Origin: Laetmonice hystrix
Taxonomy: Eukaryota
Length of the DNA stretch: 64,000 nucleotides
NCBI GenBank assembly: GCA_965235115.1
Contig: OZ249437.1
Location: forward strand, 33,480,001 to 33,544,000
Reading direction: 5' to 3'
Shown: piece after piece, positions 1 to 64,000 of the stretch
Layout of the letters: each line of letters opens with the position of its first letter
How positions within the stretch are numbered: the first letter of the stretch is position 1
Made by a program: the position numbers and the translations under genes
The notes under the pieces: generated by a model
Seen by the model: the letters and a program-made list of their open reading frames with translations, nothing else
Told to the model about the DNA's origin: nothing
Database searches by the model: none

Positions 1-3000
1 TCATAAATAAATGTCGTGGGGGTTCACCTTTGGCGTGGAGGGGACCTTTAACATCCAAGAGTAGACTGACTTATCCTCTAACACACCTAAGGCGTCTGCA
101 GTTATGTGAGTGTTGCCGTTTCACGTTAGTTTGAGAGTGCCGATTGTAAGCAGTGGACTGCTTTGACAGGTTGGAGGTTTAACCCTAAATAGAATTGATG
201 GAAAAAGAGAAATAGTAGCAGTCCTTTTTTATATCAGTAACCTAAGTGGCTAGCAGTGAGATACAATGCTCGTATTGTCCCGGGAAACAGGAGCATGACA
301 AGTATATCAATAAGATTGATTGTAGTATTTCTCTGAAAAGGTGGTCGTTATCTCTGGAGCCTTTAACGTTCTTCTCAAGCTGTTGACAGGTGGCAGCGGA
401 TGTTGACCTGTTACCTAAATAGTTATCAAACTTAAGTGACATTGAAAAGGTCGGAAGCCATTTGGTGAAATCTTAGCGCGAATTTGGTAATAGGTGCAAT
501 GAGCTTTTCAATATGAAATTTATAATACGTTTATATATGCCTTTTTTGTATTTTTTTTTTATCTCGTAATAATGGAAAGGTTTAACCCCCCAAATATCTT
601 GAAAGGAATAAAGATAGGGTTGGAATTGATATATTCAGTGGTGCCCAGGATAATTATTTTGAAGCCTTACAGTTGAAAATTCCGCAAAATAACAGATACT
701 AGTAATTGCTTTCCAGTGAGGTTTCTTCCTCTTTGGGTTTCCACGCAGAAAAAAAACAAAATATGAGTCAGTGGACGATTGTGAAAGATGTCGTAAAGTC
801 TAACACGTTTTCCCACCTTTGTTACGTATAAAGAACATATCTTTGTGCAATCATTATACTGATAGCTTGTAGATTGGACTGGGAAGGAAACATTATGTGT
901 ATTTAGGTGTTTGAAGAGTGATAAAAGCTGACGTAGACGTTGTCCCTGTTGAAGGGCCTCATGTGCCTGAACTGGGCCCCTTCACCACGTCTGCTGTGTT
1001 GACATTGAGCAACCGACAACTTGGAACCAAGGTCCTAGACTTGGGATCTCCATTCATTTAACAGGACTGGCACCTCATGAGGACGACTTCGAAGGACTCG
1101 CTCTATTTACAGTGCACTCGGAAGAACTTTTTTTGAAACCATTCTCTGACTGGGTCATCATTGCGGTACTACCAACTTGCCGTATACAGTCTATACCGTT
1201 CGTTTCCCAGAATCTCTGGTGTCCGGGGAATACATGGACAGCGGGATCGGTAAGCTTAAGTCGGCCATCGGAGGGGGATAACCCCAGGAACTGTTTCAGG
1301 GTGTGATGGAGGAGTTCCGCTGCCAGTTTTAGTTGCACGTCAGTGTTTAGTGTTGCCGTCGAGAGTAGTAGCCGGACAGTGACGTGGGTCACGTGGTCGG
1401 TAATCAACAACACCATGGGTGAGGAGGACTGCTGTAATACTGGTCGGCTGATCTTTGGACTCCCAGGGATCCAGTGACGCCATCAGGCTCGGGACCAAAG
1501 CCTCCTGCCGGCCTTTAGGGGCATCCCCACTACTATGGTGTTCTCAGCTGTGAGCGTAAACAAGTAAGATTAGTGAGATTAAAGGGCGGACGTGTGTGAG
1601 ACCCTGAGACTTGGATTATTGTGTTGAGGTTAGACTGAAGGATTCAATGACGTTACAATGACGTGACACAGCGTCTGTCACCGACCTTACGATGAGTGAA
1701 AGGTGAGATCAAGGACCGAGGCTTGACGTGACGTATGACGGGTGATGGGTCATCATGCAACACCTCGTGGAACCTGTCGCCAATCTGGCCAACTTTTTTT
1801 GCCAGAGTAGTAGCCCTTCGGTCCATGCGTTCGAACAGGGCAACCGTCAACATCTAAGACGTCGGAAACTGCGAAAGAAAACTTACTCATGGCAAAAGGG
1901 GGAAACGAAGGAAGCAGAAAGTGCGCCACGGCGCCGTCTGGTGGCGGATGACGAAGGTGATGCACTGGCTAGCGGAGGTGGCACTTCACAGGTGGATATG
2001 GTTTCAGTCGTTTGATGGGGAAGGTGGGGGGGGGGGGGGTGTTATGCCTTGAGAAAAAAGGGGGTTGAGGTCTACGTGTCCTAGCTTCAGAGCACTCTAG
2101 AGCAAGTCGAGTGACACCTAGTGGCGTATTTCAGAACCCCCAACCGCCATTCTCACCATTCATCCTGACCTGAAGGTTTCCTGGCAGTAGGCCAAAAGTG
2201 TAAAAAAGTACTGTGGAGGTACAAAACGAAAATACTGACCTAGTATCGCGTCGACATCATTTTGAAATATTCTTACAGAACAAGATATTCGCAATATTTT
2301 TTGTTCATTTCAAAAGACGAAGAAGAATTTAAGAATGAACAATGAAACTCTGTACACGTATACGGAGTCAATATGTCAAACTTTTATACACAATACAGCA
2401 CATGATGTTAGAAAGTTTGAAAAAAGGTGTTGTGTATGATTGTAATAGTATTTACCGAATGGATCGCCAAGGGTGCTCGTCCATCATGTGAGAGTGGCAG
2501 ACTGTAGGAGTGGTTCTGGTGTGTGAATGGACAGGATCACATGAGATCCAGGTCAGGGGGCCTACTTCTTCTACCTTCCTTGTTATAGAGCAGATAACCT
2601 GACATCTGTTTGTGATCCCAGGTCCTTCTGCCTCCTGCCCATAATCTGCCTTCGGTTTGGACGAGGGCAACAATTTCCCAGTTGTTCATATTTCTTTTAC
2701 ATACAAGTGAGATTAGTAAGATCCACTCACATGACTAAGCATATTAGCAGGCAAAAAGTGAAAGGGGCGAGTTTTTAATGAATTAGTTAGAATTGGGTCT
2801 TTGGATCGGTCTTCTGAGACCTGTCAGACACATCGTTTACCTGCTCCCATTTATGGTAGTTATTTAGATTTCTTTAATGTATTTTCACAGTTGAATAGGA
2901 AAGGTTTAGGACAAAGTGCTGCATATATTAACCTGTCTAGACCTGTCCCTTAGCTATCCCCTCAATGTGACATGTATACAGCCGTGCCAAGGTAGCAGTC

Positions 3001-6000
3001 TTTGATCTCACCGACAGCGGTGTCCGTGGGATGGTCTCTGACCAACTGTTGGCGTGTTGGGTTGTTGCTGCAGCCGTGTTACAGGCCCACTGACACAGAC
3101 CAGAGACTTGCGATACCTGCCCCATCTGGCGGATTGTCGACAAACTAAATCATACGGGCCGCGAGTATGACCAAGTCGATACATGTTGTCAGGAAACTGA
3201 TCCCATTCCAAACCCGAACCTGTAGGTTTCACGCAAACTGCTCGTTTGGAACAAAAAGTGACCTGGGCAGTTCCGTTGGGAGATGACGGAATGCCAGCCA
3301 GAACAACAACATCCCCGAATGTTATTTCTGTGATATCATGATCCTCATATTGTGCTGGTCCGAAATAACCATGCCAGTGTCTTGCAGTGCCGTTCGTTCT
3401 AAGCAAGCGATGTGGCGATCCTGGGGTGTGGGTTAGCGGTGTTAAAGTGGCTCACCAGCCGTGCTCACGTGTTGTATGTATGTGTGTCCATCAGTTGTGT
3501 ACTCTGTCGGCAGTGTTTGGGTAAACTTGATACGGAGGCAGGAAGCGGTGGCTACAGGGATGCGGCAGGAGGGAACATGGATGGTGGTGAGATGAAGTGG
3601 TGGGCAGATGTAGAGCTGTTGGTACAGAAAACAACCTCCAGGTGTGCATCTGGGCAGGTGGCTTATAACCCCTGGAGGAACATAGGGGGCAACAGTATGG
3701 GCCTCTTATCTTGACTGTGATGTTGAAACCTCGCGCTTTTTGAACATTAAAATGGTAAACTAGAGAATGTTGCTTACAGTTGATATTGTGATACACGAGA
3801 GATTCGGGCAGGCATGTGGTATTCATATATTTGTGGCTTGTTCCCAGTAAAGAGCTTCACAAAGAAAGAATGCATAAACATATTATGAGACGCCTGCAGT
3901 TACAGAAACAGCTCGGTAGCTTTGAAATCATGGTGGGATTTAATTTGCATGTGCAAGATTTAATGATAAAAAAGGTGTTCCTGTTAGCTTGCGGACACCT
4001 GCTGTCTATTCAGTGGAAAGGTTCGTTCAGGCTTTCACAGACAGATTTGTAAGTTAGTACTGTCCTGAAATTTAGTTGGATTAAATCCGACGTGTTACGT
4101 TGCACAAGAAAACATCTGTTAAGTGGGGAAAAAATGGCGACCTTATTCCCGCCCTGGTGTACTCATTGCTTGAGGAGTTTGGGGCAAAATGACTTCAGAG
4201 GTGAAGTTTTCAGGTTTTTTTTTAATTGACGTACATGAATGATATATTGTGCAATGTGTGAATGCCAACATTCCTTGCCTGTCAGGAGTAAAAGGTTACA
4301 TTAAAGGCTGTCAGCACAGTTCTCTACATGATCCTACCAACCCTGGTTGTCATGAGAAAATTTGGCTCTTTAGTCTAACCTTTGTCTGACCTTAGACTAA
4401 AGTGGTCCAAGTTCTGATTGACCTATGTATTGGTAACAGCTTAGAAATACCCTCGGGTTAGGTAAATGTACCCAAGTCAATGTGTTTGTTACTTATTGTT
4501 GAGACGTTGTCCCTGAGGAGGACCACTCAGTGGTGCCTGGTCGTCAATCAAGAGACATAGCCGAGCGTGAATCCCATCCGTGTTCAAAGGCCAACTGAGC
4601 TACTGTGACACAACTGGAAGATTGTCACAGGTGCTGCAATTATAGGTGCAGCCATTGTTTAGAGGCTGGCAGCCAGGAGATAGGGGATATTGTGGAGGGT
4701 GATGACACGCCTCGGTACCACGACACAGGGTCTAGGCGGTACGGGGGGTCGTCATCTAGGTGGTGTAAAGACAGGCATCTCCTCGTCAGGAACAATTGTG
4801 TTATTTACGGACCCTTATTTATATCAGGTGTTGACGTTTTTAGAGCCGTACACTGTTTTGTGGAGTCCAACATGACATGATTATTTGCGGCAGGAAAATG
4901 GATGTCAGTCGTATTGGTATGGTCTTTCACAGTCAATGCTGTTCAGCCTTTAGAATTTAGAAGAAAAAATGATAAAACATGTATAAATCACACTAGAAGG
5001 GAGTTGACATGTATGCAATATTTCGACACGATGTGGTTGGGTTGAGGTTGTGTGTAGAGGCGCTTACAGAGGGCGGTTAGACCAGCGGCGCGGGATATGA
5101 CAGTTGTTGGGTGAGATGGTTGGGTCGAGGTGAATCAGGTGTGCATGACGACCTCTGTAACACTGCTGAAGGAGTTACACTGACACCATGCAGCACCTAG
5201 TCACCTGCCGACAACCACATCAAAGCTGACGTATATCTTACACCTGAGAGACGCTCAGAGGTCAGGCAATACACCAGCACGACAACGTCGCTTTCCCTCC
5301 AGGTGGACAAAAAAATCGGATTCAAGTCTGGCCAGTTGAGGGGAAAAGTTCAACGGCCATGTGTTCCATGTTGTGACCCGTGTCAATGGCCGGGGAAGGC
5401 TCATGCCGTGGATGCTCAAGGCGCTAGGACACCGTTGCCATGAACCGGGAGGTGTACCTAGAGTCCCCTGTAGGGGGGGGGGACACATTCCATTGACCTC
5501 TTCATCCCTGCCTGGAGACGGCAGACGTCAACTTAGGCCAAACACTGGGAGTTTGTGGTTTCTCGGCGGGACAGTCCGACACGGGACAAGAACTCCGGGA
5601 TGTTCTACAAGTATTCAGTGAACGACTGAGCACTGAGCCTGCACTGATCGAGTGGGGACAGAGTCGGTTACAATCTCCGGCCTTGACTCACTCCGGACCC
5701 CTGTGTTTAATCCTTGGTAAGCTCACGTGTCAGGGACACATTAGTCATCCCTGAGACGGTTTCGTTGGTATAACTGGAGCCCGCTTCACTGATTAACGTT
5801 GTCGGCTAGTTAACAACAACCCTAATCTTATCACAGTGACAACGTGTACAGTGCCAATATGAAAGTCCACCGTTAATGTGGCTTATTCAGGAACGGTAAA
5901 TGTGAACCTCTCAACCTAATTCCCCGAGTGCAGCTCTGTACTTGCCTTGACCTCACGAACGGGACCAGAAGTTCATATTTCCACAAAGTTCATGTAGCTC

Positions 6001-6263
6001 TACCTTTCTGAACTTCATTCAGGGAAAGGGTCACAGGCGGAAGAGTGCCGGGACGTCGGTCTGAGTGATAGTGTTGGTCAGATCCTGGGAGAGAAACTCT
6101 GGGCCAAGTTACTCAAGTCCTTTATCTCAAGTCCTTTATCTCACCTCTGTGTCTGGTGGATGGGGGTGGTGACTGACCGGCACTGGGTCAGCACTGGCCA
6201 TCACAGACGCAGGTTACTGGAGTGGGTGAGGATACACAGGAGGAGGTCCAGACACGTACTGGA

Positions 6264-6264
<1 letters not shown>

Positions 6265-6320
<56 letters not shown>
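6265..6320. repeat. (GCA)18-19 microsatellite
   Basis: Perfect trinucleotide run read directly. Confidence 0.98.
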
Positions 6321-6723
6321 TGGGAAGACGCCCAACAGACAGTGTGTCAGTCAGTGAGAGTCGGGAGATGCTAAAACTCCCAGACACAGCACGATATCTG
6401 GAACATGGATACAGACTGCATGGAGCACAGGCACTGAGGGAGATAAAAAATCCCAACCCAACCTCCTGAGCGAGTGATATACAAAGGGTACCGTCAAGTT
6501 CACATGTTATGGGAACAGGAGAATTGTTCGTAAATTGTTTCCTTCAGCACTGATGGCGAGGAAAGAAGTGAAGGAGGCGTATGGAATAGTAGGTTTCAGG
6601 GTGGTGTGAGTATAATAGAGACCAGAACCCACAAGTCCTGAATTCTGCACTACAATACACATCCCGCATCTATTGTGTAAACATAGCGGCACAAACGGCC
6701 AGGGACCTCGTGTCACTTTCCCC

Positions 6724-6736
6724 TGACCTTTGACCT
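6724..6736. promoter_or_regulatory. Perfect nuclear-receptor DR1 (TGACCTtTGACCT = AGGTCAaAGGTCA)
   Basis: Read directly, about 620 bp upstream of the candidate 7358 first exon. Motif match only. Confidence 0.3.
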
Positions 6737-7357
6737 AAGGAGGGGACGGGAGGGTACAGCTCGGAGCTGTATGTCGGAAGTATTGAATGGCCACAACCAT
6801 GTCCCTGTAACCACCGACGCTTCCAGGAGGACGCCGTGAAGTTTATGTAAGTACAAGGGACCGCCCCCCCCTCCAGATAACTGGGCGGGTGAGCCAGCTG
6901 GTTGCTACGGTTGGTGGTGCCTACAGGAGCACGTGCTGGGTGAGCTACTGCCGGGAGTAGCTCAACGTGAGGCCGGCCGGCGGGCGCACGGTGCCACTTC
7001 CCAAATGTGTATCTGACCTGCAGCCGGCCTGATCGGTGGCAGTGGCTCTGTAACCCATCCAGTGAGGTCCTGTTTAAAACTCCGCTACCTTCTGGCCACA
7101 ACTCTACCGGCATACCGGCCAGTGGTGCCGATGGATCCCCTTGGAGCGCACCCACACGGCGGATTTCTTACCGGAGCCTTCAAAACGCAGCTTAATGGTG
7201 GACAAGGATGATAAACCCGCTACTAGTACACTAGTGCTTTGTGCACCGTTCCCAGAAACACCCCCTGGGATTAGCGTTTCCTCAACACTTACCTTTTGTT
7301 CCTGGATTGCCTGTAGTATGCGGAACGTTGCGAAGATAGCTTAGCAAAGCAGCCGAA

Positions 7358-7423
7358 ATGTTGTGTGGATGTGGACGGAAGAAGAAAAAGAAGAAGAAGG
7401 ATGAAGAAGAGGAAAAGAGACCG
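7358..7423 (+). CDS. shot: Candidate alternative first coding exon: MLCGCGRKKKKKKKDEEEEKRP (palmitoylation-type plus polybasic N-terminus) splicing to CH2
   Basis: First ATG after in-frame TAG (7337-7339), G at -3; 22 open codons; donor CCG|gtaatt in phase 0 (same intronic hexamer as the exon 9 donor), matching the phase 0 acceptor at 15763; preceded by a CpG-rich island at about 6700-7350. Confidence 0.65.
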
Positions 7424-10400
7424 GTAATTATTTATTTCACTCCAACAAAAGTTTTATAACAGCGTTTTCTTACTCTTTCCTTTAGGCTCCGATCGTGCCA
7501 GGTTAGACTGTCAGAGAGGGTTTTGTTTGTTTTACCAGCCTGTTTGTATGATGTGGTCATGTAGCCGTCACCGAGATTCATTATGTCACGGAATGTTTTA
7601 GACATGTCTGGGAGGTCGGAGTTGTTATTTTAACAGCCTGCAAGCTGTGCCTCGTAACAACGCCACTGTTTACATAACCAAACTTCACTGACTGTTCTCA
7701 CTGGAGTCTCTCACATCGGATCCGTAAAGTAGGTCTACAAACCCGCCCACTAACTTACCTTAAACCAGATATTGGGTGGGGAGGGGAGCAATCACCTCAG
7801 GTGAAACCATCGTGACATTGGCATTCTCTCAACCTCGTGTTGATTTATGGCCTGGCTGGCCCGCAGCGAACGTTCAGACACTTTGTGTGAGCACCAACCC
7901 CATCTATACCAGACAGAAACAGGGAAACACGGCGAATACCAGCAACATTTACGATCACTGGCACGGCCGTCTAAAAGTTCAGCCTAAATATAGGTTAATG
8001 TTCCGTTCAGAATTTGTGGATGAGGATGGGAAAAAATCCGAAGGTCAATGACTAGGTTTGTTCACACAAAGATACCTGAATTGTTAATTTTTTTCTTGAT
8101 AAAATACCTTCTGTCATTTATTTTGATAGATGTGATGTCAAGATAACACTGCTAAAGTGCATCTAGATGAAATTGGGGTTGTAATGTCACCTGTATGTAT
8201 CTGGATAGTGTGTACATTTGAAGTTTATGTACATACCAGAATATAACAAGTAGAAGCTTGTTCTGTTCATATAGCGATTGTCCCCAGGAAACTTGCCGCA
8301 GACTAAACCCTAAGAACTATCCAAGGAAGGGGAGAAAATCCGATTGTTGAATTTGTACAGTAGTAGCGTGAAAATAGCTCTATGTGGGAGCATGTAGGGC
8401 ATGTACAAGGAGATTTACCACTCTAATGTATGAGTTTAGTGCCCATTCATGGGTGAAAGAAAGACACAGTTAGGTGCCAATGTCTAGCTGATTACTCAAC
8501 TGGCACATTGAATCGAAGAGCATTTCTCTGTTGATTGTTGTCGTCTGGGTACCGAAATATTCTGCAGAAGTACTTTCTATCATAAAAGATTAAAGTTTTG
8601 TTAGATTTTGTTTAGGGGGGGGGGATTCATGATCTCTAGACTGTTTATCCGATCCAGAGTTGGTAAATTTCGTGCGTTGTCATCTTCTGCAGGAATTTTC
8701 TTCTAGCAGTAGAACAAGGTTGCAATGATGTAAAGTTTTGAAGGCCTTGCTATGATTTTGAAGTTCAGCGAACGAGTCGATCACATAGTAACTGTAAGCC
8801 GTGATTAAGATATAACATAGGTAATGCAGACTTGCGTGAAACATATACTGTATATTATGAGATGATTAATGAAGCAGACATTCACTATTAATGGCCATCA
8901 AGATCGGATATCACAGTGGGACGTGCCCGAGGTGGTCTTGAATGAACCGGGGGTGGTGGCCACAGACAGATGATCCTCCTCCACGACCACATGGGATTAT
9001 CCTGGATAAACCCAGCAGGGAATTTATGATTAGACCCCACCATATGGCACTAAGGCATGGCAGGATAAGCCGTCTAACAGAAATAGAATAACGTTCTTCA
9101 AGTTGACCTTGATGCGGGTCGAACCCTTGAGGGGAAGTAGTTATAATTAAACGGGTTATCAAAGAACGTGATATCATATGTCGGCATGTAAGAGACAAGG
9201 TGACTGATATGTCTGCCGGTTCTGGTGGTCAGTATTATTATAAGGCGGCTGGCTATACCTTCCCAGGGTGTTCCCTATGTACCCAGGAATGGTCAGTAGT
9301 TCAGGATGGGCAGTACCGGGTCATGACCTACCCCAAGTGAGCTGGACTGGAGTTTTCAAGTATGGCCAGCTGGGGCTAAAAGTGGGTCAGTGGCTTCACA
9401 CGTGGGTGTCAATCGTTTGGTAATTAAATCAACACAAGTAGGCCCGGCAATTATAATTATCGTCTATATTTAGTGAAGACACCGTCGTCATGTCAATCAC
9501 TCTATTTGTGTAGCTGATTAAATTAGCAGGTTATTGGGGTCTGTTATAAACTTTATATAGGCCTACTGGGTACAAATATGATGGTATCTATAGCCCTCAG
9601 GGTAAGTCGGTGTTTGGATAGCATTAACATGGTATGAAGATAACGGTGGCCGTTACTGTAGTAATAGTGCCGCCGCCGGGAGGCAGTAAACTTGTTAAAG
9701 TCAGTACCAAGTCTATAAATGCTTGGGGAAGGACGCTTGAGAAACTACCCAGCCGTGTTAAAAGGATAATCGTCGATAGACAATTATGTCGTTGATCCTC
9801 TCATTATGAGGAGGATATAGAGATAGTTGAAGGCAGATGGTCCGTTACCCTGCCACTTTGATCAGCTATCTCGTTAGCTTCAGGTGGATTATTCCCCGGA
9901 CAATTCTTATTCTAAGATAAACCTGGGAAGATAAACCTCATATACAGTAAGCCTAGGCAACATGACAACGCTGCCTTGGCAAGGTAATAAAGGCAGATTT
10001 GACCGAAGAAGAAACTGGCAGTGGGAGAATAGATTGGCTAGATGCATACGTCTGAGCCGAACTCGTATAACCCACATCCTAGGCCCGTGTAGAGATAAGT
10101 GGAGGCATGATCACAGGTAAGGTTTATCTTGGGTGATCACTGGAGTGACACCTGAAAGGTAAAATAGATCGTAACCTGATGAAACCATGGGTAGTTCAAG
10201 TCTTTCACACCTGACAATCAGATTCAACAGGTGTGATACTCAGGAGTGAAGGACAACAGGTGTTTGTTTCTGCTGGCCGGTTGCATGAGTCGCAGAGTAA
10301 TTTTACTATAACAAACCCAGCATGGTTTAAAAAGGGCGCGGTGCGGTGTGGAACGGTAGCTAGCCTACGATACAGGTATAGCTCGCAGGCCCATGCACTG

Positions 10401-11292
10401 AGTCATGTGGCACATAGGAGCTTTCATCTACCACATCCTCAACCCAAAGGTAGAGTTCAGTCTGTGGTTCTGAATACTGACGGGTTGAAATCAGCAGAGC
10501 TTTACACAGCGGTGGTAGTGGAGCCGGGAAAATCATTTAAGTGGGATGGGAGACTGATTGGTTAATTTCCAACATTTTAAGATACTGAAACCATAGGAGA
10601 AAGGCGATGCGTATTATGTATTTATTGTCTGTTAAATGTTGATGCATTACCTTTTCATTGAATGTTGTTTTGTGGCCAGGGGTCTGTGTCATATTGAGGT
10701 AACAAATCCTGCGTGAAATATAACCAACCCGGGAGTTTACATTAGATCAGTAATTTAATCAGGAATACAGGTACAATATACATATAAATAAATATTCTTC
10801 CCTAATTACTTTTTACGGCACTCTGGTGTAAACAGTTTGGTTACTGACAGATGGTGCAGCAGGTATGCAAACAAGATTTTCTCCGATTTCTGAAAGTGCG
10901 TAAAACATTATGATAGATGGATTGTTAGGCCATCCCAGTCGCCTACTTATAAATAAGGTAAAAAACCTATATGTTTGTAGTATTGTATTACCTGACTTTA
11001 CGTACAGGGATTGTTGAATTCAACTGAAACCTAGCATGACTGAAAGCTTTTACATCTGACTCTGGTGTCAGGTTTTAACCTACGCTACATGTCAACATCG
11101 TTGTCAATAAAGGCCATACTTTATTGAGTGACATATACATTGTACAGATACGTGTTTGAATCGATCCATTAAGTAATTAAAACAGTAATTGGCCTCTGGG
11201 CGGTGTTTTGTGTCATTGCTCCGGCAGGCCGTTGATGTGAACGAGGCCAACCCAGTAAGGGTCACTGACTCCGCGCCTAATGCGAAGTCATT

Positions 11293-11306
11293 GTCACCAT
11301 GGCAAC
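11293..11306. promoter_or_regulatory. Consensus RFX X-box GTCACCATGGCAAC
   Basis: Matches GTYNCC-AT-RGNAAC; lies in a local GC-rich island. Motif match only. Confidence 0.4.
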
Positions 11307-13309
11307 GTGTCATCGCCGTTCTGGTTTACGGAGGAAATAGATTTCTTCCATGTAAAGTATAAGAACGGGCATTCTTTGAGGGTTCAAGAAAATAAGAGAG
11401 GGTTGTGAACTGTTTGAGGCATTTCGTGCATTATATTAGGATTAGATGCTGAATTGGAAAAGTCTATCAGGAGGAATTCAGGATGTTTTCCTAACCAGTC
11501 AGTACTAGTTTTCTGAAATGTTATGGTAATCTTGCATTTGGAAAATTTTTAAACAATGCATGATATTTCTAAAAGTGAATTTGTCTCCTGCGATACCCAC
11601 TTTTCAAGTTTGGTTGGTGTGTTGGGGGCCACATTCAGCCGACTCTAAACCTCTACTAAACCTTGAAGACAACCCCAGCGGTAGTTCGACCATTGTCCTA
11701 ACAACAAGGCACTATGTACATCACAAAAATGATTTCCCGCCATTGTTTTCCATGATTCACTCCTGGTGCATCCATGTTAAATTACAGGTGTAACCGAGTG
11801 CTTTGATTGCCCCGGGTAAGGTCACAGGAGTCGGCACCATGGTGCAGTAGAATGACCTCCGGTATCAGTCGGGTGCCCTGACCCTGAGAGATGTTTAATG
11901 TCCAGGCCCTGATCTCCCTACGTCATGCCAGGTCCGACTTGTTGAAACTCTCTGTAGACAGAGTGTTCTCTGTGTGCCAGGTAGTAAGCCAGACAGGCAG
12001 TATTCTAACCTGGGGCTTACCTACTGTAGACAAGTTAGAAGTTAAGGCCAGATTGGTAGGCAGTACTTCGCCAATTCCCTGTCATTCACAGTGGTGCGAG
12101 TAAAGACCAGCGGGGAGGTAGCATTAAGTACGGCTGCCAACAACGAAGGTTTTACCTTCGAATAGAGTTTACAAAAAGAGTTATTTTTTCCCATCTGGAC
12201 ATGTTGATCAGGTCTAGTCTTGATTTTAAGCAACAGGATAAACAGCTCTGCACTTAGATTATTGCCAAAAACGAAATTCGCGTGATGTTTTGTATTGTGC
12301 AGAGAAATATCCCCTAAGATAATACGACGTGTGATAGACTTCATATTCAACAAGGTTATTCATGCGTGAAGCATAGTTTTAAAAACATCTATGAACTTCT
12401 GTCTATGGACGTCTGTAGGTATTTAGGATTTTATAGGCGGAGGAGGGAGGGGGTCGAATTTCTATTATTATATATTGCGGGCAGATAGTGTTAAGAGCAG
12501 AGAGCCCGAAGTGATACCAAGAAGAAAAAATTACTTGTGTTAGTGGCCCCAGTAACTGAGGTGCGTGTAGATGTGGTCAGGCGGTGTTTTGGGATGCTCA
12601 GGACTCAGTCGGAATGTAAGGTCATTGTTGGGGTCAGATGACCGTGAGCAGTGCCCGTGGGACGGTTATTGGGCCGTGAAGGTGAAGAGGTTGGCCGTGA
12701 GCCGAGAACTGTCTGACCGACATGATGATTGATGGACGGGTAGAATTTAGGACACCTGAGAATGACTGTGAAGTCCTGAAAGTAGTCCCAGCTGGCTGCT
12801 ACTACTCCTGCTGCTGCTGTGTTTCCTCCAGTAGCTCACCTGGCCAGGCACATACACACGTTATGTTATTTGTTCCTCTAGCTTTTTCAGGAAAGGCATT
12901 TTTATAATCCTTCTAATTCTTCGCCTTCACCTTTGCTTTCTCTTTGGGTTTCTTCTCCGTCATCATGCACCCTTTGCTTTTTCCCCCCGACTGCCATCAG
13001 TGTTGTAAGCCTCCCTGGCTTGATTTCTGACTTGAATTTGTCGTAACCTTGACATTTGCAGCAGCTGTTTCTACCTCAGCTGATGTTGTTCTGTAAGGGC
13101 ATTGGCTGTTCGCCATCCTACCATGTCAACAATTCAATCCATCTTGTTTCTCTTTCTCCTAACTTGCTTTCATCCTCTTCACATTCCCTATTGATGATTG
13201 ATTTCGAACATTCCTTCACCAGTAAGAAGATTTTTGAGAAGTAATATGGAAGCATGATGGAGGTGACCATGACTGTGTGGTGTTTTAATGTTTAATTTTT
13301 AAACTTATA

Positions 13310-13660
13310 ACTTGGATGGATCTTGGCGTGAGTAGGGTTAGAATGTGTGAATGGATTCTGATCGGAGAGGATTTATAGATCATGAGTGGGGAGCTCATGG
13401 CGTGAGTACAGTAATGATGTGTGGATAGATCCTGGGTTGATTAATGTTATAATGCGTGGGTGTATACTGGTACAGTAGGTGGATCATGCTCTGCGTACAG
13501 TTATAATATGTGGATTGATCCAAACCTGAGTGGATTTATAATGAGGAGGTGGAGTCCTGCGTGTTGGGTGGCCCTGACCTTGTGTTAGTATAGTAGGATG
13601 ATGAACGGGTGCCCCATAGCATGAGTACGGATATAATGAATGGGTGGGGTCTTGGCCAAG
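13310..13660. repeat. Old degenerate tandem repeat, unit about 35 bp
   Basis: Recurring ggatc(a/t)tggcgtgagta..gtt(a)taatgtgt-like segments with many substitutions. Confidence 0.45.
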
Positions 13661-15762
13661 TAAATGGCTCGGGACACATAGGGACCTACCCAGAATTAGT
13701 GCCGCTCCTTAACGTCACCTTCTATGAGTGGGAGGAACAGGGGTCAGTTTCACACCGGTCCTGAAACGGCATCCGAACCCCGTAATCTGACCCTTCAGGC
13801 TCCACCAGGAACCCCCTGACGCTACCTACTGGAGGGGGCTCTTCACACAGGAGGAGGTCACATAGAGCAGGAGATGGGACGCTTTTCTAGGTGTAAAAAC
13901 TTTCATGACTTCCACACATGCTGTAGATAAGGAGAGATTTCTCTATAGACAGGCATCATTTGTTAGAAGTCGATTTATAGCCGGTAGAAAGCCTATAGAG
14001 TGGCATGCCAATAAACAATCGAAGTTTCTCCCCTGTAAAGACTGTGTGCCAGAATACTGGATTCTTAACTTCTTAACGAAATCCACGGTCCATTGCTGGT
14101 AAAATATTGGCTGTGGATTTCGTTAAGTAGTTTTGCTGCGGAATTACGACATAATATATTACGTAGAAGCTATGTGAGTGCCTGATGGTGAAAACTCTTA
14201 TTTAAGCCTTGTGCAACCATTACATGTGGCTAGATTGAGTGGTTAGTCACAAATAATCTCCTTATAGATTATAATACAGACCTTACTTATGAAATTCCAG
14301 AGAAGGAAAGTGGTACTGACGATAACATAAGGTGTTTAGTTGGTATGGGCAGTAAGTTAGCTGTAGGTCTGCAGTCTTGGAGCAGTCCTGAAACCTACCT
14401 TTTAGATATCTATAGATGGAGCAGTTGGAAGGAGTGTTTTCAAAGTTTCCTAGAGCAGAGAAGAAGACTATTTACTTGATTAATCTAGTGCGGATGAAAG
14501 GAGATTTTTGCCTGTGTTACGTTTGTTGGAATACATTGTTCAGTCAGTTCAGTCAAAGTTCGAGGTCAGAGTTCCATTTTTTGACGATATAGGATGCTCA
14601 CGTGTGTGAAGTAGCTGTAATTTTATGGGGTGCCGTTATATTTATGATTTACGTTATTTTTATGACATTTACAGTTCATTCCATTGAAAGGCCACTTTCG
14701 TAACACAGAGGAGGCATACATCCCTTTAAGCAGAGCCATTTATGGTACTTTAGACTTAAATAGTTTGAATGTTTTTGAAGCTGCTGTCCTGATGTTGGAC
14801 TGAGGTTTCTGAATATATCAGAAATATGACAAAATAATGGTGGCAAACAAAATAATTGTAGCAAACGTGTTTCAAACAAAGATTGCAATGTCTGGTTGAG
14901 GCATACTTGGAGCAGTGCAGCTCGCATGTTGGCGACAGTTTTGGTTGGGAATTGGTGACTGCTGTCGTGGTTGGCTGAGGAGAGGTCGACAGGGATCGTC
15001 CTCGGCATTGCGTGCATGTCTAAGTGAACACTGACTGTAGGTGTAGGACTTCCCCTGAGGTTATTAATCTCTGCTCATAACGTCAAGTTTTCTCTGTAGT
15101 TGAGGAAGATACTGGTAGTCTGTGCGATACCAACATGGAGTGAAGATGGGCAGAATTGACTAAGTGTCTATGGGAAGGTTGTGTTTGAAACTTTCGGCAT
15201 GGATCGAGTCTCTGACTTGGTTGGAGGCAGATATCCAGCATACACAAGACGAAAGTGGCGAAGAAGCAAGAAAAAGGTAGGAAGGACAAGGACGGCTGGG
15301 TTTACACTAGGTAACAGCCTTTCTCTAGGTAACAACATCGATGACCGTGAACATACGCTAGACGGTTGGGTCAAATTCCATATTTCAGGTTTATATGAGT
15401 TGAGGGTTACCAAGAGCCACAGTTTTAATACCAGTGTTTCATGTTGATGGCCAGGAGGGAGACTTGTGATAGTTCAGGTGTTGTTACTGACCAATATCTT
15501 GCATTATTGATGATCGCAGTAACCTTAAGAATTGGTCTGACTTTTCCTGGAAGGAGAATCAACCCAAGTTATTCAGGAACGTGATTTCCGTTCCATATAT
15601 CGCACTCCCTTGCTCACCCTCATAACAAGGTGGAGATAAAGCCATAACACCATGCCCTGTCATTTTGTGTGTATTCATGCTAGTCCCGTTGAAACAATTA
15701 AAGCAGAGTTGACAGAAATCATCGCCCTCGATCCTAACGATGTTGTTTTGACTGTGTTGCAG

Positions 15763-15929
15763 ATTTCGGATGTTGTGGTGCCGGGGCAAGCTGAAGACTT
15801 GAGCGCCAAGGAAGCGCTGCTGCTATGGGCGCGGCGCACGGTGGAGGGGTACCCGGGCGTACGGATCCGGGATTTCTCCAACAGCTGGCGGGATGGCAAG
15901 GCTTTCCTCTCCATCATACACCGGCATAG
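15763..15929 (+). CDS. shot: Spectraplakin exon 1 in window: N-terminal half of CH2 domain ([56 protein letters not shown])
   Basis: Acceptor tgtgttgcag at 15753-15762, donor gtaagt at 15930; translation carries the CH2 signature EALLLW...F..SWRDG.AF..IIH of plectin/dystonin/MACF1. Phase 0 in, phase 2 out. Confidence 0.97.
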
Positions 15930-16384
15930 GTAAGTCGGTCTTGTGTTCCTCATACTGCAGTAGGTGTTGGTCCTTCATACACTGTCATAGGTAGGTCGGC
16001 CTTCCGTCCCTCATACTGCAGTAGGTGTTGGACCTTTATACACTGACATATAGGTAGGTCGGCCTTCTGTCCCTCATACTGCAGTAGGTGTTGGTCCTTC
16101 ATAAACTGTCATAGGTAGGTCGGTCTTCTGTCCCTCATACAGCAGTAGGTGTTGGTCCTTCATACACTGTCATAGGTAGGTCGGCCTTCGGTCTCTCATA
16201 CTGCAGTAGGTATTGGTCCTCCATACACCGGCATAGGTAGGTCAGTCTTGTGTCCCTCAAACTGCAGTAGGTGTTTGTCCTTCATACACTGTCATAGGCA
16301 GGTCGGCCTTCTGTCCCCCATACTGCAGTAGGTGTCGGTCCTTCACACACTGACATAGGTAGGTTGGCCTTCTGTCCCTCATAC
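15915..16384. repeat. 61-bp minisatellite, about 7.7 copies, starting inside the exon and spanning the donor site; degenerate copies to about 16550
   Basis: Unit catacactgtcataggtaggtcggccttctgtccctcatactgcagtaggtgttggtcctt; first copy is catacaccggcatag|gtaagt. Confidence 0.95.
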
Positions 16385-19300
16385 GTAAGACTAGAGGGGT
16401 CGGGCCATAAAGCACTTGCGTAGGAACTTTAGCCATCTGTCCCTAAGAGAGAAGAGGGGTTGGTCCTTCTTCAGACACCAGAAGAGGTAGGTTGACCTTC
16501 TGTCCCTCATACAGTGGACTCGAGGAGTTGTCCTTCATACACTGACATTGGTGCGGAAACCGCCTGATACCAACACAGATAGGTAGTAGTGATACTCGAT
16601 TCTCATAACCCCCCTGAAAATGTTCGAAAACCCGACTTGGTTATAGAGTAAGTGTAGCTATGGCTCCTCAGAGGATGATAGAGTACGCATTCTTTGGTGA
16701 TCACCTTGACGCCGGGAGGAGGAGGGGGCGGGTACCTTGGTTGGTATACACGGTACATACGCACACACACACAACTGACACTAATATTATTCATAGCAAA
16801 AGGGGATCGGACTTTGTTGGCGACCGAAGCGGTAGACCTGCAAAGGCCTGGAGCAGTCGTCCGAGGCTCGGATGGTTAAATCACAGCAGTAGATTGTGTA
16901 AACTTTGATATATTGAGCTTTGTCTAAATGGGTTTCTGTCAGAGATGAATGGCACTACGGAGAAGTTGAATATAGGTGATAGCCAGCCAGCAGGTTAATT
17001 TCAACATTCATACATTGGGCACATTATTTCCTAATTTCATGCGAAGCGGATTATTCATTGTATTACAGGTCTTGCATGAAAATGTTCTGTAAATATTTGA
17101 GTATGCGTAACATTCCAGGTTGTTTTCTTGTAACCTGTTGGTAGGTTGTTTAAAAAGTCTACCCTGGGGGTTGAACAAGTAGGCATGAAGTGTTGCAGGA
17201 AACTGTTGTCATCTTAGCCCTCAGTAGATCGGGTCTGGCATCTTGAGAGCACAGCTTGAACTGGGTTTGTTGAATAAGAGTGCTTCAATTCTAGTGTCAA
17301 TGAACAACACAGGGCAAGGTGTCATGATTGCTTATTTATGGCAGATCTTCAAGCGGGTGACCTATGACCTGGGTGACCTGACCTTTAGGGCGAGTGATAA
17401 GGCCGCCCTTCACCCTTGATTGCTGATGTGTGATAACTGTGTTAGTTATTCAGGCTGAGTTCTAGCAGAGGTTGTACAGATAGGCCCTCCATGGTGAAGC
17501 CAGAGAGAGAGAATGTTGGGAACCTGCCGTGATAGTTAGGGAAGGAACCACTCGTAATGCCAAGGCTGGGCTAGGGTCACCGTCCGTCAGGTGTTTGGGG
17601 CCATTATAACTGGCATTTGTTTACATAATTTATCGAGCCGGTGGAATTCATATATCAGCCAGGTAGTTTTTTTCCCGCCTACCCTGGATCGATTATATTT
17701 GAGCAGCTTGCTGTTCGATATGTTGAAACAAGATTCTGTGATGATTAAAGCCGATCACGTCATCATTGATTGATCGTCATGTACGGGGATGGAGGTTTAG
17801 ACTTTAATACCAGATTGTGGGTCGTAGGTCCCATTGTGGTACCTTCAGCTTGAAGTGGGTTCATGAGTGACCCACTAACAGGTAAATTCCATGCAAACCC
17901 AGCCAACCAAGCAATATTGAATCTCGGCAGAGGTCAGTGCAGTCGTAACCTCACCAGGTCACCGCGGTGACGCATACTCCAGAGCCCCCTGGTGACAACA
18001 GTGATAACTAAACCGAAGACCACTCATTTATTGGATCACATAAGTGAGACTGGGTCAGAAATTTTCAGTTTTCACCAGTAAATACTTTCAAGGGGGTGAC
18101 ATTCACAAAATGTAGGGGCTAGCTCTGGAGAATGAGTATTGTGGATTCTCCATGAAGACAGGAGGGCTTCAACTTTTTGATCTCTTGTGCGAGAGACCTA
18201 CAAATATTTTGAATTCTTCAAATGCATTTAGGTAGACTGTGGCTGAGAGAAGACCCTTGAGGGGAGGGGAACCGAAAGTGTAGGGGCGTAGGGCTAACAT
18301 AATATTGATGGACCTGGCATGTAGCTGAGGAGAATGAATGATAATCTTCTCGGCAGGTGGGCAGGGTAAGGGGTAACAAGAGGGGGTATTTGGAAGAGGT
18401 TGGTATCAGGAACTTCCAACCCCAGCGTTTCTCTAGTAGGACCGAGGTCTGAACCCCTATAGGAAAAGACACCTTCAGTCAGAGAAAGCCGACTCGAGAT
18501 CGGCATGAATTATGATTCACCTCAGTCAACCAGTGGTGGGTTTTCAACTATGAGGAGAATGGGGTCATATCGTAACCTTGCAATCTGAGGTTTGTGATCT
18601 CTGAGTGTGGACAAATATTGTTTGTGATCGTGTGTGAGAGAGATGGTTTGAAAGAAAACTGTAGCCTCTGTCGTTACACGGACTTTGGGTTGAGTTTCTT
18701 CCTCGACCTCCCCACCTCCTCCGAACCGTTTTCAGGAGAGGTATGGGAGTGATCGTTCTTACTGTCCAGGTGATCACCTAGTTCTGAGAAGGGCCAAAAG
18801 GCAGGAGGAAAATTATTGCCTTTCAACTGCTGGTGTATAATTATGTGTCAGTGTGCTGTATATCATGGAGATAGAAATTAGAATTGATGACGTCTTAAAG
18901 AATTGAGGACATGCCGGTACAGATTTCTATCCCGTCCTTTTGTTCCACGCCAACCCATGTCTGTGACTACCACATTCCTCAGGCAGTGTGCTGTGTGCCG
19001 GACCGATCGTTCCGTCATTATAGGTGTGCAGGGTTTGTCAGGTGGGGCGGCGCCTACTCCCTCACAACGGGACGCATTGTCCAGCCGGCCGGCTTCTCCC
19101 GTCCCCAGTCGGGGGGGTAATCCCCCCCCCCCTGCTCCCCCCCCCTCCTGACGACCTGTCCTGGCCGTATACTGGCACTGTTTGTGTTTGGGCTGAAGGT
19201 GTTTGCCCCCCTGGTTGACGGCATGTACCCTCACCGTGTCCGGCAAACTACACACCCTACCACCAGGGCCTGGAGACCCTGATCGTGATCAGGGCGACTT

Positions 19301-19971
19301 CTCTCTGTCTGTGTGTCCACAATCAACACTATAGTCTTTCACAGAGTCAGGCCTCAAGTTTGTCCAACCAGATCTGGATCCTTATACGACTAGGGTATTG
19401 TCAGACGACAGTTTAGTTTATCCACGAAGCCAGCACATTCTTGAGTCGAGTATCTGTAGTAGGATGGATACTCCACAGCAAGCGCGTGGATCATAACTGG
19501 ACCCTGTGGGTATGTGCGAGTCCTTTGAGGTCGTTAGAGCGTGGACAATAGCGATTCGAGCCTGTATTTTAATGTTGAGATCTAGGTGTGATAATAAGGT
19601 GTGCACGGTGTAGTGGTCACAGAAACACTTTGTAAGCCTTTCTGTACAGCCGAGTGGATTACCGGCCTGTTGGGGCAATATTTGTGATGCACTCAACACC
19701 TGGTGGCAAGGACAAAGTACAGCTACAAACTGTGCTCCTGGATCAGGGCTAGATCTTACTGTTTCACCAAGTAAGGTTATAACTACTCTGAATGAATACA
19801 AGACGTTCAGTGATACTCGTGTAAAATACCTAAAAACTGGTAAAAATGGTGGTAATATAATTGATGTGGGAATCGAGATTATTGTCCTGCTGAATGTTGC
19901 AGGTGTTATGTGTGTTTATTATTATAAAAGAAGTGGTGTTATAATGAGGGAGTGTTGGTCGGTTTGTACAG

Positions 19972-20087
19972 GCCTGATCTGGTCGACTTCCGTACGGTGT
20001 CCACCCAGACAGCCAAGGAGAACCTCGAGATGGCGTTCAGTATTGCCGAGAAGGAGTACCAAGTCACCAGGCTACTTGACCCGGAAG
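19972..20087 (+). CDS. shot: Spectraplakin exon 2: CH2 (PDLVDFRTVSTQTAKENLEMAFSIAEKEYQVTRLLDPE)
   Basis: tttgtacag acceptor, gtaagt donor; NLE.AF..AE....VTRLLDPED CH2 motif; phase 2 in, phase 1 out. Confidence 0.97.
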
Positions 20088-20771
20088 GTAAGTCCTCATC
20101 TGCTTCCACCGTTCTGAAGAAAATCGGTAGCTGACATTTGCCACTTTGTCTTTACCCTATAAGAATGTATATGGAGAAACGAAATTAATGGGTCGCCCTC
20201 AATATTGACATTTTCTCAGATACGACTGCTGTTACAGTAATCGTATTGCATTATAATGGAATGATTGTCTGTTTGAGACAATAGCTAAAATTCCTCTTTG
20301 ACAGTATAAAGAAATGATGGTACATGTGGAAGGATACAAGAAAATGCTGCGTAGGATAACATATAGGTTGTCAAGTTCTTTCACCTGGACTTCGGTACGT
20401 TTGCTAATGTTTTCGTTTATTGGCGAAAACGATAGTTCAATGGATAGATGTCAAAAGATTATCTCACTGTTCATCAAGATGTAACACGTCTCTCCTTCAA
20501 CCGGTGCAGGCCAATGGTTTGTCATATTTAAAAAATAAGGAAAAAAAGCCTTGGAGAATTGATATCTTTGATGTGGCTCTATCTATATTCTGTCAAGGGT
20601 TCTTCATATTTCGGCTGTAAACACTTGTATTGAAGATTGATGGGCTGATATCATATGTACCTGTTTACACCTTCTGAGGACAGAAAAAACGAATGAGGGG
20701 TTAATTTTACACAGTTCTACAGGACAGACCGAAACTAGGAGACAGATCCCTAGAGGTGGAAAACGAAATAC

Positions 20772-20977
20772 CAGTTACATAACAAACCCATGCAGTTACA
20801 TAACACACCCATGTAGTTACTTAACAAACCCATGTAGTTACTTAACAAACCCATGTAGTTACTTAACAAACCCATGTAGTTACATAGCACACCCATATAC
20901 ATGTAGTTACTTAACAAACCCATGTAGTTACTTAACAAACCCATGTAGTTACATAACAACCCCATGTAGTTACATAA
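20772..20977. repeat. 21-bp minisatellite, about 9-10 copies
   Basis: Unit ccatgtagttacttaacaaac; gives the MGLLSNY repeat in shadow ORF 20750..20965. Confidence 0.95.
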
Positions 20978-21198
20978 AAGAGGCTGCCGGTGTTTTCCCC
21001 AGAGGTTGGGTCATGATGTGGGTATATTTGATGAGTAACGGTGGCCAACAGCTGTCCGTCAGTATTTGGAGCATGAACCCAGAATAGATGCTGCTGTCGT
21101 AGAGTGCAGGCCACAGTCCTCATCTGATACGTGGAGAGAACTCCAGTAGATGTTTACATCAGTACCACCAGGTGGTTACACCGGCCCCGGACATGGCC

Positions 21199-21214
21199 TG
21201 CCCCCTGGCGGCAG
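21199..21214 (-). promoter_or_regulatory. CTCF-like motif CCGCCAGGGGGCA
   Basis: Reverse complement of tgccccctggcggcag; similar cores at 17983-17996 and 22926-22940. Motif match only. Confidence 0.35.
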
Positions 21215-21723
21215 ACGGGCTCGTGTTACTGGAGACTGTGGCCGGCAGAGGGTGCTGGAGTCAGTGATCTCTGCTCTCTGTGTGTTGACATCCGGTGACA
21301 TCATTTAGATCAGGTATCCCGTGTGTGGGCGGGGAGGTTTATCCTACTTTGCGCCCACAAAAATGGATACAACAATTTGTCGTCAGTTTTTATTTTTATT
21401 TTCATTGCTTTCCTTTTATTTTTATTTTCATTGCTCAGGTAGTCCATTTTAAATCCCAAAAGCTAGTAGAAAACGTGAGGCCTCCCCCAGTTTTTGAAAA
21501 CTTAAATTCTTGCTGAAATGTAAGCTTGACGCTTGCAGGTGAGCTTATCAGAAGATGCTTAAGCTTAAGAATGAACTTAAGTTTTGAAAATCCGGACCTG
21601 CAGACCAACCAATCAGAAGGCATAAGCATGAGCAAGGACTTATTTGTTGAAAACTGTCGCTGTAAAGGAGATGTTAATGCCAAGTGGTAGCGTAGGACTG
21701 ATAATGAGTGCGGTTTGTTTCAG

Positions 21724-21830
21724 ATGTGGACGTCCACCAGCCAGACGAGAAGTCTCTCATTACGTATATTTCCTCCCTTTACGATGTGTTCCCTGAAGTC
21801 CCCACCATGGAACAATCCGTCCGTGACAAT
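21724..21830 (+). CDS. shot: Spectraplakin exon 3: end of CH2 ([36 protein letters not shown])
   Basis: ttgtttcag acceptor, gtaagc donor; DVD...PDEKS.ITY.SSLYD.FP motif; phase 1 in, phase 0 out. Confidence 0.97.
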
Positions 21831-22627
21831 GTAAGCTTCCAGCGAGCTGGATTTCTTAGTTTCTTTTTGATTCGCATGATATAAAAGCATTATGTAGGAT
21901 TATAGTGTTTATAAGTAAACTTTATGTTGCATAAGTTGCTAAATACAGCAATCGCGAAATAAACAGATTTTGCTTGGTAATACGTTCCTAAATGTTAGAC
22001 GTTGAAGAGAGATAAAAAACCGTTATATAGATTATCATATTTTTTGAGTAGGCAAAGAACCAAACTACTATCTCAGTGAGCGATAAGAGGATCCAACCAG
22101 AAGCCAGAAACCTCACACTCAGATATTTGCCTAGCCTACCGATATCGTAAGAGTTTACAGTTTTCCTGGCAAGCCGTCGTTTCTGTGGTTACCTAGTTCC
22201 GGCGCCACTCCCAAGACTTAAGCCTCGCACGCCAAACAACATACCTCACATTCTGCTAGAGTCAAAACACCAAAAAAAAAAAAAAAGAACTACTACGTTT
22301 TTATCCACGAGTGTATATTTACGCAGCGAAAGAGTTTCTATAAAGCCTGATTTTTATTTACTTAAAGAGACTGTTGAGATTCCTTCTCACACCCCCACAT
22401 TGATATTTTCACACAGTCCCGGTCTGGTTATCATTAGTGTGCATACAAATATCTATAAAATACCAACAGTATAAAGCTATGATAATTCCCGTTGGTACCA
22501 TGCGATTTTTTTTTAGATAGTCTTGGTGCATTTGATATTTGACCTGAGCTGGTTCAACTTAGGCAAGCACAGACTCAGAGTAATGCAGGGGTTAAAGAAT
22601 AGCCACATTGTAAGATGCCAAAGTTAA

Positions 22628-22790
22628 GGGCTGTATCCACTAAGCCAGCCGACTGGGCGGCCGGCCGGTGCCAAGATTTTCACACTATAGTAAACAAAAA
22701 TCGGAATAATTGCGATATATGGGCCAATCACACCCATGTATTTTCGGAAACGGTTGACTGGCCGTCCGGCTGGCTAAGTGAATAGGTCCC
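22628..22790. mobile_element. 163-bp MITE, imperfect ~25-bp TIRs, TA-rich flanks (Harbinger-like)
   Basis: gggctgtatccactaagccagccg versus reverse complement of right end gggacctattcacttagccagccg. Confidence 0.75.
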
Positions 22791-25229
22791 TTTAATTTTA
22801 TCGCCACAGATGTATCCGAAACAAGTCGAACCAGCAAGGGTCACAAACACCTGAAATCGTATGAAGTACACAGGAGATCAATGTGCGTGTCCCAAGGCAG
22901 GGCGTTGGGGAGATGTTGAGCAGACCCGCCCCCTGGTGTTATTAGTAGACACTAATAGCTATTGGAAACTTAACTGTACCCGTGTTTTGAGTTTCCTGCA
23001 GTGCTGATGCAGGCCAGTCATTCCTGACAGAGAGAGGTTATAGTGAAGGAGGATATGGGTATGAGGGAGGGGTATCGTTTTATGTTCAATCTTTTGATGC
23101 CTGTGCAACATTTAAGATCATACACGTGTGGTTAGGTGTATGCCGGTGTAGACTATAGACTGTAGGGTTGTTTGGAACAGTCTGAGCGCTGAGCATGATA
23201 TATACCGGTATGTGTCGACTGGGTAATCCCATATTTAACATAAAAACTTTATTATGTAAAAAAATTAATCTCCCACTTCGTGGCCAATTCACTCAGGAAA
23301 AAACTACAGTAATGACTCAATTATATCTGGTTTAACTGTGTGCAGTGGTGCTTTTTAAAACTCTCCCATAAAGGCCAAATCATCACTAGCCAGTTATAAG
23401 ACTATGCGCTAAAAACAAGTATCAGCATTTTAGTATGATGTTGATAGCTGTATTTCTGATCACATAAATCATTCCAATACGAAAAGTCTATTTACCCACT
23501 TGAAAACGTAAGACGTTGTAAAATAATGTAAACAGTCTTTGGATATTCTATTCGAAAAAAGTTTGATCATTATTTTATTGCTAATATGATTTAGCACCGT
23601 GCTGACCCACGGGCCAAATTCCTGGCCAATATCTTTGGCAGTGAGGGCAGGAGGGGCGTAACTAGCCATGATTTAGTAGCCCCATTTTCGTAATCGTTCA
23701 TTCATACCAAAGTATAACCTCTTAAAAAAACATATCCAGAGCAGTAGGTTGCATGTACATGGCGGTCGCTGGCTCGTAACTCGGTAATGATGGGTATATT
23801 TGGTGATGTTTTTCTCATCAGTTGGGTGATGAGGTGTAGATGTACGGGGTCAGTCACATCAGGGACCGTACTGTAATGTGACGTATGGACCCGGAGTAGG
23901 TGTGGGTGGGTGGGGGTGGGTGACCCAGATAACGGGCGGTGGGGCTGACACACAGACATAATAACGTAAGCGTCCCGGCACCCCACTATGTATGCAGTCA
24001 GCCGGGTTTTTTGCCCTAGATCATGTACATCAGTCACTTTTTATGACCGTTAATGTGTTTGGACTGAAGCCGGGTCGTCGTCTCTGTGCATTGCCACAAG
24101 TCAAAGAGTGGTGTATGCTCATGTAGTACTTGTTCTTTTAGTTAAAGTCAGCGACATTGACCTGTTAGCTACCTCTGAGCTTTGATTCAGTCTGAAATTA
24201 TAAGTCACATTTGGCTTAGCCTTTGCTAGGTGGAGAGTAAAATCGGCTAAATAATCTTGGTGGTTGATCATGTAGTTCCACTCTACTTAACTCGACATGA
24301 TTTATATGTGTTTTTACCAGTTGCCTGTAAGAAGTAAAGCTCCCAAATAAATGCATTAGTAATAGTTCTAAAGATAAAGTAAATAGTGTAAGAAGTTAAA
24401 TTTTGCAGGTGGGATCTACTGCGAAAGTACATAGAAATAATATAGAGTTTCCCAAAGTAAACAATGCCTGCATAAAAGCTCCATTAGCAAGGCGTTTTGA
24501 TGCTCGGTTTGGTATGAATGTTTTGAAATGGTCCCCAACCACAGTGAGGGATCCCCCCCCCCCCCGCGCGGCAAGCTGCGGAGGTGGCCCCGGGATATAG
24601 TGGCGGAAAGCGGCGAGATTCTTTCACAGTGTTGAGTTACAGCGCCGTCGAGACAGCACGCACCACAACAACTACTTGTTGCTACAAAGTGATCCCCACC
24701 CGCCTGGACCACGTACGACTGTTACCGTAACAACTTCTACACCTGCACAATTACTGAGAGAGATAGAAAGAGAGGTGGAAACCATCCGGCGCTGAAAGGA
24801 AGGTTGTCATTGCGTACTGGAGTTTAAAACCCAGAGTTCTGAAAGCCGGTCTGTCATCGCCACCGGAGGCAGTCGTGCTGGCTGGCTGGTACCTGTTGCG
24901 TGAATCACCGGGTTTGACAAGCGTTGCTAGGCCGGGCTCACTTTGCAGCAGTCGAGTGCCTTGATTGTTGTGCCTGTCCTGTCTCCGGCATTCTGTGAAC
25001 TACATACATGCACACGGCCTAACAAAGGTCCTTTAGTTTCATGTCATCAAGCATTGTAGAGCGACAGTCGTGGACCGTCTGATGTAGCCCGTGTTTGTGA
25101 ATGACTGCGTGCAGCGAGGAACCATGTGGGTGGTCAGGACCCTTGATAATCATACACCGGTATCTTAATCACCAAACAACATCAGCAAAACAACAGCATC
25201 AGCAACAGCAGCAATAGTAGCAACGTCAT

Positions 25230-25274
25230 CAACAACAACAACAACAACAGCAGCAGCAGCAGCAGCAGCAGCAG
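25230..25274. repeat. Compound microsatellite (CAA)6(CAG)9, with degenerate CAR triplets from about 25173
   Basis: Read directly; the polyQ frame is broken by TAG TAG just upstream. Confidence 0.95.
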
Positions 25275-26174
25275 GACGTAAAGTTGTACGCGGCCAGCTC
25301 AGAGCGGTCGTGTACATGCTTGCCCTGTGAGGAGTTGCTGTAAGATCATTAGTAATCAGCTGTGTTCGTCCAACAGTTCGAATGGATGTCACACAGGGTC
25401 TCTAGACCGTCACATTGTGGACATAACGACACTCAAATACAGGTCATACACATGCAAGGCCCGCTTGTATGTGGGACTTGCCAAGAAACGTGAATTGCTT
25501 AACAACGAGTTCTAGATCTTCTACAACTGAAAGCGACCAAAAGTTCTGCCCTTGAGATCGTCGGTTGTAACACTAGACAGGGCTTTGTGGAATTTGTATA
25601 CACCGACAGGATACGGCGAAACCCGAGGTGCACACCTCCACAAATCTCTTCAAGTGGTCTCTGCATCCTCCCCCACTCCCGACCACCACCAAGACCTTGG
25701 CCAGTGTCTCCAGGAGTGTTGGTTGGCGTGACCCCTTGAGTCATATCAGACAATCGTGGTGCCCTTGCTGAGGTCACAAATCTCTTTCCTGTAAATAAAC
25801 TTCACACAGACAAAGGATTGTCTGCCTTTGCCCTCAGTAACGACTGACACCAAGTTCAACGCTACAGGATACACGACACCATCCCTAGAAATATTTGTTT
25901 AGAGGAAGAAGGGGGAAAAAACCCTCGTAAACTGGAGGAAATACAAATCATAGCGTACATACTGACCTGGAAATAAAACTGTTTGAAAGCGGTGTACTGC
26001 TTTAATCCAGTTGGAGTCAAAGAAGTTTTGAATACCGTTTTTGTGAAGTATATTGAGCGAACTATCATCCTTGGTGTTGTGAAGTATTTCAGTGTAGATT
26101 GCAGTGTCCCGCCCGCAGTCATGGAGGTCCATGTGACCAATTATAAACTGGGCAAGGTGTTTGTGTTGTTGCAG

Positions 26175-26294
26175 GAGCGACAGCTCAAATGGGAGGAATA
26201 CCGTGAGCTGGCTTCAAGTCTTCTTGTCTGGCTGCGGGAAGCCACCTCGCTCATGCAAGACAGGAATTTCCCCTCAAACCTCATAGAAATGAAG
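26175..26294 (+). CDS. shot: Spectraplakin exon 4: first spectrin repeat (ERQLKWEEYRELASSLLVWLREATSLMQDRNFPSNLIEMK)
   Basis: gtgttgttgcag acceptor, gtacgt donor, 120 nt, phase 0/0; W.EY......LL.W.R......+.R.FP motif of plakins. Confidence 0.95.
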
Positions 26295-27319
26295 GTACGT
26301 ACATCTCTTTTTGAAGGTTATTTTTTTCTTTATGAATAGTGTATTGTTAATTCATATGTACTATGTTTACCATGTATATTGACGATCTATTGATTGCTTG
26401 TATCCTGTTAAGCCCATCAGGCGGCCTCCATGCACACTGGAAAAAGTGTCTCGTTTTAAAAGTACGTTACTTTACTCCACATTGTGCCATATAGCCCTTA
26501 CCTCTGAGAGAGAGTCTGGCTTTCGTCCTCATGATGATATCATCAACACCACCAATCATGAGTGTGACTGACAAATGTAATGTCAGTAACGTGGAATTAG
26601 TAAAGACAGTAAACACCCGACCTGTTCTCTTTTTTTGCGCCTAATTTTTTGTAGCTTGGTATACTCTTAGAAATGATTATCTGGGCCATTCCGTGATACT
26701 GTAAAATATGATAGAATACAACACACCGGAATAATGTTATCACACTGCAAGACGTTATAGCATGGGCATTGCCTTTATCATTCCGAAAGGTCGCAGCGCT
26801 CAGTAAGTCCAACAACAGTGTATTCTCTCAATAAGGTGGAACTCTGCCATATGTAATAGTGCCAACATGTAAACAGGCTGTAAACCGTTCATTACGTTAC
26901 CATTGCATTGTAGTGATTAATATAATGTTCATTACATACTTCATCACCAACGGGACATTAGTATCAGCTTGAACCGTTACTGATAGCCGTTAATTTATTG
27001 TAATCATGGCTGTGATCAAAAGGCCCAGGAAGTTCGAAACCGGATAAAGGGCATAATAATTATTGAGGTTCAGACATATACCAGTTACAGTAATCAATGT
27101 TAAAATCCTGTTATTCAGACAACAAATAAGTATATCGGTCAAGCAATGTCAGACCGTACCGTTCAGATCCCTTACCGTCGAGGTACAAGTGAAACTGTCA
27201 TGAATCTTGTTACTAAGCCACAGGCACCTATGCATGTAACCAATGCAAGGTTAAAAAACTGGCATTGAGAACCCCCACAGCCAGCAGAGAAGGAATATTA
27301 AACGACGCCGCTCAGACAC

Positions 27320-27418
27320 CGGCAAGTACCGGTAAACCAGTGTGAATGAGATCGGCAAGTACCGGTAAACCAGTGTGAATGAGACTGGCAAGTACCGGTA
27401 AACCAGTGTGAATGAGAC
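27320..27418. repeat. 33-bp tandem repeat, 3 copies
   Basis: (c/t)ggcaagtaccggtaaaccagtgtgaatgaga(t/c) at 27320, 27353 and 27386. Confidence 0.95.
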
Positions 27419-29419
27419 CTCACAAAGACCGTCTGTTGGTGCTCATCAGACAGGATTCCAGCCTCGGGGACCTAGCCACACAATACGTGGTCGAAATCTG
27501 GTTTGTAAAAAAAACGCCATTCAAACTTTGTCCGAGAAAGAAAGATCAGACGAGTTGGCTCCTCGAGTGACATGTTATACAGAATACCAAGTACCGATGT
27601 ATGCTAGTATGGAGGTATTCACTGACTAGTAGGTAGTAGATAAAGGACTTTTATTAGCTTTGGGACATGAGAAGAGGCCGCCCTCACGCTTCAGTTCAAT
27701 TGTAAGAACTTTGGGAAAAAATAGAATTCAAATTGTTCGTGCCGTGAGGCGCTAAGGATATCCTAAAAAATGATGGTAAAATGATTGTTTCATAAAAAAG
27801 CCGTGAATAATATCAAGAATCTACAAAAAGTGAGCAGTAGTAGTAAAAGACGTAATCCTTGCAGACTGACACTGCCGTCGAGTGGACTGAACCTCTCCAG
27901 TTTCATTTCTTTTTATGTACATTTGTATATTAATTAGATGTTGGATGAAGGGAAAAATATTTGCTACCCCTGTGAATTATATTTGGTCACCTCACAGTAA
28001 GCTATAGGTTGGTTAACGATGTATTTAGTACCGATGAATTAAATGAGCCAGTTAACCAGCCTGTGAGGAGATGAATGTGACCACAGTAAGTGCACATTGT
28101 CCAGGACCTCCGCCAATTGGTGGTCGGACGTGTGAACCAGGTCACCAGTCTGATCCATTAACGTGTCTGTCGCCCCGGGGAGGGTTTCAGGTGAAGTACG
28201 AAATGTAGCCCCCATTCTGGGCACATCAAATGAGTTGTAACCTAAGATGATAAAATTTCAGGTGATCAGCATACTGTAAACGGCACTTCAGTCATAAAAG
28301 ATTCTTATAATCTTAGCAAGTGGCATTGTGATGCAGGGGATTTGTATCTCATTTTTAGTAGTGAGTGATTTCATTTATCAGGGCCGCTGTCAAAGACTAC
28401 AAATCGATTACAATAAGAAAGGATAGTGTCAGAGGACCGGCCCCCTCAGGGCCAGACTTTTACTACTGAATATGTTACCTACCCTTCGAACGGGGTCACC
28501 AATATATCACGGAATTTGCACTGATGACCGACTTTTACATGGCAACCCTAGCTTGGATTAATTTATAGGCTTATAGCACTCACTTACTTGTGTGATAAAA
28601 GATGTAGAGGGAATCCCAAGTGGTGATAATTTGCCGATATTATTCGGACAGCTCACTCTATTGATAGAGAAATGCCGTCTTTAGAAGCAGGGTGAATTAA
28701 GAAAATAACATTACCCGACACTGAAGTCCTTGTGAAATGGATATAATAGAATGCAGACCTCAGCTTACCGGAGACTGGTCCAAAAACCTATTTAAGAGAC
28801 TCTCCCGGTCGCAGTTGTTCCCACTCTGCGAGGGTTTTTTTTATATTTATGTCCTGGTTTTGATTCAGTACATACAATGCGTGCCCTGTTTGTGATGTTT
28901 GTTTTTTACGGCGAACTGTGTTTATTATATGTAAATGATGTGGTTTGATATACAGGTTAACAAAATACAGCCTGGGAGCGAGTTGGCTCCGGTCCGGGTG
29001 AGACTACCGTAAAGGGGATTGAGAACGGATTTAGGTAAATCGGGGAAGTTTGAAACAAAATAAATACTACTAAAACAATAAAATCAAGTCAACTTCTGAT
29101 AACAACACAATAAAGAACCCTTTATTTCATTCTTAGATAAAGGGAGACATTTTAAAACGTGCAGGAAATGAGAGTGTAGGTGTAGGTGTGTGTAGCGGTG
29201 TGGGTGTTGATCCAACAACTGGTTTCTGTGTAGTAGATGTGTGTGGGTGTCAGTGGGGGTCGTGTAGAGGTCGGGTCTGACAGCGGAGTTTATCCTCAGG
29301 GTTAAACGGCACATTCTAAGTTAGGGTTGACGGTTAGAGAACAGGTGGTAAGGCCACTGTAAACGATAGACACGTAACACAAAACAACACGACAACGTGA
29401 CCCTCAGAAAAGTTGTCAG

Positions 29420-29929
29420 GAGATAGACAACAACCACAGAACATACCGAGATAGACAACAATCACAAAACATACCCCGAGAGATACGGCAATCACAGAAC
29501 ATACCGAGATAGACAACAATCACAGAACATACCCCGAGAGATACGGCAATCACAGAACATACCGAGATAGACAACAATCACAGAACATACCGAGATAGAC
29601 AACAATCACAGAACAAACCGAGATAGACAACAATCACAGAACATACCGAGATAGACAACAATCACAGAACATACCGAGATAGACAACAATCACAGAACAT
29701 ACCGAGATAGACAACAATCACAGAACATACCGAGATAGACAACAATCACAGAACATACCGAGATAGACAACAATCACAGAACATACCGAGATAGACAACA
29801 ATCACAGAACATACCGAGATAGACAACAATCACAGAACATACCGAGATAGACAACAATCACAGAACATACCGAGAGATACGACAATCACAGAACATACCG
29901 AGAGATACGACAATAGACATACCGAGAGA
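29420..29929. repeat. 28-bp minisatellite, about 18 copies
   Basis: Unit gagatagacaacaatcacagaacatacc; homogeneous centre with variant units at both ends. Confidence 0.97.
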
Positions 29930-31507
29930 CAGTTGTGAAAACATTCAAGTATTTCTCGATAAAAAGCTTATTTTATTACCCATAGTAATCGTTTGTTTCA
30001 TGGGCCATATGCTATATATACACACATAAAGCGTGCACTAAATGTTTTTCAAGTCAATGGGAGAGGGGGGAAAGCGGTGGAGATAGGCTAAGTGAGTGTC
30101 AGGCCTTCTTTCAGTAAGGTCCACGATGTGTCGGGGCAGTGGGGCGGCAGAAGATCAAAGACAATCTGTCCTTTGATGTCGGTGGATCCCGGCTGTCCGG
30201 AACACGCTGTCCTGTCCGTGGAGGCTGGCAGGGTACCATGTAACATACCGGTACATGTGTGTCAGTATGGTTAATGTTGGTGCATTGGGACGGCTCCCCA
30301 GCCTTGCCGACCCTGGTCTCCCTGTCACACCTCAGCCGCCGCCCGCCGGGCTGCGTGCCGTGTCCCGCCGACGTGACGGCGTGCTGTTCATGTCGTCAAG
30401 TATTTCTGATGTTTGGGGGATAGATAGATGGAGGTCATAGATGACTGCACTCGCTCGGGGTCACGGCTAGGGTCAATAGAATAATACCCAGTTTGTCTAA
30501 AAGCAAGCCCCATACCTTTGCACATGATCAGAATGCGGCTACATGTGGCCCATTTTACGGACTGGGCCTGTATCCGTCAAATTGTCGTTCAGTAGGTAAG
30601 CCACTCAAATGAACAGCTGTTGTAAAAGTCTCAGATTTGGAACGGTTCAAGAAGTTTTACAGGAGCTGGTGTAAAGTTTCTCTTAGGGGAATGTTTTAAT
30701 ATTTGATGCAAACATAATTCGAAAACTGGACACCGACTTGCTGTGTTTGTAGACTCGAATCATGGTTTGAATACTGTAAATTTCTTTTATTTTGATTCTT
30801 TGTAATTTTCATGAATGTAAGGAATTCGGTGTTGTTTCAGCTGCATTATTTCGCAGTTTCCATTATTTTTAAGCAGGCGTGAGAATGATAGCTGGCAAGC
30901 TTAACATGTATTCTCAAGATCATCAGTGGAAAGTCCATGTTTTGGAAGCAAAAGACAGTGAAAGATTCTCAGTTTTGATCCCTTCAATGACATACCACAT
31001 TCAGGACAGTACCCTTTCAGGGGGCAAGTGTGTGACCAGACTGGGAAGTGCTAGCAACTCCAAACTTAAACTTGAAGATATAATGCAGTAAGAGAAAACT
31101 ATCTTCGCTGTGTTTTAAAAAAGTACGGTTGCTGAAGACATGACCTGAATAACGAGGAACGAATGGATGTTATTCGACATGTTGTAGACTGAGAAACGTA
31201 GATTTGATTCATTCTATAATCATGTATGATCTGTAAAGATATGCCTCAGATGCATGGGGCCGGTAAAAATTTAGTAGGTGATGCAGAAAGAGTTTGGCGG
31301 TTGTGGAAGAAAAAAAATCACCAGGCCTACAGGTGGCTCATCGCTTGGCGGTTGTTTGTGGAAGAGGAGTCAGTGGAGTGAAATCAATGTTGGACCCAGC
31401 AGTGATTCAAACTAACTTAACTACATGTTGTCGCGGCCATTCGTTATGGCCACGGGTGAATAAATGGCCCCAGGTTTTAACGGTGGTGTCTTTTGATGTC
31501 TTTGCAG

Positions 31508-31603
31508 ACGGCTTTATCTGAGTTCAACAGGTTTCGAGTGGAGGAGATCCCTCCAAGGCTCAGAGAGCAGCAGAGGCTCGGACAACTTTTTGATGAGCTA
31601 CAG
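31508..31603 (+). CDS. shot: Spectraplakin exon 5 (TALSEFNRFRVEEIPPRLREQQRLGQLFDELQ)
   Basis: tttgcag acceptor, gtgagt donor, 96 nt, phase 0/0; F+.EEIPP+ helix matches the plakin region following exon 4. Confidence 0.92.
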
Positions 31604-31712
31604 GTGAGTAAGCTTTCTCAGAAAAATAACATCCTTTCGACAAACCGGCAGATTTGTCGGTACAAAATGTATGTATAGTAATTGGTTTGTAGGATCTTAC
31701 AGGGTCACATGT

Positions 31713-33030
31713 GGTCGTGATTCATGAACTGGGGGCAAAAAGTGTAACAGGGTCAAAATGGTCAATTTTTCAATATTCATCCTGTGAAATAAACAAATGA
31801 AGGTCTCTTAATTGCACATAGACTGACTCTATTATTCCCATCCGTTAATTAATAAAGTACAATTGAATTACCGTAATCAATAGGATAATGCATTGGGACT
31901 CCAACCTTTTTTATTGATTTTCTCAAAACGGACATGGTTTGACAAAAATAAGCCTAACTTCCCTTTATTTCAACCGAATTTCACCAAACTGGTGGCAAAA
32001 TGCAGACAAGAAAATGTTCTTTCAAGTGAGACCTGATGTTTTGATGTCCCACACCAAAATGACTACAAAAAAGAACTTTGAAAATCAGGTGGGTGAAAAT
32101 CATGAAAAATGCAATGGAAATGATCAGCTTTTATATTTAGAGCCCTCAGGCAATCCGTGACTGTGTAAAGTTGAATAAAAGCCAACAATGAGAAAATAAA
32201 TCTCTTAAGATAATAAATAATTATTAAATAATTGTAATTAGCACCATCTTGCACCTCGGACCTCGCAACAAAGTGTACTGACTTAGTACAAATACAGTGA
32301 AATAATAACCTAATAATACTGGCAACTACCAAGGGTTGTGCTAAGGGGTGAAGCGGGCGATTCTTAAGTCGATTCTTACAATACATAGGTGTATTTTTTT
32401 GCATGGGCCCTGGTGTCCTACGGCACCACAGTCACCTAAAATGGATCCTGGGATCTATTGGCAGTCCCAGCTGTATACCCTTCATGACTATTTATGCATA
32501 AAATCCTCATATATAGGGATCACAATGCAAACTAAACACCCACGTGCCTGTTCCAATTTTCTCATTCCCATGTACACCAACAAGCGCAGCATAACAAGGG
32601 GATTAAAAATCTCACGATCACTAGTTGACAAGATTGTAGAACTGGAAGGCCAATTTGTAAGATCTGTCCACTACTAAAATAGCTTCCTTCTACTGGCCTC
32701 TCTTTGACCCTCTTGGAAGCCTAGAGACACCTATATGCTAATAACAGAACCACACATTGAAGTCTGTATTGAAAATGCACCGCCTCCTCCGACCGCCTCC
32801 TCCGATCCCCCAGGTACTCATTTCATTCACAACCCAAGAACTTGGTTGCATTGAATCAAACTGTGATAAATGTGACATCATTAGAAAGGTGACATCATAA
32901 GCTTTCAGAATATACCTAGTTTGTTGTTGTAGCCCTATTCTTCTGAATAAAAGTTCGATTTGAATGGGACAACTTTGTCAGATGTGTTACAATCCCCCAT
33001 TTTTGATACCCCAGTTCATGAATTGTGACC
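31713..33030. mobile_element. ~1.3-kb non-autonomous TIR DNA transposon with 4-bp TSD (ATGT); superfamily not assigned
   Basis: Left TIR ggtcgtgattcatgaactgggg versus reverse complement of right TIR ggtcacaattcatgaactgggg (19/22); atgt flanks both ends; no transposase ORF seen. Confidence 0.75.
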
Positions 33031-34943
33031 ATGTTCCAAATCTACTGTGGTGTTTACCGTCGGGTTTTGATGTTTTTAATTGTTCAGAATCGTACCTTTT
33101 AGACCTTGATTAAAGTCTTTTACAGTGTTGAAATCCCCCTTTAATACGTTTGTCGTGCCTGAATGCGTACACACAAGGCCTCGTTATAACGGGCTCCTTG
33201 GCCCTTATTTGTAGCCCCCCCCCCCCTCCACGTATTGCCTTTCAGCCCACTGATTCTGCGAGGGACTTGTATGGGGAGGGTGATGAAGAGGTCAAGTCAA
33301 GGATGCGTAATGTCAGTGCAACTGCCAAGGTTTTTTTCCTAACGTCAGAAGACTGATTCATACAAACCTTAGACATCTGTGCCATATTGCCCAGACTTGT
33401 CCACCCACAAAAACCACAGTCATTGACTGTGTCATTCTACAAACACTATGTCCTCGCATCAACCGATTTCATGGTCCATTTCCATGTTTTGGAATAAATT
33501 CTTGGCCTTTGGCTCCTTCGATTCATATTTAAACTTCATGATGTTTTTGTCCAAGTTTCCTTCATCAAATATTGAGCCCTGTTGAATCTGTATATGTCGC
33601 AACTCCTATAATGGTGCTGTTTTTATTTTCTTCCTTTTTAAATTCTGTTTTTGCAAATCTGGCCGAGCCATCAACCCTTAAAAAGAACTAAAACTGCAAA
33701 ACATTTTTAGTCTAAACCTGTAGTCATTTCATAGCTTATACTGTGTCAATAGGCCTCTAAATAAGCTTTGGTACTTGCTGACCTCCTATTACTATTCATA
33801 GTGCTATATCACATCCCATTCTTTGCATACAGTGAGAGGCGATGACACACTGCTTTACTTGGAAGCTTAAAAAAGGCAGTAGAGTTCAAGTGCCTGGTGT
33901 TTCTGCTTGGATTTTTTAATCATGTACCAGAGCTGCAGACATGAGGTGATTCAAGCCTTAGGTCTTCATGATATCCACATGTGTATCCTGAAAGAGACGC
34001 ACACAGTCGCCTTGAGAAGTGGTCGTCGGCAGAGGGCCTGATCGGCTTCAGACCTGTCTTTTTTAGGGGGGGGGGGACCCCCACCAAAAGATCAGTTAAT
34101 CACCCCAAAGTTTTCTGGCTATATGTTTTGGATAGGGTTGTCCCTATTTGATTGAGCTCGTGAACCAGTTATGACTGTAAAAGCTTGGTGCAGTCGATCA
34201 AGATTGTTTTGTCATCATGCTGACATAGCTGTTAACAGTTAGGACCAGATTAGCCGTGGATTTGTAACTTCCGAAAAGTAACCTCTCGTGATATCGGCAT
34301 GGAACATAAGATGATATGCAAGAGGTTCATTAGAAATGCTGATGGCAAAAAATGGGCCGATTTCAAGAAGGTCAACATCGATAAGAAATCTGATTTCAAC
34401 AAACCAATCTCTGTGGCCGTCTCTGTGGCGTCAATGAAGGAAGTACTTTAGGCCCTTTCATAACCTTTAGCCATCTTCAGGAAGAAACTGAAGTATTGTG
34501 ACACAAACAATCCGTATTGTAGGAAACCTGCAAACTGGGACACGATACCCAACCCTTTGTGTGAAATGGCAAGGGTTCCATTCCTGTGGCCTGCTGAGCT
34601 CAGCGCCTTAACGGATCTCTTCGAGGGCACTTTTTTTTATATTGAGTGGGATTAATCTCCAGATAATAACATCTGCCTCGATACCCGAACGTTTCTTACC
34701 TCACTTGGCACACGTTACCAAGTTGATGTCGGCCAATGACATGTTTGCTGTGAGGAATCGTTACGACTCAGAGCATTCTCTGGTGGACCCGATCACACCA
34801 AACCGCCTTGCCTTCTGAGCGCTGATCCAGTGAAGTGGAGAACTGTGTTATGTAACACTTGACCCGATGTCATAGCTGCTCCATGCCTGATTCGGAGACC
34901 GAGCCGTTTTATTGGGCCAGTCTGAGTACGGTATAGAACTTAA

Positions 34944-35018
34944 GCCTGGGTCACACTGCCCGATTTGTTTTCGTCGGCCGATTCCGGCGTCGGCCGACGG
35001 AAATTGTAGAATCGGCAG
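34944..35018. mobile_element. Truncated relative of the 49082 MITE (left end only) with palindromic core
   Basis: ttaa|gcctgggtcacactgcccgattt resembles ttaa|gccagcgtcacacttacccgattt; cgtcggccga...tcggccgacg hairpin. Confidence 0.55.
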
Positions 35019-36491
35019 GAAAGTTTATAAAGAAAAACGTCTAGCTGGCTCGTAATAATACGTGAAGATAGGACCTATTGTATTCTATTATTCCTAAATC
35101 ATGTAAGACTGGTACATCTCATACGATAGAAAACTGCTGAGATACCCACAATATTGACCATGTAGGTCAGCCCTCCACCTTGAAAAGTGTTAAGACAAGG
35201 GACAGGTAGAGTAAATAACCTGACTAGGCCACGTGCTTGTACTGGTTTACCGTTGATTTGTATGCAAACATTTTGGTGGATATAGTGCTGGCCCCGGCTC
35301 TGACAGAATGATAGCCAGCTCAAGTAGGCTTATACACTGAATTCAAATGGGAAACCTGAACGGTTGAGACCACCAGGGCCTTTGTTCTAACCAGGACTTG
35401 GGATTTACGTTCGTCAAGGATGTTTTCAACATGTTCAAAGAGTTGTAGGACGTTCACCCGGTTGGGGACTGGGGAGAGCGCGCGGGTCAGCGCCGTTGTA
35501 CAATTACTCGTACACTGTCCCCGTGTGATTTGACACTTTGGGTTATATGGGACTCCGCCATATAATATATTGAAACGTCCGTTTCGGAGCTCTCCGTCAC
35601 ATGGAAATAACATGTGTTTACCGCTGACATTCGGCAGGAGATATTGCAACATGAAACCTGTGGTTGACTCTCAAGTTTGGATGATTTAATCATTGAACCG
35701 CACGAGGTGCTAGCCGACAAATGTATGCCTAATTTCTATTATCTCCAGGAAAAATCGAAGCAGCCTGCTGTTTACTGTGCATTATACTGGGAATCGACCG
35801 TGAAGTAAGAAGATGGACAATATTTTGAGTAGCAAGGGATGACCACGTCTATCTCCAGTCATTAAGCCAGGCGGGTCAGTCAGTGAGCGGAGAAATGATT
35901 GCGTAATCCAGAACCACAGGGAGCTGCCTTATGTTGTATGTGTGGTGGTCAGTCAGGGTGCCGTCAGGTGATATATAGGACACATATTGAGAACGATCCA
36001 GTACCTTATAGATTTTGTGTGTGTATGTAGGCCGATATTATACTCTGATCATCCATGTAGACTTGGAGCATCAGACCAGCTGTTAGCAGATGATCTGCTG
36101 GACTCGATCTGTGGACTCGCCAGGGTTCAGCACGTGAAACGCCGACACTTCGAAGTGATACTTGACTAATTGATCAAAGTGAAGTCGGTTACAGGTTATA
36201 GATTGAAGACACCGCCCAACCAGGACAGAGAAAAGAGTTCACCTCGCAATCTATTGGTCAGCGATAAGGAGTAGAGGCTGACATGTGAAATTATTTAACA
36301 TGCAGGTGACGGCAGCACTGTGTGTCAAGTCGTCTAGTCATGCAGACGTGGCTTCATGATAACTGACCACTGACTTGTGTCGTCGTCTGGTTTTGTTGAG
36401 AGACAGTCGAGTCGTAATGTAGCGGGTAGGGACGTAATGACAATGATACAAACCTGATCACTAGGATTTACACCCCCTACTGTCACTCACC

Positions 36492-36704
36492 ATGGAGGAT
36501 GGGTCGTGGTGGTGGGGTGGGGAGAACGTGGAGCAGGCAGGGACTGCCACTGGAGAAGTCGAGTACATGGACCTCCAGTACGGCTGTATGGAGGTGTATG
36601 TACTGGAGATGATGGGGCTGGATGTGTTTATGGAGTGGCCGTATGTGGCTGTGCCCTTTGTACTGGTCATCGGTGTACTCGTCGTTCTGGTCCTGTTTCT
36701 GCGG
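36492..36704 (+). CDS. shot: Candidate alternative first coding exon: 71 aa, acidic N-tail plus single transmembrane helix (YVAVPFVLVIGVLVVLVLFL-R), splicing to plakin exon 6
   Basis: Strong Kozak caccATGG after in-frame TAG (36462-36464); 213 nt open; consensus donor CGG|gtaagt in phase 0, matching the phase 0 acceptor at 40291; 20 consecutive uncharged, mostly hydrophobic residues; GC-box-like (accgccc) and inverted CCAAT (ctattgg) motifs 240-280 nt upstream. Confidence 0.7.
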
Positions 36705-37266
36705 GTAAGTTTGTTAGACCTGAGGGCACTGGCGGATCGGGGGGGGGGAGGGACTGGGGCCAACAGATGTACTTGGTTGATCCAAGACGTTGACGTCCAG
36801 AGACAATAAGAATGGTGATTGATAACTGTGAGCAGTGGCGGATCCAGGGGGATAAGGAACCCACCCACCCATTGGCAACCGTTTTTTTTTTTTTTGCCCA
36901 CAGTCGATATAGCACTTTACGAATTGATAATGCCCAAGCAACTTCTTCCCCTAAACCAACCTGGCGAGATGTTATAAAAATGTTCAGATTTGGGTGCATT
37001 ATCATATTTAATATTATAGTTAATCTAAGGAATTGGATATAGAAGCATTAGGTTACATTACCCTGAACCCAGCTTCAACCACATCGCCACTGTAAATAGT
37101 CCGACTCGGGTTAAATGAAATAAAATGTTCCAGTGAAGATGGCCAATACTTGCAACCAGTTACATCTTCCGTCCAGATTAACCAGATTGGAGAAAAGGCT
37201 AAGACAGTAACGATTAAATTAAGCCGCTGGTGACATGTAGTGGACATTATATCACCTTGATATTAA

Positions 37267-37706
37267 AGGCAGGGTAAACACCCACGGCAAATAAGGTTTC
37301 ATAGACCAAATAAAACACCAGCATTTACCTCAGGGCAATAAATGCCACAATTACGTTGTCTGAATGAAGTAATTAACGTGTAACCGCCCGATGTATGACG
37401 CCGCTGGTTCTTACCTTGGCTTCTTGTGTGTTCATCAAAGCCGAATGCTGTACACCGCGGCGTATTGCGTAACATTACGTGCAACTCTGCTCACAGACCT
37501 TGTCTACACGATGTTTGAAATCCCAACGTTTGTAAACGTCCGAGGTGTTGAATACCCAAGCAGAACCAGTTGCGTCACACATCGGGCAGTTACACGTTAA
37601 TTACTCCATTTATACAGCGTAATTGCGGCATTTATTGCCCTGAGGTAAATGCTGGTGTTTCATTTGGTCTATGAAACCTTATTTGCCGTGGGTGTTTACC
37701 CTGCCT
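37267..37706. mobile_element. 440-bp MITE with ~145-bp near-perfect TIRs, TTAA target site and AGG...CCT termini (Kolobok-like)
   Basis: TTAA|aggcagggtaaacacccacggcaaataaggtttcatagacc... mirrored by ...ggtctatgaaaccttatttgccgtgggtgtttaccctgcct|TTAA. Confidence 0.93.
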
Positions 37707-40290
37707 TTAAAGAACGGTAGGCTAAGACTTGAACATATTCGACATATAGGACTTTCAGAAACTGTATTACTATGTTGATTATGAATGTCAAATTTTGGCA
37801 AGGGTATAAGGAAGATCTGTGTGAAGGTGTTGAACCGAACGTTAAATTGACGATTGCACCGGTACTTTTCTTAAAGACCTGCCCAGGATGGGGAACAAAC
37901 ACTTAGTATCAAACTTTGAACAGAACGGATCACTTTCAAAGATAAAGTGAGAGATAAACGGTAACTGTATGAATATCATTCATCTTGACGTGTCAGGAGC
38001 TCCGAGTCTGAGATCAAAGGTATCGCTCAGTGATAAATATAATTAATATTTGGGGGTTTCAGTGCTGTAGATCTCTTGAAGAAAAGGAATGGAAAGTCTC
38101 TGCATATTTTCATTTGGTCTATAGGAGGCGAATTGGACTGGACTTGTTTGGTGACTACAGATTTAATTGTATTGTATTTTTATCTGCGTCGGACTGATGG
38201 ACATCCTAGACATGACATTTCCAACCAGATTTCGAAGAAAGTTAGAAATTCGCCATTGTTGATGTAAAATTTGATAATGCAGCAAACTACATTCCGTACA
38301 ATTTACCGATCAGGTGTAGAGAGGAGCAGAACCTCGTGGTTGGGTAACATGTGACTGTGTATTCACTGATACATGGCCTCCTGGTTGTTACACAGTGTGT
38401 TTACAGCATGTACCAGCGGGTAGCTAAGATTGTCCGCTCCCTGGCCCTGGGACAGCTAGCTACTTCATGATGGGAATGTTAATACAGGACACCGACTGTA
38501 TTATACAGTGGGTGACATGACTCTCACCAGACATCTCATGGGACGACTGCCAAGCCAGTCCAGAGATTCAGAAAAAGAATAATTTTGTTATTGAGTTGGG
38601 ATTTTGGGGGGGATATATTGATAAATTAATGATACTGTCGTATGAACTCGTTTGTTTGTTAATATCTGTCATTCTGTATATTGCTTCACGTGGAACTGAC
38701 TATAGTATAGGTTACGGAGACCAGCATTGGGTGGCCACACACCTACCAGTCTCCGGCGTCGTCCTTTCAAAACTTGATGATCCCAGCATAGATTACCTCA
38801 CATCAAGCTGGCTGGGGGTTCACTAAGTATTCTGAGATCCACAACGAATCAGACCATTGATTAGTAACAATAACCATAAAATATATTATTTAGATTTTTT
38901 TATATATGGAATGAAGCATGAAGGTTTATTATGAAACAACATAAGGGAATGAAGATGAGCAGAGTTAAATATTTCAGTCCGACTCAGTTTGTCCGATCAG
39001 CCGACGGGCCTGGCTGACAGGTACCTGGCTGGGTATTGTGTTAAAGGAGCAATCCGTGGTAGCCGTGTCAGGGTGCCAGAACACCTTGTCACTGACCTAC
39101 AGGCCGACCTGCTCGCAGGCGTACACTGCAACCAGTGGAAAACAACCAAATACTGTCCGTAGTATGCAGGAACGTGACAAACAACGTTTTGTTTTTGTCC
39201 AGAAAAAAAATATATATCCAGGTCAACCATAGAACTTCATACCAAATTCAAACAGATTGTAGGGCCCAACGTAGTTGTGTGAGAGATTTAAACTTCAGGA
39301 ACGAATGAAATAGTGAATAAAATATCGTTTTGTATGCATATTACTTTCGTGGTAGTTGAGGTCATAAAAATGGCTCAGCGTTAAAAATTTCCCTTAGGTG
39401 GTGGTAATTGGATATGGTTTTTATTCCACCATAAAATTCTGGAGAAAAATTTGTTTGATTAGATTAGGTCGACATGATCTCTCGCTCGGAATTAGAATGA
39501 ACACTATGTGTAAAAGTCCGTTTTCTAAGAGAATCCTCTGTTAGGCCCGCAACAAGGATATATCCTTCATGAAAAACAGGTCGAGTGAACCAGACAGTTT
39601 AAAAAGATTTGACCGAAACGATGTCAACAGGTTGACGTTTTCCCAATCCAGTGGAGAAGTACCTTCTTGGCCTTGATAAATACTGACTGGTAGTCTACAC
39701 ATGTCACTCCTGAACAAATACTTGGTAATATTGAGTGGTAGAGAGTGAACTTTATACAACCATGAGAACTTGACAGAGAAAAAATCAGATTCTGATGACG
39801 CCACAAGGTCCAGGTATCGGGTGCCGTCCATGTCTATTATAATCTCTTGTATTCTCTGTGGACTTTGGGACAGAATAGGTCTTCTCTATCACTTGCTTGT
39901 CGTATGAGGCGACCAAGTAATTTTTTGTCTTCTTTATTTTATCTCTTCTATGTCATTTTCCGTGCGTGGGGCATTGAAGACAATACATGTATGTCCACCC
40001 CAAAAGTATTAAACAATGTAGAACCCCCCCCCCCCTTCGGAAGATGCCCTGTAGTTGCTGATGGGACTTTATATAATTCTGTCACATTAATCTAGAATAA
40101 TGATGTAGTTTTCCGTCTCTTCAAGTGGATTATCAGGAACAAGTTGGAGACCCCATGCAGCAGACCTCCTCCAACCACCGTGCCCTGTTCGATGTGACGG
40201 CTACTCGTGGTCAGCCCTACCTATACATGTTGTACACACAGTAGTTAGATTTTGTAGCTCACTAACTAGAAATGAATTTGATTTTTGCAG

Positions 40291-40421
40291 GAGTTGTCGG
40301 CCAACCGGGGTCAGTTTTCGATTGAGGAACAACTCCACATGGATAACATTAGTCGGCAGTGGGACCGTTTGACTCTGGTTCAGCAGGAGAAAGATATGTC
40401 ACTTCAGGCGGAACTCTCACG
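40291..40421 (+). CDS. shot: Spectraplakin exon 6 (ELSANRGQFSIEEQLHMDNISRQWDRLTLVQQEKDMSLQAELS-R)
   Basis: atttttgcag acceptor, gtacgt donor; phase 0 in, phase 2 out, continuing into LERLQRLA. Confidence 0.93.
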
Positions 40422-40843
40422 GTACGTACAACCTGGACAACCAACTCGCACGTCTCTACAGGGTCAGCTGCATGGGCAAAAACAAACACAACCTCCTTGT
40501 TTTTTTTAGCACCCCGTCTATAAAGTGTGCTGAGATTTTCTTTGTTGCCCATTTCAGTACTTATATATATATAATAAAATCAAGCCTTTTAAATTGTTAT
40601 ACATTATTCTTTTGACAATATATTTTAATCCATTTCTCAGATACAAAGTTATCTTTTTCCGACTCTGTTTAATTTGATACAGTCCACATATAAAACAAGT
40701 AATGGTCCTGCTGAAATCGTATTTAATTCAATATACATGTTTGTAATTGGTACTAATGGCTAATTGTTTATGCTGACCCAATGTTTAGTTTAATATTCTG
40801 GTTGCACAGTGATATAATGTTGTGGATGTTTTGGATGCTGCAG

Positions 40844-40937
40844 ACTGGAGCGGCTGCAGCGGCTGGCTGAGAAGGTTCACCGCGACTGCCGCTCCTGTGA
40901 GGATCACCTGGAGGACATTGACAGGAGGATCATAGAG
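40844..40937 (+). CDS. shot: Spectraplakin exon 7 (LERLQRLAEKVHRDCRSCEDHLEDIDRRIIE)
   Basis: gatgctgcag acceptor, gtcagt donor; RLE.LQRLA.K motif conserved in plakins; phase 2 in, phase 0 out. Confidence 0.95.
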
Positions 40938-41544
40938 GTCAGTAGGTGCAAGTGTCCACCACCTACCCACTCATGTCGTGATCAGATTCGATGCCCTCCA
41001 CTTGGTAGAGAAGCTACACAATGTGAAGGCCGGGCAGGAATTCAGATCTACATCTGTATATAGCATGGTCTAGACTAATTTGCAAAGAGGGCAGATGTAT
41101 TATTAACTATAATTGTAGACTTAATGAGCCAATTTAGTTGTTTACTAGAGGAGTGACATTGGCACTGTGTTTGGGTTGACCCATATATAGGCCTGGCTCT
41201 CTGGTTGATGGAGAACAATTATGAAGGCATGCGAGTTCCTGTGGCGGAATTTTATAATTTGGGGAAAGAGACTTAATGGTTTGCATGAAGAGATTGATGG
41301 AATTCTCTCCATGATGAACTAAGCAGAACTTGGTTCGGACTTAATAAGATGGGGTGAAGCCCATGAATCAATGATAGAATCAGGTACTGGTAGCTCACCT
41401 AAACTTTCCTGGAGAAACACAACTTAGAACTTGTAATATGCAAACCCACCTCCCCCCACCTCCCCCAAAAAGTAAAATTTAAAAAAATATTGACTCTTTA
41501 AAAATTGACTATAAAAGGGTTGCTCGATTGCTTGTTTTTGGCAG

Positions 41545-41708
41545 GAGGAGCAGCGTGTGGATAAGGTGCACCCCCAAGATGCCAAGCACAGCTGTGACGC
41601 CCTCCAGGCTGCTCTGCGGAAGGTTGAGGACAACATCAACAATCTGGTGTCGGATGTCCAGGCACTCAAAGACGGCCACTACCACCAGTCGGAACAACTG
41701 CACCGCAG
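41545..41708 (+). CDS. shot: Spectraplakin exon 8 (EEQRVDKVHPQDAKHSCDALQAALRKVEDNINNLVSDVQALKDGHYHQSEQLHR-R)
   Basis: gtttttggcag acceptor, gtacag donor; DVQ.LKDG.Y.Q.EQL.RR motif; phase 0 in, phase 2 out. Confidence 0.96.
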
Positions 41709-41909
41709 GTACAGCCTCCTTACTCATGGGCAATAAAGTCAGGAAGTTACTCAGGATACTGGACTTGTTGAGGCTCTGGGATACTTAACGCATTGTTGAT
41801 AGGGGGATACTGCATTGTTACCCGTGGATACTAAACTCATGGTTACTCAGGGGTACTCGTTGTGAGGCAGGGATATTGAACTCATTGTAACTTAGGGACA
41901 TTGTTACTT

Positions 41910-42235
41910 GGGATACTGAAATCGTCTCTTGGGGATGCTGAACTTGTTGTAACTTTGGGATACTGAAGTCATCAGTTGGGGAAGCTGAATTCATTGTAAC
42001 TTTGGGATACTGAAGTCATCAGTCGGGGATGCTGAATTCATTGTAACTTTGGGATACTGAAGTCATCAGTCGGGGATGCTGAATTCATTGTAACTTTGGG
42101 ATACTGAAGTCATCAGTCGGGGATGCTGAATTCATTGTAACTTTGGGATACTGAAGTCATCAGTCGGGGATGCTGAATTCATTGTAACTTTGGGATACTG
42201 AAGTCATCAGTCGGGGATGCTGAATTCATTGTAAC
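41910..42235. repeat. 47-bp minisatellite, 7 copies, preceded by degenerate ~23-bp monomers from about 41750
   Basis: Unit gggatactgaagtcatcagtcggggatgctgaattcattgtaacttt at 47-bp spacing. Confidence 0.96.
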
Positions 42236-42347
42236 GCAGGGAAACTGAAGTCATTGTCACTCAGAAATATTGAAAGTTGCAGTATATGCTTGCCTGGAGT
42301 AAGAATGATGAGATGTGGTAATATCATGTACATTTTCTCGGTTCCAG

Positions 42348-42552
42348 GGTTTACCGGATCCATCAGCGGTGGCTGAGCCTGAAGTCTCAACTCCAGAAAG
42401 AACTCCTTCCTAAGCTGGCCTCCAGGGCGTACGTCCAGGAGGGCCAGTCGCTGAAGCGGCGCACCGAGATCATCACCTCAGTCAGGCTTGTTGAAACCAA
42501 CGAGGCGTTCAAGCATGTTCAGGAGGTCCTTGACTGGATCCAAAACAAGCAG
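42348..42552 (+). CDS. shot: Spectraplakin exon 9 (VYRIHQRWLSLKSQLQKELLPKL...FKHVQEVLDWIQNKQ)
   Basis: ggttccag acceptor, gtaatt donor; VYR+H+R motif; phase 2 in, phase 0 out. Confidence 0.95.
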
Positions 42553-42690
42553 GTAATTCTCAGGTGGCACCAGCTACAAGACGTTCGGGGCATTATATAG
42601 CAGACATTTCTACCTGCAGAGATACTAAAGGGTTCTCAAAAAGGAAGATACCTTTCTTATTTTGTGCTAAAAATGTTGTTTCTGTTTCAG

Positions 42691-42819
42691 ATCGAGTTAG
42701 AGGGCTCTGGGTATGGCTCTGACCTTGAGACGGCCCGCGAAGTCCTCGAGAACCACAAACGAGTTCATCGCGAGATTCTGGACTACCGTAGTGAAGTTGA
42801 TAGATGTTTTGCTGACAAA
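42691..42819 (+). CDS. shot: Spectraplakin exon 10 (IELEGSGYGSDLETAREVLENHKRVHREILDYRSEVDRCFADK)
   Basis: ctgtttcag acceptor, gtaagt donor, 129 nt, phase 0/0; YGSDL......L..H...H..I spectrin-repeat motif. Confidence 0.96.
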
Positions 42820-43020
42820 GTAAGTAGCGCCATAGGGTTTGATATCATAGGTGATTACTGTTGAATAATGTGAATGATTTGCAGGAATTGCATTGCTGCA
42901 TACACGAGTTTGGAATTATTATCCTGTATTTACTCGGAGGACTTGTGTGTGCTATGATCAGAGATGTAGTGGTGTGTTTGACTTGTGTCAATTATTGTGT
43001 TATGTGATTCTGATCAACAG

Positions 43021-43098
43021 CGCCAACTAGATGCAGACGAACAAAAACTTTACCAGCAGTACCTGTCCAAGGTGGAGTTCGGATACCCACAGTTAACG
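43021..43098 (+). CDS. shot: Spectraplakin exon 11 (RQLDADEQKLYQQYLSKVEFGYPQLT)
   Basis: gatcaacag acceptor, gtaagc donor, 78 nt, phase 0/0, open frame bridging exons 10 and 12. Confidence 0.88.
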
Positions 43099-43437
43099 GT
43101 AAGCAACAACTCTTCTCAGTAAAGAAAAGTGTGGTGAAAAGGCAAAGGTAGAAAAGCTATGAGCACTTACCTGAGAGGGAAGCTTGCTGAGAATAAACCT
43201 TAACTCGTAAAGTTGTTACATATAATGTCAAAGATGGCCCCAGTTTAAATAGTCCAGTGTCCGGAAGGTGATATTCACATGAAAAGGAAGGCCATATCAA
43301 AAGCTTGCATTGCTTTAGTATATTATAAAGGCATGAAGAATGCATTACTTTTATGATGTAAAAATCACTAGTACTTTAATATATTAAAAAGTCATTCGGA
43401 TTATAGGGCCGCTTTATATATGTTGATTTTCCTGCAG

Positions 43438-43599
43438 GGTGTTTCCAATCGCCGCACCAAGAACCTGGAGAGCCTAGCTAACTTCCTGGAGGCCTCCACA
43501 GCCGAGCTGGTGTGGCTGAGTGATCGCGAGGAGATGGAGATCTCCAGGGACTGGAGCGCCAAGGGACTGGACCCGGCCCAGCTGGAGCAGTACTTTGAG
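43438..43599 (+). CDS. shot: Spectraplakin exon 12 (GVSNRRTKNLESLANFLEASTAELVWLSDREEMEISRDWSAKGLDPAQLEQYFE)
   Basis: ttttcctgcag acceptor, gtgaga donor; LESL..F...AT.EL.WL..+EE.E+..DWS plakin motif; phase 0/0. Confidence 0.97.
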
Positions 43600-45465
43600 G
43601 TGAGACTGTGGGTGTGGGCCGTGGGTACTGGGTGTGGGTGTGTGCCATCCCTGCTTTGTATTGGCAGTAGGCCGACTTGGTCTACCTCAACCACTTAGAC
43701 ATACCCTACACTCGCTCAGATTCAAATGGAAATTAGCATGTGTACAGAGTATGGCGTCAGTGAAAATTCAAGGTGTTCGTGAAAACTTTGGAAGTCACCA
43801 AGTTGTAATTCATTTTCTATTGGTGTCCGATTTTAGAGTGTAGACCCTCAAACGAATAAGGACATTGTTTAGATAGTGAATGTCATGATATGTTATGTCA
43901 TGTGAAGAGCGACACTGGTTCTTTGTCGGGCTGCTTTACCCTAACGCCTAGATCACGAGGCATGCCGCCACCCTGTACGATGTGGGCAAAGACCAGCTCC
44001 TCACAGGCTGACGTTATGCACAAGACATCGGCGTTTTTGGACTAGCAATTTGTGGTTTTATGTAGGGAGTGTGTTTTCCCAGTTGTTTTTTGCCAACACT
44101 AACAAAGGCACACCATATTGTGTTACAGACTGGCACACCAGGAACGAAGGTTTGAGTTCAAGTCGCTTTGAAAGCATGCAGTTTCTGTCACCGGTTTCTA
44201 AATGTCTGCTTGTTTTATTTGACGGTACCCTGGGCGAGGCTCTTCAGTCGTCGAGCTTCATGTAGATTTTTGTTCGTTTTCCCCATAAATTATATACACG
44301 AATATTGATTTGCCAGATTCCTGGCACTACTTGCACACGGTCCGCCCCAACCTTTGTCTGTTCTCGATCACAGTGCAGTGTCCCCATCGTTGTTGTCCTT
44401 TAGCATTTTTTTGGTGGTGGTGGTGAAAAAACAGCTTTTTGATTCAGACAGATTCTTTTCATGAAATCCTTTTATTTACATATGAAGATCTATTTCGATT
44501 ACACAATGACTACTTTCTTTTGGGTCGTTTTGATGGACTGGTTGGAAAGAGACACATTTCCAGACTACGTATAGTTATCATGGTTGTAACTTCCACAATC
44601 TTGTGACCCCGCAGAAATAAACAGTAAAATATTTTCATGGCAATTGAAATGTCTCCCAAATAATATCCCAGGGAAGTTATTATTGTGCAAAACCTGATCG
44701 TGTTTTGATCAGATGGGTCCGTTTGAGTTTTATTTTCGTCAAGAGAGTATTCAGGCCATATCTCTTATCTCCTAAATGGTCATGACTACATACGTCATTC
44801 GTTGTATTTGTAAAACACGTTAGTACCTGGACCGTACAGGTCAGGTCAACTACACTGGAGACTATGGTGGATGTAAGACAGTGTAATGTCGGCTTGATAA
44901 AGACTGACAGGACTCAGTCTTGCAGAGTCCTTTAAATAGTCGGTCCCTAAGGATGCCAAGAATTCCTCATTATAAAACACAAGTGGACCGAATGAACTCC
45001 TCTTTTTCTAACGAAGGGAACTGTCTGTGAAACCACCCTTTTTTATAGGTTCCTTTCTTTTCACTTCTGCAGCCAGAAAGTTATTGTACGTTTATTTGTA
45101 GATTTGATCTAAGAAGATGTAGATTCGATAATTTTGCCAACAGAATTAAATGTAGTAGTAAAGCGTACAGTGAATACAGGTTGTGGAGACAAGTGTAAAG
45201 GTTACACTTAGAAGATTTGTTTTGAAATAATAGTTTATCTTATACCATTGCTCTGTACCCAGTGTCAGAGACGATTGTTTAAAGCTAAACCATTTAAGCA
45301 AATTCAACATTTGGTCAACGGCTTCACTAACAAAACATCAGCTCTCTCTCCTTGTACAGGGTTCATTGATCCATTAATTAGGGCACAGTGACCTAATAAG
45401 TCAGACATGGTGTGACCTTAAGGTAGGATTCAATGATTTTTGATTATGAACATCTCGTTTTGTAG

Positions 45466-45570
45466 AGCCTGATGAGGGAACTTGAAGGTCGCGAGGCACA
45501 TTTCCGATCAGTTGGAGACAGGGGAGAAGAACTTATCCTGGCTCACCATCCAGCTGCCAAGACTATCGAG
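45466..45570 (+). CDS. shot: Spectraplakin exon 13 (SLMRELEGREAHFRSVGDRGEELILAHHPAAKTIE)
   Basis: gttttgtag acceptor, gtgagg donor; LM.ELE.+E......G+.L+...HPA..TIE motif; phase 0/0. Confidence 0.97.
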
Positions 45571-45731
45571 GTGAGGATATCTCTCATCCTTCACAGTACT
45601 CAAGGAAAAGAACCTAGAATAATTCAGAGGACATTTCATTGTAGACATAGTCCTGTGGTTGATGAGTTTCTAATAGGAAATGGAAGGTGTGAAGAAGTGC
45701 CAAGTATGACATGGTTATGCTATTGTTGTAG

Positions 45732-45827
45732 GCGTACATGGCAGCCATGCAGACCCAGTGGTCGTGGCTTCTACAGCTCACCGTCTGTTTTGATACTCAC
45801 CTGAAAAACGCTTCCAAATACCACCAG
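45732..45827 (+). CDS. shot: Spectraplakin exon 14 (AYMAAMQTQWSWLLQLTVCFDTHLKNASKYHQ)
   Basis: tgttgtag acceptor, gtaggt donor; AY.AAMQTQWSW.LQL..C...HLK signature; phase 0/0. Confidence 0.97.
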
Positions 45828-46107
45828 GTAGGTGACAGTACTATTTATGTTGTCCGCTCAAGGTACAAAGACACCTGTGGCGTTCTTAGAGTGATTTTAT
45901 CAAGAATCTATAGAATATTAGAATATCTTGATTTTATCAAGAATACACTTACTATAAACATATAGTAACTAGACTACATCCAGCCCAAGCCGAGGACAGC
46001 ACCTAAAACGATGCAGATTGTTATATAATATAGAATCAGGTAGATTGATATTATACTAGTTCTGCCGGTAAGGGACTGAGACAGCTGTCTTGTTGTTTGG
46101 GTTTTAG

Positions 46108-46230
46108 TTCTACAAGGAGGCGCCAGAGGTCGAGAAATGGGTGGCACAGATGACACAGGCTCTCAACACTTACTATAAACGGTCCTACGTGTCGCTGGAC
46201 GAGGGCGAGAAACTCATCAGGGAGATTCAG
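46108..46230 (+). CDS. shot: Spectraplakin exon 15 (FYKEAPEVEKWVAQMTQALNTYYKRSYVSLDEGEKLIREIQ)
   Basis: gttttag acceptor, gtaatc donor, 123 nt, phase 0/0. Confidence 0.93.
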
Positions 46231-46380
46231 GTAATCCTCTTACTATACCTGCTCATCACAAGTCGAGTGATGGGAATTCAGGTCATCAATGATTAAAATC
46301 GGAACAATACACATTGTGACATTCATATGTCATATTATATGTTTGATATTGCGGTGACATTGATGGTGATTTGGCTACAG

Positions 46381-46527
46381 GAGATGTACACCCAGGTCAG
46401 TCAGTACACCGAAGTTGTGGAGACTCTCAACCGCCGCAGTCAGGAGATTGTTCCACTCAAGATACGCTCGCAGCGACAACAACGACCCCGCAAAGTGACA
46501 GCTCTCTGTTCATACAAGCAGCTCAAC
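46381..46527 (+). CDS. shot: Spectraplakin exon 16: SR5 helix and start of SH3 (EMYTQV...RSQEIVPLKIRSQRQQRPRKVTALCSYKQLN)
   Basis: ggctacag acceptor, gtaagt donor; IVPLK.R and V.ALC.YKQ motifs; phase 0/0. Confidence 0.96.
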
Positions 46528-46755
46528 GTAAGTATTTTATACTGCAGCAGTCTTTCACTGAAAAGATCTTAGATGTTGTGTACTGTAGTTAATCCTGGAA
46601 AAATGACTTGAAGCAGAGTTGTTGTCCCATTACAAAGAAAGAAACTGCTTACCTTGAAAAAAGTTTAAAGAAGGTAAAATGTTGTAAAGTTAGGCTGTAT
46701 CGTAAAAGCCAGTAACCTTGACGTATTTGATCAATATTTATTTGTTTGTATTTAG

Positions 46756-46910
46756 ATGAGTATTTCGAAGGGAGAAGATTGCCTGTTGCTGGACAACAGC
46801 CAGAAGACCAAGTGGAAGGTGCGGAACTCTACAGGCATCGAGGGTTTGGTACCAGCCGTCTGCTTCCTAATACCACCCCCAGACCAGGAGGCCATTGACT
46901 ACGCCAACAT
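46756..46910 (+). CDS. shot: Spectraplakin exon 17: plakin SH3 (MSISKGEDCLLLDNSQKTKWKVRNSTGIEGLVPAVCFLIPPPDQEAIDYAN)
   Basis: tgtatttag acceptor, gtacgt donor; L.DNS....W.V....G.E..VP.VCF..PPP signature; phase 0 in, phase 2 out. Confidence 0.97.
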
Positions 46911-47104
46911 GTACGTGCTCCATCCCCAGTCTCTGGGCTTGTTTTACGTGATGGTCTTTAATCTTACAGAATGTGACTCTTTACCTGACAGGTATTTTAC
47001 AGAAAATTTTACATAGTGGGAAGACCAGGAAAAGAAGGCAGTTATTGCCCGATGTGAATGTAATGATTTGGATAAGAAGTTTGATTGCTTTCTTCCTTGT
47101 TTAG

Positions 47105-47219
47105 AATTCGTCGTGACTTTGAAGAACTAAAGAAACTCTGGCGGGAAAGACAGCGCAGCCTGAAACAACACATGATATTTGCTACCATCAACGTTGTCAA
47201 ACAGTGGGACCTTCGGCAG
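47105..47219 (+). CDS. shot: Spectraplakin exon 18 (IRRDFEELKKLWRERQRSLKQHMIFATINVVKQWDLRQ)
   Basis: cttgtttag acceptor, gttggt donor; phase 2 in, phase 0 out. Confidence 0.93.
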
Positions 47220-47464
47220 GTTGGTTGATCTGTGAAAGTGATAACTAGTGCTGAACTAGCCCCGAATTCTCAAACCTCTAAAGGCAGCACGTCATTACTC
47301 TGGTTTTATTGCGTATGTTTCCACTGAGAATGAGAGACAGCACATTACTGGACCCCAGATAGTTTGTCTCAGTCATATTAAAATTCGTTGAGAAAATTGG
47401 TTGTTAGATAGAAGAAAAAAGTAGTGGAAAGTTTATTTGTCACTGAGCGTCATTATGTGATCAG

Positions 47465-47648
47465 TTCAAGGCAGTTGGCGCCACCCAGCGGGAGGCTATC
47501 ATGACGGCCCTAAACGAGGATGCCGAGAAGCTCATTGCAGAGTATGAGGCTGCGGGGGCCAGGGACCCAGCATTGCAAAGATTACAAGAGGAGATACGGC
47601 AGTGCAACAAACACTTCCACGATCTAATGGCACAGTGCCGAAACTTGG
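47465..47648 (+). CDS. shot: Spectraplakin exon 19 (FKAVGATQREAIMTALNEDAEKLIAEY...HFHDLMAQCRNL)
   Basis: gtgatcag acceptor, gtaaga donor; phase 0 in, phase 1 out. Confidence 0.92.
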
Positions 47649-47822
47649 GTAAGATTTCAACCCTCTGATGTGTTGATTTTCAAAGTCATCACAAAGAGAT
47701 ACTAGACGTAAAGAATTGTCCTACCACGGTAGATTAAACATATGTGGTAGCTATATTCAAGATGATACCAGCAGTGCCATTTGTTTTGAGCTTTGTGCTG
47801 ATGGCTGTTTCTGATCTGGTAG

Positions 47823-47974
47823 ATGAGGAGCGTAGCCCGGCACGCCAGCTGGCTGACCAACTGGAAGGCCTGAGACGTCAGCTGGACCAGCTGGACCACA
47901 ATCTGACCACCAGGGCCCAGGAGGCCCTCCCTCGCGACCTTCAAGTCATCGAGTCCCTCGTCATCAAACACAAG
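47823..47974 (+). CDS. shot: Spectraplakin exon 20 (DEERSPARQLADQLEGLRRQLDQLDHNLTTRAQEALPRDLQVIESLVIKHK)
   Basis: ctgatctggtag acceptor, gttagt donor; phase 1 in, phase 0 out. Confidence 0.92.
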
Positions 47975-48129
47975 GTTAGTTCAAGGTCACAACAAAATTT
48001 CTGATACGATACTTGATAATAAGTCGGGATATCTAATTAAGGCTTGTCCAACAAGTATTCAATAAATCTTTTCAAAATCTTGAGATTTTTACATAAATAA
48101 TTCTAACTGAAGATGTTGTATTGATGAAG

Positions 48130-48296
48130 GAGTTTGAGAACGGGCTGCAGAACCAGGAACACATGGTGGAGACTGTGCAGGACGCGTACCGTTCAATGAA
48201 CCCAGCGCGTCGGACACCCGAGGTGGAGACCAAGTACAGTGCTGTCGTCGAGAAGTGGGACCATTTATGGGCCCTCTCCCACATTTACGTTGAAAG
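48130..48296 (+). CDS. shot: Spectraplakin exon 21 (EFENGLQNQEHMVETVQDAYRSMNPARRTPEVETKYSAVVEKWDHLWALSHIYVE-R)
   Basis: Weak acceptor ttgatgaag (the only nearby AG giving phase 0), gtatgt donor; phase 2 out. Confidence 0.88.
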
Positions 48297-48426
48297 GTAT
48301 GTTCTGGCTTCAATGGTAACATTCTCGCCTAATCATAGTCTTGGGATATAGATTACACGTATATGGATTATATGGATTTTCAATAAGTTCTTGGTATTAA
48401 AGATTTTATTTTGACTCTTCTTACAG

Positions 48427-48565
48427 GCTAAAGGCTGTAGAAATTGTAATGAGTGATCTTGAAGATCTCAAACAGAAGTTGGCAGAGCACGAGGCAACAC
48501 TGGCCTCCTGTGACATCATGACATCCAACATTGATGCTCTGCGCACCTCCCAGTACCAACTAAGG
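48427..48565 (+). CDS. shot: Spectraplakin exon 22 (LKAVEIVMSDLEDLKQKLAEHEATLASCDIMTSNIDALRTSQYQLR)
   Basis: ctcttcttacag acceptor, gtaaga donor; phase 2 in, phase 0 out. Confidence 0.94.
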
Positions 48566-48797
48566 GTAAGAAGGAATTTCTTCTCTGAACTTTTATTGGA
48601 GGCTGACGGGTTTGAGGTAGGATAGTTTATCTAGAATAGCGAAACTGATGTGATGTGTTGAAGGAGATACTTTACTTCTTTTTCTTATATCAGTTATGAA
48701 TCCTCTGCTGATCGTTATAATTTACTGAATATTTGTTAACCATCTTGTTTTTAAAACATCGTAAAGTAATGACACGTGTATGGGTTTTTATTTGAAG

Positions 48798-48991
48798 GTT
48801 TTGTCCCAAGCTTTGAACCAGTTGGAGATTCCTGTAGCACAGCTGAGCCAAGACATGATGTCCGTCAAACAACTGGTGTCCCGCAGCCGGCCTGGTACGG
48901 CCCGGTCCCATCCAGACGTCCAGCGTCTGGAGCGAGACGTCGACGACCTGACGACTCGCTGGGAGACCATGAGAATACAAACGGCTGACAG
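48798..48991 (+). CDS. shot: Spectraplakin exon 23 (VLSQALNQLEIPV...HPDVQRLERDVDDLTTRWETMRIQTAD-R)
   Basis: tttttatttgaag acceptor, gttagt donor; HPD+.R....V..L..RW motif; phase 0 in, phase 2 out. Confidence 0.94.
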
Positions 48992-49081
48992 GTTAGTGTC
49001 TCATAGCATCACGTCAAGAAACTGAATGACATGCCGTTGGCACATGTTAGTTTTAATGTCATGATATGTATGAAGGCTTAA

Positions 49082-49287
49082 GCCAGCGTCACACTTACCC
49101 GATTTCCCTGCAAATTTTGATATCGGGTGAAAATAGGATCGGGTCGGGCAAGTGAGATGTCCCTTTTTGTCCCGATCGACATGCTGTCGGGGGTTGTGTT
49201 GGGAGTCGGGTCAAGGAATATCGCGATAGCATGCCCGACCCAACTCCCAACCTGACGCATCAGCCGAAACGCTAGTATGATACCAGC
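49082..49287. mobile_element. 206-bp MITE flanked by TTAA, imperfect TIRs, internal hairpin
   Basis: ttaa|gccagcgtcacact ... agtatgataccagc|ttaa; internal gttgggagtcgggtc / cccgacccaactcccaac inverted pair. Confidence 0.7.
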
Positions 49288-49506
49288 TTAAATGACACTC
49301 AGTTATGGGTTTCTACCAAAGGGGGCCCTAAAAGAAATAGCCAAACACCCAAATTGTACTTTTATAGTAGAACGTCAGACTGACTCTATTCCCCTGTTCC
49401 CACATAGATTTAGATTACTACTAGATCAGTTCTCCATCTGGTATTATAAAAACATCAGATCAGCTGGTTCTGATATGTTGATGAAGCTTTGTGTTGATTT
49501 CGCCAG

Positions 49507-49666
49507 GTTGCGTAATGTAGACGATGGGGTTGAACTGCTGGAGCTCTACCAAAATGGCCTCAGTTCAGAAAGCGGGTGGCTTACCGGAATGCAGCGCCGC
49601 GTCCAGAACCAACTGCCACTGCCCAGTAATGGCACTGACGCTCGAGCTATGCTTGAACCAACAGTG
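49507..49666 (+). CDS. shot: Spectraplakin exon 24 (LRNVDDGVELLELYQNGLSSESGWLTGMQRRVQNQLPLPSNGTDARAMLEPTV)
   Basis: tttcgccag acceptor, gtaagt donor; phase 2 in, phase 0 out. Confidence 0.94.
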
Positions 49667-49922
49667 GTAAGTGTTCCTGTCCTCAAGGATACCGACCAGG
49701 ATACACTGTATCCTTCTGTATCCATGCAATACTCACAAATGTAAATAGTCATTTTATGCTGGTTTTATTCATGACTTCAATATATGCACAGCTTGTGCAT
49801 ATATACAAATATAACAAAGTTATATTAAGAATAATATGATAAGAATATGTACATTTTATAGTATTTTTGGGGAAATTCACAGTAGCACTACACAATGACT
49901 ATTGATATGTTTCAAACTGTAG

Positions 49923-50006
49923 GAGTTGTACAATGAGTTGAAGGAACGCCGTCCGCAGATCGAAGCTGTCAACAGGAACGGCGGCAAGTTCGTCAAGGAG
50001 GCCAAG
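49923..50006 (+). CDS. shot: Spectraplakin exon 25 (ELYNELKERRPQIEAVNRNGGKFVKEAK)
   Basis: aactgtag acceptor, gtaagg donor, 84 nt, phase 0/0. Confidence 0.93.
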
Positions 50007-53000
50007 GTAAGGCAACTCCCATGTCTGTCTCGAAACAAAACAAAAGAAAAAACGAGGAGAAAAAGAGGATGATGCCACCAGTGGAGGTCAGTTCTCAGGG
50101 CAACGCATCGACCAAAGTGTCCTCTCAGCTGGCGTGTCAGTCAGTATGTTGGTCGCTTTGGCCTGTGTGGTTACTGTACACTATTTTATAGTCGGTTCCC
50201 CTCTTTGGAAAGCTGTGCCTTTTTTTGCTTATCTTATGGCAAGCTATCCAGCATGCTGTTGTCAGGTTATGCCATTCCTACCTGTACCCCTAGGACTAAG
50301 GAGTGTTAGTGGTAGTATGTGCCTGCCTGACAGCATGCCAACCGTTGCCACTCATGTTTCATGCCCTGGTCAGAGGCACAGGTGTGACTTGGCAATCCAA
50401 GACCACCTGTGCCTAGTGTCAATATCTTAGCTTTAACTGTGTTGTTTTACCTTCCAGCGCAGGTCTTCCATGCTTGCATTCCAGGCATGCTTTCCCTTCT
50501 CACTCCGACCTGTAGATACCGTGTGATGGCGGTTTCCCTGTCTTGCAAGCTTGAAACCACTTTTTGCCTCTTCAAGCAATCATATGTGACTTAATTTGTT
50601 ACTGTCGATTGTATTGACTTCTCTCTGTTGCAGAATTGATCATATGTCAAGTTTATTCTTGTTTATGCACAGCTAGTTGCAGATCGGTTTGAAGCATATG
50701 ATTTGATGTGATGTCCAAACAGCTTGCGTGAGAATCATTAATGCATGTTACAAATGATAAGATTGTATATTGTATGAAGTCAATTGCTATAATAAGTGCA
50801 GCTTCACTTGTATTTTTCCCCTCTCTCCACGCTGAATGTATATAATTATATCTTGCTGGCTGTGTGTGTACATATACTTTGTGATGTGTGATGTTCACCG
50901 CACGTACAGCCCTGCCCGGCTCCGCCAGGCATGTGTGTGTTAAACTTGTCTGTTTACAGGTTTCAGTTTTCCCTCCATGCTGTACATTTATTTGACGTTG
51001 CGTCATTTGACCTTGACCACGTCCCGCGTCCTTCTTTCCCAAAAGCTGTCTCGTCCATGTTCCGTACCCCGTGCTAACCCCTCCCCCCACCCTGCCCGGT
51101 CACCATGGATTCCCACCTTCCTCGCTCTCCCTACCTATTGACCTGACATCCGCAGCCATCGCGAAGCCCGCGTTCCTCAGTTCCTCGTCCCCCACCAGGT
51201 GTCGCCTGTGAGGGTTTGGCCGTTGCCACCACTTAATGTGTATGATTGGGTGGCATAGATGTCTAAGCAGGAAGGCTGTAGTCGCTTGACTAGAGACGAG
51301 TAAGTAATTGCTTTGTAGTCGGATGAAATATCTTTTCTATTCTGTAAAACAAGAAAATTATCTCTCAATTTCAATTTTCATTGGGACTACTCAAGAACTG
51401 TGCAGTTTGATAAATACAAGGGCAAAGATTGCGGACTGATCACTGCGAACATTCTGATAATTTATAACAAAGGAAACAATTGTACCAGGATAACCACGGA
51501 TGGGTGCACAATGGCTTCTGCTACTAGTTTGCATCGCAATTAGCACTGATGTAACTCGCTACTCAAGGGTTGGAGGTCGCATTGAGAGAAGAGAATAATT
51601 TCACAGATCACGCTTAATTCACCGGCGATTTATTTTGGGGGAAAATCTTTGTCAAACTGCACAGTCTCTGACGTGGCCTTTAGACTTTGTGACACAAGCA
51701 CCTGTGTGTAGGGAGAGAGGACTGGTGTTTGACAGCCGACAGTTTCTGCACTTATTCCCACTGACCATCATGGCTGCGTCTCAACATGAAAGCATATCCA
51801 TCAAGCCGCCTCGTGCCAAGGTTTTTGACGTAAAGACATTGGAATTTGGAGCAGAATTGCCATTGACTGCATAGTATTTTTAAACTTTTAAATTTAGGAC
51901 GTGTCTATAATTTTCATTTTGGCGCTTTTGACAATTCAAGCGAAGGTATTTTTTGTTGAAAAACTGCTGTATGTTTCCTTGAGATGGACGGTTTAGCATG
52001 TGATACTGAAATGATGCTATGTTTGCAGTGCTGTAGTATTAATCTGATGCTTGTAGTGTCTTGTGTGCAGTGCTTTCCCCCGGGTTACTGGCTGTTCCTG
52101 TTTGTATGCAGTGCATGACATGGTAGAAACCTGTGACTCAACAATCAAAATGGAGCTAACTCCCGAAATTACTCCTTATTAAACAAGGCCCCAGGTGGGA
52201 TCAATGACTGTCACATCTTATATTGAATTTTGGAAATGGTGTTCTGAAAAAAACAGTCAAAAGAGAATATGCATACCCAGCTTTTTCCTAACATCCATAT
52301 TTGCATTGTTGAGTTATTCCTGACAATATCCAGCAATTGCCGACACAGTCACTCCTTTCTGTTTTCGATTCGACAAGCCAAAGTGTAAAAAAGGTCTTAT
52401 AAGATAAATTCGTCATAGACCGGCAGCCTCCCATTTAGGTTTGTTAAAAAATTGTCAGAAATGAGAGGACTGTGAAATGGTATTGCTGGGTGCAGATGCG
52501 TATGATTTTAACGTGGGTAGCAGATTACTTTTTCTTGCCCCTTCTGAATCCCAGCCCCGATGGCCGTCAGCTTTAGATGCCGAGGCTTGACCCTGCCTTC
52601 CTAACCGTCCACATGTGGTGCCACAACCCAACACTCCGTGTCGTGTTAACGAGTTCTGAGTCCAAACACAAGATAAGACATTGTGTATTTTTTATTATGC
52701 TCCATCCAAACAATGCTGAATTCTAAAACAGACACACGGGAGGCACTTCCAGAAAAAGAGGACTTTGGCAGAGAAAACTTTGAAAAACACATTTATCATT
52801 TTTTAGGCCATTCAAGAAATGAAATGCTAATCTACTTGTTTTTTGGTGGGACGTTTGTTTTTATTTGCAACGTTTGTCCTTGATTTAGATGACCTTGTTT
52901 GGATGTTATCCCCTGTTCTCCAATCCTTTGTTGTCTTGTAGAGAGTTGCATGATAATCCTCTTTTGCCACTTCATAGAACTCTCAACCAAGTGCAGTGAA

Positions 53001-53509
53001 CACACTATTTCAAATTTGAAAAAAGCTATAACTCTTTTTGGTCAGAGATATAACTGAAACGCCATAATATTATGGAACGTCGTTTGGCCTACAATCAAAA
53101 GTAAAGATTCTCAATATCTGTAAACTAGAACGGTCACATTAGGCCAGCTTTTGGGAGTTGCAGTTTTTACACAAAGTTTTTCAATTACCTACCAAAAGAA
53201 TCTGTTTAATTTTTCTGCTTATTTTTCAGTCGTGCCTTGATTCAGATTTATTTTGCCTTTGTTGTTGCTTATATTTTTTGTCAGCTTCTTTACATAATTT
53301 TAATTCAAACATCTATGGTTTCATATGCTAAATTGGAGGCTCTTGTGCAGATATTGTGAGGTTTTCAAAAACATCAGGATGTAGTGAAATACTAATAAAA
53401 TTTAACTTAAATAAAAGCTGTGTTGCGTATAAAATAGTTTAATTTGTGTTGTTTAAATGTTCCTATTCTTTCAGTCAGATTTAGGTTTTCTGCCTGATTC
53501 TTTTTGTAG

Positions 53510-53731
53510 GTGTATGAAAAAAAGATCAAGCAGTTTGTGGCTAGTCTAGATGAAGTCCAGCCAAGCCTGGGTGCAGGTCTTTCAAAGAAACCTCGCATGG
53601 TTTCTGGTGCTGATACTATCTGCAATGACCTTGATGCACTCAACCGTCGCTATATGGAGCTGCTGGCCGAGTTAAACCATAGACTACGCCAGCTCAAGCA
53701 CCTTTATGATGCTGCAGGACTTTATTTCCCT
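53510..53731 (+). CDS. shot: Spectraplakin exon 26: end of plakin domain (VYEKKIKQFVASLDEVQPSLGAGLSKKPRMVSGADTICNDLDALNRRYMELLAELNHRLRQLKHLYDAAGLYFP)
   Basis: ctttttgtag acceptor, gtgagt donor; K+.R..S..D.I..+L..L..RY..L motif that ends the plakin domain; phase 0/0. Confidence 0.95.
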
Positions 53732-53929
53732 GTGAGTATTTAAGAAACAACACACACTCGATTCTTTGCAACTTCATTTTGAAACATATTGCAGGTAATT
53801 TCCTATTGATCCAGAAAATGAGTTGATTACATTATGCAAAAAAAAGTTATATTCAATGATTAGAGTAGGACCTGAAATGGATTAACATAAGTGACTCTTC
53901 TGATATTAAGTAATGTTGCTCTGTTTCAG

Positions 53930-56900
53930 TATGCTGTTGAAGATGTTATTCCCCGCATTCGCACTTTCCGCTCTGAGCTGCGCATGTTGGATGACGACGA
54001 CCAGATTGACTGGTCTGGTATTCAGCTGATGTCCCCCACTGAATCCGGACTCAGTCCTTCGTCCAGCTTCCAGAGCAAGGTTGTCATCACCACAACAGGC
54101 CAGATGCATCAAACACAGGCTGATGCTGCATCGCGCATCATCCAGATTTCACGCCGTAGCTCCCAGCCGGACATGGACCAGGAAGCGGATATGTATACCC
54201 CAAGTACCCCGACGGAAAGCTTCCAGTCCATCAGTGTTACAAGCACCCCGAGCAAGAAGCCGACAACACCTACAAAGCCGGTGCCAAATATTACAAGTAT
54301 TTCTGTAGTGAGCAAAGGGAAGGATGTAGACTCTCGAGCTGAACACATTCCAAGACAAACTGTGCAGTCTGTGATAACAGTGACATCAAGCACCACCGTG
54401 CCCAGGGGCCAGGTGGTATTTACAGCTGCTGTCTTGAACCCCAAGACAGGCCGAAAGCTTTCACTTGAACAAGCCATCGAAAGTGGATTAATAGACATCA
54501 GATCAGGCTTCTTCTTTGATATGAGATCAAACCAGAAACTGTCGCTAGCAGAAGCAGCAAGATTAGGGTTTATTGACAAAGACTTAATGAAACAGCTGCA
54601 ACAAAAGTGTGGCATGCGCGACCCGGCAGCTAATAGGGAACTCTCAATTCTTGAAGCCATGCAAAAGGGTTACTATGACCCAATAACAGGACAAGTTACA
54701 GATCCTCAAAGTATGCAGAGAATGACCTTAGAGCAGGCGGCAGCACGGCACATGATGTCACCAGAAGCAGTGCAGACCCTGTCATATGTGAGCATCCAGA
54801 CCTCGGCCAAGTCCAGGTCTGAGGCTTTCTATGGCATCCCGAGCATGGAGAGCACTCCCGTCATCCTGGCGCTTGCTGATGCCCTTGACAAGGGTTTGTA
54901 CATTCCAGAGAGCGGTTACATTTTGGAGCCCATATCTCGTGAGATGATCACACTTCAGCAAGCCATTCAGAGGCGTCTGATTAATGCTAACTTACGTGAG
55001 ATTGTTCACCCGGTGACTGGGGAGAAACTAACTCTCCAGGAAGCCATCCTCCAGGACATCATCAACCAGAAGACTGGAATGTTTGTGGATCCACGTTCTC
55101 GGAGGCAGGTCTCGCTCACTGAGGCCCAACAGAGAGGACTCATCCAGAGGCCAATGTCCCTACACACAGTACTCACGGAGGGTATCATGGATGAGGCTGG
55201 CAAGTTCAAAGACCAACACACTGGAAGGAAGATGGTTCTCGGGGAGGCCCTGGAGAAGGGGGTTCTCGACTTAGACTTCTGCTGCATCCTTGACCCAAAT
55301 ACTCAGGAGCTTCTGTCCCTCCAAGGGGCCATGGATCGGGGGCTGGTCAGTCCACAAGGTCACTTCATAGAACCAAGATCTGGACGGCACCTCTCCTTCC
55401 ACCATGCTATCAACCAAGGACTTGCTCAGATTTGCAGTGAGGAGGTGAACTTCCCACAGCGAGGCATCCGTAATACTGGCACAGGCGAACTGCTGACGCT
55501 TTCAGAAGCCATCAACCAAGGGTCCATTGAACCGAACACTGCCATGTTTGTTGACAAAAATAGTGGACGGAGGATGTCCATTGAGGAAGCAGTACGTCAT
55601 GGACTGGTCGATCCGGAGTTGGCCAATCAGCTGTCCTCAGACTCCGGTATGAGGGACATTGTAGGCAGCAAACTCAGTATTCACGAGGCCCTCAAACGTG
55701 GACTGCTGGATCCTGTGACTGGAGAAGTAAAGGAGCCAACAACCGGGCAGACCATGACCATAGAGGATGCAGTCAGGTCAGGGCTGTTGAGACCAGAGGA
55801 GGGCTGCAAGCTGTTGTGCCTGACCAGCACTGTGATGAAGACACAGGCCATTATGACTCAGATCAAGCCGTCTGTCGCAAGGGAGAAGCCTATCCGTGCC
55901 ATTTCTGTTGGTGAAGCTGTGATGCAGGGCCTCATTGATGAGGAACACGGATTGTTCCAACTGCCAGGCACAGCACAGCCAATGGCACTAAACCAGGCCA
56001 TCGAACAGGGTTACATACTCTCATCATCTGAATGGGACGACGACACAATATCATCAGTGAGCACTCACCCAAGTCAACAAGGCACCCTGATACCTGTTAC
56101 TCAGGGCAGCATTGCTGCCATTCCCCCAGAGGAACATGTGAGCATGCAAGAGTCCGACCAATATGTGCGGGACATTGAGGGTGGCAAAGAAGAAGTATCA
56201 TGGTCAGAAAGAAAAGATTTCCATGCCCTGAAAACTGAGGCCGGTATCCAGGCTCTCTCCACACAAGAGGCAAAGATGTCGCAGGTGAAAACTACCTCCC
56301 ATACTGACTACACTGGGGATGTTAGCTTCCCCATCTCCATCAAGACAGCAATTGCTATGAAACTTCTGGATACTCAGAATGGCTTGTTCCGGGACCCTAC
56401 AACTGGTGAGCAGATGACCCTTGAGCAGGCAATAGACCGAGGGTTGCTGACTTCAGAACTAGCCTTCTTCATCCACCCAGTCAGTGAAAGAAAGTTCCCT
56501 CTGAGTGAAGCAATTGCAAAACTCATTCTTGATGAAACAGGACACTTCACTGACCCGCGCACACACACCACAATGACTCTTGAAGAACTTCTAAATCTGA
56601 ATATTGTCGTCTTAGAAACAAGACCAAAGGAGGAGTCTCGTGTCAGGGAAAGGACGAGGATGACTGTCCGGTCGGTCCTGGACCCCCGTACTGGAGAGTG
56701 GCTGGACCCAGAACGTGCGAGCAGGAGGAAGCTCCTGGATATGACCCGTGGAGCCTACACCCATCCAGTGTCCGCTGACGTCTTGACCATTCAGGAAGCT
56801 GTTGATGCAGGGTACATCAAGGCTGATGCTGACACATCTGGAGCATACACCACAACACAGGGCTTCATGGAGACTCGAAGCTACAACATCACAGAGGCTG

Positions 56901-59900
56901 TCGACCCAACCACTGGCCATCTGGTGGACATTGCCACAGCTTTAAGGGACGGCATTGTAGACCAGGCGAACGGAATGTACATTGGGAAGGATGGATTTGG
57001 CAAAGTCCAGAAGCTGCCAATCTCTGAGGCCATCAGACGAGGATTGGTGGTGGAAACTTCTGCAGAGATTTCTGTGTCTGAAATTGATGCAGGTCCGAAA
57101 TATGTTCAGGAGACACAAGCATGTACCATTCGTGCAGTCGTAGATCCTACAACACAGCAACAAGTGTCTGTAACAGAGGCCATCAAGAAGGGAGTTCTCA
57201 ACCAAGGCACTGGAAAATATGTCAATCCAATCACTGGTAAGAGCATGCTTATCACAGATGCCATCGAGCAAGGGTTCATAATAGGAACAGTGGAAACGAC
57301 CGCATCGACTACTGACACCATGGAAGACAACAAGATACTTGCTTCTCGCCAGACAACATACACCCTGAAGTCAGTCCGTCATCCTGTCACTGGCATGGAG
57401 ATCTCTGTCAACGAGGCCATTGATCTGAGAGTACTGGACAAGGAAAAGGGAGTGTACACGAACACCCTCACTGGGGAGGTATTCCCACTGAGTGACGCTA
57501 TTGACAAAGGCTTTGTGACAGTCGAAATTGGAGGCCAGGAAGAAGTTGAAGATGAAGATGAAGAGCGTGTACCTAGCATCCACATCGATGATGATCTTGA
57601 TGCTCAAGAAGAGATGACAACAGAAGAAGTGACTGAGGTCACTAAGAGATTCCAGATCACAGGAGTTACTGATGTGGCGTCAGATAATGTCCTGACATTG
57701 GACGAAGCTTTGAAGCAGGGTGTCGTCAACGAGGACAAGGGTGTATTCTACAACACGTCCACACGGATGTCTATCCCGATCCCCGAGGCCCTCAATAGGG
57801 GACTCATTGTCGGTCGTCTCGTTGAATCCAGTGAAGAACATGAGCTCTTCAGAAGTGATGTCGTTGCAAGTCGGTCCAAGGATGGGGACATTGTGTCTGT
57901 GATAAATCCTATTTCTGGTCTTGCAATATCAGCCACCCAGGCCATGCAACTGGGGCTTCTGAGTCAGGATAAGAAAACGTACTATGATCCATCAACGGAC
58001 AAGAGAATACCAGTGGAAGCAGCCATTGAACGAGGCTTGGTGAATCCCTCTGAAGGTGCAAAGAAAAGAGCCCAGGGACCTCAGAGAACAGACCTTGATC
58101 TTGGACTCGATGACTATGACTTTGGTCCAACAAAACCAAAGATGGTTATTGACTGGAACAATGGACTTGTCCGTGATGGACGCACTGGTGAAGAAATCGC
58201 CTTGAATGAAGCAGTGAGAGAGGGTTTCATAGACCAACAAACTGCAGATCTTCTGAGCAGAAAATCCGAAACGATGCCATTCCGAGGGTTGACCCGGCCT
58301 CATGAAGCACACGAGATAACCATACGAAGGGAAGGGGAGCAAAGGACCTCAGAACAGGTGAGGGTCATAAGTTCAGAAGACACCACAACTGGCACAGATG
58401 ATACTATCACGCTGACGATTCAGAAGACCAGGTTGGTAGAACCAGAGATCAAAGCTGTCAGAATTGATGAACAAATGGATGTGAGCACGGGACCAGAGGA
58501 ACCTGGAAAACTGTCGTACACAGAGGCTGTCAAGCTGGGGCTGTTGGACATGTGGTCAGGCCATTTTACGGATCCTGCCACTGGGAGGTCAATGACCCTG
58601 CAAGAAGCCATCAACAGGGGACTTATCGATCCTAAGAGTCCAGCCATCGTCGACATGAAGACTGGTCGCACAATCACTCTACATGATGCTCTTGTCAAGA
58701 CCCTTATCAGCTCCTACAATGGCCGAATCAATGAAGCTAAAGTCAAAGAAATGGGAATCACTCTTGATCCCCAGTTTATGAGGGACGAGTCTCGACTCTC
58801 TCCTGTGAACTTTGAAGACGCCATTCTCAGTGGACTTCTTGACCTTGACAGTGGTCTCTTCAGACACCCCAAGACAGGACAGCAAATGACTCTTGGGCAA
58901 GCTGTTGCTCAGAACGTGCTCAACAAGGATACAACGGTTGTCGTCTGTCCAAACTCAGGAGAGAAGGTGACTATTGAAAAGGCCCTTAAAGATGGCATCG
59001 TTGACGGCCAGACTGGAGACTTTATTGATACACAGACCAAGAAGAGACTACTCACACTGAAGGGTGCCGTCAACTCAGGGCTCCTGGAGTCTTCCATCAC
59101 GGCAGACTCAGAGCTGGTCATGGACTGGAAACGTGAAGTCAAAATCCCATTGGCACAAGCCATTGCTGAGGGCATAGTTGATGAGACTGCTCCAAGTGTC
59201 TACGATCCTTCAAGACAAAGGAGAGTATCGCTGGAAGAGGCAAAGCAGCGTGGACTTGTAAACCCGCGCACGGGAGAGTATGTGGATCCAACTTCAGGCA
59301 AAAAAGTAACTGCAAAGGATGCAGCAAAACTCGGTTTGCTGGCAGTCGTTGGTGCCCCAGTCCTTGCTGGACTTGCTGCTGCAGAGGGTGTACGTAGACT
59401 TACCCAAACAATGAGGGAGAAGATGGAGAAATCTGATACATCAGCAAGGTTGGAAGAGAAGGTATTTATTCCCAAGGGCCAGGAGCACAGGCCTCTACCC
59501 ATCACTTCTGCCTTGGAGGATCGTCCTTCTTTGTTGCCAACTGAGCACGCAACCAGGGAAGCTCATGGTGCAAGAGCTGTGGACGTGTCATCTGAAGTGC
59601 ATCCTGTGCAGATTGAGGTCAAAGACGGACATTTCAAGGCCTCTCAAAAATTCACAACAAAGACAGAATCAAAACAAGTCAAGGAAGTTATAAAACATGG
59701 CCAGAAAACGGCTGCCATTCAAGGACCTGAGCAAGGCAGAATCCAAATGGAGCCCTCGCCTGCAATTACCGAGTACCACAGAGCTGAGCCCGAGGAGCCT
59801 GAGTCGGTCGTCAGCATGGCCAAGGTAGCTGTGAGACCGCAGCCCACGGGAGAATCTCGGATGCCCTATGATGTTGATATCAGTGTGCAACCCAAGCCAG

Positions 59901-62900
59901 GTCAAACCATCCAGAAACCAATGGCTGTGGCCATCAGCATTCAACCACCTAGAGATCAAACTGAACAACGGACCCAGGTGAGGACCTCAACTATCACTGA
60001 GATGAAGAGGTCACGGACTATCCAAGAAGGGGATAAGAAGACAAAGGTGACTGAGAGAGAGATCATTGATGACCGTGAGGTGGACAATGAGCAGTTCGCC
60101 TTGGAGTGGGAACGGGAACATGTCTTGGACCGCAGTGCTGGACGTCACGTCAGCATGCAGGAGGCCATTGATCGTGGACTGATTGAGATCAACTGGGAAA
60201 CTGGCGTGGTCACAGATACTGTGACACGTCAGCGCATGCATGTTCAGGAAGCCCTGAACTGTGGTCTCATTGATTCTCACATTGCAAGTCTGGTTGAGGC
60301 ACGTATGCGTCAAGTACACGAGCCCGTTCCAGACAGAATGACATTGAATGAGGCCGTCACTGGCGGAATGGCTATCATTCCCATGGGCCTTATTAGACAC
60401 CCCAGAACAAACCAGACGTTCACCATCAGAGACGCCATTGCTGCGGATTTCATAGATGCTGACTACTCCATCATCATCGATCCTGCTAATGGAAGACAAA
60501 TAACCCTGTCTGAGGCTATTAATGAGGGACTTATGAATCCTGAAACTGGTGATGTCAGAAATGTGGCAACTGGGAAAATCCTTTCATTTAGCGAGATGTG
60601 TCTGGAAGGACTTATACCGGAACATGGACTGCAACGACCAAAGGCCATACCGGTGCAGGAGGCCATTCGCCTTGGTCTGATTGACCTTAAGGCTGGTACA
60701 TTCAGAGAACCTACCACAGGACAGGTCATGGACATCAGAAGGGCAGTTCAGCTAGGCTACTTAATGTCCAGGGATGACGAACAAGAGCCAGTCATTGAAC
60801 CATCCATTCGGCCAGCAAAGAAGAGAGAGCCTGAGGCAGTGCATCCAGTAACCCTGAGTGATGCCATGCGAGACGGCCTCATTGATTCGAGGAATGGCAC
60901 GTTCAGAGATCCATACACTGGTGAAGTGTATTCACTTCTTGATGCCATCACACGTGGCTTTATCATCACACCAGAGAGAGACCAGTATGTGGATGAGACC
61001 ATTGAAGGAATTCATTTCCAGGAGGCATTGGACAGAGGTCTTATAAATGTACGTGAGAACACCTTCATTGAACCCATCACTGAAGTACGCATGCCACTTG
61101 ATGCTGCTATTCGAAAGGGCTACGTGATTTTACCAACCGAGGGAATTAATGTGGTCAGACAGGACAGAACAACACGCTCAGTGAAGCGGACAAGCATGTC
61201 CTTCACCGAGGCAATTGAGAAGGGTTACATTGATGTGGAGTCTGGAACCTATTTAGACCCGACAACAGGTGCTTCTATGTCTCTGAGTGATGCCATAAAG
61301 TATGATATGATTGACCCAACAGCAGAGGTAGCAGACAGCACACGTGCCATGTCCCTGACTGAAGCCATTGACAAGGGATGGTTCAACCCATCCACTGGTG
61401 CCTTCACTGACCCGAAGATGGGAAGGAAAATGAGCCTCACTGAGGCCATGAACAGAGGCCTGATGGACAAGGACTCGACAATATATGACACGGAAACCTT
61501 CACAATGTTGACCTTGGAACAGGCCATTCAGCAGGGTAGGATAGACTCGCGAACTGGCCAGTTCATTGAACACAGGACAGGGAGAAAGATGTCTGTGAAA
61601 GAGGCAGCCAAAATGGGACTGCTGGCCATTATTGGAGCACCTGTCTTGGCTGGCATGGCCGTGACAGATGCAATCAGGAAGTCTACAGCAAGAACAAAAG
61701 CGCAGAAACAGACACAAGAAGATATCAGTGCCCAGGTGCAGGAAAACAACATCTTGGAGTTCACCAAGGTGAAGGAAACTCTGACAACCCTGGACCAGAA
61801 GACACACGGGATCTCTGTGACCAAAGCCATTCAGCAGGGACAGCTCGATGCAGAGAGAGGCACGTTCAACGATCCCAGCTCAAACCGAGCCCTCACGCTC
61901 AAACAAGCCATTGATAGGGGTCTGTTGGACCCTCAGTCAGTCGAAGTGTATGGTCCACTGACAGGAAACCAAATGGACCTACACACTGCTATCAAGAGGA
62001 AGACGCTTGGCCCAACAGGGCAGTACGTAAACCCAGCCACCAACATGCTCAGCAGCTTTAGAGATGGCATGCGAGAAGGTGTCATAGCTGAGCAACATGT
62101 CGATGAGGAGCCTGTCATCAAGAAGGTTATCGTCAGGGAGAAGATCAAGCTTGCTGTTGAATCTGTTGTCGATCCACGCTACCAACAGAAGATGAGTCTG
62201 CAGAAAGCCATTGCAGAAGGCATCATTGACACCGACTCTGGAACTTTAATAAACCCAGAGACAGGTGATTCCATTCATGTAGGACGGGCTTATGAAGAAG
62301 GGCTGATCAAAGGACGAATTATTGACACCGTATGCTCCCAAGAAGAGGTCATCACAGGAGGAAGAAAAGCAAAGAAAGCCATCGATAATGTGACATCTGT
62401 CTTTGATCCTGTGACACAGAAGGAGGTACCACGAGATGAAGCTGTCAACCGGGGCATCCTCCACCCAGAGACTGGACGGTATATTGACGCACGAAGTGGT
62501 CAAAGTATGACCATAGAAACTGCTATTGAGAGAGGCTTTGTGCTGACAAGCGAGACCATCACCACTCTGAAGAAGACATATCAGGTTTTGACTGATGACA
62601 GGCCACAGACAGTGACAATTCAAGGCATCCTTGATCCCCGAACTGGCCAGGAACTTTCTGTCCTTGAGGCAATCCGTGAGGGCATCTTCTCTGAGAGAAC
62701 CGGGCAGTACATTCATCCCCAGACTGGGGAGAGCATCCCTCTGGATCAGGCCATCGCCATGAATCTAGTAAGGATTGACAAAACAGTGGAGGTCATGGAT
62801 GAACGACTTTCTAAGCTGACATCCGTGAAAGACATGAAATCCAATAGATGGATCAGTCCCCAGGCTGCTGTGCAGGAAGGAATTCTCCAGTTGGACAAAG

Positions 62901-64000
62901 GACTGTACGTCAACACCAAGACAAGACAGTCTATGTCTCTTAGAGAGGCAGTACAGGCAGATCTTATCAGAACAAAAGCAGGTTTCAACATTGATTCGCT
63001 GACTCGGATGACCAGTGAAACCAGGCATGAGCGTCAGACCTTCAATATCAAAGTTGTGATTGACCCCGTCACCAAGGAACAGCTTCATCCAACTGAAGCA
63101 GTTGACCGTGGCATTCTAGACCTCAGCCGTGGAGTCTATGTCAATCCCCAGACAGGAGAAAGCATGCCTATACACGAAGCGTATGAACTGGGCTTGATCA
63201 AGGCTGACGAGATGGAAGGATCTCACGCAGGGCCTGTGCTGTCAGCCACAGCCATCATGGAGACCAAGTCTTATACAGTGACAGCCGCTATCGACACACG
63301 GACTGGAGAGAGGGTCCCTGTAGAGGAAGCCATCAACCGAGGCCTTCTGGATAAGGAAATGGCCAAGTACCATGACTTAAAGAAACAGAGTACCTTGACC
63401 ATCCAAGAGGCCATTGACTGTGGGCTTGTCATCGCTCATGAGGGTGTCAGTGTGCCATCGTCAGCTTCTGTGAGTAGAGAGACAACATCATATGTCATCA
63501 AGTCTGTCATTGATTCACGCACAGGGGAGGAAATACCAATCTCTGATGCAGTCCGGCACAAGATTGTGGACCGCTCAAAGGGAGAATACCTCGACCTTAG
63601 CACAGATGAGATCATTCCCATATCCCTTGCCATCTCAAAGGGCCTCATCATCACTGACACAATTGATGCAGCAACCAGGAAGTCGGCGCTCGTGGAGTCA
63701 GGAATAATGCCATTGGCCACAGTGTACTCGCTCAAGTCCATCAAGGACCCCAACACTGGAGTGTGGTATGATCCAACAGAGGCAGAGAGACGTGGTCTGA
63801 TCAACAAGATCCAGGGAATGTACATTGATCCCATCACAGCCCGCAGCATCAGCATCAAGGCTGCCATCGACCGTGGCTTCATCAAGGCTGAAGAAGTGGA
63901 AGAGCCAGACTACGATGATCTACCCCAGGATGCAACTACCTATGCAACTATAGAAGCAACAAGAGAAGCTGAAGTGGTTCACATCACCACGGTGACGGAC
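53930..64000 (+). CDS. shot: Giant exon (>=10071 nt, >=3357 aa, runs off the window) encoding plectin-repeat-like modules separated by S/T/P- and E-rich linkers
   Basis: gctctgtttcag acceptor, phase 0 (YAVEDVIPRIRTF...). Frame spot-checked at about 54.4, 57.0, 59.3, 61.6 and 63.96 kb. The ORF track has no stop-terminated ORF in this frame. Many copies of D/NPxTGxxxxLxEAIxxGL(I/V)D, e.g. NPKTGRKLSLEQAIESGLID. Confidence 0.95.

What the first reader, a model, noticed from the sequence alone, without database searches (positions are those of the whole stretch)
7358..7423. Hidden first exon encoding a lipid-anchor N-terminus (MLCGCGRKKKKKKK) spliced onto CH2
Seen: ATG with G at -3 after an in-frame stop, 22 codons MLCGCGRKKKKKKKDEEEEKRP, phase 0 donor CCG|gtaatt matching the CH2 acceptor at 15763, and a CpG-rich upstream island with a perfect DR1. 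It is too short for the ORF track. Established: N-terminal di-Cys plus basic residues is a palmitoylation/plasma-membrane signal (GAP-43 MLCCMRRTK). Vertebrate dystonin/MACF1 'a3' isoforms lack CH1 and have a lipidated unique N-terminus joined to CH2 (from memory DST-3 starts MGNVCGCVR; verify). Inference: this invertebrate makes a CH1-less, membrane-targeted spectraplakin using CGC plus a heptalysine patch without the myristoylation Gly2. That would mean deep conservation or convergence of the a3 design.
Basis: partly seen in the sequence, partly recalled or inferred. Interest (0 to 1): 0.8.

Follow-up and report, generated by a model that had tools for sequence, protein, structure and literature searches.

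The report
Conserved Cys-polybasic first exon of spectraplakin
A tiny 22-codon exon hidden in a 27-kb intron of a giant cytoskeletal linker gene (a spectraplakin) is conserved in related invertebrate genomes and probably gives a version of the protein that lacks half of its actin-binding domain and starts with a membrane-anchoring Cys/lysine-rich tag, much like a known vertebrate isoform; no RNA evidence is available yet.

Summary
It lies in the 27.4-kb intron between the last CH1 exon and the phase-0 CH2 exon at 15763.

This structure alone is not beyond chance. The same intron holds 5 equally good ATG-ORF-donor candidates, codons 8-21 are an AAG/GAA microsatellite, the donor is weak, and there is no CpG enrichment.

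Conservation rescues it. A relative's contig (L015) carries MFCGCGRKKKRKK... 4.6 kb upstream of its CH2 exon, and this is the only conserved block there besides known exons. A degenerate pattern for the first 10 codons hits once in the 627-Mb genome, never in 596 Gb of prokaryote genomes, and three times in metagenome contigs. One of those hits has the same CCG|GTAAYT donor. All five copies have a phase-0 donor.

Vertebrate dystonin isoform 3 (MGNVCGCVR...CH2) and a sea-urchin model (MGCKPCKCCGC..., one exon joined to CH2) confirm the comparison.

Splicing to CH2 and lipidation remain inferred. The one RNA-like run shows nothing at the exon.

Verdict: probably a real alternative first exon, a new variant of the type-3 spectraplakin N-terminus. 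Confidence about 0.6, interest moderate.

The parts
7358..7423 (+). Coding part of the candidate alternative first exon: 22 codons, MLCGCGRKKKKKKKDEEEEKRP. The 5' UTR and transcription start are unknown.
   Evidence: Read. It is homologous to L015 5413-5465 (80% nt identity) and L019 766-825 (83%, E 1e-11). The 10-codon degenerate pattern is unique in the 627-Mb genome.
7424..7431 (+). Phase-0 splice donor GTAATTAT (CCG|GTAATT). It is weak: +5 is T.
   Evidence: Simple PWM score is 2.4, against 5.4 for the CH1 donor. L019 has the same CCG|GTAACT directly after its 21st codon. Without splicing the ORF stops after 33 codons.
7337..7339 (+). In-frame TAG, 6 codons upstream of the ATG
7378..7418 (+). 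Imperfect (GAA/AAG)n trinucleotide repeat that encodes the K7 and DEEEE runs
   Evidence: Tandem Repeats Finder: period 3, 13.7 copies, 75% matches. It is the only part of 6650-7500 with other matches in the genome.
15763..15929 (+). First CH2 exon ([22 protein letters not shown]...), phase-0 acceptor ttgcag|ATT. This is the proposed splice partner.
   Evidence: (Pfam CH, 36.6 bits), 13/21 and 66. It is 79% identical to Tegillarca granosa and 73% to Haliotis CH2.
19970..20086 (+). Second CH2 exon
   Evidence: tblastn with P0155/P0012
21723..21830 (+). Third CH2 exon
   Evidence: tblastn with P0155/P0012
6724..6736 (-). Perfect DR1 (AGGTCA A AGGTCA), 620 nt upstream of the ATG. Its relevance is unsupported.
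   Evidence: It is not conserved in L015, L018, L019 or L020.

Best explanation
7358-7423 is the coding part of a real, evolutionarily conserved alternative first exon of this spectraplakin (MACF1/dystonin/Shot-like) gene. It lies in the 27.4-kb intron between the last CH1 exon (window -11772..-11681) and the first CH2 exon (15763).

Proposed mechanism: transcription from an internal promoter, then splicing of the phase-0 donor at 7423/7424 to the phase-0 CH2 acceptor. This would give a CH1-less (type-3 / C-type) isoform that begins M-L-C-G-C-G-R-K7-acidic.

Likely function of the leader: by analogy with GAP-43 (MLCC + basic residues) and dystonin-a3 (MGNVCGCVR), Cys3 and Cys5 are probably S-acylated. 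The polybasic run would bind acidic phospholipids and hold the weakly actin-binding giant linker at a membrane.

Shown: the sequence features, the position in the gene, the phase compatibility, the conservation of the N-terminal motif, and uniqueness in the genome.

Inferred: transcription, the splice to CH2, lipidation and membrane targeting.
For: 1. Position. CH1 exons lie upstream, the last ending CAA|GTAAGT at window -11681. The CH2 exon starts at 15763. Both junctions are phase 0, as is the candidate donor.

2. Unbiased conservation. In relative L015 (CH2 78% identical), the only blastn matches to the window over 20 kb are the CH2/plakin exons plus 5413-5465, which matches window 7358-7413. 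That match starts at an ATG 4.6 kb upstream of L015's CH2 and encodes MFCGCGRKKKRKKGEDDDD. No other conserved block lies between the leader and CH2 in either genome.

3. Pattern search. The degenerate DNA pattern for M-[LF]-C-G-C-G-R-K-K-K has about 2^-45 chance per site. It hits once in the own 627-Mb genome, with 0 hits for the reversed control. It hits 0 times in 596 Gb of prokaryotic genomes and 3 times in JGI metagenome contigs. L019 extends the match to 60 nt (E 1e-11) and has the same CCG|GTAAYT donor after codon 21.

4. Coding-type divergence. TGT/TGC, GGA/GGC, CGG/CGT/AGG/AGA and AAA/AAG vary, while the peptide stays the same.

5. Donor phase. All five copies have a phase-0 GTAA donor before their ORF ends, after codons 22, 21, 61, 174 and 179. 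In the three short copies it is the only candidate donor.

6. The design exists elsewhere. Vertebrate dystonin isoform 3/7 is MGNVCGCVR + about 250 aa + CH2 with no CH1 (PMC6975176; PMC3352950). The sea-urchin model XP_041483743.1 (P0228) starts MGCKPCKCCGCFGSR; it is one 113-codon exon, a 25-kb intron, then CH2.

7. The region is single-copy and not a transposon.
Against: - No RNA evidence exists. No run on record as RNA holds 7150-7423.
- X4 is the only RNA-like run: 58 Mb in 274k contigs, longest 20 kb. It holds a small share of the CH2 region but no contig anywhere in 6400-12399.
- No protein in the 5.8-billion-sequence database joins such a leader to CH2. Length limits and contig breaks at splice branches make this a weak negative.
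- The donor is weak (score 2.4).
- Two thirds of the exon is an AAG/GAA microsatellite.
- ORF plus donor is expected by chance about 5 times in this intron.
- Four other relatives with CH2 contigs (L011, L016, L017, L021) show no such motif in the 1.7-10 kb available upstream.
- L018, L019 and L020 cannot be tied to a spectraplakin gene, because their contigs hold no CH exons.
- There is no Gly2, so no myristoylation. Lipidation is pure inference.
Confidence: 0.6

Rival explanations
1. Chance ORF. An AAG/GAA microsatellite preceded by an ATG and followed by a weak GT happens to read as Cys plus polylysine. It is neither transcribed nor spliced.
For: Five equally good ATG-ORF-phase-0-donor candidates lie in the same intron. 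Codons 8-21 are low complexity. The donor is weak. There is no CpG enrichment. The RNA-like run X4 has no contig at the exon.
Against: The non-repetitive first 24 nt (ATG..CGGAAG) differ from L015 at only 2 positions. The motif lies in the same orientation upstream of CH2 in L015. The 10-codon pattern is unique in the genome and absent from 596 Gb of prokaryote DNA, yet it recurs in 3 more eukaryotic contigs, each followed by a phase-0 donor. Substitutions are of the synonymous type.
Confidence: 0.1
2. A real conserved coding first exon that belongs to a separate nested transcript, or that splices to an exon other than CH2. Examples are a small membrane-anchored protein gene inside the intron, or an exon skipping further downstream.
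For: In L015 and L020 the ORF runs 192-193 codons and in L018 98 codons, so these could stand alone. L018-L020 cannot be linked to CH exons. No leader-CH2 protein was found.
Against: In the window and in L019 the ORF is only 33 and 26 codons, so it needs a downstream exon. Between the leader and CH2 no other block is conserved between the window and L015. Phase 0 fits the CH2 acceptor. The same architecture is annotated in sea urchin and vertebrates. The long ORFs have no Pfam family and no homologues.
Confidence: 0.15
3. The exon is real and joined to CH2, but the leader is not a lipid anchor. The lysine run could act as a nuclear localisation signal, or as a microtubule, acidic-lipid or nucleic-acid binding patch. 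The cysteines could bind metal or be redox-active.
For: K7 and RKKKRKK resemble classical monopartite NLSs. There is no Gly2 for myristoylation. No lipidation data exist.
Against: The invariant part across all five copies is M-[LF]-C-G-C-G-R, not only the lysines. N-terminal Cys next to basic residues is the established GAP-43-type S-acylation signal (background knowledge). The same CGC core occurs in dystonin-a3 leaders, which are described as carrying myristoylation/palmitoylation sites (bioRxiv 10.1101/122010; PMC6975176).
Confidence: 0.15

Closest known systems
Vertebrate dystonin (BPAG1) a3/b3 and MACF1 type-3 N-termini. Example: mouse dystonin isoform 7, Q91ZU6-8, starting MGNVCGCVRAEKEE...
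   Same: An alternative first exon is joined directly to CH2, so CH1 is absent. A Cys-Gly-Cys core lies within the first 7 residues, followed by Arg and a charged stretch. Seen in P0131, P0138, P0140, P0201 and P0243. The literature describes these as a putative myristoylation/palmitoylation motif before a single CH domain (PMC6975176, PMC3352950, bioRxiv 10.1101/122010).
   Different: There is no Gly2 here: Leu2 or Phe2 in all five copies, so no N-myristoylation. A 7-8 residue lysine run replaces it. The leader is 22 aa here against about 250 aa in vertebrates (174-179 codons in L015 and L020). Similarity beyond the CGC-x-R core is not significant.
Sea-urchin (Lytechinus variegatus) model XP_041483743.1, named 'spectrin beta chain, erythrocytic-like'. 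It is actually the 5' part of the spectraplakin gene.
   Same: A single first coding exon with a Cys-rich N-terminus (MGCKPCKCCGCFGSR) and lysine-rich stretches, then a long intron (25 kb), then a phase-0 junction onto the CH2 exon ISEV... No CH1.
   Different: It has Gly2, more cysteines and a 113-codon leader. It is a deuterostome.
GAP-43 / neuromodulin N-terminal membrane-targeting signal (MLCCMRRTKQV)
   Same: Starts Met-Leu-Cys. It has two cysteines within the first five residues, directly followed by basic residues and then an acidic stretch. Met1 is expected to be retained (background knowledge).
   Different: It is an unrelated protein. Its cysteines are adjacent (CC), not CGC. This is a resemblance of mechanism only and was not tested.
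Drosophila Shot C-type and other ecdysozoan CH2-only isoforms
   Same: An internal promoter gives a leader joined to CH2 without CH1 (bioRxiv 10.1101/122010).
   Different: Ecdysozoan leaders found here (Plutella, Lepeophtheirus, Trichonephila, filarial nematodes) start MS.Y.FVKG.RLF.QGKR or MYKVLRSYSKK and have no N-terminal Cys. No function is reported for Shot lead sequences.

Membership tests
Type-3 / C-type (CH2-only) spectraplakin isoform | The first exon lies in the intron between the last CH1 exon and the first CH2 exon, on the gene's strand | tested here: met
   The last CH1 exon ends at window -11681, the leader is at 7358-7423 and CH2 starts at 15763, all on the + strand. L015 has the same order.
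Type-3 / C-type (CH2-only) spectraplakin isoform | The leader is spliced in frame directly onto the CH2 exon | tested here: inconclusive
   The phases match (0/0), and no conserved exon lies between them. No spliced read or protein was found.
Type-3 / C-type (CH2-only) spectraplakin isoform | Own promoter / transcription start upstream of the leader | not testable with these tools
   No RNA, CAGE or raw-read run is available. CpG o/e is at background level. The DR1 is not conserved.
Dystonin-a3-type lipidated leader | Gly2 for N-myristoylation (MG...) | tested here: not met
   Residue 2 is Leu (window, L020) or Phe (L015, L018, L019).
Dystonin-a3-type lipidated leader | Cys-Gly-Cys core within the first 7 residues, followed by Arg | tested here: met
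   M[LF]CGCGR here against MGNVCGCVR in P0131/P0243.
Dystonin-a3-type lipidated leader | Sequence homology of the leader beyond the motif | tested here: inconclusive
   blastp of the L015 leader against three vertebrate leaders: best E 3e-4 in a 3-sequence database, 27% identity with many gaps.
GAP-43-type N-terminal S-acylation signal | Cysteines within the first ~5 residues, flanked by basic residues, with Met1 retained | tested here: met
   Cys3 and Cys5, then R7 and K8-K14. Leu/Phe at position 2.
GAP-43-type N-terminal S-acylation signal | Cysteines actually S-acylated, and the protein membrane-bound | not testable with these tools
   Needs acyl-biotin exchange or metabolic labelling, plus localisation experiments.

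The most novel reading that the evidence does not exclude
The CGC leader joined to CH2 may be ancestral to bilaterians. On this reading the protostome M[LF]CGCGR-polyLys exon, the sea-urchin MGCKPCKCCGC exon and the vertebrate dystonin/MACF1 type-3 MGNVCGCVR exon are homologous. A membrane-anchored, CH1-less spectraplakin would then be more than 550 million years old. Lineages would have swapped the second membrane signal (myristoyl-Gly2 against a polybasic run), and ecdysozoans would have replaced the leader altogether.
Probability: 0.3. Interest if true: 0.6.

Novelty: new variant of a known kind. Interest (0 to 1): 0.5.

Why it matters
Spectraplakins link actin, microtubules and membranes. 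Their alternative N-termini decide where the giant protein works, but reviews state that no function is known for the invertebrate (Shot) lead sequences. The vertebrate a3 lipid motif is itself little studied.

A conserved 22-residue Cys/polybasic leader in a non-vertebrate would show that membrane tethering of a CH1-less isoform is a recurrent and possibly ancient design. It would also give a very small, easily testable targeting peptide.

The case also shows that gene annotation can miss micro-exons made largely of microsatellite sequence. Cross-species pattern searches can rescue them.

Tried and rejected
- RNA evidence: both run searches returned only one study. X1-X3 are DNA, since they cover all of 6400-12399 at 30-70x word depth. 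X4 looks like RNA but has no contig there. So expression could be neither shown nor excluded.
- Protein searches for a leader-CH2 product: a 77-aa spliced query, amphioxus CH1-less isoform P0017 and the L015 leader ORF found none. The tool's length window, and contig breaks at splice branches, limit what this negative means.
- CH2 search against 1.84 billion representatives. Most 'N-termini' before CH2 were translated intron from prokaryote-style gene calls. These were rejected as evidence.
- Other relatives' contigs (L011, L016, L017, L021): no leader in the 1.7-10 kb upstream that was available.
- The Tegillarca gene locus could not be fetched, because its range exceeds 100 kb.
- CpG island: rejected.
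- DR1 as a promoter element: real, but not conserved.
- Transposon origin: rejected, the region is single-copy.
- Rfam and Pfam on the surroundings and on the long leader ORFs: nothing.
- Ecdysozoan-type leader (MS.Y.FVKG...) in this intron: none.
- Literature search for the peptide strings: no paper.

Full report
**What is in the sequence.** The finding is accurately described.
- ATG at 7358 with G at -3, and an in-frame TAG six codons upstream (7337-7339).
- 22 codons reading MLCGCGRKKKKKKKDEEEEKRP.
- CCG|GTAATT at 7423/7424.
- If it is not spliced, the frame closes after 33 codons.
- The CH2 exon begins at 15763 behind ttgcag, in phase 0, and runs to 15929.

**Gene context.** The window is G000:C2:33480001-33544000. 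I fetched 100 kb upstream and mapped the CH1 exons.
- CH1 exons lie at window -42836..-42723, -13495..-13412, -12598..-12518 and -11772..-11681.
- The last ends ...ILHFQ with CAA|GTAAGT in phase 0.
- The candidate exon therefore sits inside the 27,442-nt CH1/CH2 intron. That is the place where vertebrate type-3 and Drosophila C-type first exons lie (bioRxiv 10.1101/122010).

**Is the structure more than chance? On its own, no.**
- With a simple donor matrix the candidate donor scores 2.4, against 5.4 for the CH1 donor.
- The same intron holds 103 GT sites scoring at least as well.
- It holds 26 ATG-ORF-phase-0-donor combinations.
- Codons 8-21 are an imperfect GAA/AAG microsatellite.
- The 'CpG island' is not there. 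CpG observed/expected is 0.6-0.8, against 0.66 for the whole region. Only G+C rises, to about 60% at 6800-7100.
- The perfect DR1 at 6724-6736 is real and mildly unusual. It is not found upstream of the homologous exons elsewhere.
- The region is single-copy apart from the AAG run, so it is not a transposon.

**RNA evidence.** None could be obtained.
- Both run searches found a single study of one sample.
- X1-X3 cover the whole of 6400-12399, so they are DNA.
- X4 has 58 Mb in 274,202 contigs, the longest 20 kb, which looks like a transcriptome. It holds 0.15 of the sampled words of 15500-15933. It has no contig anywhere in 6400-12399.
- This is weak evidence against expression in that sample. 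It is not proof: contigs drop rare isoforms, and X4's nature is not on record.

**Conservation changes the picture.** A CH2-exon search and a spliced-peptide search gave CH2 fragments from relatives, and I fetched their contigs.
- In L015 (ENA ERZ22147071; CH2 78% identical) only known exons match the window over 20 kb, with one exception.
- L015 5413-5465 matches window 7358-7413 at 80%. It starts at an ATG 4.6 kb upstream of CH2 and encodes MFCGCGRKKKRKKGEDDDD....
- No other block between leader and CH2 is conserved.
- The non-repetitive first 24 nt differ at only two positions, one of them synonymous.

**Pattern search for the first ten codons (about 45 bits).**
- One hit in the 627-Mb genome, namely this exon. 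The reversed control gave 0 hits.
- No hit in 596 Gb of prokaryotic genomes.
- Three hits in JGI metagenome contigs: L018 (MFCGCGRKKKKKAKGG...), L019 (MFCGCGRKKKKKKKKDRDLTP) and L020 (MLCGCGRKKKKKGKKGK...).
- L019 matches the window over 60 nt (E 1e-11), including 12 nt before the ATG. It ends with the same CCG|GTAAYTAT donor after codon 21.
- Differences among the five copies are largely third-position changes (TGT/TGC, GGA/GGC, four Arg codons, AAA/AAG). For L018-L020 this is partly imposed by the search pattern.

**Donor phase.** Every copy has a phase-0 GTAA donor before its ORF closes, after codons 22, 21, 61, 174 and 179. In the three short copies it is the only candidate donor. The picture is a first exon with a fixed M-[LF]-C-G-C-G-R-polyLys head and a tail of very variable length.

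**Caveats on conservation.**
- L018-L020 carry no CH exon, so they cannot be tied to a spectraplakin gene.
- Four other CH2 contigs show no motif in the 1.7-10 kb available upstream.

**Comparison with known isoforms.**
Several vertebrate proteins begin MGNVCGCVR(A/S)xKEE, run about 250 residues and then enter CH2 at ISDIHV without CH1. One is mouse dystonin isoform 7, Q91ZU6-8.
- Reviews describe dystonin-a/b3 as a putative myristoylation motif before a single CH domain (PMC6975176, PMC3352950). They note potential myristoylation or palmitoylation sites, and state that no function is known for Shot lead sequences (bioRxiv 10.1101/122010).
- A sea-urchin RefSeq model (XP_041483743.1) starts MGCKPCKCCGCFGSR... 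On its genome this is one 113-codon exon, a 25-kb intron and then the CH2 exon. The rest of the spectraplakin is annotated as the next gene.
- Ecdysozoan CH1-less leaders are different and lack Cys (MS.Y.FVKG.RLF.QGKR). An amphioxus CH1-less leader also lacks Cys.
- The copies found here share the CGC-x-R core with deuterostomes but have Leu or Phe instead of Gly2. So they fail the myristoylation criterion and carry a polylysine run instead.
- Similarity beyond the core is not significant. Homology against convergence stays open.

**Most likely mechanism.** This part is inferred.
- An internal promoter drives a transcript whose first exon supplies Met-Leu-Cys-Gly-Cys-Gly-Arg-Lys7.
- Splicing to CH2 removes CH1, the main actin-binding half (bioRxiv 10.1101/122010).
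- Met1 is retained before Leu or Phe. The lysine run brings the N-terminus to acidic membranes.
- Cys3 and Cys5 are then S-acylated as in GAP-43. This fixes the plakin/spectrin-repeat rod and its microtubule-binding C-terminus to a membrane.

**Confidence by step.**
- Conserved coding exon: about 0.8.
- Splice to CH2: about 0.65.
- Lipid anchor: about 0.5.
- Overall statement: 0.6.

**Rivals.**
- Chance ORF: 0.1.
- Exon of a nested or differently spliced transcript: 0.15.
- Real leader with a non-lipid role such as an NLS: 0.15.

**Verdict.** It is a new variant of a known kind, the type-3 spectraplakin N-terminus. It is of moderate interest, mainly for the evolution of spectraplakin isoforms and as a compact candidate membrane-targeting tag.

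**Earlier scan notes.** Notes on this genome flag the same gene as a giant spectraplakin and propose another intronic N-terminal exon at 36492-36704. I did not test these.

Noticed in passing
window 15910-16384: A 61-nt tandem array (7.8 copies, 86% matches) begins inside the last 20 nt of the CH2 exon. It repeats the exon end plus its donor (…CATAG|GTAGGT…), giving a string of decoy donor-like sites just downstream of the real one.
   Followed up: no
window 6265-6320: A perfect (GCA)18.7 microsatellite lies 1 kb upstream of the leader exon. It produced spurious Rfam hits (Afu_254, isrG).
   Followed up: partly
L010:2927-3265 (window -7074..-6736): A 113-codon ORF in the same CH1/CH2 intron, Ser/Thr-rich, with a purine at -3 and a phase-0 donor (score 3.4). 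It could be another alternative first exon or chance.
   Followed up: no
L022:10001-47025 (Lytechinus variegatus CM031031.1): The RefSeq model named 'spectrin beta chain, erythrocytic-like' (250 aa) is the CH2-only 5' part of the spectraplakin gene. The remaining 7277-aa model starts 2.2 kb downstream. This is probably one gene split in annotation.
   Followed up: partly
P0156, P0164, P0169, P0171, P0172, P0224, P0229: Arthropod and nematode CH1-less spectraplakin leaders share a conserved N-terminal motif without cysteine: MS.Y.FVKG.RLF.QGKR or MYKVLRSYSKK. This is a different, apparently ecdysozoan-wide leader.
   Followed up: no
window 17358-17370: A second DR1-like site (AGGTCATAGGTCA, 1 mismatch) on the minus strand, in the intron after the first CH2 exon.
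   Followed up: no
L016:1-1598 and 18868-20159: LINE-type reverse transcriptase / endonuclease ORFs flank the CH2 exon in one relative's spectraplakin introns.
   Followed up: no

What the first reader, a model, noticed from the sequence alone, without database searches (positions are those of the whole stretch)
7358..40421. Synthesis: a multi-promoter 'membrane-anchor menu' trading actin binding for direct membrane attachment
Seen: introns upstream of exon 6 are long (>=15.7, 4.0, 1.6, 4.3, 5.2, 8.7 kb) while plakin introns are mostly 0.1-1.9 kb. The two best cryptic exons in the long introns both encode membrane-targeting signals and both end in the correct phase. Inference: a graded series of CH1+CH2 (upstream promoter), lipid anchor+CH2, and TM with no ABD, all feeding the same plakin/plectin-repeat body. 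This parallels the vertebrate a1/a2/a3 system but is arranged differently, and it may be unannotated in lophotrochozoans.
Basis: inference. Interest (0 to 1): 0.75.

Follow-up and report, generated by a model that had tools for sequence, protein, structure and literature searches.

The report
Alternative membrane-anchor first exons, spectraplakin gene
The long 5' introns of this invertebrate's giant cytoskeletal-linker (spectraplakin) gene hide three short protein-coding start exons that are conserved in a related species; two look like membrane anchors, a fatty-acid-attachment motif and a membrane-spanning helix, but no RNA data exist to show they are used.

Summary
The window carries the 5' half of a spectraplakin gene on the + strand. 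The introns before "exon 6" measure 4.0, 1.6, 4.3, 5.2 and 8.7 kb. The first one is really 27.4 kb, because the CH1 exons lie upstream of the window. Plakin-domain introns are mostly 0.1-1.9 kb.

Both cryptic exons exist as described:
- 7358-7423: 22 codons starting MLCGCGRKKKKKKK.
- 36492-36704: 71 codons, an acidic N-tail followed by a membrane-spanning (TM) helix.

Both start at an ATG, end at a GT donor in phase 0, and fit the next acceptor.

The new evidence comes from a relative whose introns cannot be aligned with the window's. Both exons recur there in the orthologous introns. In the lipid exon, all 12 nucleotide differences in 19 codons fall on third codon positions. The relative's TM exon has 70 codons, the same start context, a shared LEWPY motif, a TM helix and phase 0.

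No RNA run exists for this organism, so splicing, promoters and membrane anchoring remain inferred. The architecture matches the known multi-promoter N-termini of Shot, MACF1 and dystonin. I class it as a new variant of a known kind. The scan's own earlier notes on this window describe the two exons singly.

The parts
7358..7423 (+). Alternative first coding exon, the 'lipid lead': MLCGCGRKKKKKKKDEEEEKRP, donor CCG|GTAATT, phase 0. It lies inside the 27.4-kb CH1-CH2 intron, 8.3 kb upstream of exA.
   Evidence: Sequence read. The ortholog in the relative is at L006 4835-4939 (MFCGCGRKKKKKKNDEDEEYKKP..., phase 0, donor GTAATA), 13 kb upstream of its exA; tblastn E=2e-6. All 12 nucleotide differences in codons 1-19 fall on third positions, and 9 of them are synonymous. 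Candidate-pair score 96 against a null maximum of 39. The motif occurs once in the own genome.
15199..15276 (+).
   Evidence: Found by the unbiased candidate-pair scan with score 60 against a null maximum of 39. The relative carries MENSPQGLIGGRYPSYRKERSRRSFRVHKK|GTGAGC, phase 0, 1.1 kb upstream of its exA. Not found within 3.9 kb upstream of exA in a more distant species, L007.
15763..15929 (+). exA: the constitutive exon that starts at the CH1/CH2 linker (ISDVVV...) and begins CH2. It is the acceptor shared by the CH1 route and the two CH2-only leads. Start phase 0.
   Evidence: Pfam CH hit on the genome at C2:33495802-33495930; tblastn 56-62% identity to arthropod spectraplakins; acceptor ttgcag| and donor AG|GTAAGT.
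19972..20087 (+). exB (CH2).
   Evidence: conserved in the relative.
21724..21830 (+). exC (end of CH2).
26175..26294 (+). exD: helix A of the first plakin-domain spectrin repeat.
   Evidence: phmmer hits plectin 2ODV residues 8-45 (E=4e-7) and MACF1 4Z6G residues 241-277.
31508..31603 (+). exE; ends CAG|GTGAGT in phase 0.
36492..36704 (+). Alternative first coding exon, the 'TM lead': 71 codons, Kozak context CACCATGG, a 48-residue acidic N-tail with no Lys or Arg, then a 21-22-residue hydrophobic helix that ends at the donor CGG|GTAAGT in phase 0. It lies 3.6 kb upstream of exF.
   Evidence: Sequence read. It is the only TM-grade candidate among 126. The ortholog in the relative is at L003 11165-11374: 70 codons, phase 0, 3.2 kb upstream of its exF, same CACCATGGAGGA start, LEWPY motif, TM helix, no Lys or Arg in the N-tail. 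BLASTP E=7e-4 and 16/42 identical residues in the ungapped C-terminal part. Pair score 68 against a null maximum of 39. Similarity stops at the donor.
It is the only conserved acceptor downstream of the TM lead.
40842..53740 (+). About 20 short plakin-domain exons, including the SH3-bearing repeat near 45.7 kb, separated by short introns.
   Evidence: tblastn.
53924..64000 (+). Giant plectin-repeat exon; the open frame runs off the window end.
   Evidence: A 3370-codon open frame; Pfam Plectin E=2.6e-219.

Best explanation
The window holds the 5' half of a spectraplakin gene (the shot/MACF1/dystonin/VAB-10 kind). Its long 5' introns carry nested alternative first coding exons, each presumably with its own promoter.

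Route 1: upstream promoter(s) read through four CH1 exons (outside the window) into exA, giving a full CH1+CH2 actin-binding domain.

Route 2: the first exon at 7358-7423 splices to exA. The product is a CH2-only isoform whose first residues (Met-Leu-Cys-Gly-Cys-Gly, then 8 basic residues) form a GAP-43/PSD-95-like dual-cysteine + polybasic motif. This is predicted to be S-palmitoylated and to hold the N-terminus on the inner face of a membrane.

Route 3: the first exon at 15199-15276 also splices to exA, giving a second CH2-only isoform with a basic, non-lipid lead.

Route 4: the first exon at 36492-36704 splices to exF, skipping both CH domains and the first two helices of the first plakin spectrin repeat. 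It supplies an acidic 48-residue tail and one TM helix. That helix would act as a signal anchor (N-terminus out, body in the cytosol) and make the plakin/plectin-repeat giant an integral membrane protein.

Shown: the exon map, the phases, and conservation with a coding signature.
Inferred: the transcription starts, the splicing partners, acylation, membrane insertion and topology.
For: Gene identity:
- CH hit, CH2 and plakin exons, plectin repeats, CH1 exons upstream.

Reality of the lead exons:
- In a relative, constitutive exons are 57-90% identical at the protein level while introns give no blastn match.
- All three leads recur there in the orthologous intron, on the same strand, starting at an ATG with a purine at -3 and ending at a GT in phase 0.
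- An all-against-all comparison of ATG-ORF+donor candidates gave scores of 96, 68 and 60 for the three pairs. The maximum among 933 non-orthologous pairs was 39.
- Lipid lead: all 12 differences are at third codon positions, P about 2e-6 if positions were equally likely.
- TM lead: conserved length (71 vs 70 codons), distance to exF (3.6 vs 3.2 kb), start context, LEWPY motif and hydrophobic helix. Similarity ends at the donor.
- Only one TM-grade candidate exists in 2 x 53.8 kb.
- Both exons are single copy and not transposon-derived.

Fit with prior knowledge:
- Spectraplakins use several promoters to give CH1+CH2, CH2-only and ABD-less N-termini.
- Dystonin leads carry myristoylation/palmitoylation sites and a TM segment (PMC3352950; bioRxiv 10.1101/122010).
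- The Dst isoform-3 promoter lies downstream of the isoform 1 and 2 start sites and of a gene-trap cassette placed within CH1 (PMC7325434).
- GAP-43 needs its N-terminal Cys3 and Cys4 acylation for membrane binding (PMC2994833).
- Basic residues next to cysteines promote S-acylation (PMC4035745).
Against: - There is no transcript evidence at all. The only public runs are three DNA runs of one sample, and the reads lie evenly over exons and introns.
- Conservation rests on one relative. Its second assembly, P0134, is not independent.
- The TM lead is only about 38% identical in its best part. tblastn did not detect it, and neither did phmmer against 1.84 billion representative proteins.
- Its codon-position pattern is only weakly coding-like: 22, 15 and 25 differences at positions 1, 2 and 3.
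- It carries 4 SNPs in 213 nt in one run, 2 of them non-synonymous.
- The lipid lead's donors are weak in both species, GTAATT and GTAATA, scoring 2.4 and 0.6.
- The two species end the lipid exon at different points, 22 vs 35 codons.
- The TM isoform would begin inside a spectrin repeat.
- In the relative there is no basic residue right after the TM helix, so the positive-inside rule does not fix the topology.
- CpG observed/expected shows no island at either exon.
Confidence: 0.6

Rival explanations
1. The exons are real alternative first exons of the spectraplakin, but the leads do not anchor it to membranes. The Cys/polybasic lead might instead act as a nuclear-localisation signal, a microtubule- or acidic-lipid-binding patch, or a metal-binding patch. 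The hydrophobic stretch might be a protein-protein or amphipathic element.
For: Nothing here tests acylation or insertion. The third conserved lead is simply basic, so basic charge may be the common property. The TM claim for dystonin-a2 has itself been disputed (bioRxiv 10.1101/122010). The relative's helix is less hydrophobic, with a 19-residue Kyte-Doolittle mean of 1.97.
Against: M-x-C-G-C-G directly followed by 7-8 Lys/Arg is invariant between the species while the codons drift synonymously. The window's helix scores 3.29 over 19 residues. Both species keep 21-22 uncharged residues after a tail with no Lys or Arg.
Confidence: 0.2
2. The conserved ORFs are translated or functional elements that are not spliced into the spectraplakin. 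They would be nested micro-genes or micropeptide ORFs, or first exons of other intronic transcripts.
For: No junction reads exist. The ORFs read on past the putative donors (105 aa in the window; 101 aa called as P0134 in the relative). Three metagenome contigs carry M[LF]CGCGRKKKKK starts, two of them followed by long unrelated ORFs.
Against: Similarity between the species stops exactly at the GT donors. All three exons end in the phase required by the next conserved acceptor, in both species. tblastn found no other conserved coding block between each lead and exA or exF, and the candidate-pair scan shows only the basic lead between the lipid lead and exA. The positions match the known promoter layout of Shot, DST and MACF1.
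Confidence: 0.12
3. Chance ORFs picked out of about 40 kb of intron by a reader looking for interesting signals.
For: The search space was large and the criteria flexible. Each phase match has a 1-in-3 chance. The + strand is G/T-rich, which favours hydrophobic codons.
Against: Orthologous conservation lies far above the null: 96, 68 and 60 against a maximum of 39. The lipid exon differs only at third positions. Only one TM-grade candidate exists among 126.
Confidence: 0.05

Closest known systems
Dystonin (BPAG1) isoform 3 / MACF1 isoform 3 (type-3 N-terminus)
   Same: The first exon is driven from inside the gene, downstream of the isoform 1 and 2 start sites (PMC7325434), and here it lies between the CH1 and CH2 exons. 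The product keeps only CH2. The short lead carries a lipid-modification motif: a conserved myristoylation motif with potential palmitoylation sites in BPAG1a3 (PMC3352950; 10.1101/122010).
   Different: There is no Gly2 here, so no N-myristoylation. The motif is Cys3/Cys5 plus a run of 8 basic residues. I could not test sequence homology to the vertebrate lead because that sequence was not obtainable with these tools. This gene carries a second, basic CH2-only lead close to exA.
Dystonin isoform 2 (BPAG1a2) N-terminal TM lead
   Same: An alternative first exon supplies an N-terminal hydrophobic segment that is proposed to tie the giant linker to ER or perinuclear membranes (PMC3352950).
   Different: In a2 the TM lead precedes a complete CH1+CH2 domain. 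Here the TM exon lies downstream of all CH exons and joins the plakin domain, so the product has no actin-binding domain. No sequence similarity to any database protein was found.
Drosophila Shot A/B/C/D N-termini
   Same: Four promoters give CH1+CH2 (A, B), CH2-only (C) or no ABD (D) (10.1101/122010). The gene here has the same nested layout.
   Different: No function or targeting signal has been reported for the Shot leads (same source). Here two of the three internal leads carry recognisable membrane-targeting features.
GAP-43 and PSD-95 N-terminal dual-cysteine palmitoylation motifs
   Same: Cysteines within the first five residues next to basic residues. In GAP-43, Cys3 and Cys4 are acylated and required for membrane binding (PMC2994833). 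The Cys3/Cys5 spacing equals that of PSD-95; this point is from my own knowledge and was not checked here.
   Different: These are unrelated proteins and the resemblance is of motif only. Acylation was not tested.
BPAG1e / ABD-less plakin isoforms
   Same: An internal first exon joins the plakin domain and omits the actin-binding domain.
   Different: The BPAG1e lead has no TM segment. Here the junction falls inside the first spectrin repeat, after exD and exE.

Membership tests
Spectraplakin gene (shot/MACF1/DST/VAB-10) | N-terminal calponin-type ABD made of CH1 + CH2 | tested here: met
   CH2 exons in the window. CH1 exons at G000:C2 33437209-33437280, 33466496-33466576, 33467402-33467482 and 33468228-33468320.
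Spectraplakin gene (shot/MACF1/DST/VAB-10) | Plakin domain of spectrin repeats with an embedded SH3 | tested here: met
   About 20 exons between 40.3 and 53.7 kb align to the plakin domains of arthropod and nematode spectraplakins, including the SH3 region at 45732-45827. exD matches plectin 2ODV and MACF1 4Z6G.
Spectraplakin gene (shot/MACF1/DST/VAB-10) | Plectin-repeat region | tested here: met
   Pfam Plectin E=2.6e-219 on the exon that starts near 53.9 kb.
Spectraplakin gene (shot/MACF1/DST/VAB-10) | Spectrin-repeat rod, EF hands and GAR domain at the C-terminus | not tested
   These lie beyond the window. Relatives show a further ORF of more than 6600 codons right after the plectin exon, but I did not analyse it.
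Type-3 / C-type (CH2-only) N-terminal isoform | Alternative first exon located between the CH1 and CH2 exons, in frame with the exon that opens CH2 | tested here: met
   7358-7423 and 15199-15276 lie in the 27.4-kb CH1-CH2 intron. Both end in phase 0 and exA starts in phase 0, in both species.
Type-3 / C-type (CH2-only) N-terminal isoform | Transcript that starts at the internal exon and is spliced to CH2 | not testable with these tools
   No RNA run exists for this organism. Database ORFs that contain exA are all genomic.
N-myristoylation lead (as annotated for BPAG1a3) | Gly at position 2 | tested here: not met
   Residue 2 is Leu in the window and Phe in the relative.
N-terminal dual-Cys S-palmitoylation motif (GAP-43/PSD-95-like) | Two cysteines within the first about 5 residues, flanked by basic or hydrophobic residues | tested here: met
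   Cys3, Cys5, then Arg and 6-7 Lys; invariant in the two species.
N-terminal dual-Cys S-palmitoylation motif (GAP-43/PSD-95-like) | Cysteines actually acylated and needed for membrane binding | not testable with these tools
   Needs biochemistry.
Dystonin-a2-type TM lead | N-terminal hydrophobic segment of TM length | tested here: met
   19-residue Kyte-Doolittle mean of 3.29 (window) and 1.97 (relative); 21-22 uncharged residues.
Dystonin-a2-type TM lead | TM lead followed by the complete ABD | tested here: not met
   The TM exon lies 14.7 kb downstream of the last CH2 exon and can only join exF or later exons.

The most novel reading that the evidence does not exclude
Membrane-anchoring leads would be an ancient feature of spectraplakins rather than a vertebrate one. 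Under this reading, the Cys/polybasic lead + CH2-only isoform is the invertebrate counterpart, perhaps the homologue, of dystonin/MACF1 type 3. The same M[LF]CGCGRKKKKK start seen in three unrelated metagenome contigs would then mark that exon in other animals. In addition, the TM lead would create a class not described before: an integral-membrane cytolinker with no actin-binding domain, whose cytosolic body is the plakin domain plus a plectin-repeat array of more than 3300 residues. Such a protein would tie intermediate-filament-like or other networks directly to a membrane.
Probability: 0.25. Interest if true: 0.7.

Novelty: new variant of a known kind. Interest (0 to 1): 0.5.

Why it matters
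Spectraplakins link actin, microtubules, intermediate filaments and membranes, and their N-terminal isoforms decide where they act. Membrane-targeting leads have so far been described only for vertebrate dystonin, and the fly leads have no known function.

Conserved palmitoylation-type and TM leads in an invertebrate would have three consequences:
- They would show that swapping actin binding for direct membrane attachment is a wider and possibly older strategy.
- They would give simple, testable peptides (22 and 71 residues) for localisation experiments.
- They would flag exons that gene predictors are likely to miss, because the exons are short, sit deep in long introns and lack RNA support.

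The candidate-pair scan across orthologous introns is also a cheap way to find such exons where no RNA data exist.

Tried and rejected
RNA evidence
- The look-up of sequencing runs returned only three runs of one sample and none on record as RNA.
- Read laying over 34700-40600 showed even DNA depth and no splice joints, so it says nothing about expression.

Database homology
- phmmer of the TM lead against 1.84 billion representatives gave 2 weak internal hits, judged spurious.
- A profile of the two TM leads found only the relative's own ORF from a second assembly.
- The ESM Atlas gave nothing above 0.82.
- Pfam found nothing on the ORFs around either exon.
- A search with exA for short transcript-derived fragments returned only genomic ORFs of the ...FQ|ISD type.

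More species
- L007 holds only 3.9 kb upstream of exA and has none of the leads.

Promoter signal
- CpG observed/expected and GC profiles show no island at 7.3 kb or 36.5 kb.

Changed reading
- After tblastn found no TM ortholog, I first took the TM exon to be unconserved. The feature-based scan of the relative's intron reversed that.

Vertebrate comparison
- Jefferson et al. 2006 is not held in the library, so I could not test sequence homology of the lipid lead to BPAG1a3.

Metagenome contigs
- The three contigs with the same N-terminal motif are too short to link to a spectraplakin gene, so I do not count them as support.

Full report
**What is in the window.** The window is G000:C2:33480001-33544000, + strand. 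A 3370-codon open frame runs from 53.9 kb off the window end and is packed with plectin repeats (Pfam Plectin, E=2.6e-219). A database search with it returned spectraplakin, plectin and VAB-10-like proteins. The closest named ones are arthropod, nematode and mollusc entries at 22-28% identity.

tblastn with those proteins mapped CH2 exons at 15.8-21.8 kb, the start of the plakin domain at 26.2-31.6 kb, and about 20 short plakin exons from 40.3 to 53.7 kb. Reading the splice sites gives:
- exA 15763-15929
- exB 19972-20087
- exC 21724-21830
- exD 26175-26294
- exE 31508-31603
- exF 40291-40421

Plakin-domain introns are about 0.09-1.9 kb, with one of about 3.5 kb.

exA begins ISDVVV, the CH1/CH2 linker. 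The CH1 exons lie upstream of the window, at window coordinates -42.8 kb, -13.5 kb, -12.6 kb and -11.7 kb. The last ends ...LHFQ|GTAAGT in phase 0. The intron in front of exA is therefore 27.4 kb, and another 29-kb intron splits CH1.

**The two cryptic exons.** The scan's own notes on this window give their places.
- 7358-7423 reads ATG, then Leu-Cys-Gly-Cys-Gly-Arg, seven Lys, DEEEEKRP, then GTAATT. That is 22 codons ending in phase 0, with a stop 7 codons upstream of the ATG.
- 36492-36704 starts in a perfect Kozak context (CACCATGG). It encodes 48 acidic residues with no Lys or Arg, then a 21-22-residue hydrophobic run. It ends ...LFLR|GTAAGT in phase 0, 71 codons in all.

Both stretches are single copy in the genome, and the lipid motif pattern occurs once in 627 Mb.

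As a chance check, I listed every ATG-initiated ORF of at least 15 codons that ends at a plausible donor, in any phase, on both strands of the first 53.8 kb. Of 126 such candidates, the TM exon is the only one with a 19-residue Kyte-Doolittle mean of at least 2.5; its value is 3.29.

**No RNA.** The only public runs that hold this DNA are three runs of one sample, none on record as RNA. Laid on 34700-40600, their contigs cover exons and introns evenly with no splice joints. They are DNA and cannot speak to expression. Searches for transcript-derived protein fragments containing exA gave only genomic ORFs. Everything below is therefore comparative.

**Comparative test.** P0002 is 57% identical over the plectin exon and comes from a 1.6-Mb ENA contig. 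Walking upstream in six look-ups gave 79 kb of the orthologous locus (L001-L006). The pieces merged without conflict. Constitutive exons are 57-90% identical at the protein level, and intron lengths are similar. The introns themselves give no blastn match, so neutral sequence between the two species is saturated.

1. *Lipid lead.* tblastn found one hit in the 17.8 kb upstream of the relative's exA: MFCGCGRKKKKKKNDEDEEYKKP... at L006 4835, E=2e-6. It starts at an ATG in a GCCGCCAACATG context. It runs 35 codons to ACG|GTAATA, again in phase 0. Over the 19 ungapped codons there are 12 nucleotide differences, and all 12 are at third positions. Nine are synonymous and three are conservative changes. 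If codon positions were hit equally, that pattern has a probability of about 2e-6. This is the signature of a translated sequence under purifying selection.

2. *TM lead.* tblastn found nothing in the relative's exE-exF intron, and phmmer against 1.84 billion representative proteins found nothing credible. At that point I took the exon for unconserved. I then scanned the relative's intron by features alone: ATG, open frame, donor, hydrophobicity. The top candidate of 47 was L003 11165-11374. It has 70 codons, ends in phase 0, and lies 3.2 kb upstream of exF, against 71 codons and 3.6 kb in the window. The two share:
   - the start CACCATGGAGGA;
   - a LEWPY motif just before the helix;
   - a tail with 10-11 acidic residues and no Lys or Arg;
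   - a TM-length hydrophobic run that ends at the donor.

   BLASTP for the single comparison gives E=7e-4. In the ungapped C-terminal part, 16 of 42 residues are identical. Similarity stops at the GT. The read-through tails differ between the species, and even between the relative's two assemblies. The relative's exF acceptor is also in phase 0.

3. *Unbiased scan.* I compared all phase-correct ATG-ORF+donor candidates of each window intron with those of every intron of the relative. There were 447 orthologous-intron pairs and 933 non-orthologous pairs, the latter serving as a null. The null maximum was 39. Three orthologous pairs stood far above it:
   - the lipid lead, 96;
   - the TM lead, 68;

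   The third pair is window 15199-15276 (MDRVSDLVGGRYPAYTRRKWRRSKKK|GTAGGA) against the relative's MENSPQGLIGGRYPSYRKERSRRSFRVHKK|GTGAGC. Both are in phase 0, lying 0.5 and 1.1 kb upstream of exA. This is a second CH2-only lead. It is basic, with no lipid or TM signal. It was not found within 3.9 kb of exA in a more distant species (L007).

**Limits of the comparative evidence.**
- It rests on one relative.
- The TM lead evolves fast, and its codon-position pattern (22, 15 and 25 differences) is only weakly coding-like.
- One DNA run shows 4 SNPs within the TM exon, 2 synonymous and 2 conservative.
- The lipid lead's donors are weak in both species.
- The CpG observed/expected ratio shows no promoter-like island.

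**How it most likely works.** The positions dictate the products. A first exon in the CH1-CH2 intron can only feed exA, so the lipid and basic leads give CH2-only proteins. A first exon in the exE-exF intron can only feed exF or later exons. The TM lead therefore gives a protein without either CH domain and without helices A and B of the first plakin spectrin repeat. For that repeat, exD matches plectin 2ODV residues 8-45, while exF gave only non-significant hits to alpha-actinin spectrin repeats (E=0.08 and above).

The lipid lead has no Gly2, so it is not a myristoylation signal. Cys3 and Cys5 next to eight basic residues match the N-terminal dual-cysteine palmitoylation type:
- GAP-43 is acylated on Cys3 and Cys4 and becomes cytosolic when both are mutated (PMC2994833).
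- Basic residues beside cysteines promote S-acylation (PMC4035745).
- PSD-95 uses Cys3 and Cys5 (my own knowledge, not checked here).

The TM lead has a short, strongly acidic tail with no Lys or Arg and a helix directly before the giant cytosolic body. It is best read as a signal anchor with the N-terminus outside and the body in the cytosol. This topology is an inference, because the relative has no basic residue right after the helix.

**Comparison with what is known.** Multi-promoter N-termini are textbook for spectraplakins:
- Shot A/B (CH1+CH2), C (CH2 only) and D (none).
- DST/MACF1 types 1 and 2 (CH1+CH2) and type 3 (CH2 only).
- Dystonin leads with a TM segment (a2) or a myristoylation/palmitoylation motif (a3).

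These points come from PMC3352950, bioRxiv 10.1101/122010 and PMC7325434. The same review states that no function is known for the fly leads.

The general design here is therefore known. What is new:
- A palmitoylation-type lead on a CH2-only isoform in an invertebrate.
- A TM lead placed after the ABD exons rather than before them.
- A second, basic CH2-only lead.

I could not test whether the lipid lead is homologous to the vertebrate type-3 lead, because the source paper is not held. A literature search found nothing on spectraplakin isoforms in lophotrochozoans.

**A loose end.** A degenerate DNA pattern for M-x-CGCG-R-KKKKK hit three metagenome contigs, where well under one chance hit is expected. 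One contig (L017) reads MFCGCGRKKKKKKKKDRDLTP|GTAACT: 21 codons, phase 0, the same build as the window's exon. Two others continue as long unrelated ORFs. The contigs are too short to tie to a spectraplakin gene. The own genome has the motif only once. I do not count these contigs as support, but they suggest the motif is a recurrent N-terminal module.

**Verdict.**
- Probability that each is a genuine coding exon: lipid lead about 0.85, TM lead about 0.7, basic lead about 0.7.
- Probability that the first two anchor the protein to membranes: about 0.5-0.6 each.
- Transcription starts and splice junctions are untested.
- Class: a new variant of a known kind. Interest is moderate.

Noticed in passing
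window 15199-15276 (+); relative L006 16676-16765: A third conserved ATG-initiated, phase-0 first exon encoding a basic lead (LVGGRYPAY...RRSKKK), 487 nt upstream of the CH2-opening exon.
   Followed up: yes
window 37261-37851: A very high-copy repeat about 550 nt downstream of the TM lead. Summed contig depth is 80,000-325,000 against about 30-70 elsewhere, with many loose ends at 37261 and 37711. A second, milder repeat lies at 34897-35093 (depth about 660-1760).
   Followed up: no
L016 519-812, L017 778-840, L018 4569-5144 (metagenome contigs, oriented): Three contigs start an ORF with M[LF]CGCGRKKKKK. L017 has the same short-exon build, ending ...TP|GTAACT in phase 0. L016 and L018 run on for 98 and 192 codons of unrelated, low-complexity sequence. 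No link to a spectraplakin gene could be made.
   Followed up: partly
window 36567-36584: Four SNPs within 18 nt of the TM lead in run X1 only: M26L, D27E and two synonymous. They indicate a divergent haplotype over this exon.
   Followed up: partly
G000:C2:33437209-33468320 (upstream of the window): The CH1 domain is split by a 29-kb intron. The first CH1 exon (DERDAVQKKTFTKWVNKHL) lies 42.8 kb before the window and the other three lie 11.7-13.5 kb before it. Further alternative first exons may lie there. I had no relative sequence to test this.
   Followed up: partly
window 15930-40290 vs relative (L003-L006): The lengths of the 5' introns are similar in the two species (4.0, 1.6, 4.3, 5.2 and 8.7 kb against about 5.4, 1.8, 4.4, 6.0 and 7.4 kb), although their sequences no longer align.
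   Followed up: no
window 53891-63997: Pfam reports a sub-threshold-per-domain OCRE match (E=9e-9 for the whole protein) inside the plectin-repeat exon, and the precomputed Pfam lists of relatives show it too. It is probably a repeat-composition effect.
   Followed up: no

What the first reader, a model, noticed from the sequence alone, without database searches (positions are those of the whole stretch)
36492..36704. Intronic exon giving the spectraplakin an N-terminal transmembrane anchor in place of its actin-binding domain
Seen: caccATGG, 71 open codons, 11 acidic and no basic residues before a 20-aa hydrophobic helix (nt 36642-36701), then Arg, then a consensus phase 0 donor. The next acceptor (40291) is phase 0. 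Established: an acidic N-side with basic C-side predicts a type III signal anchor (short luminal N-tail, cytosolic C-terminus). Vertebrate dystonin-a2 has an N-terminal TM segment but keeps CH1-CH2. Inference: an integral-membrane plakin lacking both CH domains and the first spectrin repeat, directly tethering the plakin/plectin-repeat (and possibly downstream microtubule-binding) region to ER, nuclear envelope or plasma membrane. I know of no described equivalent. Alternative reading: a weak in-frame acceptor (cactag| at 36464) would make it a 240-nt cassette exon.
Basis: partly seen in the sequence, partly recalled or inferred. Interest (0 to 1): 0.85.

Follow-up and report, generated by a model that had tools for sequence, protein, structure and literature searches.

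The report
Conserved membrane-anchor start exon in spectraplakin
Inside an intron of a giant cytoskeletal linker gene lies a small exon, kept in a related species, that would start a version of the protein with a membrane-spanning anchor in place of its actin-binding head; no transcript has yet been seen.

Summary
Window 36492-36704 (+) is caccATGG plus 71 open codons: 11 acidic and no basic residues, then a 19-20 residue hydrophobic stretch, Arg, then a G|GTAAGT donor in phase 0. It is single-copy in its genome. It lies in the 8.7-kb intron between spectraplakin exons 31493-31603 and 40291-40421, downstream of the CH2 exons and upstream of a plectin-repeat exon longer than 10 kb.

The main new result is conservation. 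In one related species, the orthologous 7.4-kb intron shares a single significant block with the window, and that block is this exon. It has the same caccATGGAGGA start, 70 codons, an EWPY motif, 20 hydrophobic residues and a phase-0 GT donor. Similarity starts 7 nt before the ATG and the open-frame match ends at the donor. In the relative only this frame is open. Codon usage scores like real exons in both species.

I read it as a real, fast-evolving coding exon. It is most likely an alternative first exon giving an isoform without the actin-binding domain and with an N-terminal membrane anchor.

Not shown: any transcript, the 36704|40291 junction, or membrane insertion. The one RNA-like run has no contig on the exon.

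Each ingredient is known elsewhere: the dystonin-a2 transmembrane lead, the plectin-1b mitochondrial anchor, and BPAG1e, MACF1c and Shot-D, which lack the actin-binding domain. I found no description of the combination.

The parts
36462..36464 (+). In-frame TAG, 30 nt upstream of the ATG.
   Evidence: The relative has an in-frame TAG 18 nt upstream of its ATG.
36485..36491 (+). Start-codon context (..ctcacc). Cross-species similarity begins here.
   Evidence: The blastn block starts at 36485. caccATGGAGGA is identical in both species.
36492..36704 (+). Candidate alternative first coding exon, 71 codons.
   Evidence: single copy; conserved in the relative at L004:11165-11374; codon-usage score like real exons.
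36492..36632 (+). Acidic N-terminal part, codons 1-47. It has no Lys/Arg and holds a conserved Y-x-C-x-E...LE..GL block.
   Evidence: Residues 1-50: 11 acidic and 0 basic in the window, 10 acidic and 0 basic in the relative.
36633..36644 (+). EWPY motif, identical in both species, directly before the hydrophobic stretch.
36645..36701 (+). Hydrophobic 19-mer VAVPFVLVIGVLVVLVLFL, the predicted transmembrane helix.
   Evidence: Kyte-Doolittle 19-mer mean 3.29 in the window and 1.97 in the relative. Codon-position identity is 0.40/0.55/0.25, second position best kept.
36705..36710 (+). Splice donor GTAAGT, phase 0, directly after Arg71.
   Evidence: The relative has GTGTGT at the same codon distance, 20 residues after EWPY.
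40291..40421 (+). Next spectraplakin exon (ELSANRGQFSIEEQL...), with a phase-0 acceptor ttttgcag|. It is the inferred splice partner.
   Evidence: Its donor at 40421 is confirmed by the X4 joint 40421|40844. Weak match to the last helix of alpha-actinin spectrin repeats.
31493..31603 (+). Upstream constitutive plakin-domain exon (start approximate), donor CAG|GTGAGT, phase 0. The candidate lies in the intron that follows it.
26160..26294 (+). Exon after CH2, at the start of the plakin domain (start approximate). The proposed isoform would skip it.
15757..21809 (+). Three CH2-domain exons (about 15757-15930, 19949-20086, 21723-21809). The proposed isoform would skip them. No CH1 match was found in the window.
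   Evidence: Pfam CH hit at window 15802-15930; tblastn map.
53891..64000 (+). Giant plectin-repeat exon. The frame is open to the end of the window.

Best explanation
Window 36492-36704 is a real, conserved, fast-evolving protein-coding exon of the spectraplakin gene. It is most likely an alternative first coding exon driven by an internal promoter in the intron between exons 31493-31603 and 40291-40421.

Proposed mechanism:
1. Translation starts at the caccATGG.
2. The phase-0 donor at 36704 joins the phase-0 acceptor at 40291.
3. The product has a basic-residue-free acidic stretch of about 50 residues, a single hydrophobic helix of 19-20 residues, and then almost at once the last helix of the first plakin-domain spectrin repeat and the rest of the protein.
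4. Both CH domains and about the first 80 residues of the plakin domain are missing.
5. The hydrophobic helix would act as a signal anchor recognised co-translationally. The short acidic N-tail would go to the lumen or outside, and the giant C-terminal part would stay cytosolic. The plakin and downstream modules would then be tethered directly to a membrane, without actin binding.

Shown: the sequence features, single-copy status, position in the gene, conservation of ORF, start, motif, length and donor in a second species, and exon-like codon usage.

Inferred: transcription, the splice partner, membrane insertion and topology, which membrane, and which downstream modules the isoform carries.
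For: - Gene context. The CH2 exons, plakin-domain exons and plectin-repeat exon were mapped. The candidate lies between exons that are adjacent in homologues (spider protein residues 166-204 and 213-246), so it is not a constitutive exon.
- Only conserved block in the intron. The orthologous introns are 8681 nt and 7379 nt. The one significant alignment is window 36485-36649 against L004 11158-11320 (E 7e-5). Every other hit has E of 1.4 or more. The positions are collinear, 3.7 and 3.3 kb upstream of the ELSAN acceptor.
- Matching anatomy in the relative. It has caccATGGAGGA, 70 codons, EWPY, 20 hydrophobic residues and |GTGTGT in phase 0, with the next exon also starting ELSAN. The net length difference is one codon.
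- Frame-specific signals. Only this frame is open out of 6 in the relative. The peptide alignment score of 59 is reached by 0 of 2000 segment-wise shuffles, and by 4 of 2000 when EWPY is held fixed.
- Coding-type substitution pattern. In the hydrophobic part, codon position 2 is best kept and position 3 least (0.55 against 0.25).
- Exon-like codon usage. The log-odds are +0.14 bits per codon in the window and +0.34 in the relative in frame 0, and lower in frames 1 and 2. Known exons score 0.18-0.45. None of 3000 random intron windows reaches these values in either species.
- Conservation stops at the donor. The read-through tails are unrelated, and an in-frame stop lies 30 nt (window) and 18 nt (relative) upstream of the ATG.
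- Polymorphism keeps the frame. The four haplotype differences in the exon are two synonymous, M26L and D27E (table 3, codons read).
- Not a repeat or known domain. It is single-copy in its genome. There is no Pfam hit, and the protein search returned only two bacterial repeat proteins.
- Precedent. Spectraplakins use several promoters and lead sequences, including isoforms without CH domains and a transmembrane lead in dystonin-a2. Plectin 1b's first exon anchors it in the mitochondrial outer membrane (PMC3352950, 10.1101/122010, PMC3279385, PMC8468861).
Against: - No transcript evidence. No run on record as RNA holds the exon. X4 behaves as RNA: it covers exons only and shows GT..AG joints. 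It has zero depth over 36400-36799, while its contig on the downstream exons has depth 23. That contig stops at 40385, so the 5' partner of 40291 is unknown.
- Conservation rests on a single relative. Five other relatives could not be reached.
- The exon is weakly conserved: 29% amino-acid identity against 70-93% for neighbouring exons. It also carries 4 polymorphic sites in 213 nt.
- No conserved promoter sequence lies upstream.
- The relative's donor GTGTGT is weaker, and its hydrophobic stretch is only moderately hydrophobic (1.97).
- No basic residue follows the hydrophobic stretch in the relative, so the positive-inside signal is not conserved.
- The protein search of 1.84 billion representatives found no predicted protein that starts like this.
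Confidence: 0.6

Rival explanations
1. It is a separate small gene nested in the intron on the same strand. The unspliced ORF (36492-36806, 105 codons; 101 in the relative) would encode a single-pass or tail-anchored microprotein of about 100 residues, with a conserved acidic cytosolic head, a transmembrane helix and a short variable tail. The GT after the helix would be coincidental.
For: - The conserved part is ATG, acidic region and hydrophobic helix. Tail-anchored proteins often have unconserved short tails after the helix.
- In both species the read-through frame stays open for about 30 more codons.
- No spliced read supports use of the donor.
Against: - A GT donor sits at exactly the same codon distance (20 residues after EWPY) in both species. 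In the window it is the full consensus G|GTAAGT.
- The donor phase matches the next spectraplakin exon in both species.
- No conserved polyadenylation signal or other conserved block lies downstream in the intron.
- X4 shows no unspliced transcript either.
- Alternative first exons are the rule in this gene family (10.1101/122010).
Confidence: 0.12
2. It is a conserved non-coding element, such as an intronic regulatory element or non-coding RNA exon, or an untranscribed relic. The open frame would be a by-product of its G-rich, A-poor composition.
For: - Four of 6 frames are open in the window over this stretch. Composition is 40% G and 12-16% A in both species.
- Nucleotide identity is only about 61%.
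- No RNA support. Polymorphism is not reduced in the exon.
Against: - In the relative only the candidate frame is open.
- Start, length (one-codon difference), motif and donor coincide.
- Codon usage is exon-like in frame 0 only. None of 3000 intron windows reaches it in either species.
- Second codon positions are best conserved.
- Letter shuffles keep the frame open in only 5% (window) and 17% (relative) of trials.
Confidence: 0.13
3. It is a coding cassette exon of 240 nt (36465-36704), spliced between exons 31603 and 40291. This would insert a hydrophobic segment into an isoform that keeps the CH domains.
For: In the window the frame is open from 36465, right after 'cactag', and both flanking junctions are phase 0.
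Against: - The acceptor has no pyrimidine tract; the upstream sequence is gtaatgacaatgatacaaacctgatcactag.
- In the relative the in-frame TAG lies 18 nt before the ATG. The only nearby AG is 8 nt upstream and out of frame, running into TGA within 15 codons (sequence).
- Similarity begins only 7 nt before the ATG.
Confidence: 0.03
4. It is a real alternative first exon of the spectraplakin, but the hydrophobic stretch is not a bilayer-spanning type III anchor. It might be a monotopic or hairpin insertion, an organelle-surface targeting signal like the mitochondrial signal of plectin 1b, or a hydrophobic interaction helix.
For: - The relative's stretch is Leu/Gly/Tyr-rich with moderate hydrophobicity (1.97) and has no flanking basic residues.
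- The Met-Glu N-terminus is the kind usually acetylated in the cytosol (my own knowledge).
- Plectin 1b's short lead targets the mitochondrial outer membrane (PMC8468861).
Against: - The window's stretch (3.29 over 19 residues) is as hydrophobic as classical transmembrane helices.
- Its length of 19-20 residues is conserved.
- The complete lack of Lys/Arg on the N-side in both species fits N-terminal translocation.
Confidence: 0.12

Closest known systems
Dystonin-a2 / BPAG1a2 N-terminal transmembrane lead (vertebrates)
   Same: An isoform-specific 5' exon of a spectraplakin gene encodes a hydrophobic transmembrane segment. It places the protein on ER and perinuclear membranes (PMC3352950, PMC3279385).
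   Different: - The vertebrate lead precedes CH1-CH2, so the actin-binding domain is kept. Here the exon lies downstream of the CH2 exons.
- No sequence similarity was detected.
- The lead here has a long acidic N-tail without any basic residue.
- The vertebrate transmembrane assignment itself has been disputed (10.1101/122010).
Plectin isoform 1b
   Same: One of a dozen alternative first exons of a plakin gene. Its 37-residue lead targets and anchors the protein in a membrane, the mitochondrial outer membrane (PMC8468861).
   Different: Plectin 1b keeps the actin-binding domain, has a short lead and uses another membrane. Homology was neither tested nor found.
Isoforms without the actin-binding domain: BPAG1e, MACF1c, Shot D-type
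   Same: They start from internal promoters downstream of the CH exons and lack both CH domains (PMC3352950, 10.1101/122010). BPAG1e couples a plakin domain to plakin repeats, as this gene could.
   Different: None is described with a transmembrane lead. The start here also removes about the first 80 residues of the plakin domain.
Type III (N-exo) signal-anchor proteins
   Same: No cleavable signal peptide, one hydrophobic helix, an acidic N-side free of basic residues, and a large cytosolic C-terminal part (established topology rules, my own knowledge).
   Different: The N-tail of about 50 residues is long for this class. The positive charge after the helix is present in the window (Arg71, Arg77) but not in the relative.

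Membership tests
Spectraplakin gene (shot / vab-10 / MACF1 / dystonin) | Calponin-homology actin-binding domain exons | tested here: met
   Pfam CH hit at window 15802-15930. Three CH2 exons were mapped by tblastn. No CH1 match was found in the window.
Spectraplakin gene (shot / vab-10 / MACF1 / dystonin) | Plakin domain (spectrin-like repeats with an SH3) followed by plectin repeats | tested here: met
   About 17 exons between 26160 and 50018 align in order to the plakin domains of insect and spider plectin/dystonin. The giant exon has Plectin repeats at E 1e-116 and 1e-125.
Spectraplakin gene (shot / vab-10 / MACF1 / dystonin) | Spectrin-repeat rod, EF hands and GAR microtubule-binding domain | not tested
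   These would lie beyond the end of the window.
Alternative first coding exon (isoform-specific lead sequence) | Own start codon closed upstream by an in-frame stop, and a donor in phase with the next common exon | tested here: met
   TAG lies 30 nt (window) and 18 nt (relative) upstream. Donor and acceptor are phase 0 in both species.
Alternative first coding exon (isoform-specific lead sequence) | Conserved as coding sequence in relatives | tested here: met
   One relative only.
Alternative first coding exon (isoform-specific lead sequence) | Transcript with a 5' end here and a junction to the common exon | tested here: inconclusive
   No run on record as RNA holds the exon. The RNA-like run X4 has no contig on it, and its contig ends at 40385, short of the acceptor. 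Contigs cannot show absence.
Dystonin-a2-type transmembrane isoform | Hydrophobic segment of transmembrane length in the isoform-specific lead | tested here: met
   Kyte-Doolittle 19-mer mean of 3.29 and 1.97.
Dystonin-a2-type transmembrane isoform | Lead is spliced in front of CH1-CH2, so the actin-binding domain is retained | tested here: not met
   The exon lies 14.7 kb downstream of the last CH2 exon and after two plakin-domain exons.
Dystonin-a2-type transmembrane isoform | Sequence homology to the vertebrate lead | tested here: not met
   phmmer against 1.84 billion representatives returned only two bacterial repeat proteins. A very diverged relationship cannot be excluded.
Isoform without the actin-binding domain (D-type, BPAG1e, MACF1c) | Start downstream of all CH exons | tested here: met
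   Position in the exon map. This holds only if the exon is used as a first exon.
Type III signal-anchor membrane protein | More positive charge on the C-side than on the N-side of the hydrophobic helix | tested here: inconclusive
   The window fits: the N-flank has 3 acidic residues and the C-flank has Arg71 and Arg77. In the relative both flanks are acidic (sequences).
Type III signal-anchor membrane protein | Integral membrane insertion with the N-terminus outside | not testable with these tools
   Needs biochemistry.

The most novel reading that the evidence does not exclude
An invertebrate spectraplakin makes an integral-membrane isoform with no actin-binding domain. A conserved internal first exon supplies an acidic luminal or extracellular tail and a transmembrane helix fused almost directly to the plakin domain. 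The giant linker, through its plectin repeats and possibly its microtubule-binding end, would then be bolted to a membrane (ER, nuclear envelope or plasma membrane) rather than recruited through actin or adaptor proteins.
Probability: 0.45. Interest if true: 0.7.

Novelty: new variant of a known kind. Interest (0 to 1): 0.58.

Why it matters
Spectraplakins are thought to reach membranes indirectly, through actin, integrin tails, collagen XVII or adaptor proteins. The one proposed transmembrane isoform, dystonin-a2, has been disputed.

A second, independently evolved lead that is conserved between species and replaces the actin-binding domain would show two things. Direct membrane anchoring would be a recurrent solution in this family. 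And it could work without actin binding.

It also gives a compact, testable targeting module of about 70 residues. More practically, it shows that an unannotated isoform start in a huge gene can be recognised from cross-species intron comparison alone.

Tried and rejected
- RNA evidence. Two run searches found no run on record as RNA. X4 turned out to behave as RNA but gives no cover on the exon. Its contig also ends before the 40291 acceptor, so it neither confirms nor refutes.
- Protein homologues. phmmer against 1.84 billion representatives gave only two bacterial repeat proteins, which are spurious. Pfam gave nothing. The ESM Atlas gave nothing above chance level. No paralogue exists in the same genome; the one weak hit, on contig C19, contains stops.
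- More relatives. The loci of P0002 and P0006 came back without DNA. The P0005 contig ends at the equivalent of window 42676. By my estimate the P0007 contig ends about 3 kb short of the candidate's expected place. The P0004 species is AT-rich with larger introns and has no called ORFs to walk along. A search with the neighbouring exon ORF found only the two species already known.
- Homologue N-termini. None of the spectraplakin homologues with a recognisable plakin domain that I fetched shows a hydrophobic lead.
- TE or repeat origin: rejected, since the exon is single-copy.
- Antisense gene: rejected, since all minus frames carry stops in the relative.
- Cassette-exon reading: rejected as a conserved function.

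Full report
**1. The observation**

The sequence is as described. caccATGG starts at 36488. There are 71 open codons at 36492-36704, reading MEDGSWWWGGENVEQAGTATGEVEYMDLQYGCMEVYVLEMMGLDVFMEWPYVAVPFVLVIGVLVVLVLFLR. Residues 1-50 hold 11 acidic and no basic residues. The best 19-residue Kyte-Doolittle mean is 3.29, at residues 52-70. Arg71 follows, and then CGG|GTAAGT.

The nearest in-frame upstream stop is the TAG at 36462-36464. The next exon starts at 40291 behind ttttgcag, in phase 0, and reads ELSANRGQFSIEEQL.

An open frame of this size is not remarkable on its own. The window has hundreds of open frames of 70 or more codons, and 4 of the 6 frames are open over this stretch. The full combination is rarer: ATG, at least 50 codons, a terminal hydrophobic 19-mer, then a GTRNGT donor. 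It occurs once on the two strands of the window, apart from one trivial position inside the giant exon. The stretch is single-copy in the 627-Mb genome and has no paralogue there.

**2. Gene context**

The window carries a spectraplakin gene on the + strand. A Pfam CH match lies at window 15802-15930. tblastn with insect and spider plectin/dystonin proteins maps these exons:
- three CH2 exons at about 15757-15930, 19949-20086 and 21723-21809;
- two exons at the start of the plakin domain, 26160-26294 and 31493-31603;
- a dense series of plakin-domain exons from 40291 to about 50018.

The open frame from 53891 to the end of the window is plectin repeats, with Pfam E of 1e-116 and 1e-125.

The candidate lies in the 8.7-kb intron between 31603 and 40291. 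In the spider homologue the two flanking exons are contiguous (residues 166-204 and 213-246). The candidate is therefore not a missed constitutive exon. Exon 40291-40421 weakly resembles the last helix of alpha-actinin spectrin repeats (E 0.08). An isoform starting at the candidate would thus drop both CH domains and the first two helices of the first plakin repeat. That last step is an inference.

**3. Transcript evidence**

No run on record as RNA holds either the candidate or the giant exon. Laying the four runs of the one available sample on 36000-41999 showed that X1-X3 cover everything and are DNA. X4 covers only exons and carries GT..AG joints at 40421|40844 and 40937|41545, so it behaves as RNA. 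These joints confirm two predicted junctions.

X4 has zero depth over 36400-36799. Its 1201-nt contig, at depth 23, ends at 40385, which is 94 nt short of the acceptor. The run therefore does not show which 5' exon is joined to 40291. These are assembled contigs, which drop rare isoforms. I take this as weak evidence against abundant use in that sample, not as refutation.

The X3 haplotype differs from the reference at four sites inside the exon: 36567, 36572, 36578 and 36584. In the candidate frame these are M26L, D27E and two synonymous changes. The frame is kept, but polymorphism is not reduced compared with the surrounding intron.

**4. Conservation, the decisive result**

A search with the giant exon gave a relative with 67% identity, P0001 (ENA ERZ25767047). 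I walked its contig upstream in two further steps. In locus L004 the exon equivalent to 31517-31603 lies at 7122-7208, and the ELSAN exon starts at 14597. The neighbouring real exons are 70-93% identical at the protein level and 72-83% at the DNA level.

The two orthologous introns are 8681 and 7379 nt. Compared directly, they share exactly one significant block: window 36485-36649 against L004 11158-11320 (E 7e-5). All other hits have E of 1.4 or more. The block is collinear, 3.7 and 3.3 kb upstream of the acceptor.

The relative's sequence reads caccATGGAGGAG..., with 70 open codons: MEELGCPEGALVSLVLGLTLEEGVEEHCYCPLELTGLEAVGLGSLLEWPYWGLPLGLLGLLLWLLYLYLM. A GTGTGT donor follows.

Features shared by the two species:
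- an identical 12-nt start context;
- no Lys or Arg in the lead before the donor (the window's only one is the terminal Arg71), with 10-11 acidic residues before the helix;
- a Y-x-C-x-E...LE..GL....EWPY block;
- exactly 20 mostly hydrophobic residues from EWPY to the donor;
- a phase-0 donor;
- a net length difference of one codon;
- an in-frame stop shortly upstream, at 30 and 18 nt.

Evidence that the conservation is coding and frame-specific:
- In the relative only this frame is free of stops. The other five frames have 1-5 stops.
- The peptide alignment score is reached by 0 of 2000 shuffles that keep the composition of the acidic and hydrophobic parts, and by 4 of 2000 when EWPY is also held fixed.
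- With the two sequences anchored at the donor, 20 of 70 residues are identical. In the hydrophobic part, codon-position identity is 0.40, 0.55 and 0.25. Second positions, which set hydrophobicity, are best kept, and third positions least.
- A codon-usage log-odds score was trained on each species' own giant exon against its own intron. It gives +0.14 and +0.34 bits per codon in the candidate frame and lower values in the other two frames. Known small exons score 0.18-0.45. None of 3000 random intron windows reaches the candidate's value in either species.
- The amino-acid correspondence (same length, hydrophobic character) holds up to the donor. The read-through tails are unrelated.

Together these results argue strongly for a coding exon with a functional start and a functional donor. 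They argue against a chance ORF, a non-coding conserved element or a TE fragment.

**5. First exon, cassette or nested gene**

The cassette reading works only in the window. There the frame is open from 36465, but the acceptor has no pyrimidine tract. In the relative the in-frame TAG lies between any upstream acceptor and the ATG. The only nearby AG, 8 nt upstream, is out of frame and runs into a TGA. The cassette use is therefore not conserved.

A nested small gene cannot be excluded without RNA. It would be an unspliced ORF of 105 codons (101 in the relative) encoding a tail-anchored microprotein. Three points make an alternative first exon more likely. The donor sits at the same codon in both species, and in the window it is the full consensus. 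Its phase matches the next spectraplakin exon in both species. No other conserved block lies in the intron. Donors of the bona fide exons of this gene are themselves variable (GTACGT, GTCAGT, GTACAG, GTAATT and others), so the relative's GTGTGT is within range.

**6. How it would work (inferred)**

A promoter in the intron would give a transcript that starts shortly upstream of 36492. Translation would begin at the conserved caccATGG. The hydrophobic helix would emerge after about 70 residues and be recognised co-translationally. The C-terminal part has thousands of residues and must stay cytosolic, and the N-side has no basic residue. The expected topology is therefore N-terminus out and C-terminus in the cytosol, a type III signal anchor.

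The helix is followed within about 14 residues by a spectrin-repeat helix. The plakin domain would then be held close to the membrane.

Topology is less certain than coding status. In the relative no basic residue follows the helix, and its hydrophobicity is moderate (1.97). Which membrane is involved, and whether the isoform carries the plectin repeats or the microtubule-binding end, cannot be told from the sequence.

**7. Comparison with what is known**

Spectraplakins use several promoters. These give leads combined with CH1+CH2, with CH2 only, or with no CH domain (D-type; BPAG1e; MACF1c) (10.1101/122010, PMC3352950). Dystonin-a2 carries an N-terminal transmembrane domain that places it on ER and perinuclear membranes (PMC3352950, PMC3279385), although this has been disputed (10.1101/122010). 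The 37-residue lead of plectin 1b anchors it in the mitochondrial outer membrane (PMC8468861). Both of those isoforms keep the actin-binding domain.

The present lead has no detectable similarity to anything in 1.84 billion representative proteins, Pfam or the ESM Atlas. None of the spectraplakin homologues with a recognisable plakin domain that I fetched shows a hydrophobic lead. It therefore works like the dystonin-a2 and plectin-1b anchors but is not a member of either. It is best filed as a new variant: a start without the actin-binding domain combined with a transmembrane lead.

**8. Verdict**

- That this is a conserved coding exon: about 0.85.
- That it is an alternative first exon of the spectraplakin spliced to 40291: about 0.65.
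- That it forms a true membrane anchor: about 0.5.
- The full best explanation: 0.6.

Interest is moderate to high for cytoskeleton specialists. It is limited by the lack of any transcript and by conservation shown in only one relative.

Noticed in passing
window 37260-37712: A very high-copy repeat. Summed DNA contig depth is 60,000-300,000, against about 30-80 for the flanks. There are many loose ends at 37261-37263 and 37710-37713, and the repeat is also present in the RNA-like run X4. It lies in the same intron, 0.6 kb downstream of the candidate exon.
   Followed up: no
window 40385-41709: Run X4 behaves as RNA although it is not on record as such. It covers exons only and shows joints 40421|40844 and 40937|41545, which confirm two predicted spectraplakin junctions.
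   Followed up: partly
window 6230-6466 (+): An open frame with a run of about 19 glutamines (GPDTYWRQQQQQ...), upstream of the mapped CH2 exons. It could be a simple CAG repeat or part of an N-terminal lead exon.
   Followed up: no
L007:2319-2523 and neighbouring exons: In the species behind P0005, several plakin-domain introns present in the window are absent or very short. The equivalents of 45466-45570 and 45732-45830 abut, and so do those of 46105-46227 and 46375-46536. This suggests intron loss in that lineage.
   Followed up: no
L002:22058-31913 and L005:23190-29339: In the relatives a second giant open frame follows the plectin-repeat exon directly (more than 7223 and more than 2543 residues, running off the loci).
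   Followed up: no
window 1-15700: No CH1-domain match was found in the window upstream of the CH2 exons. The CH1 exons and the usual first exons probably lie further upstream, outside the window.
   Followed up: no
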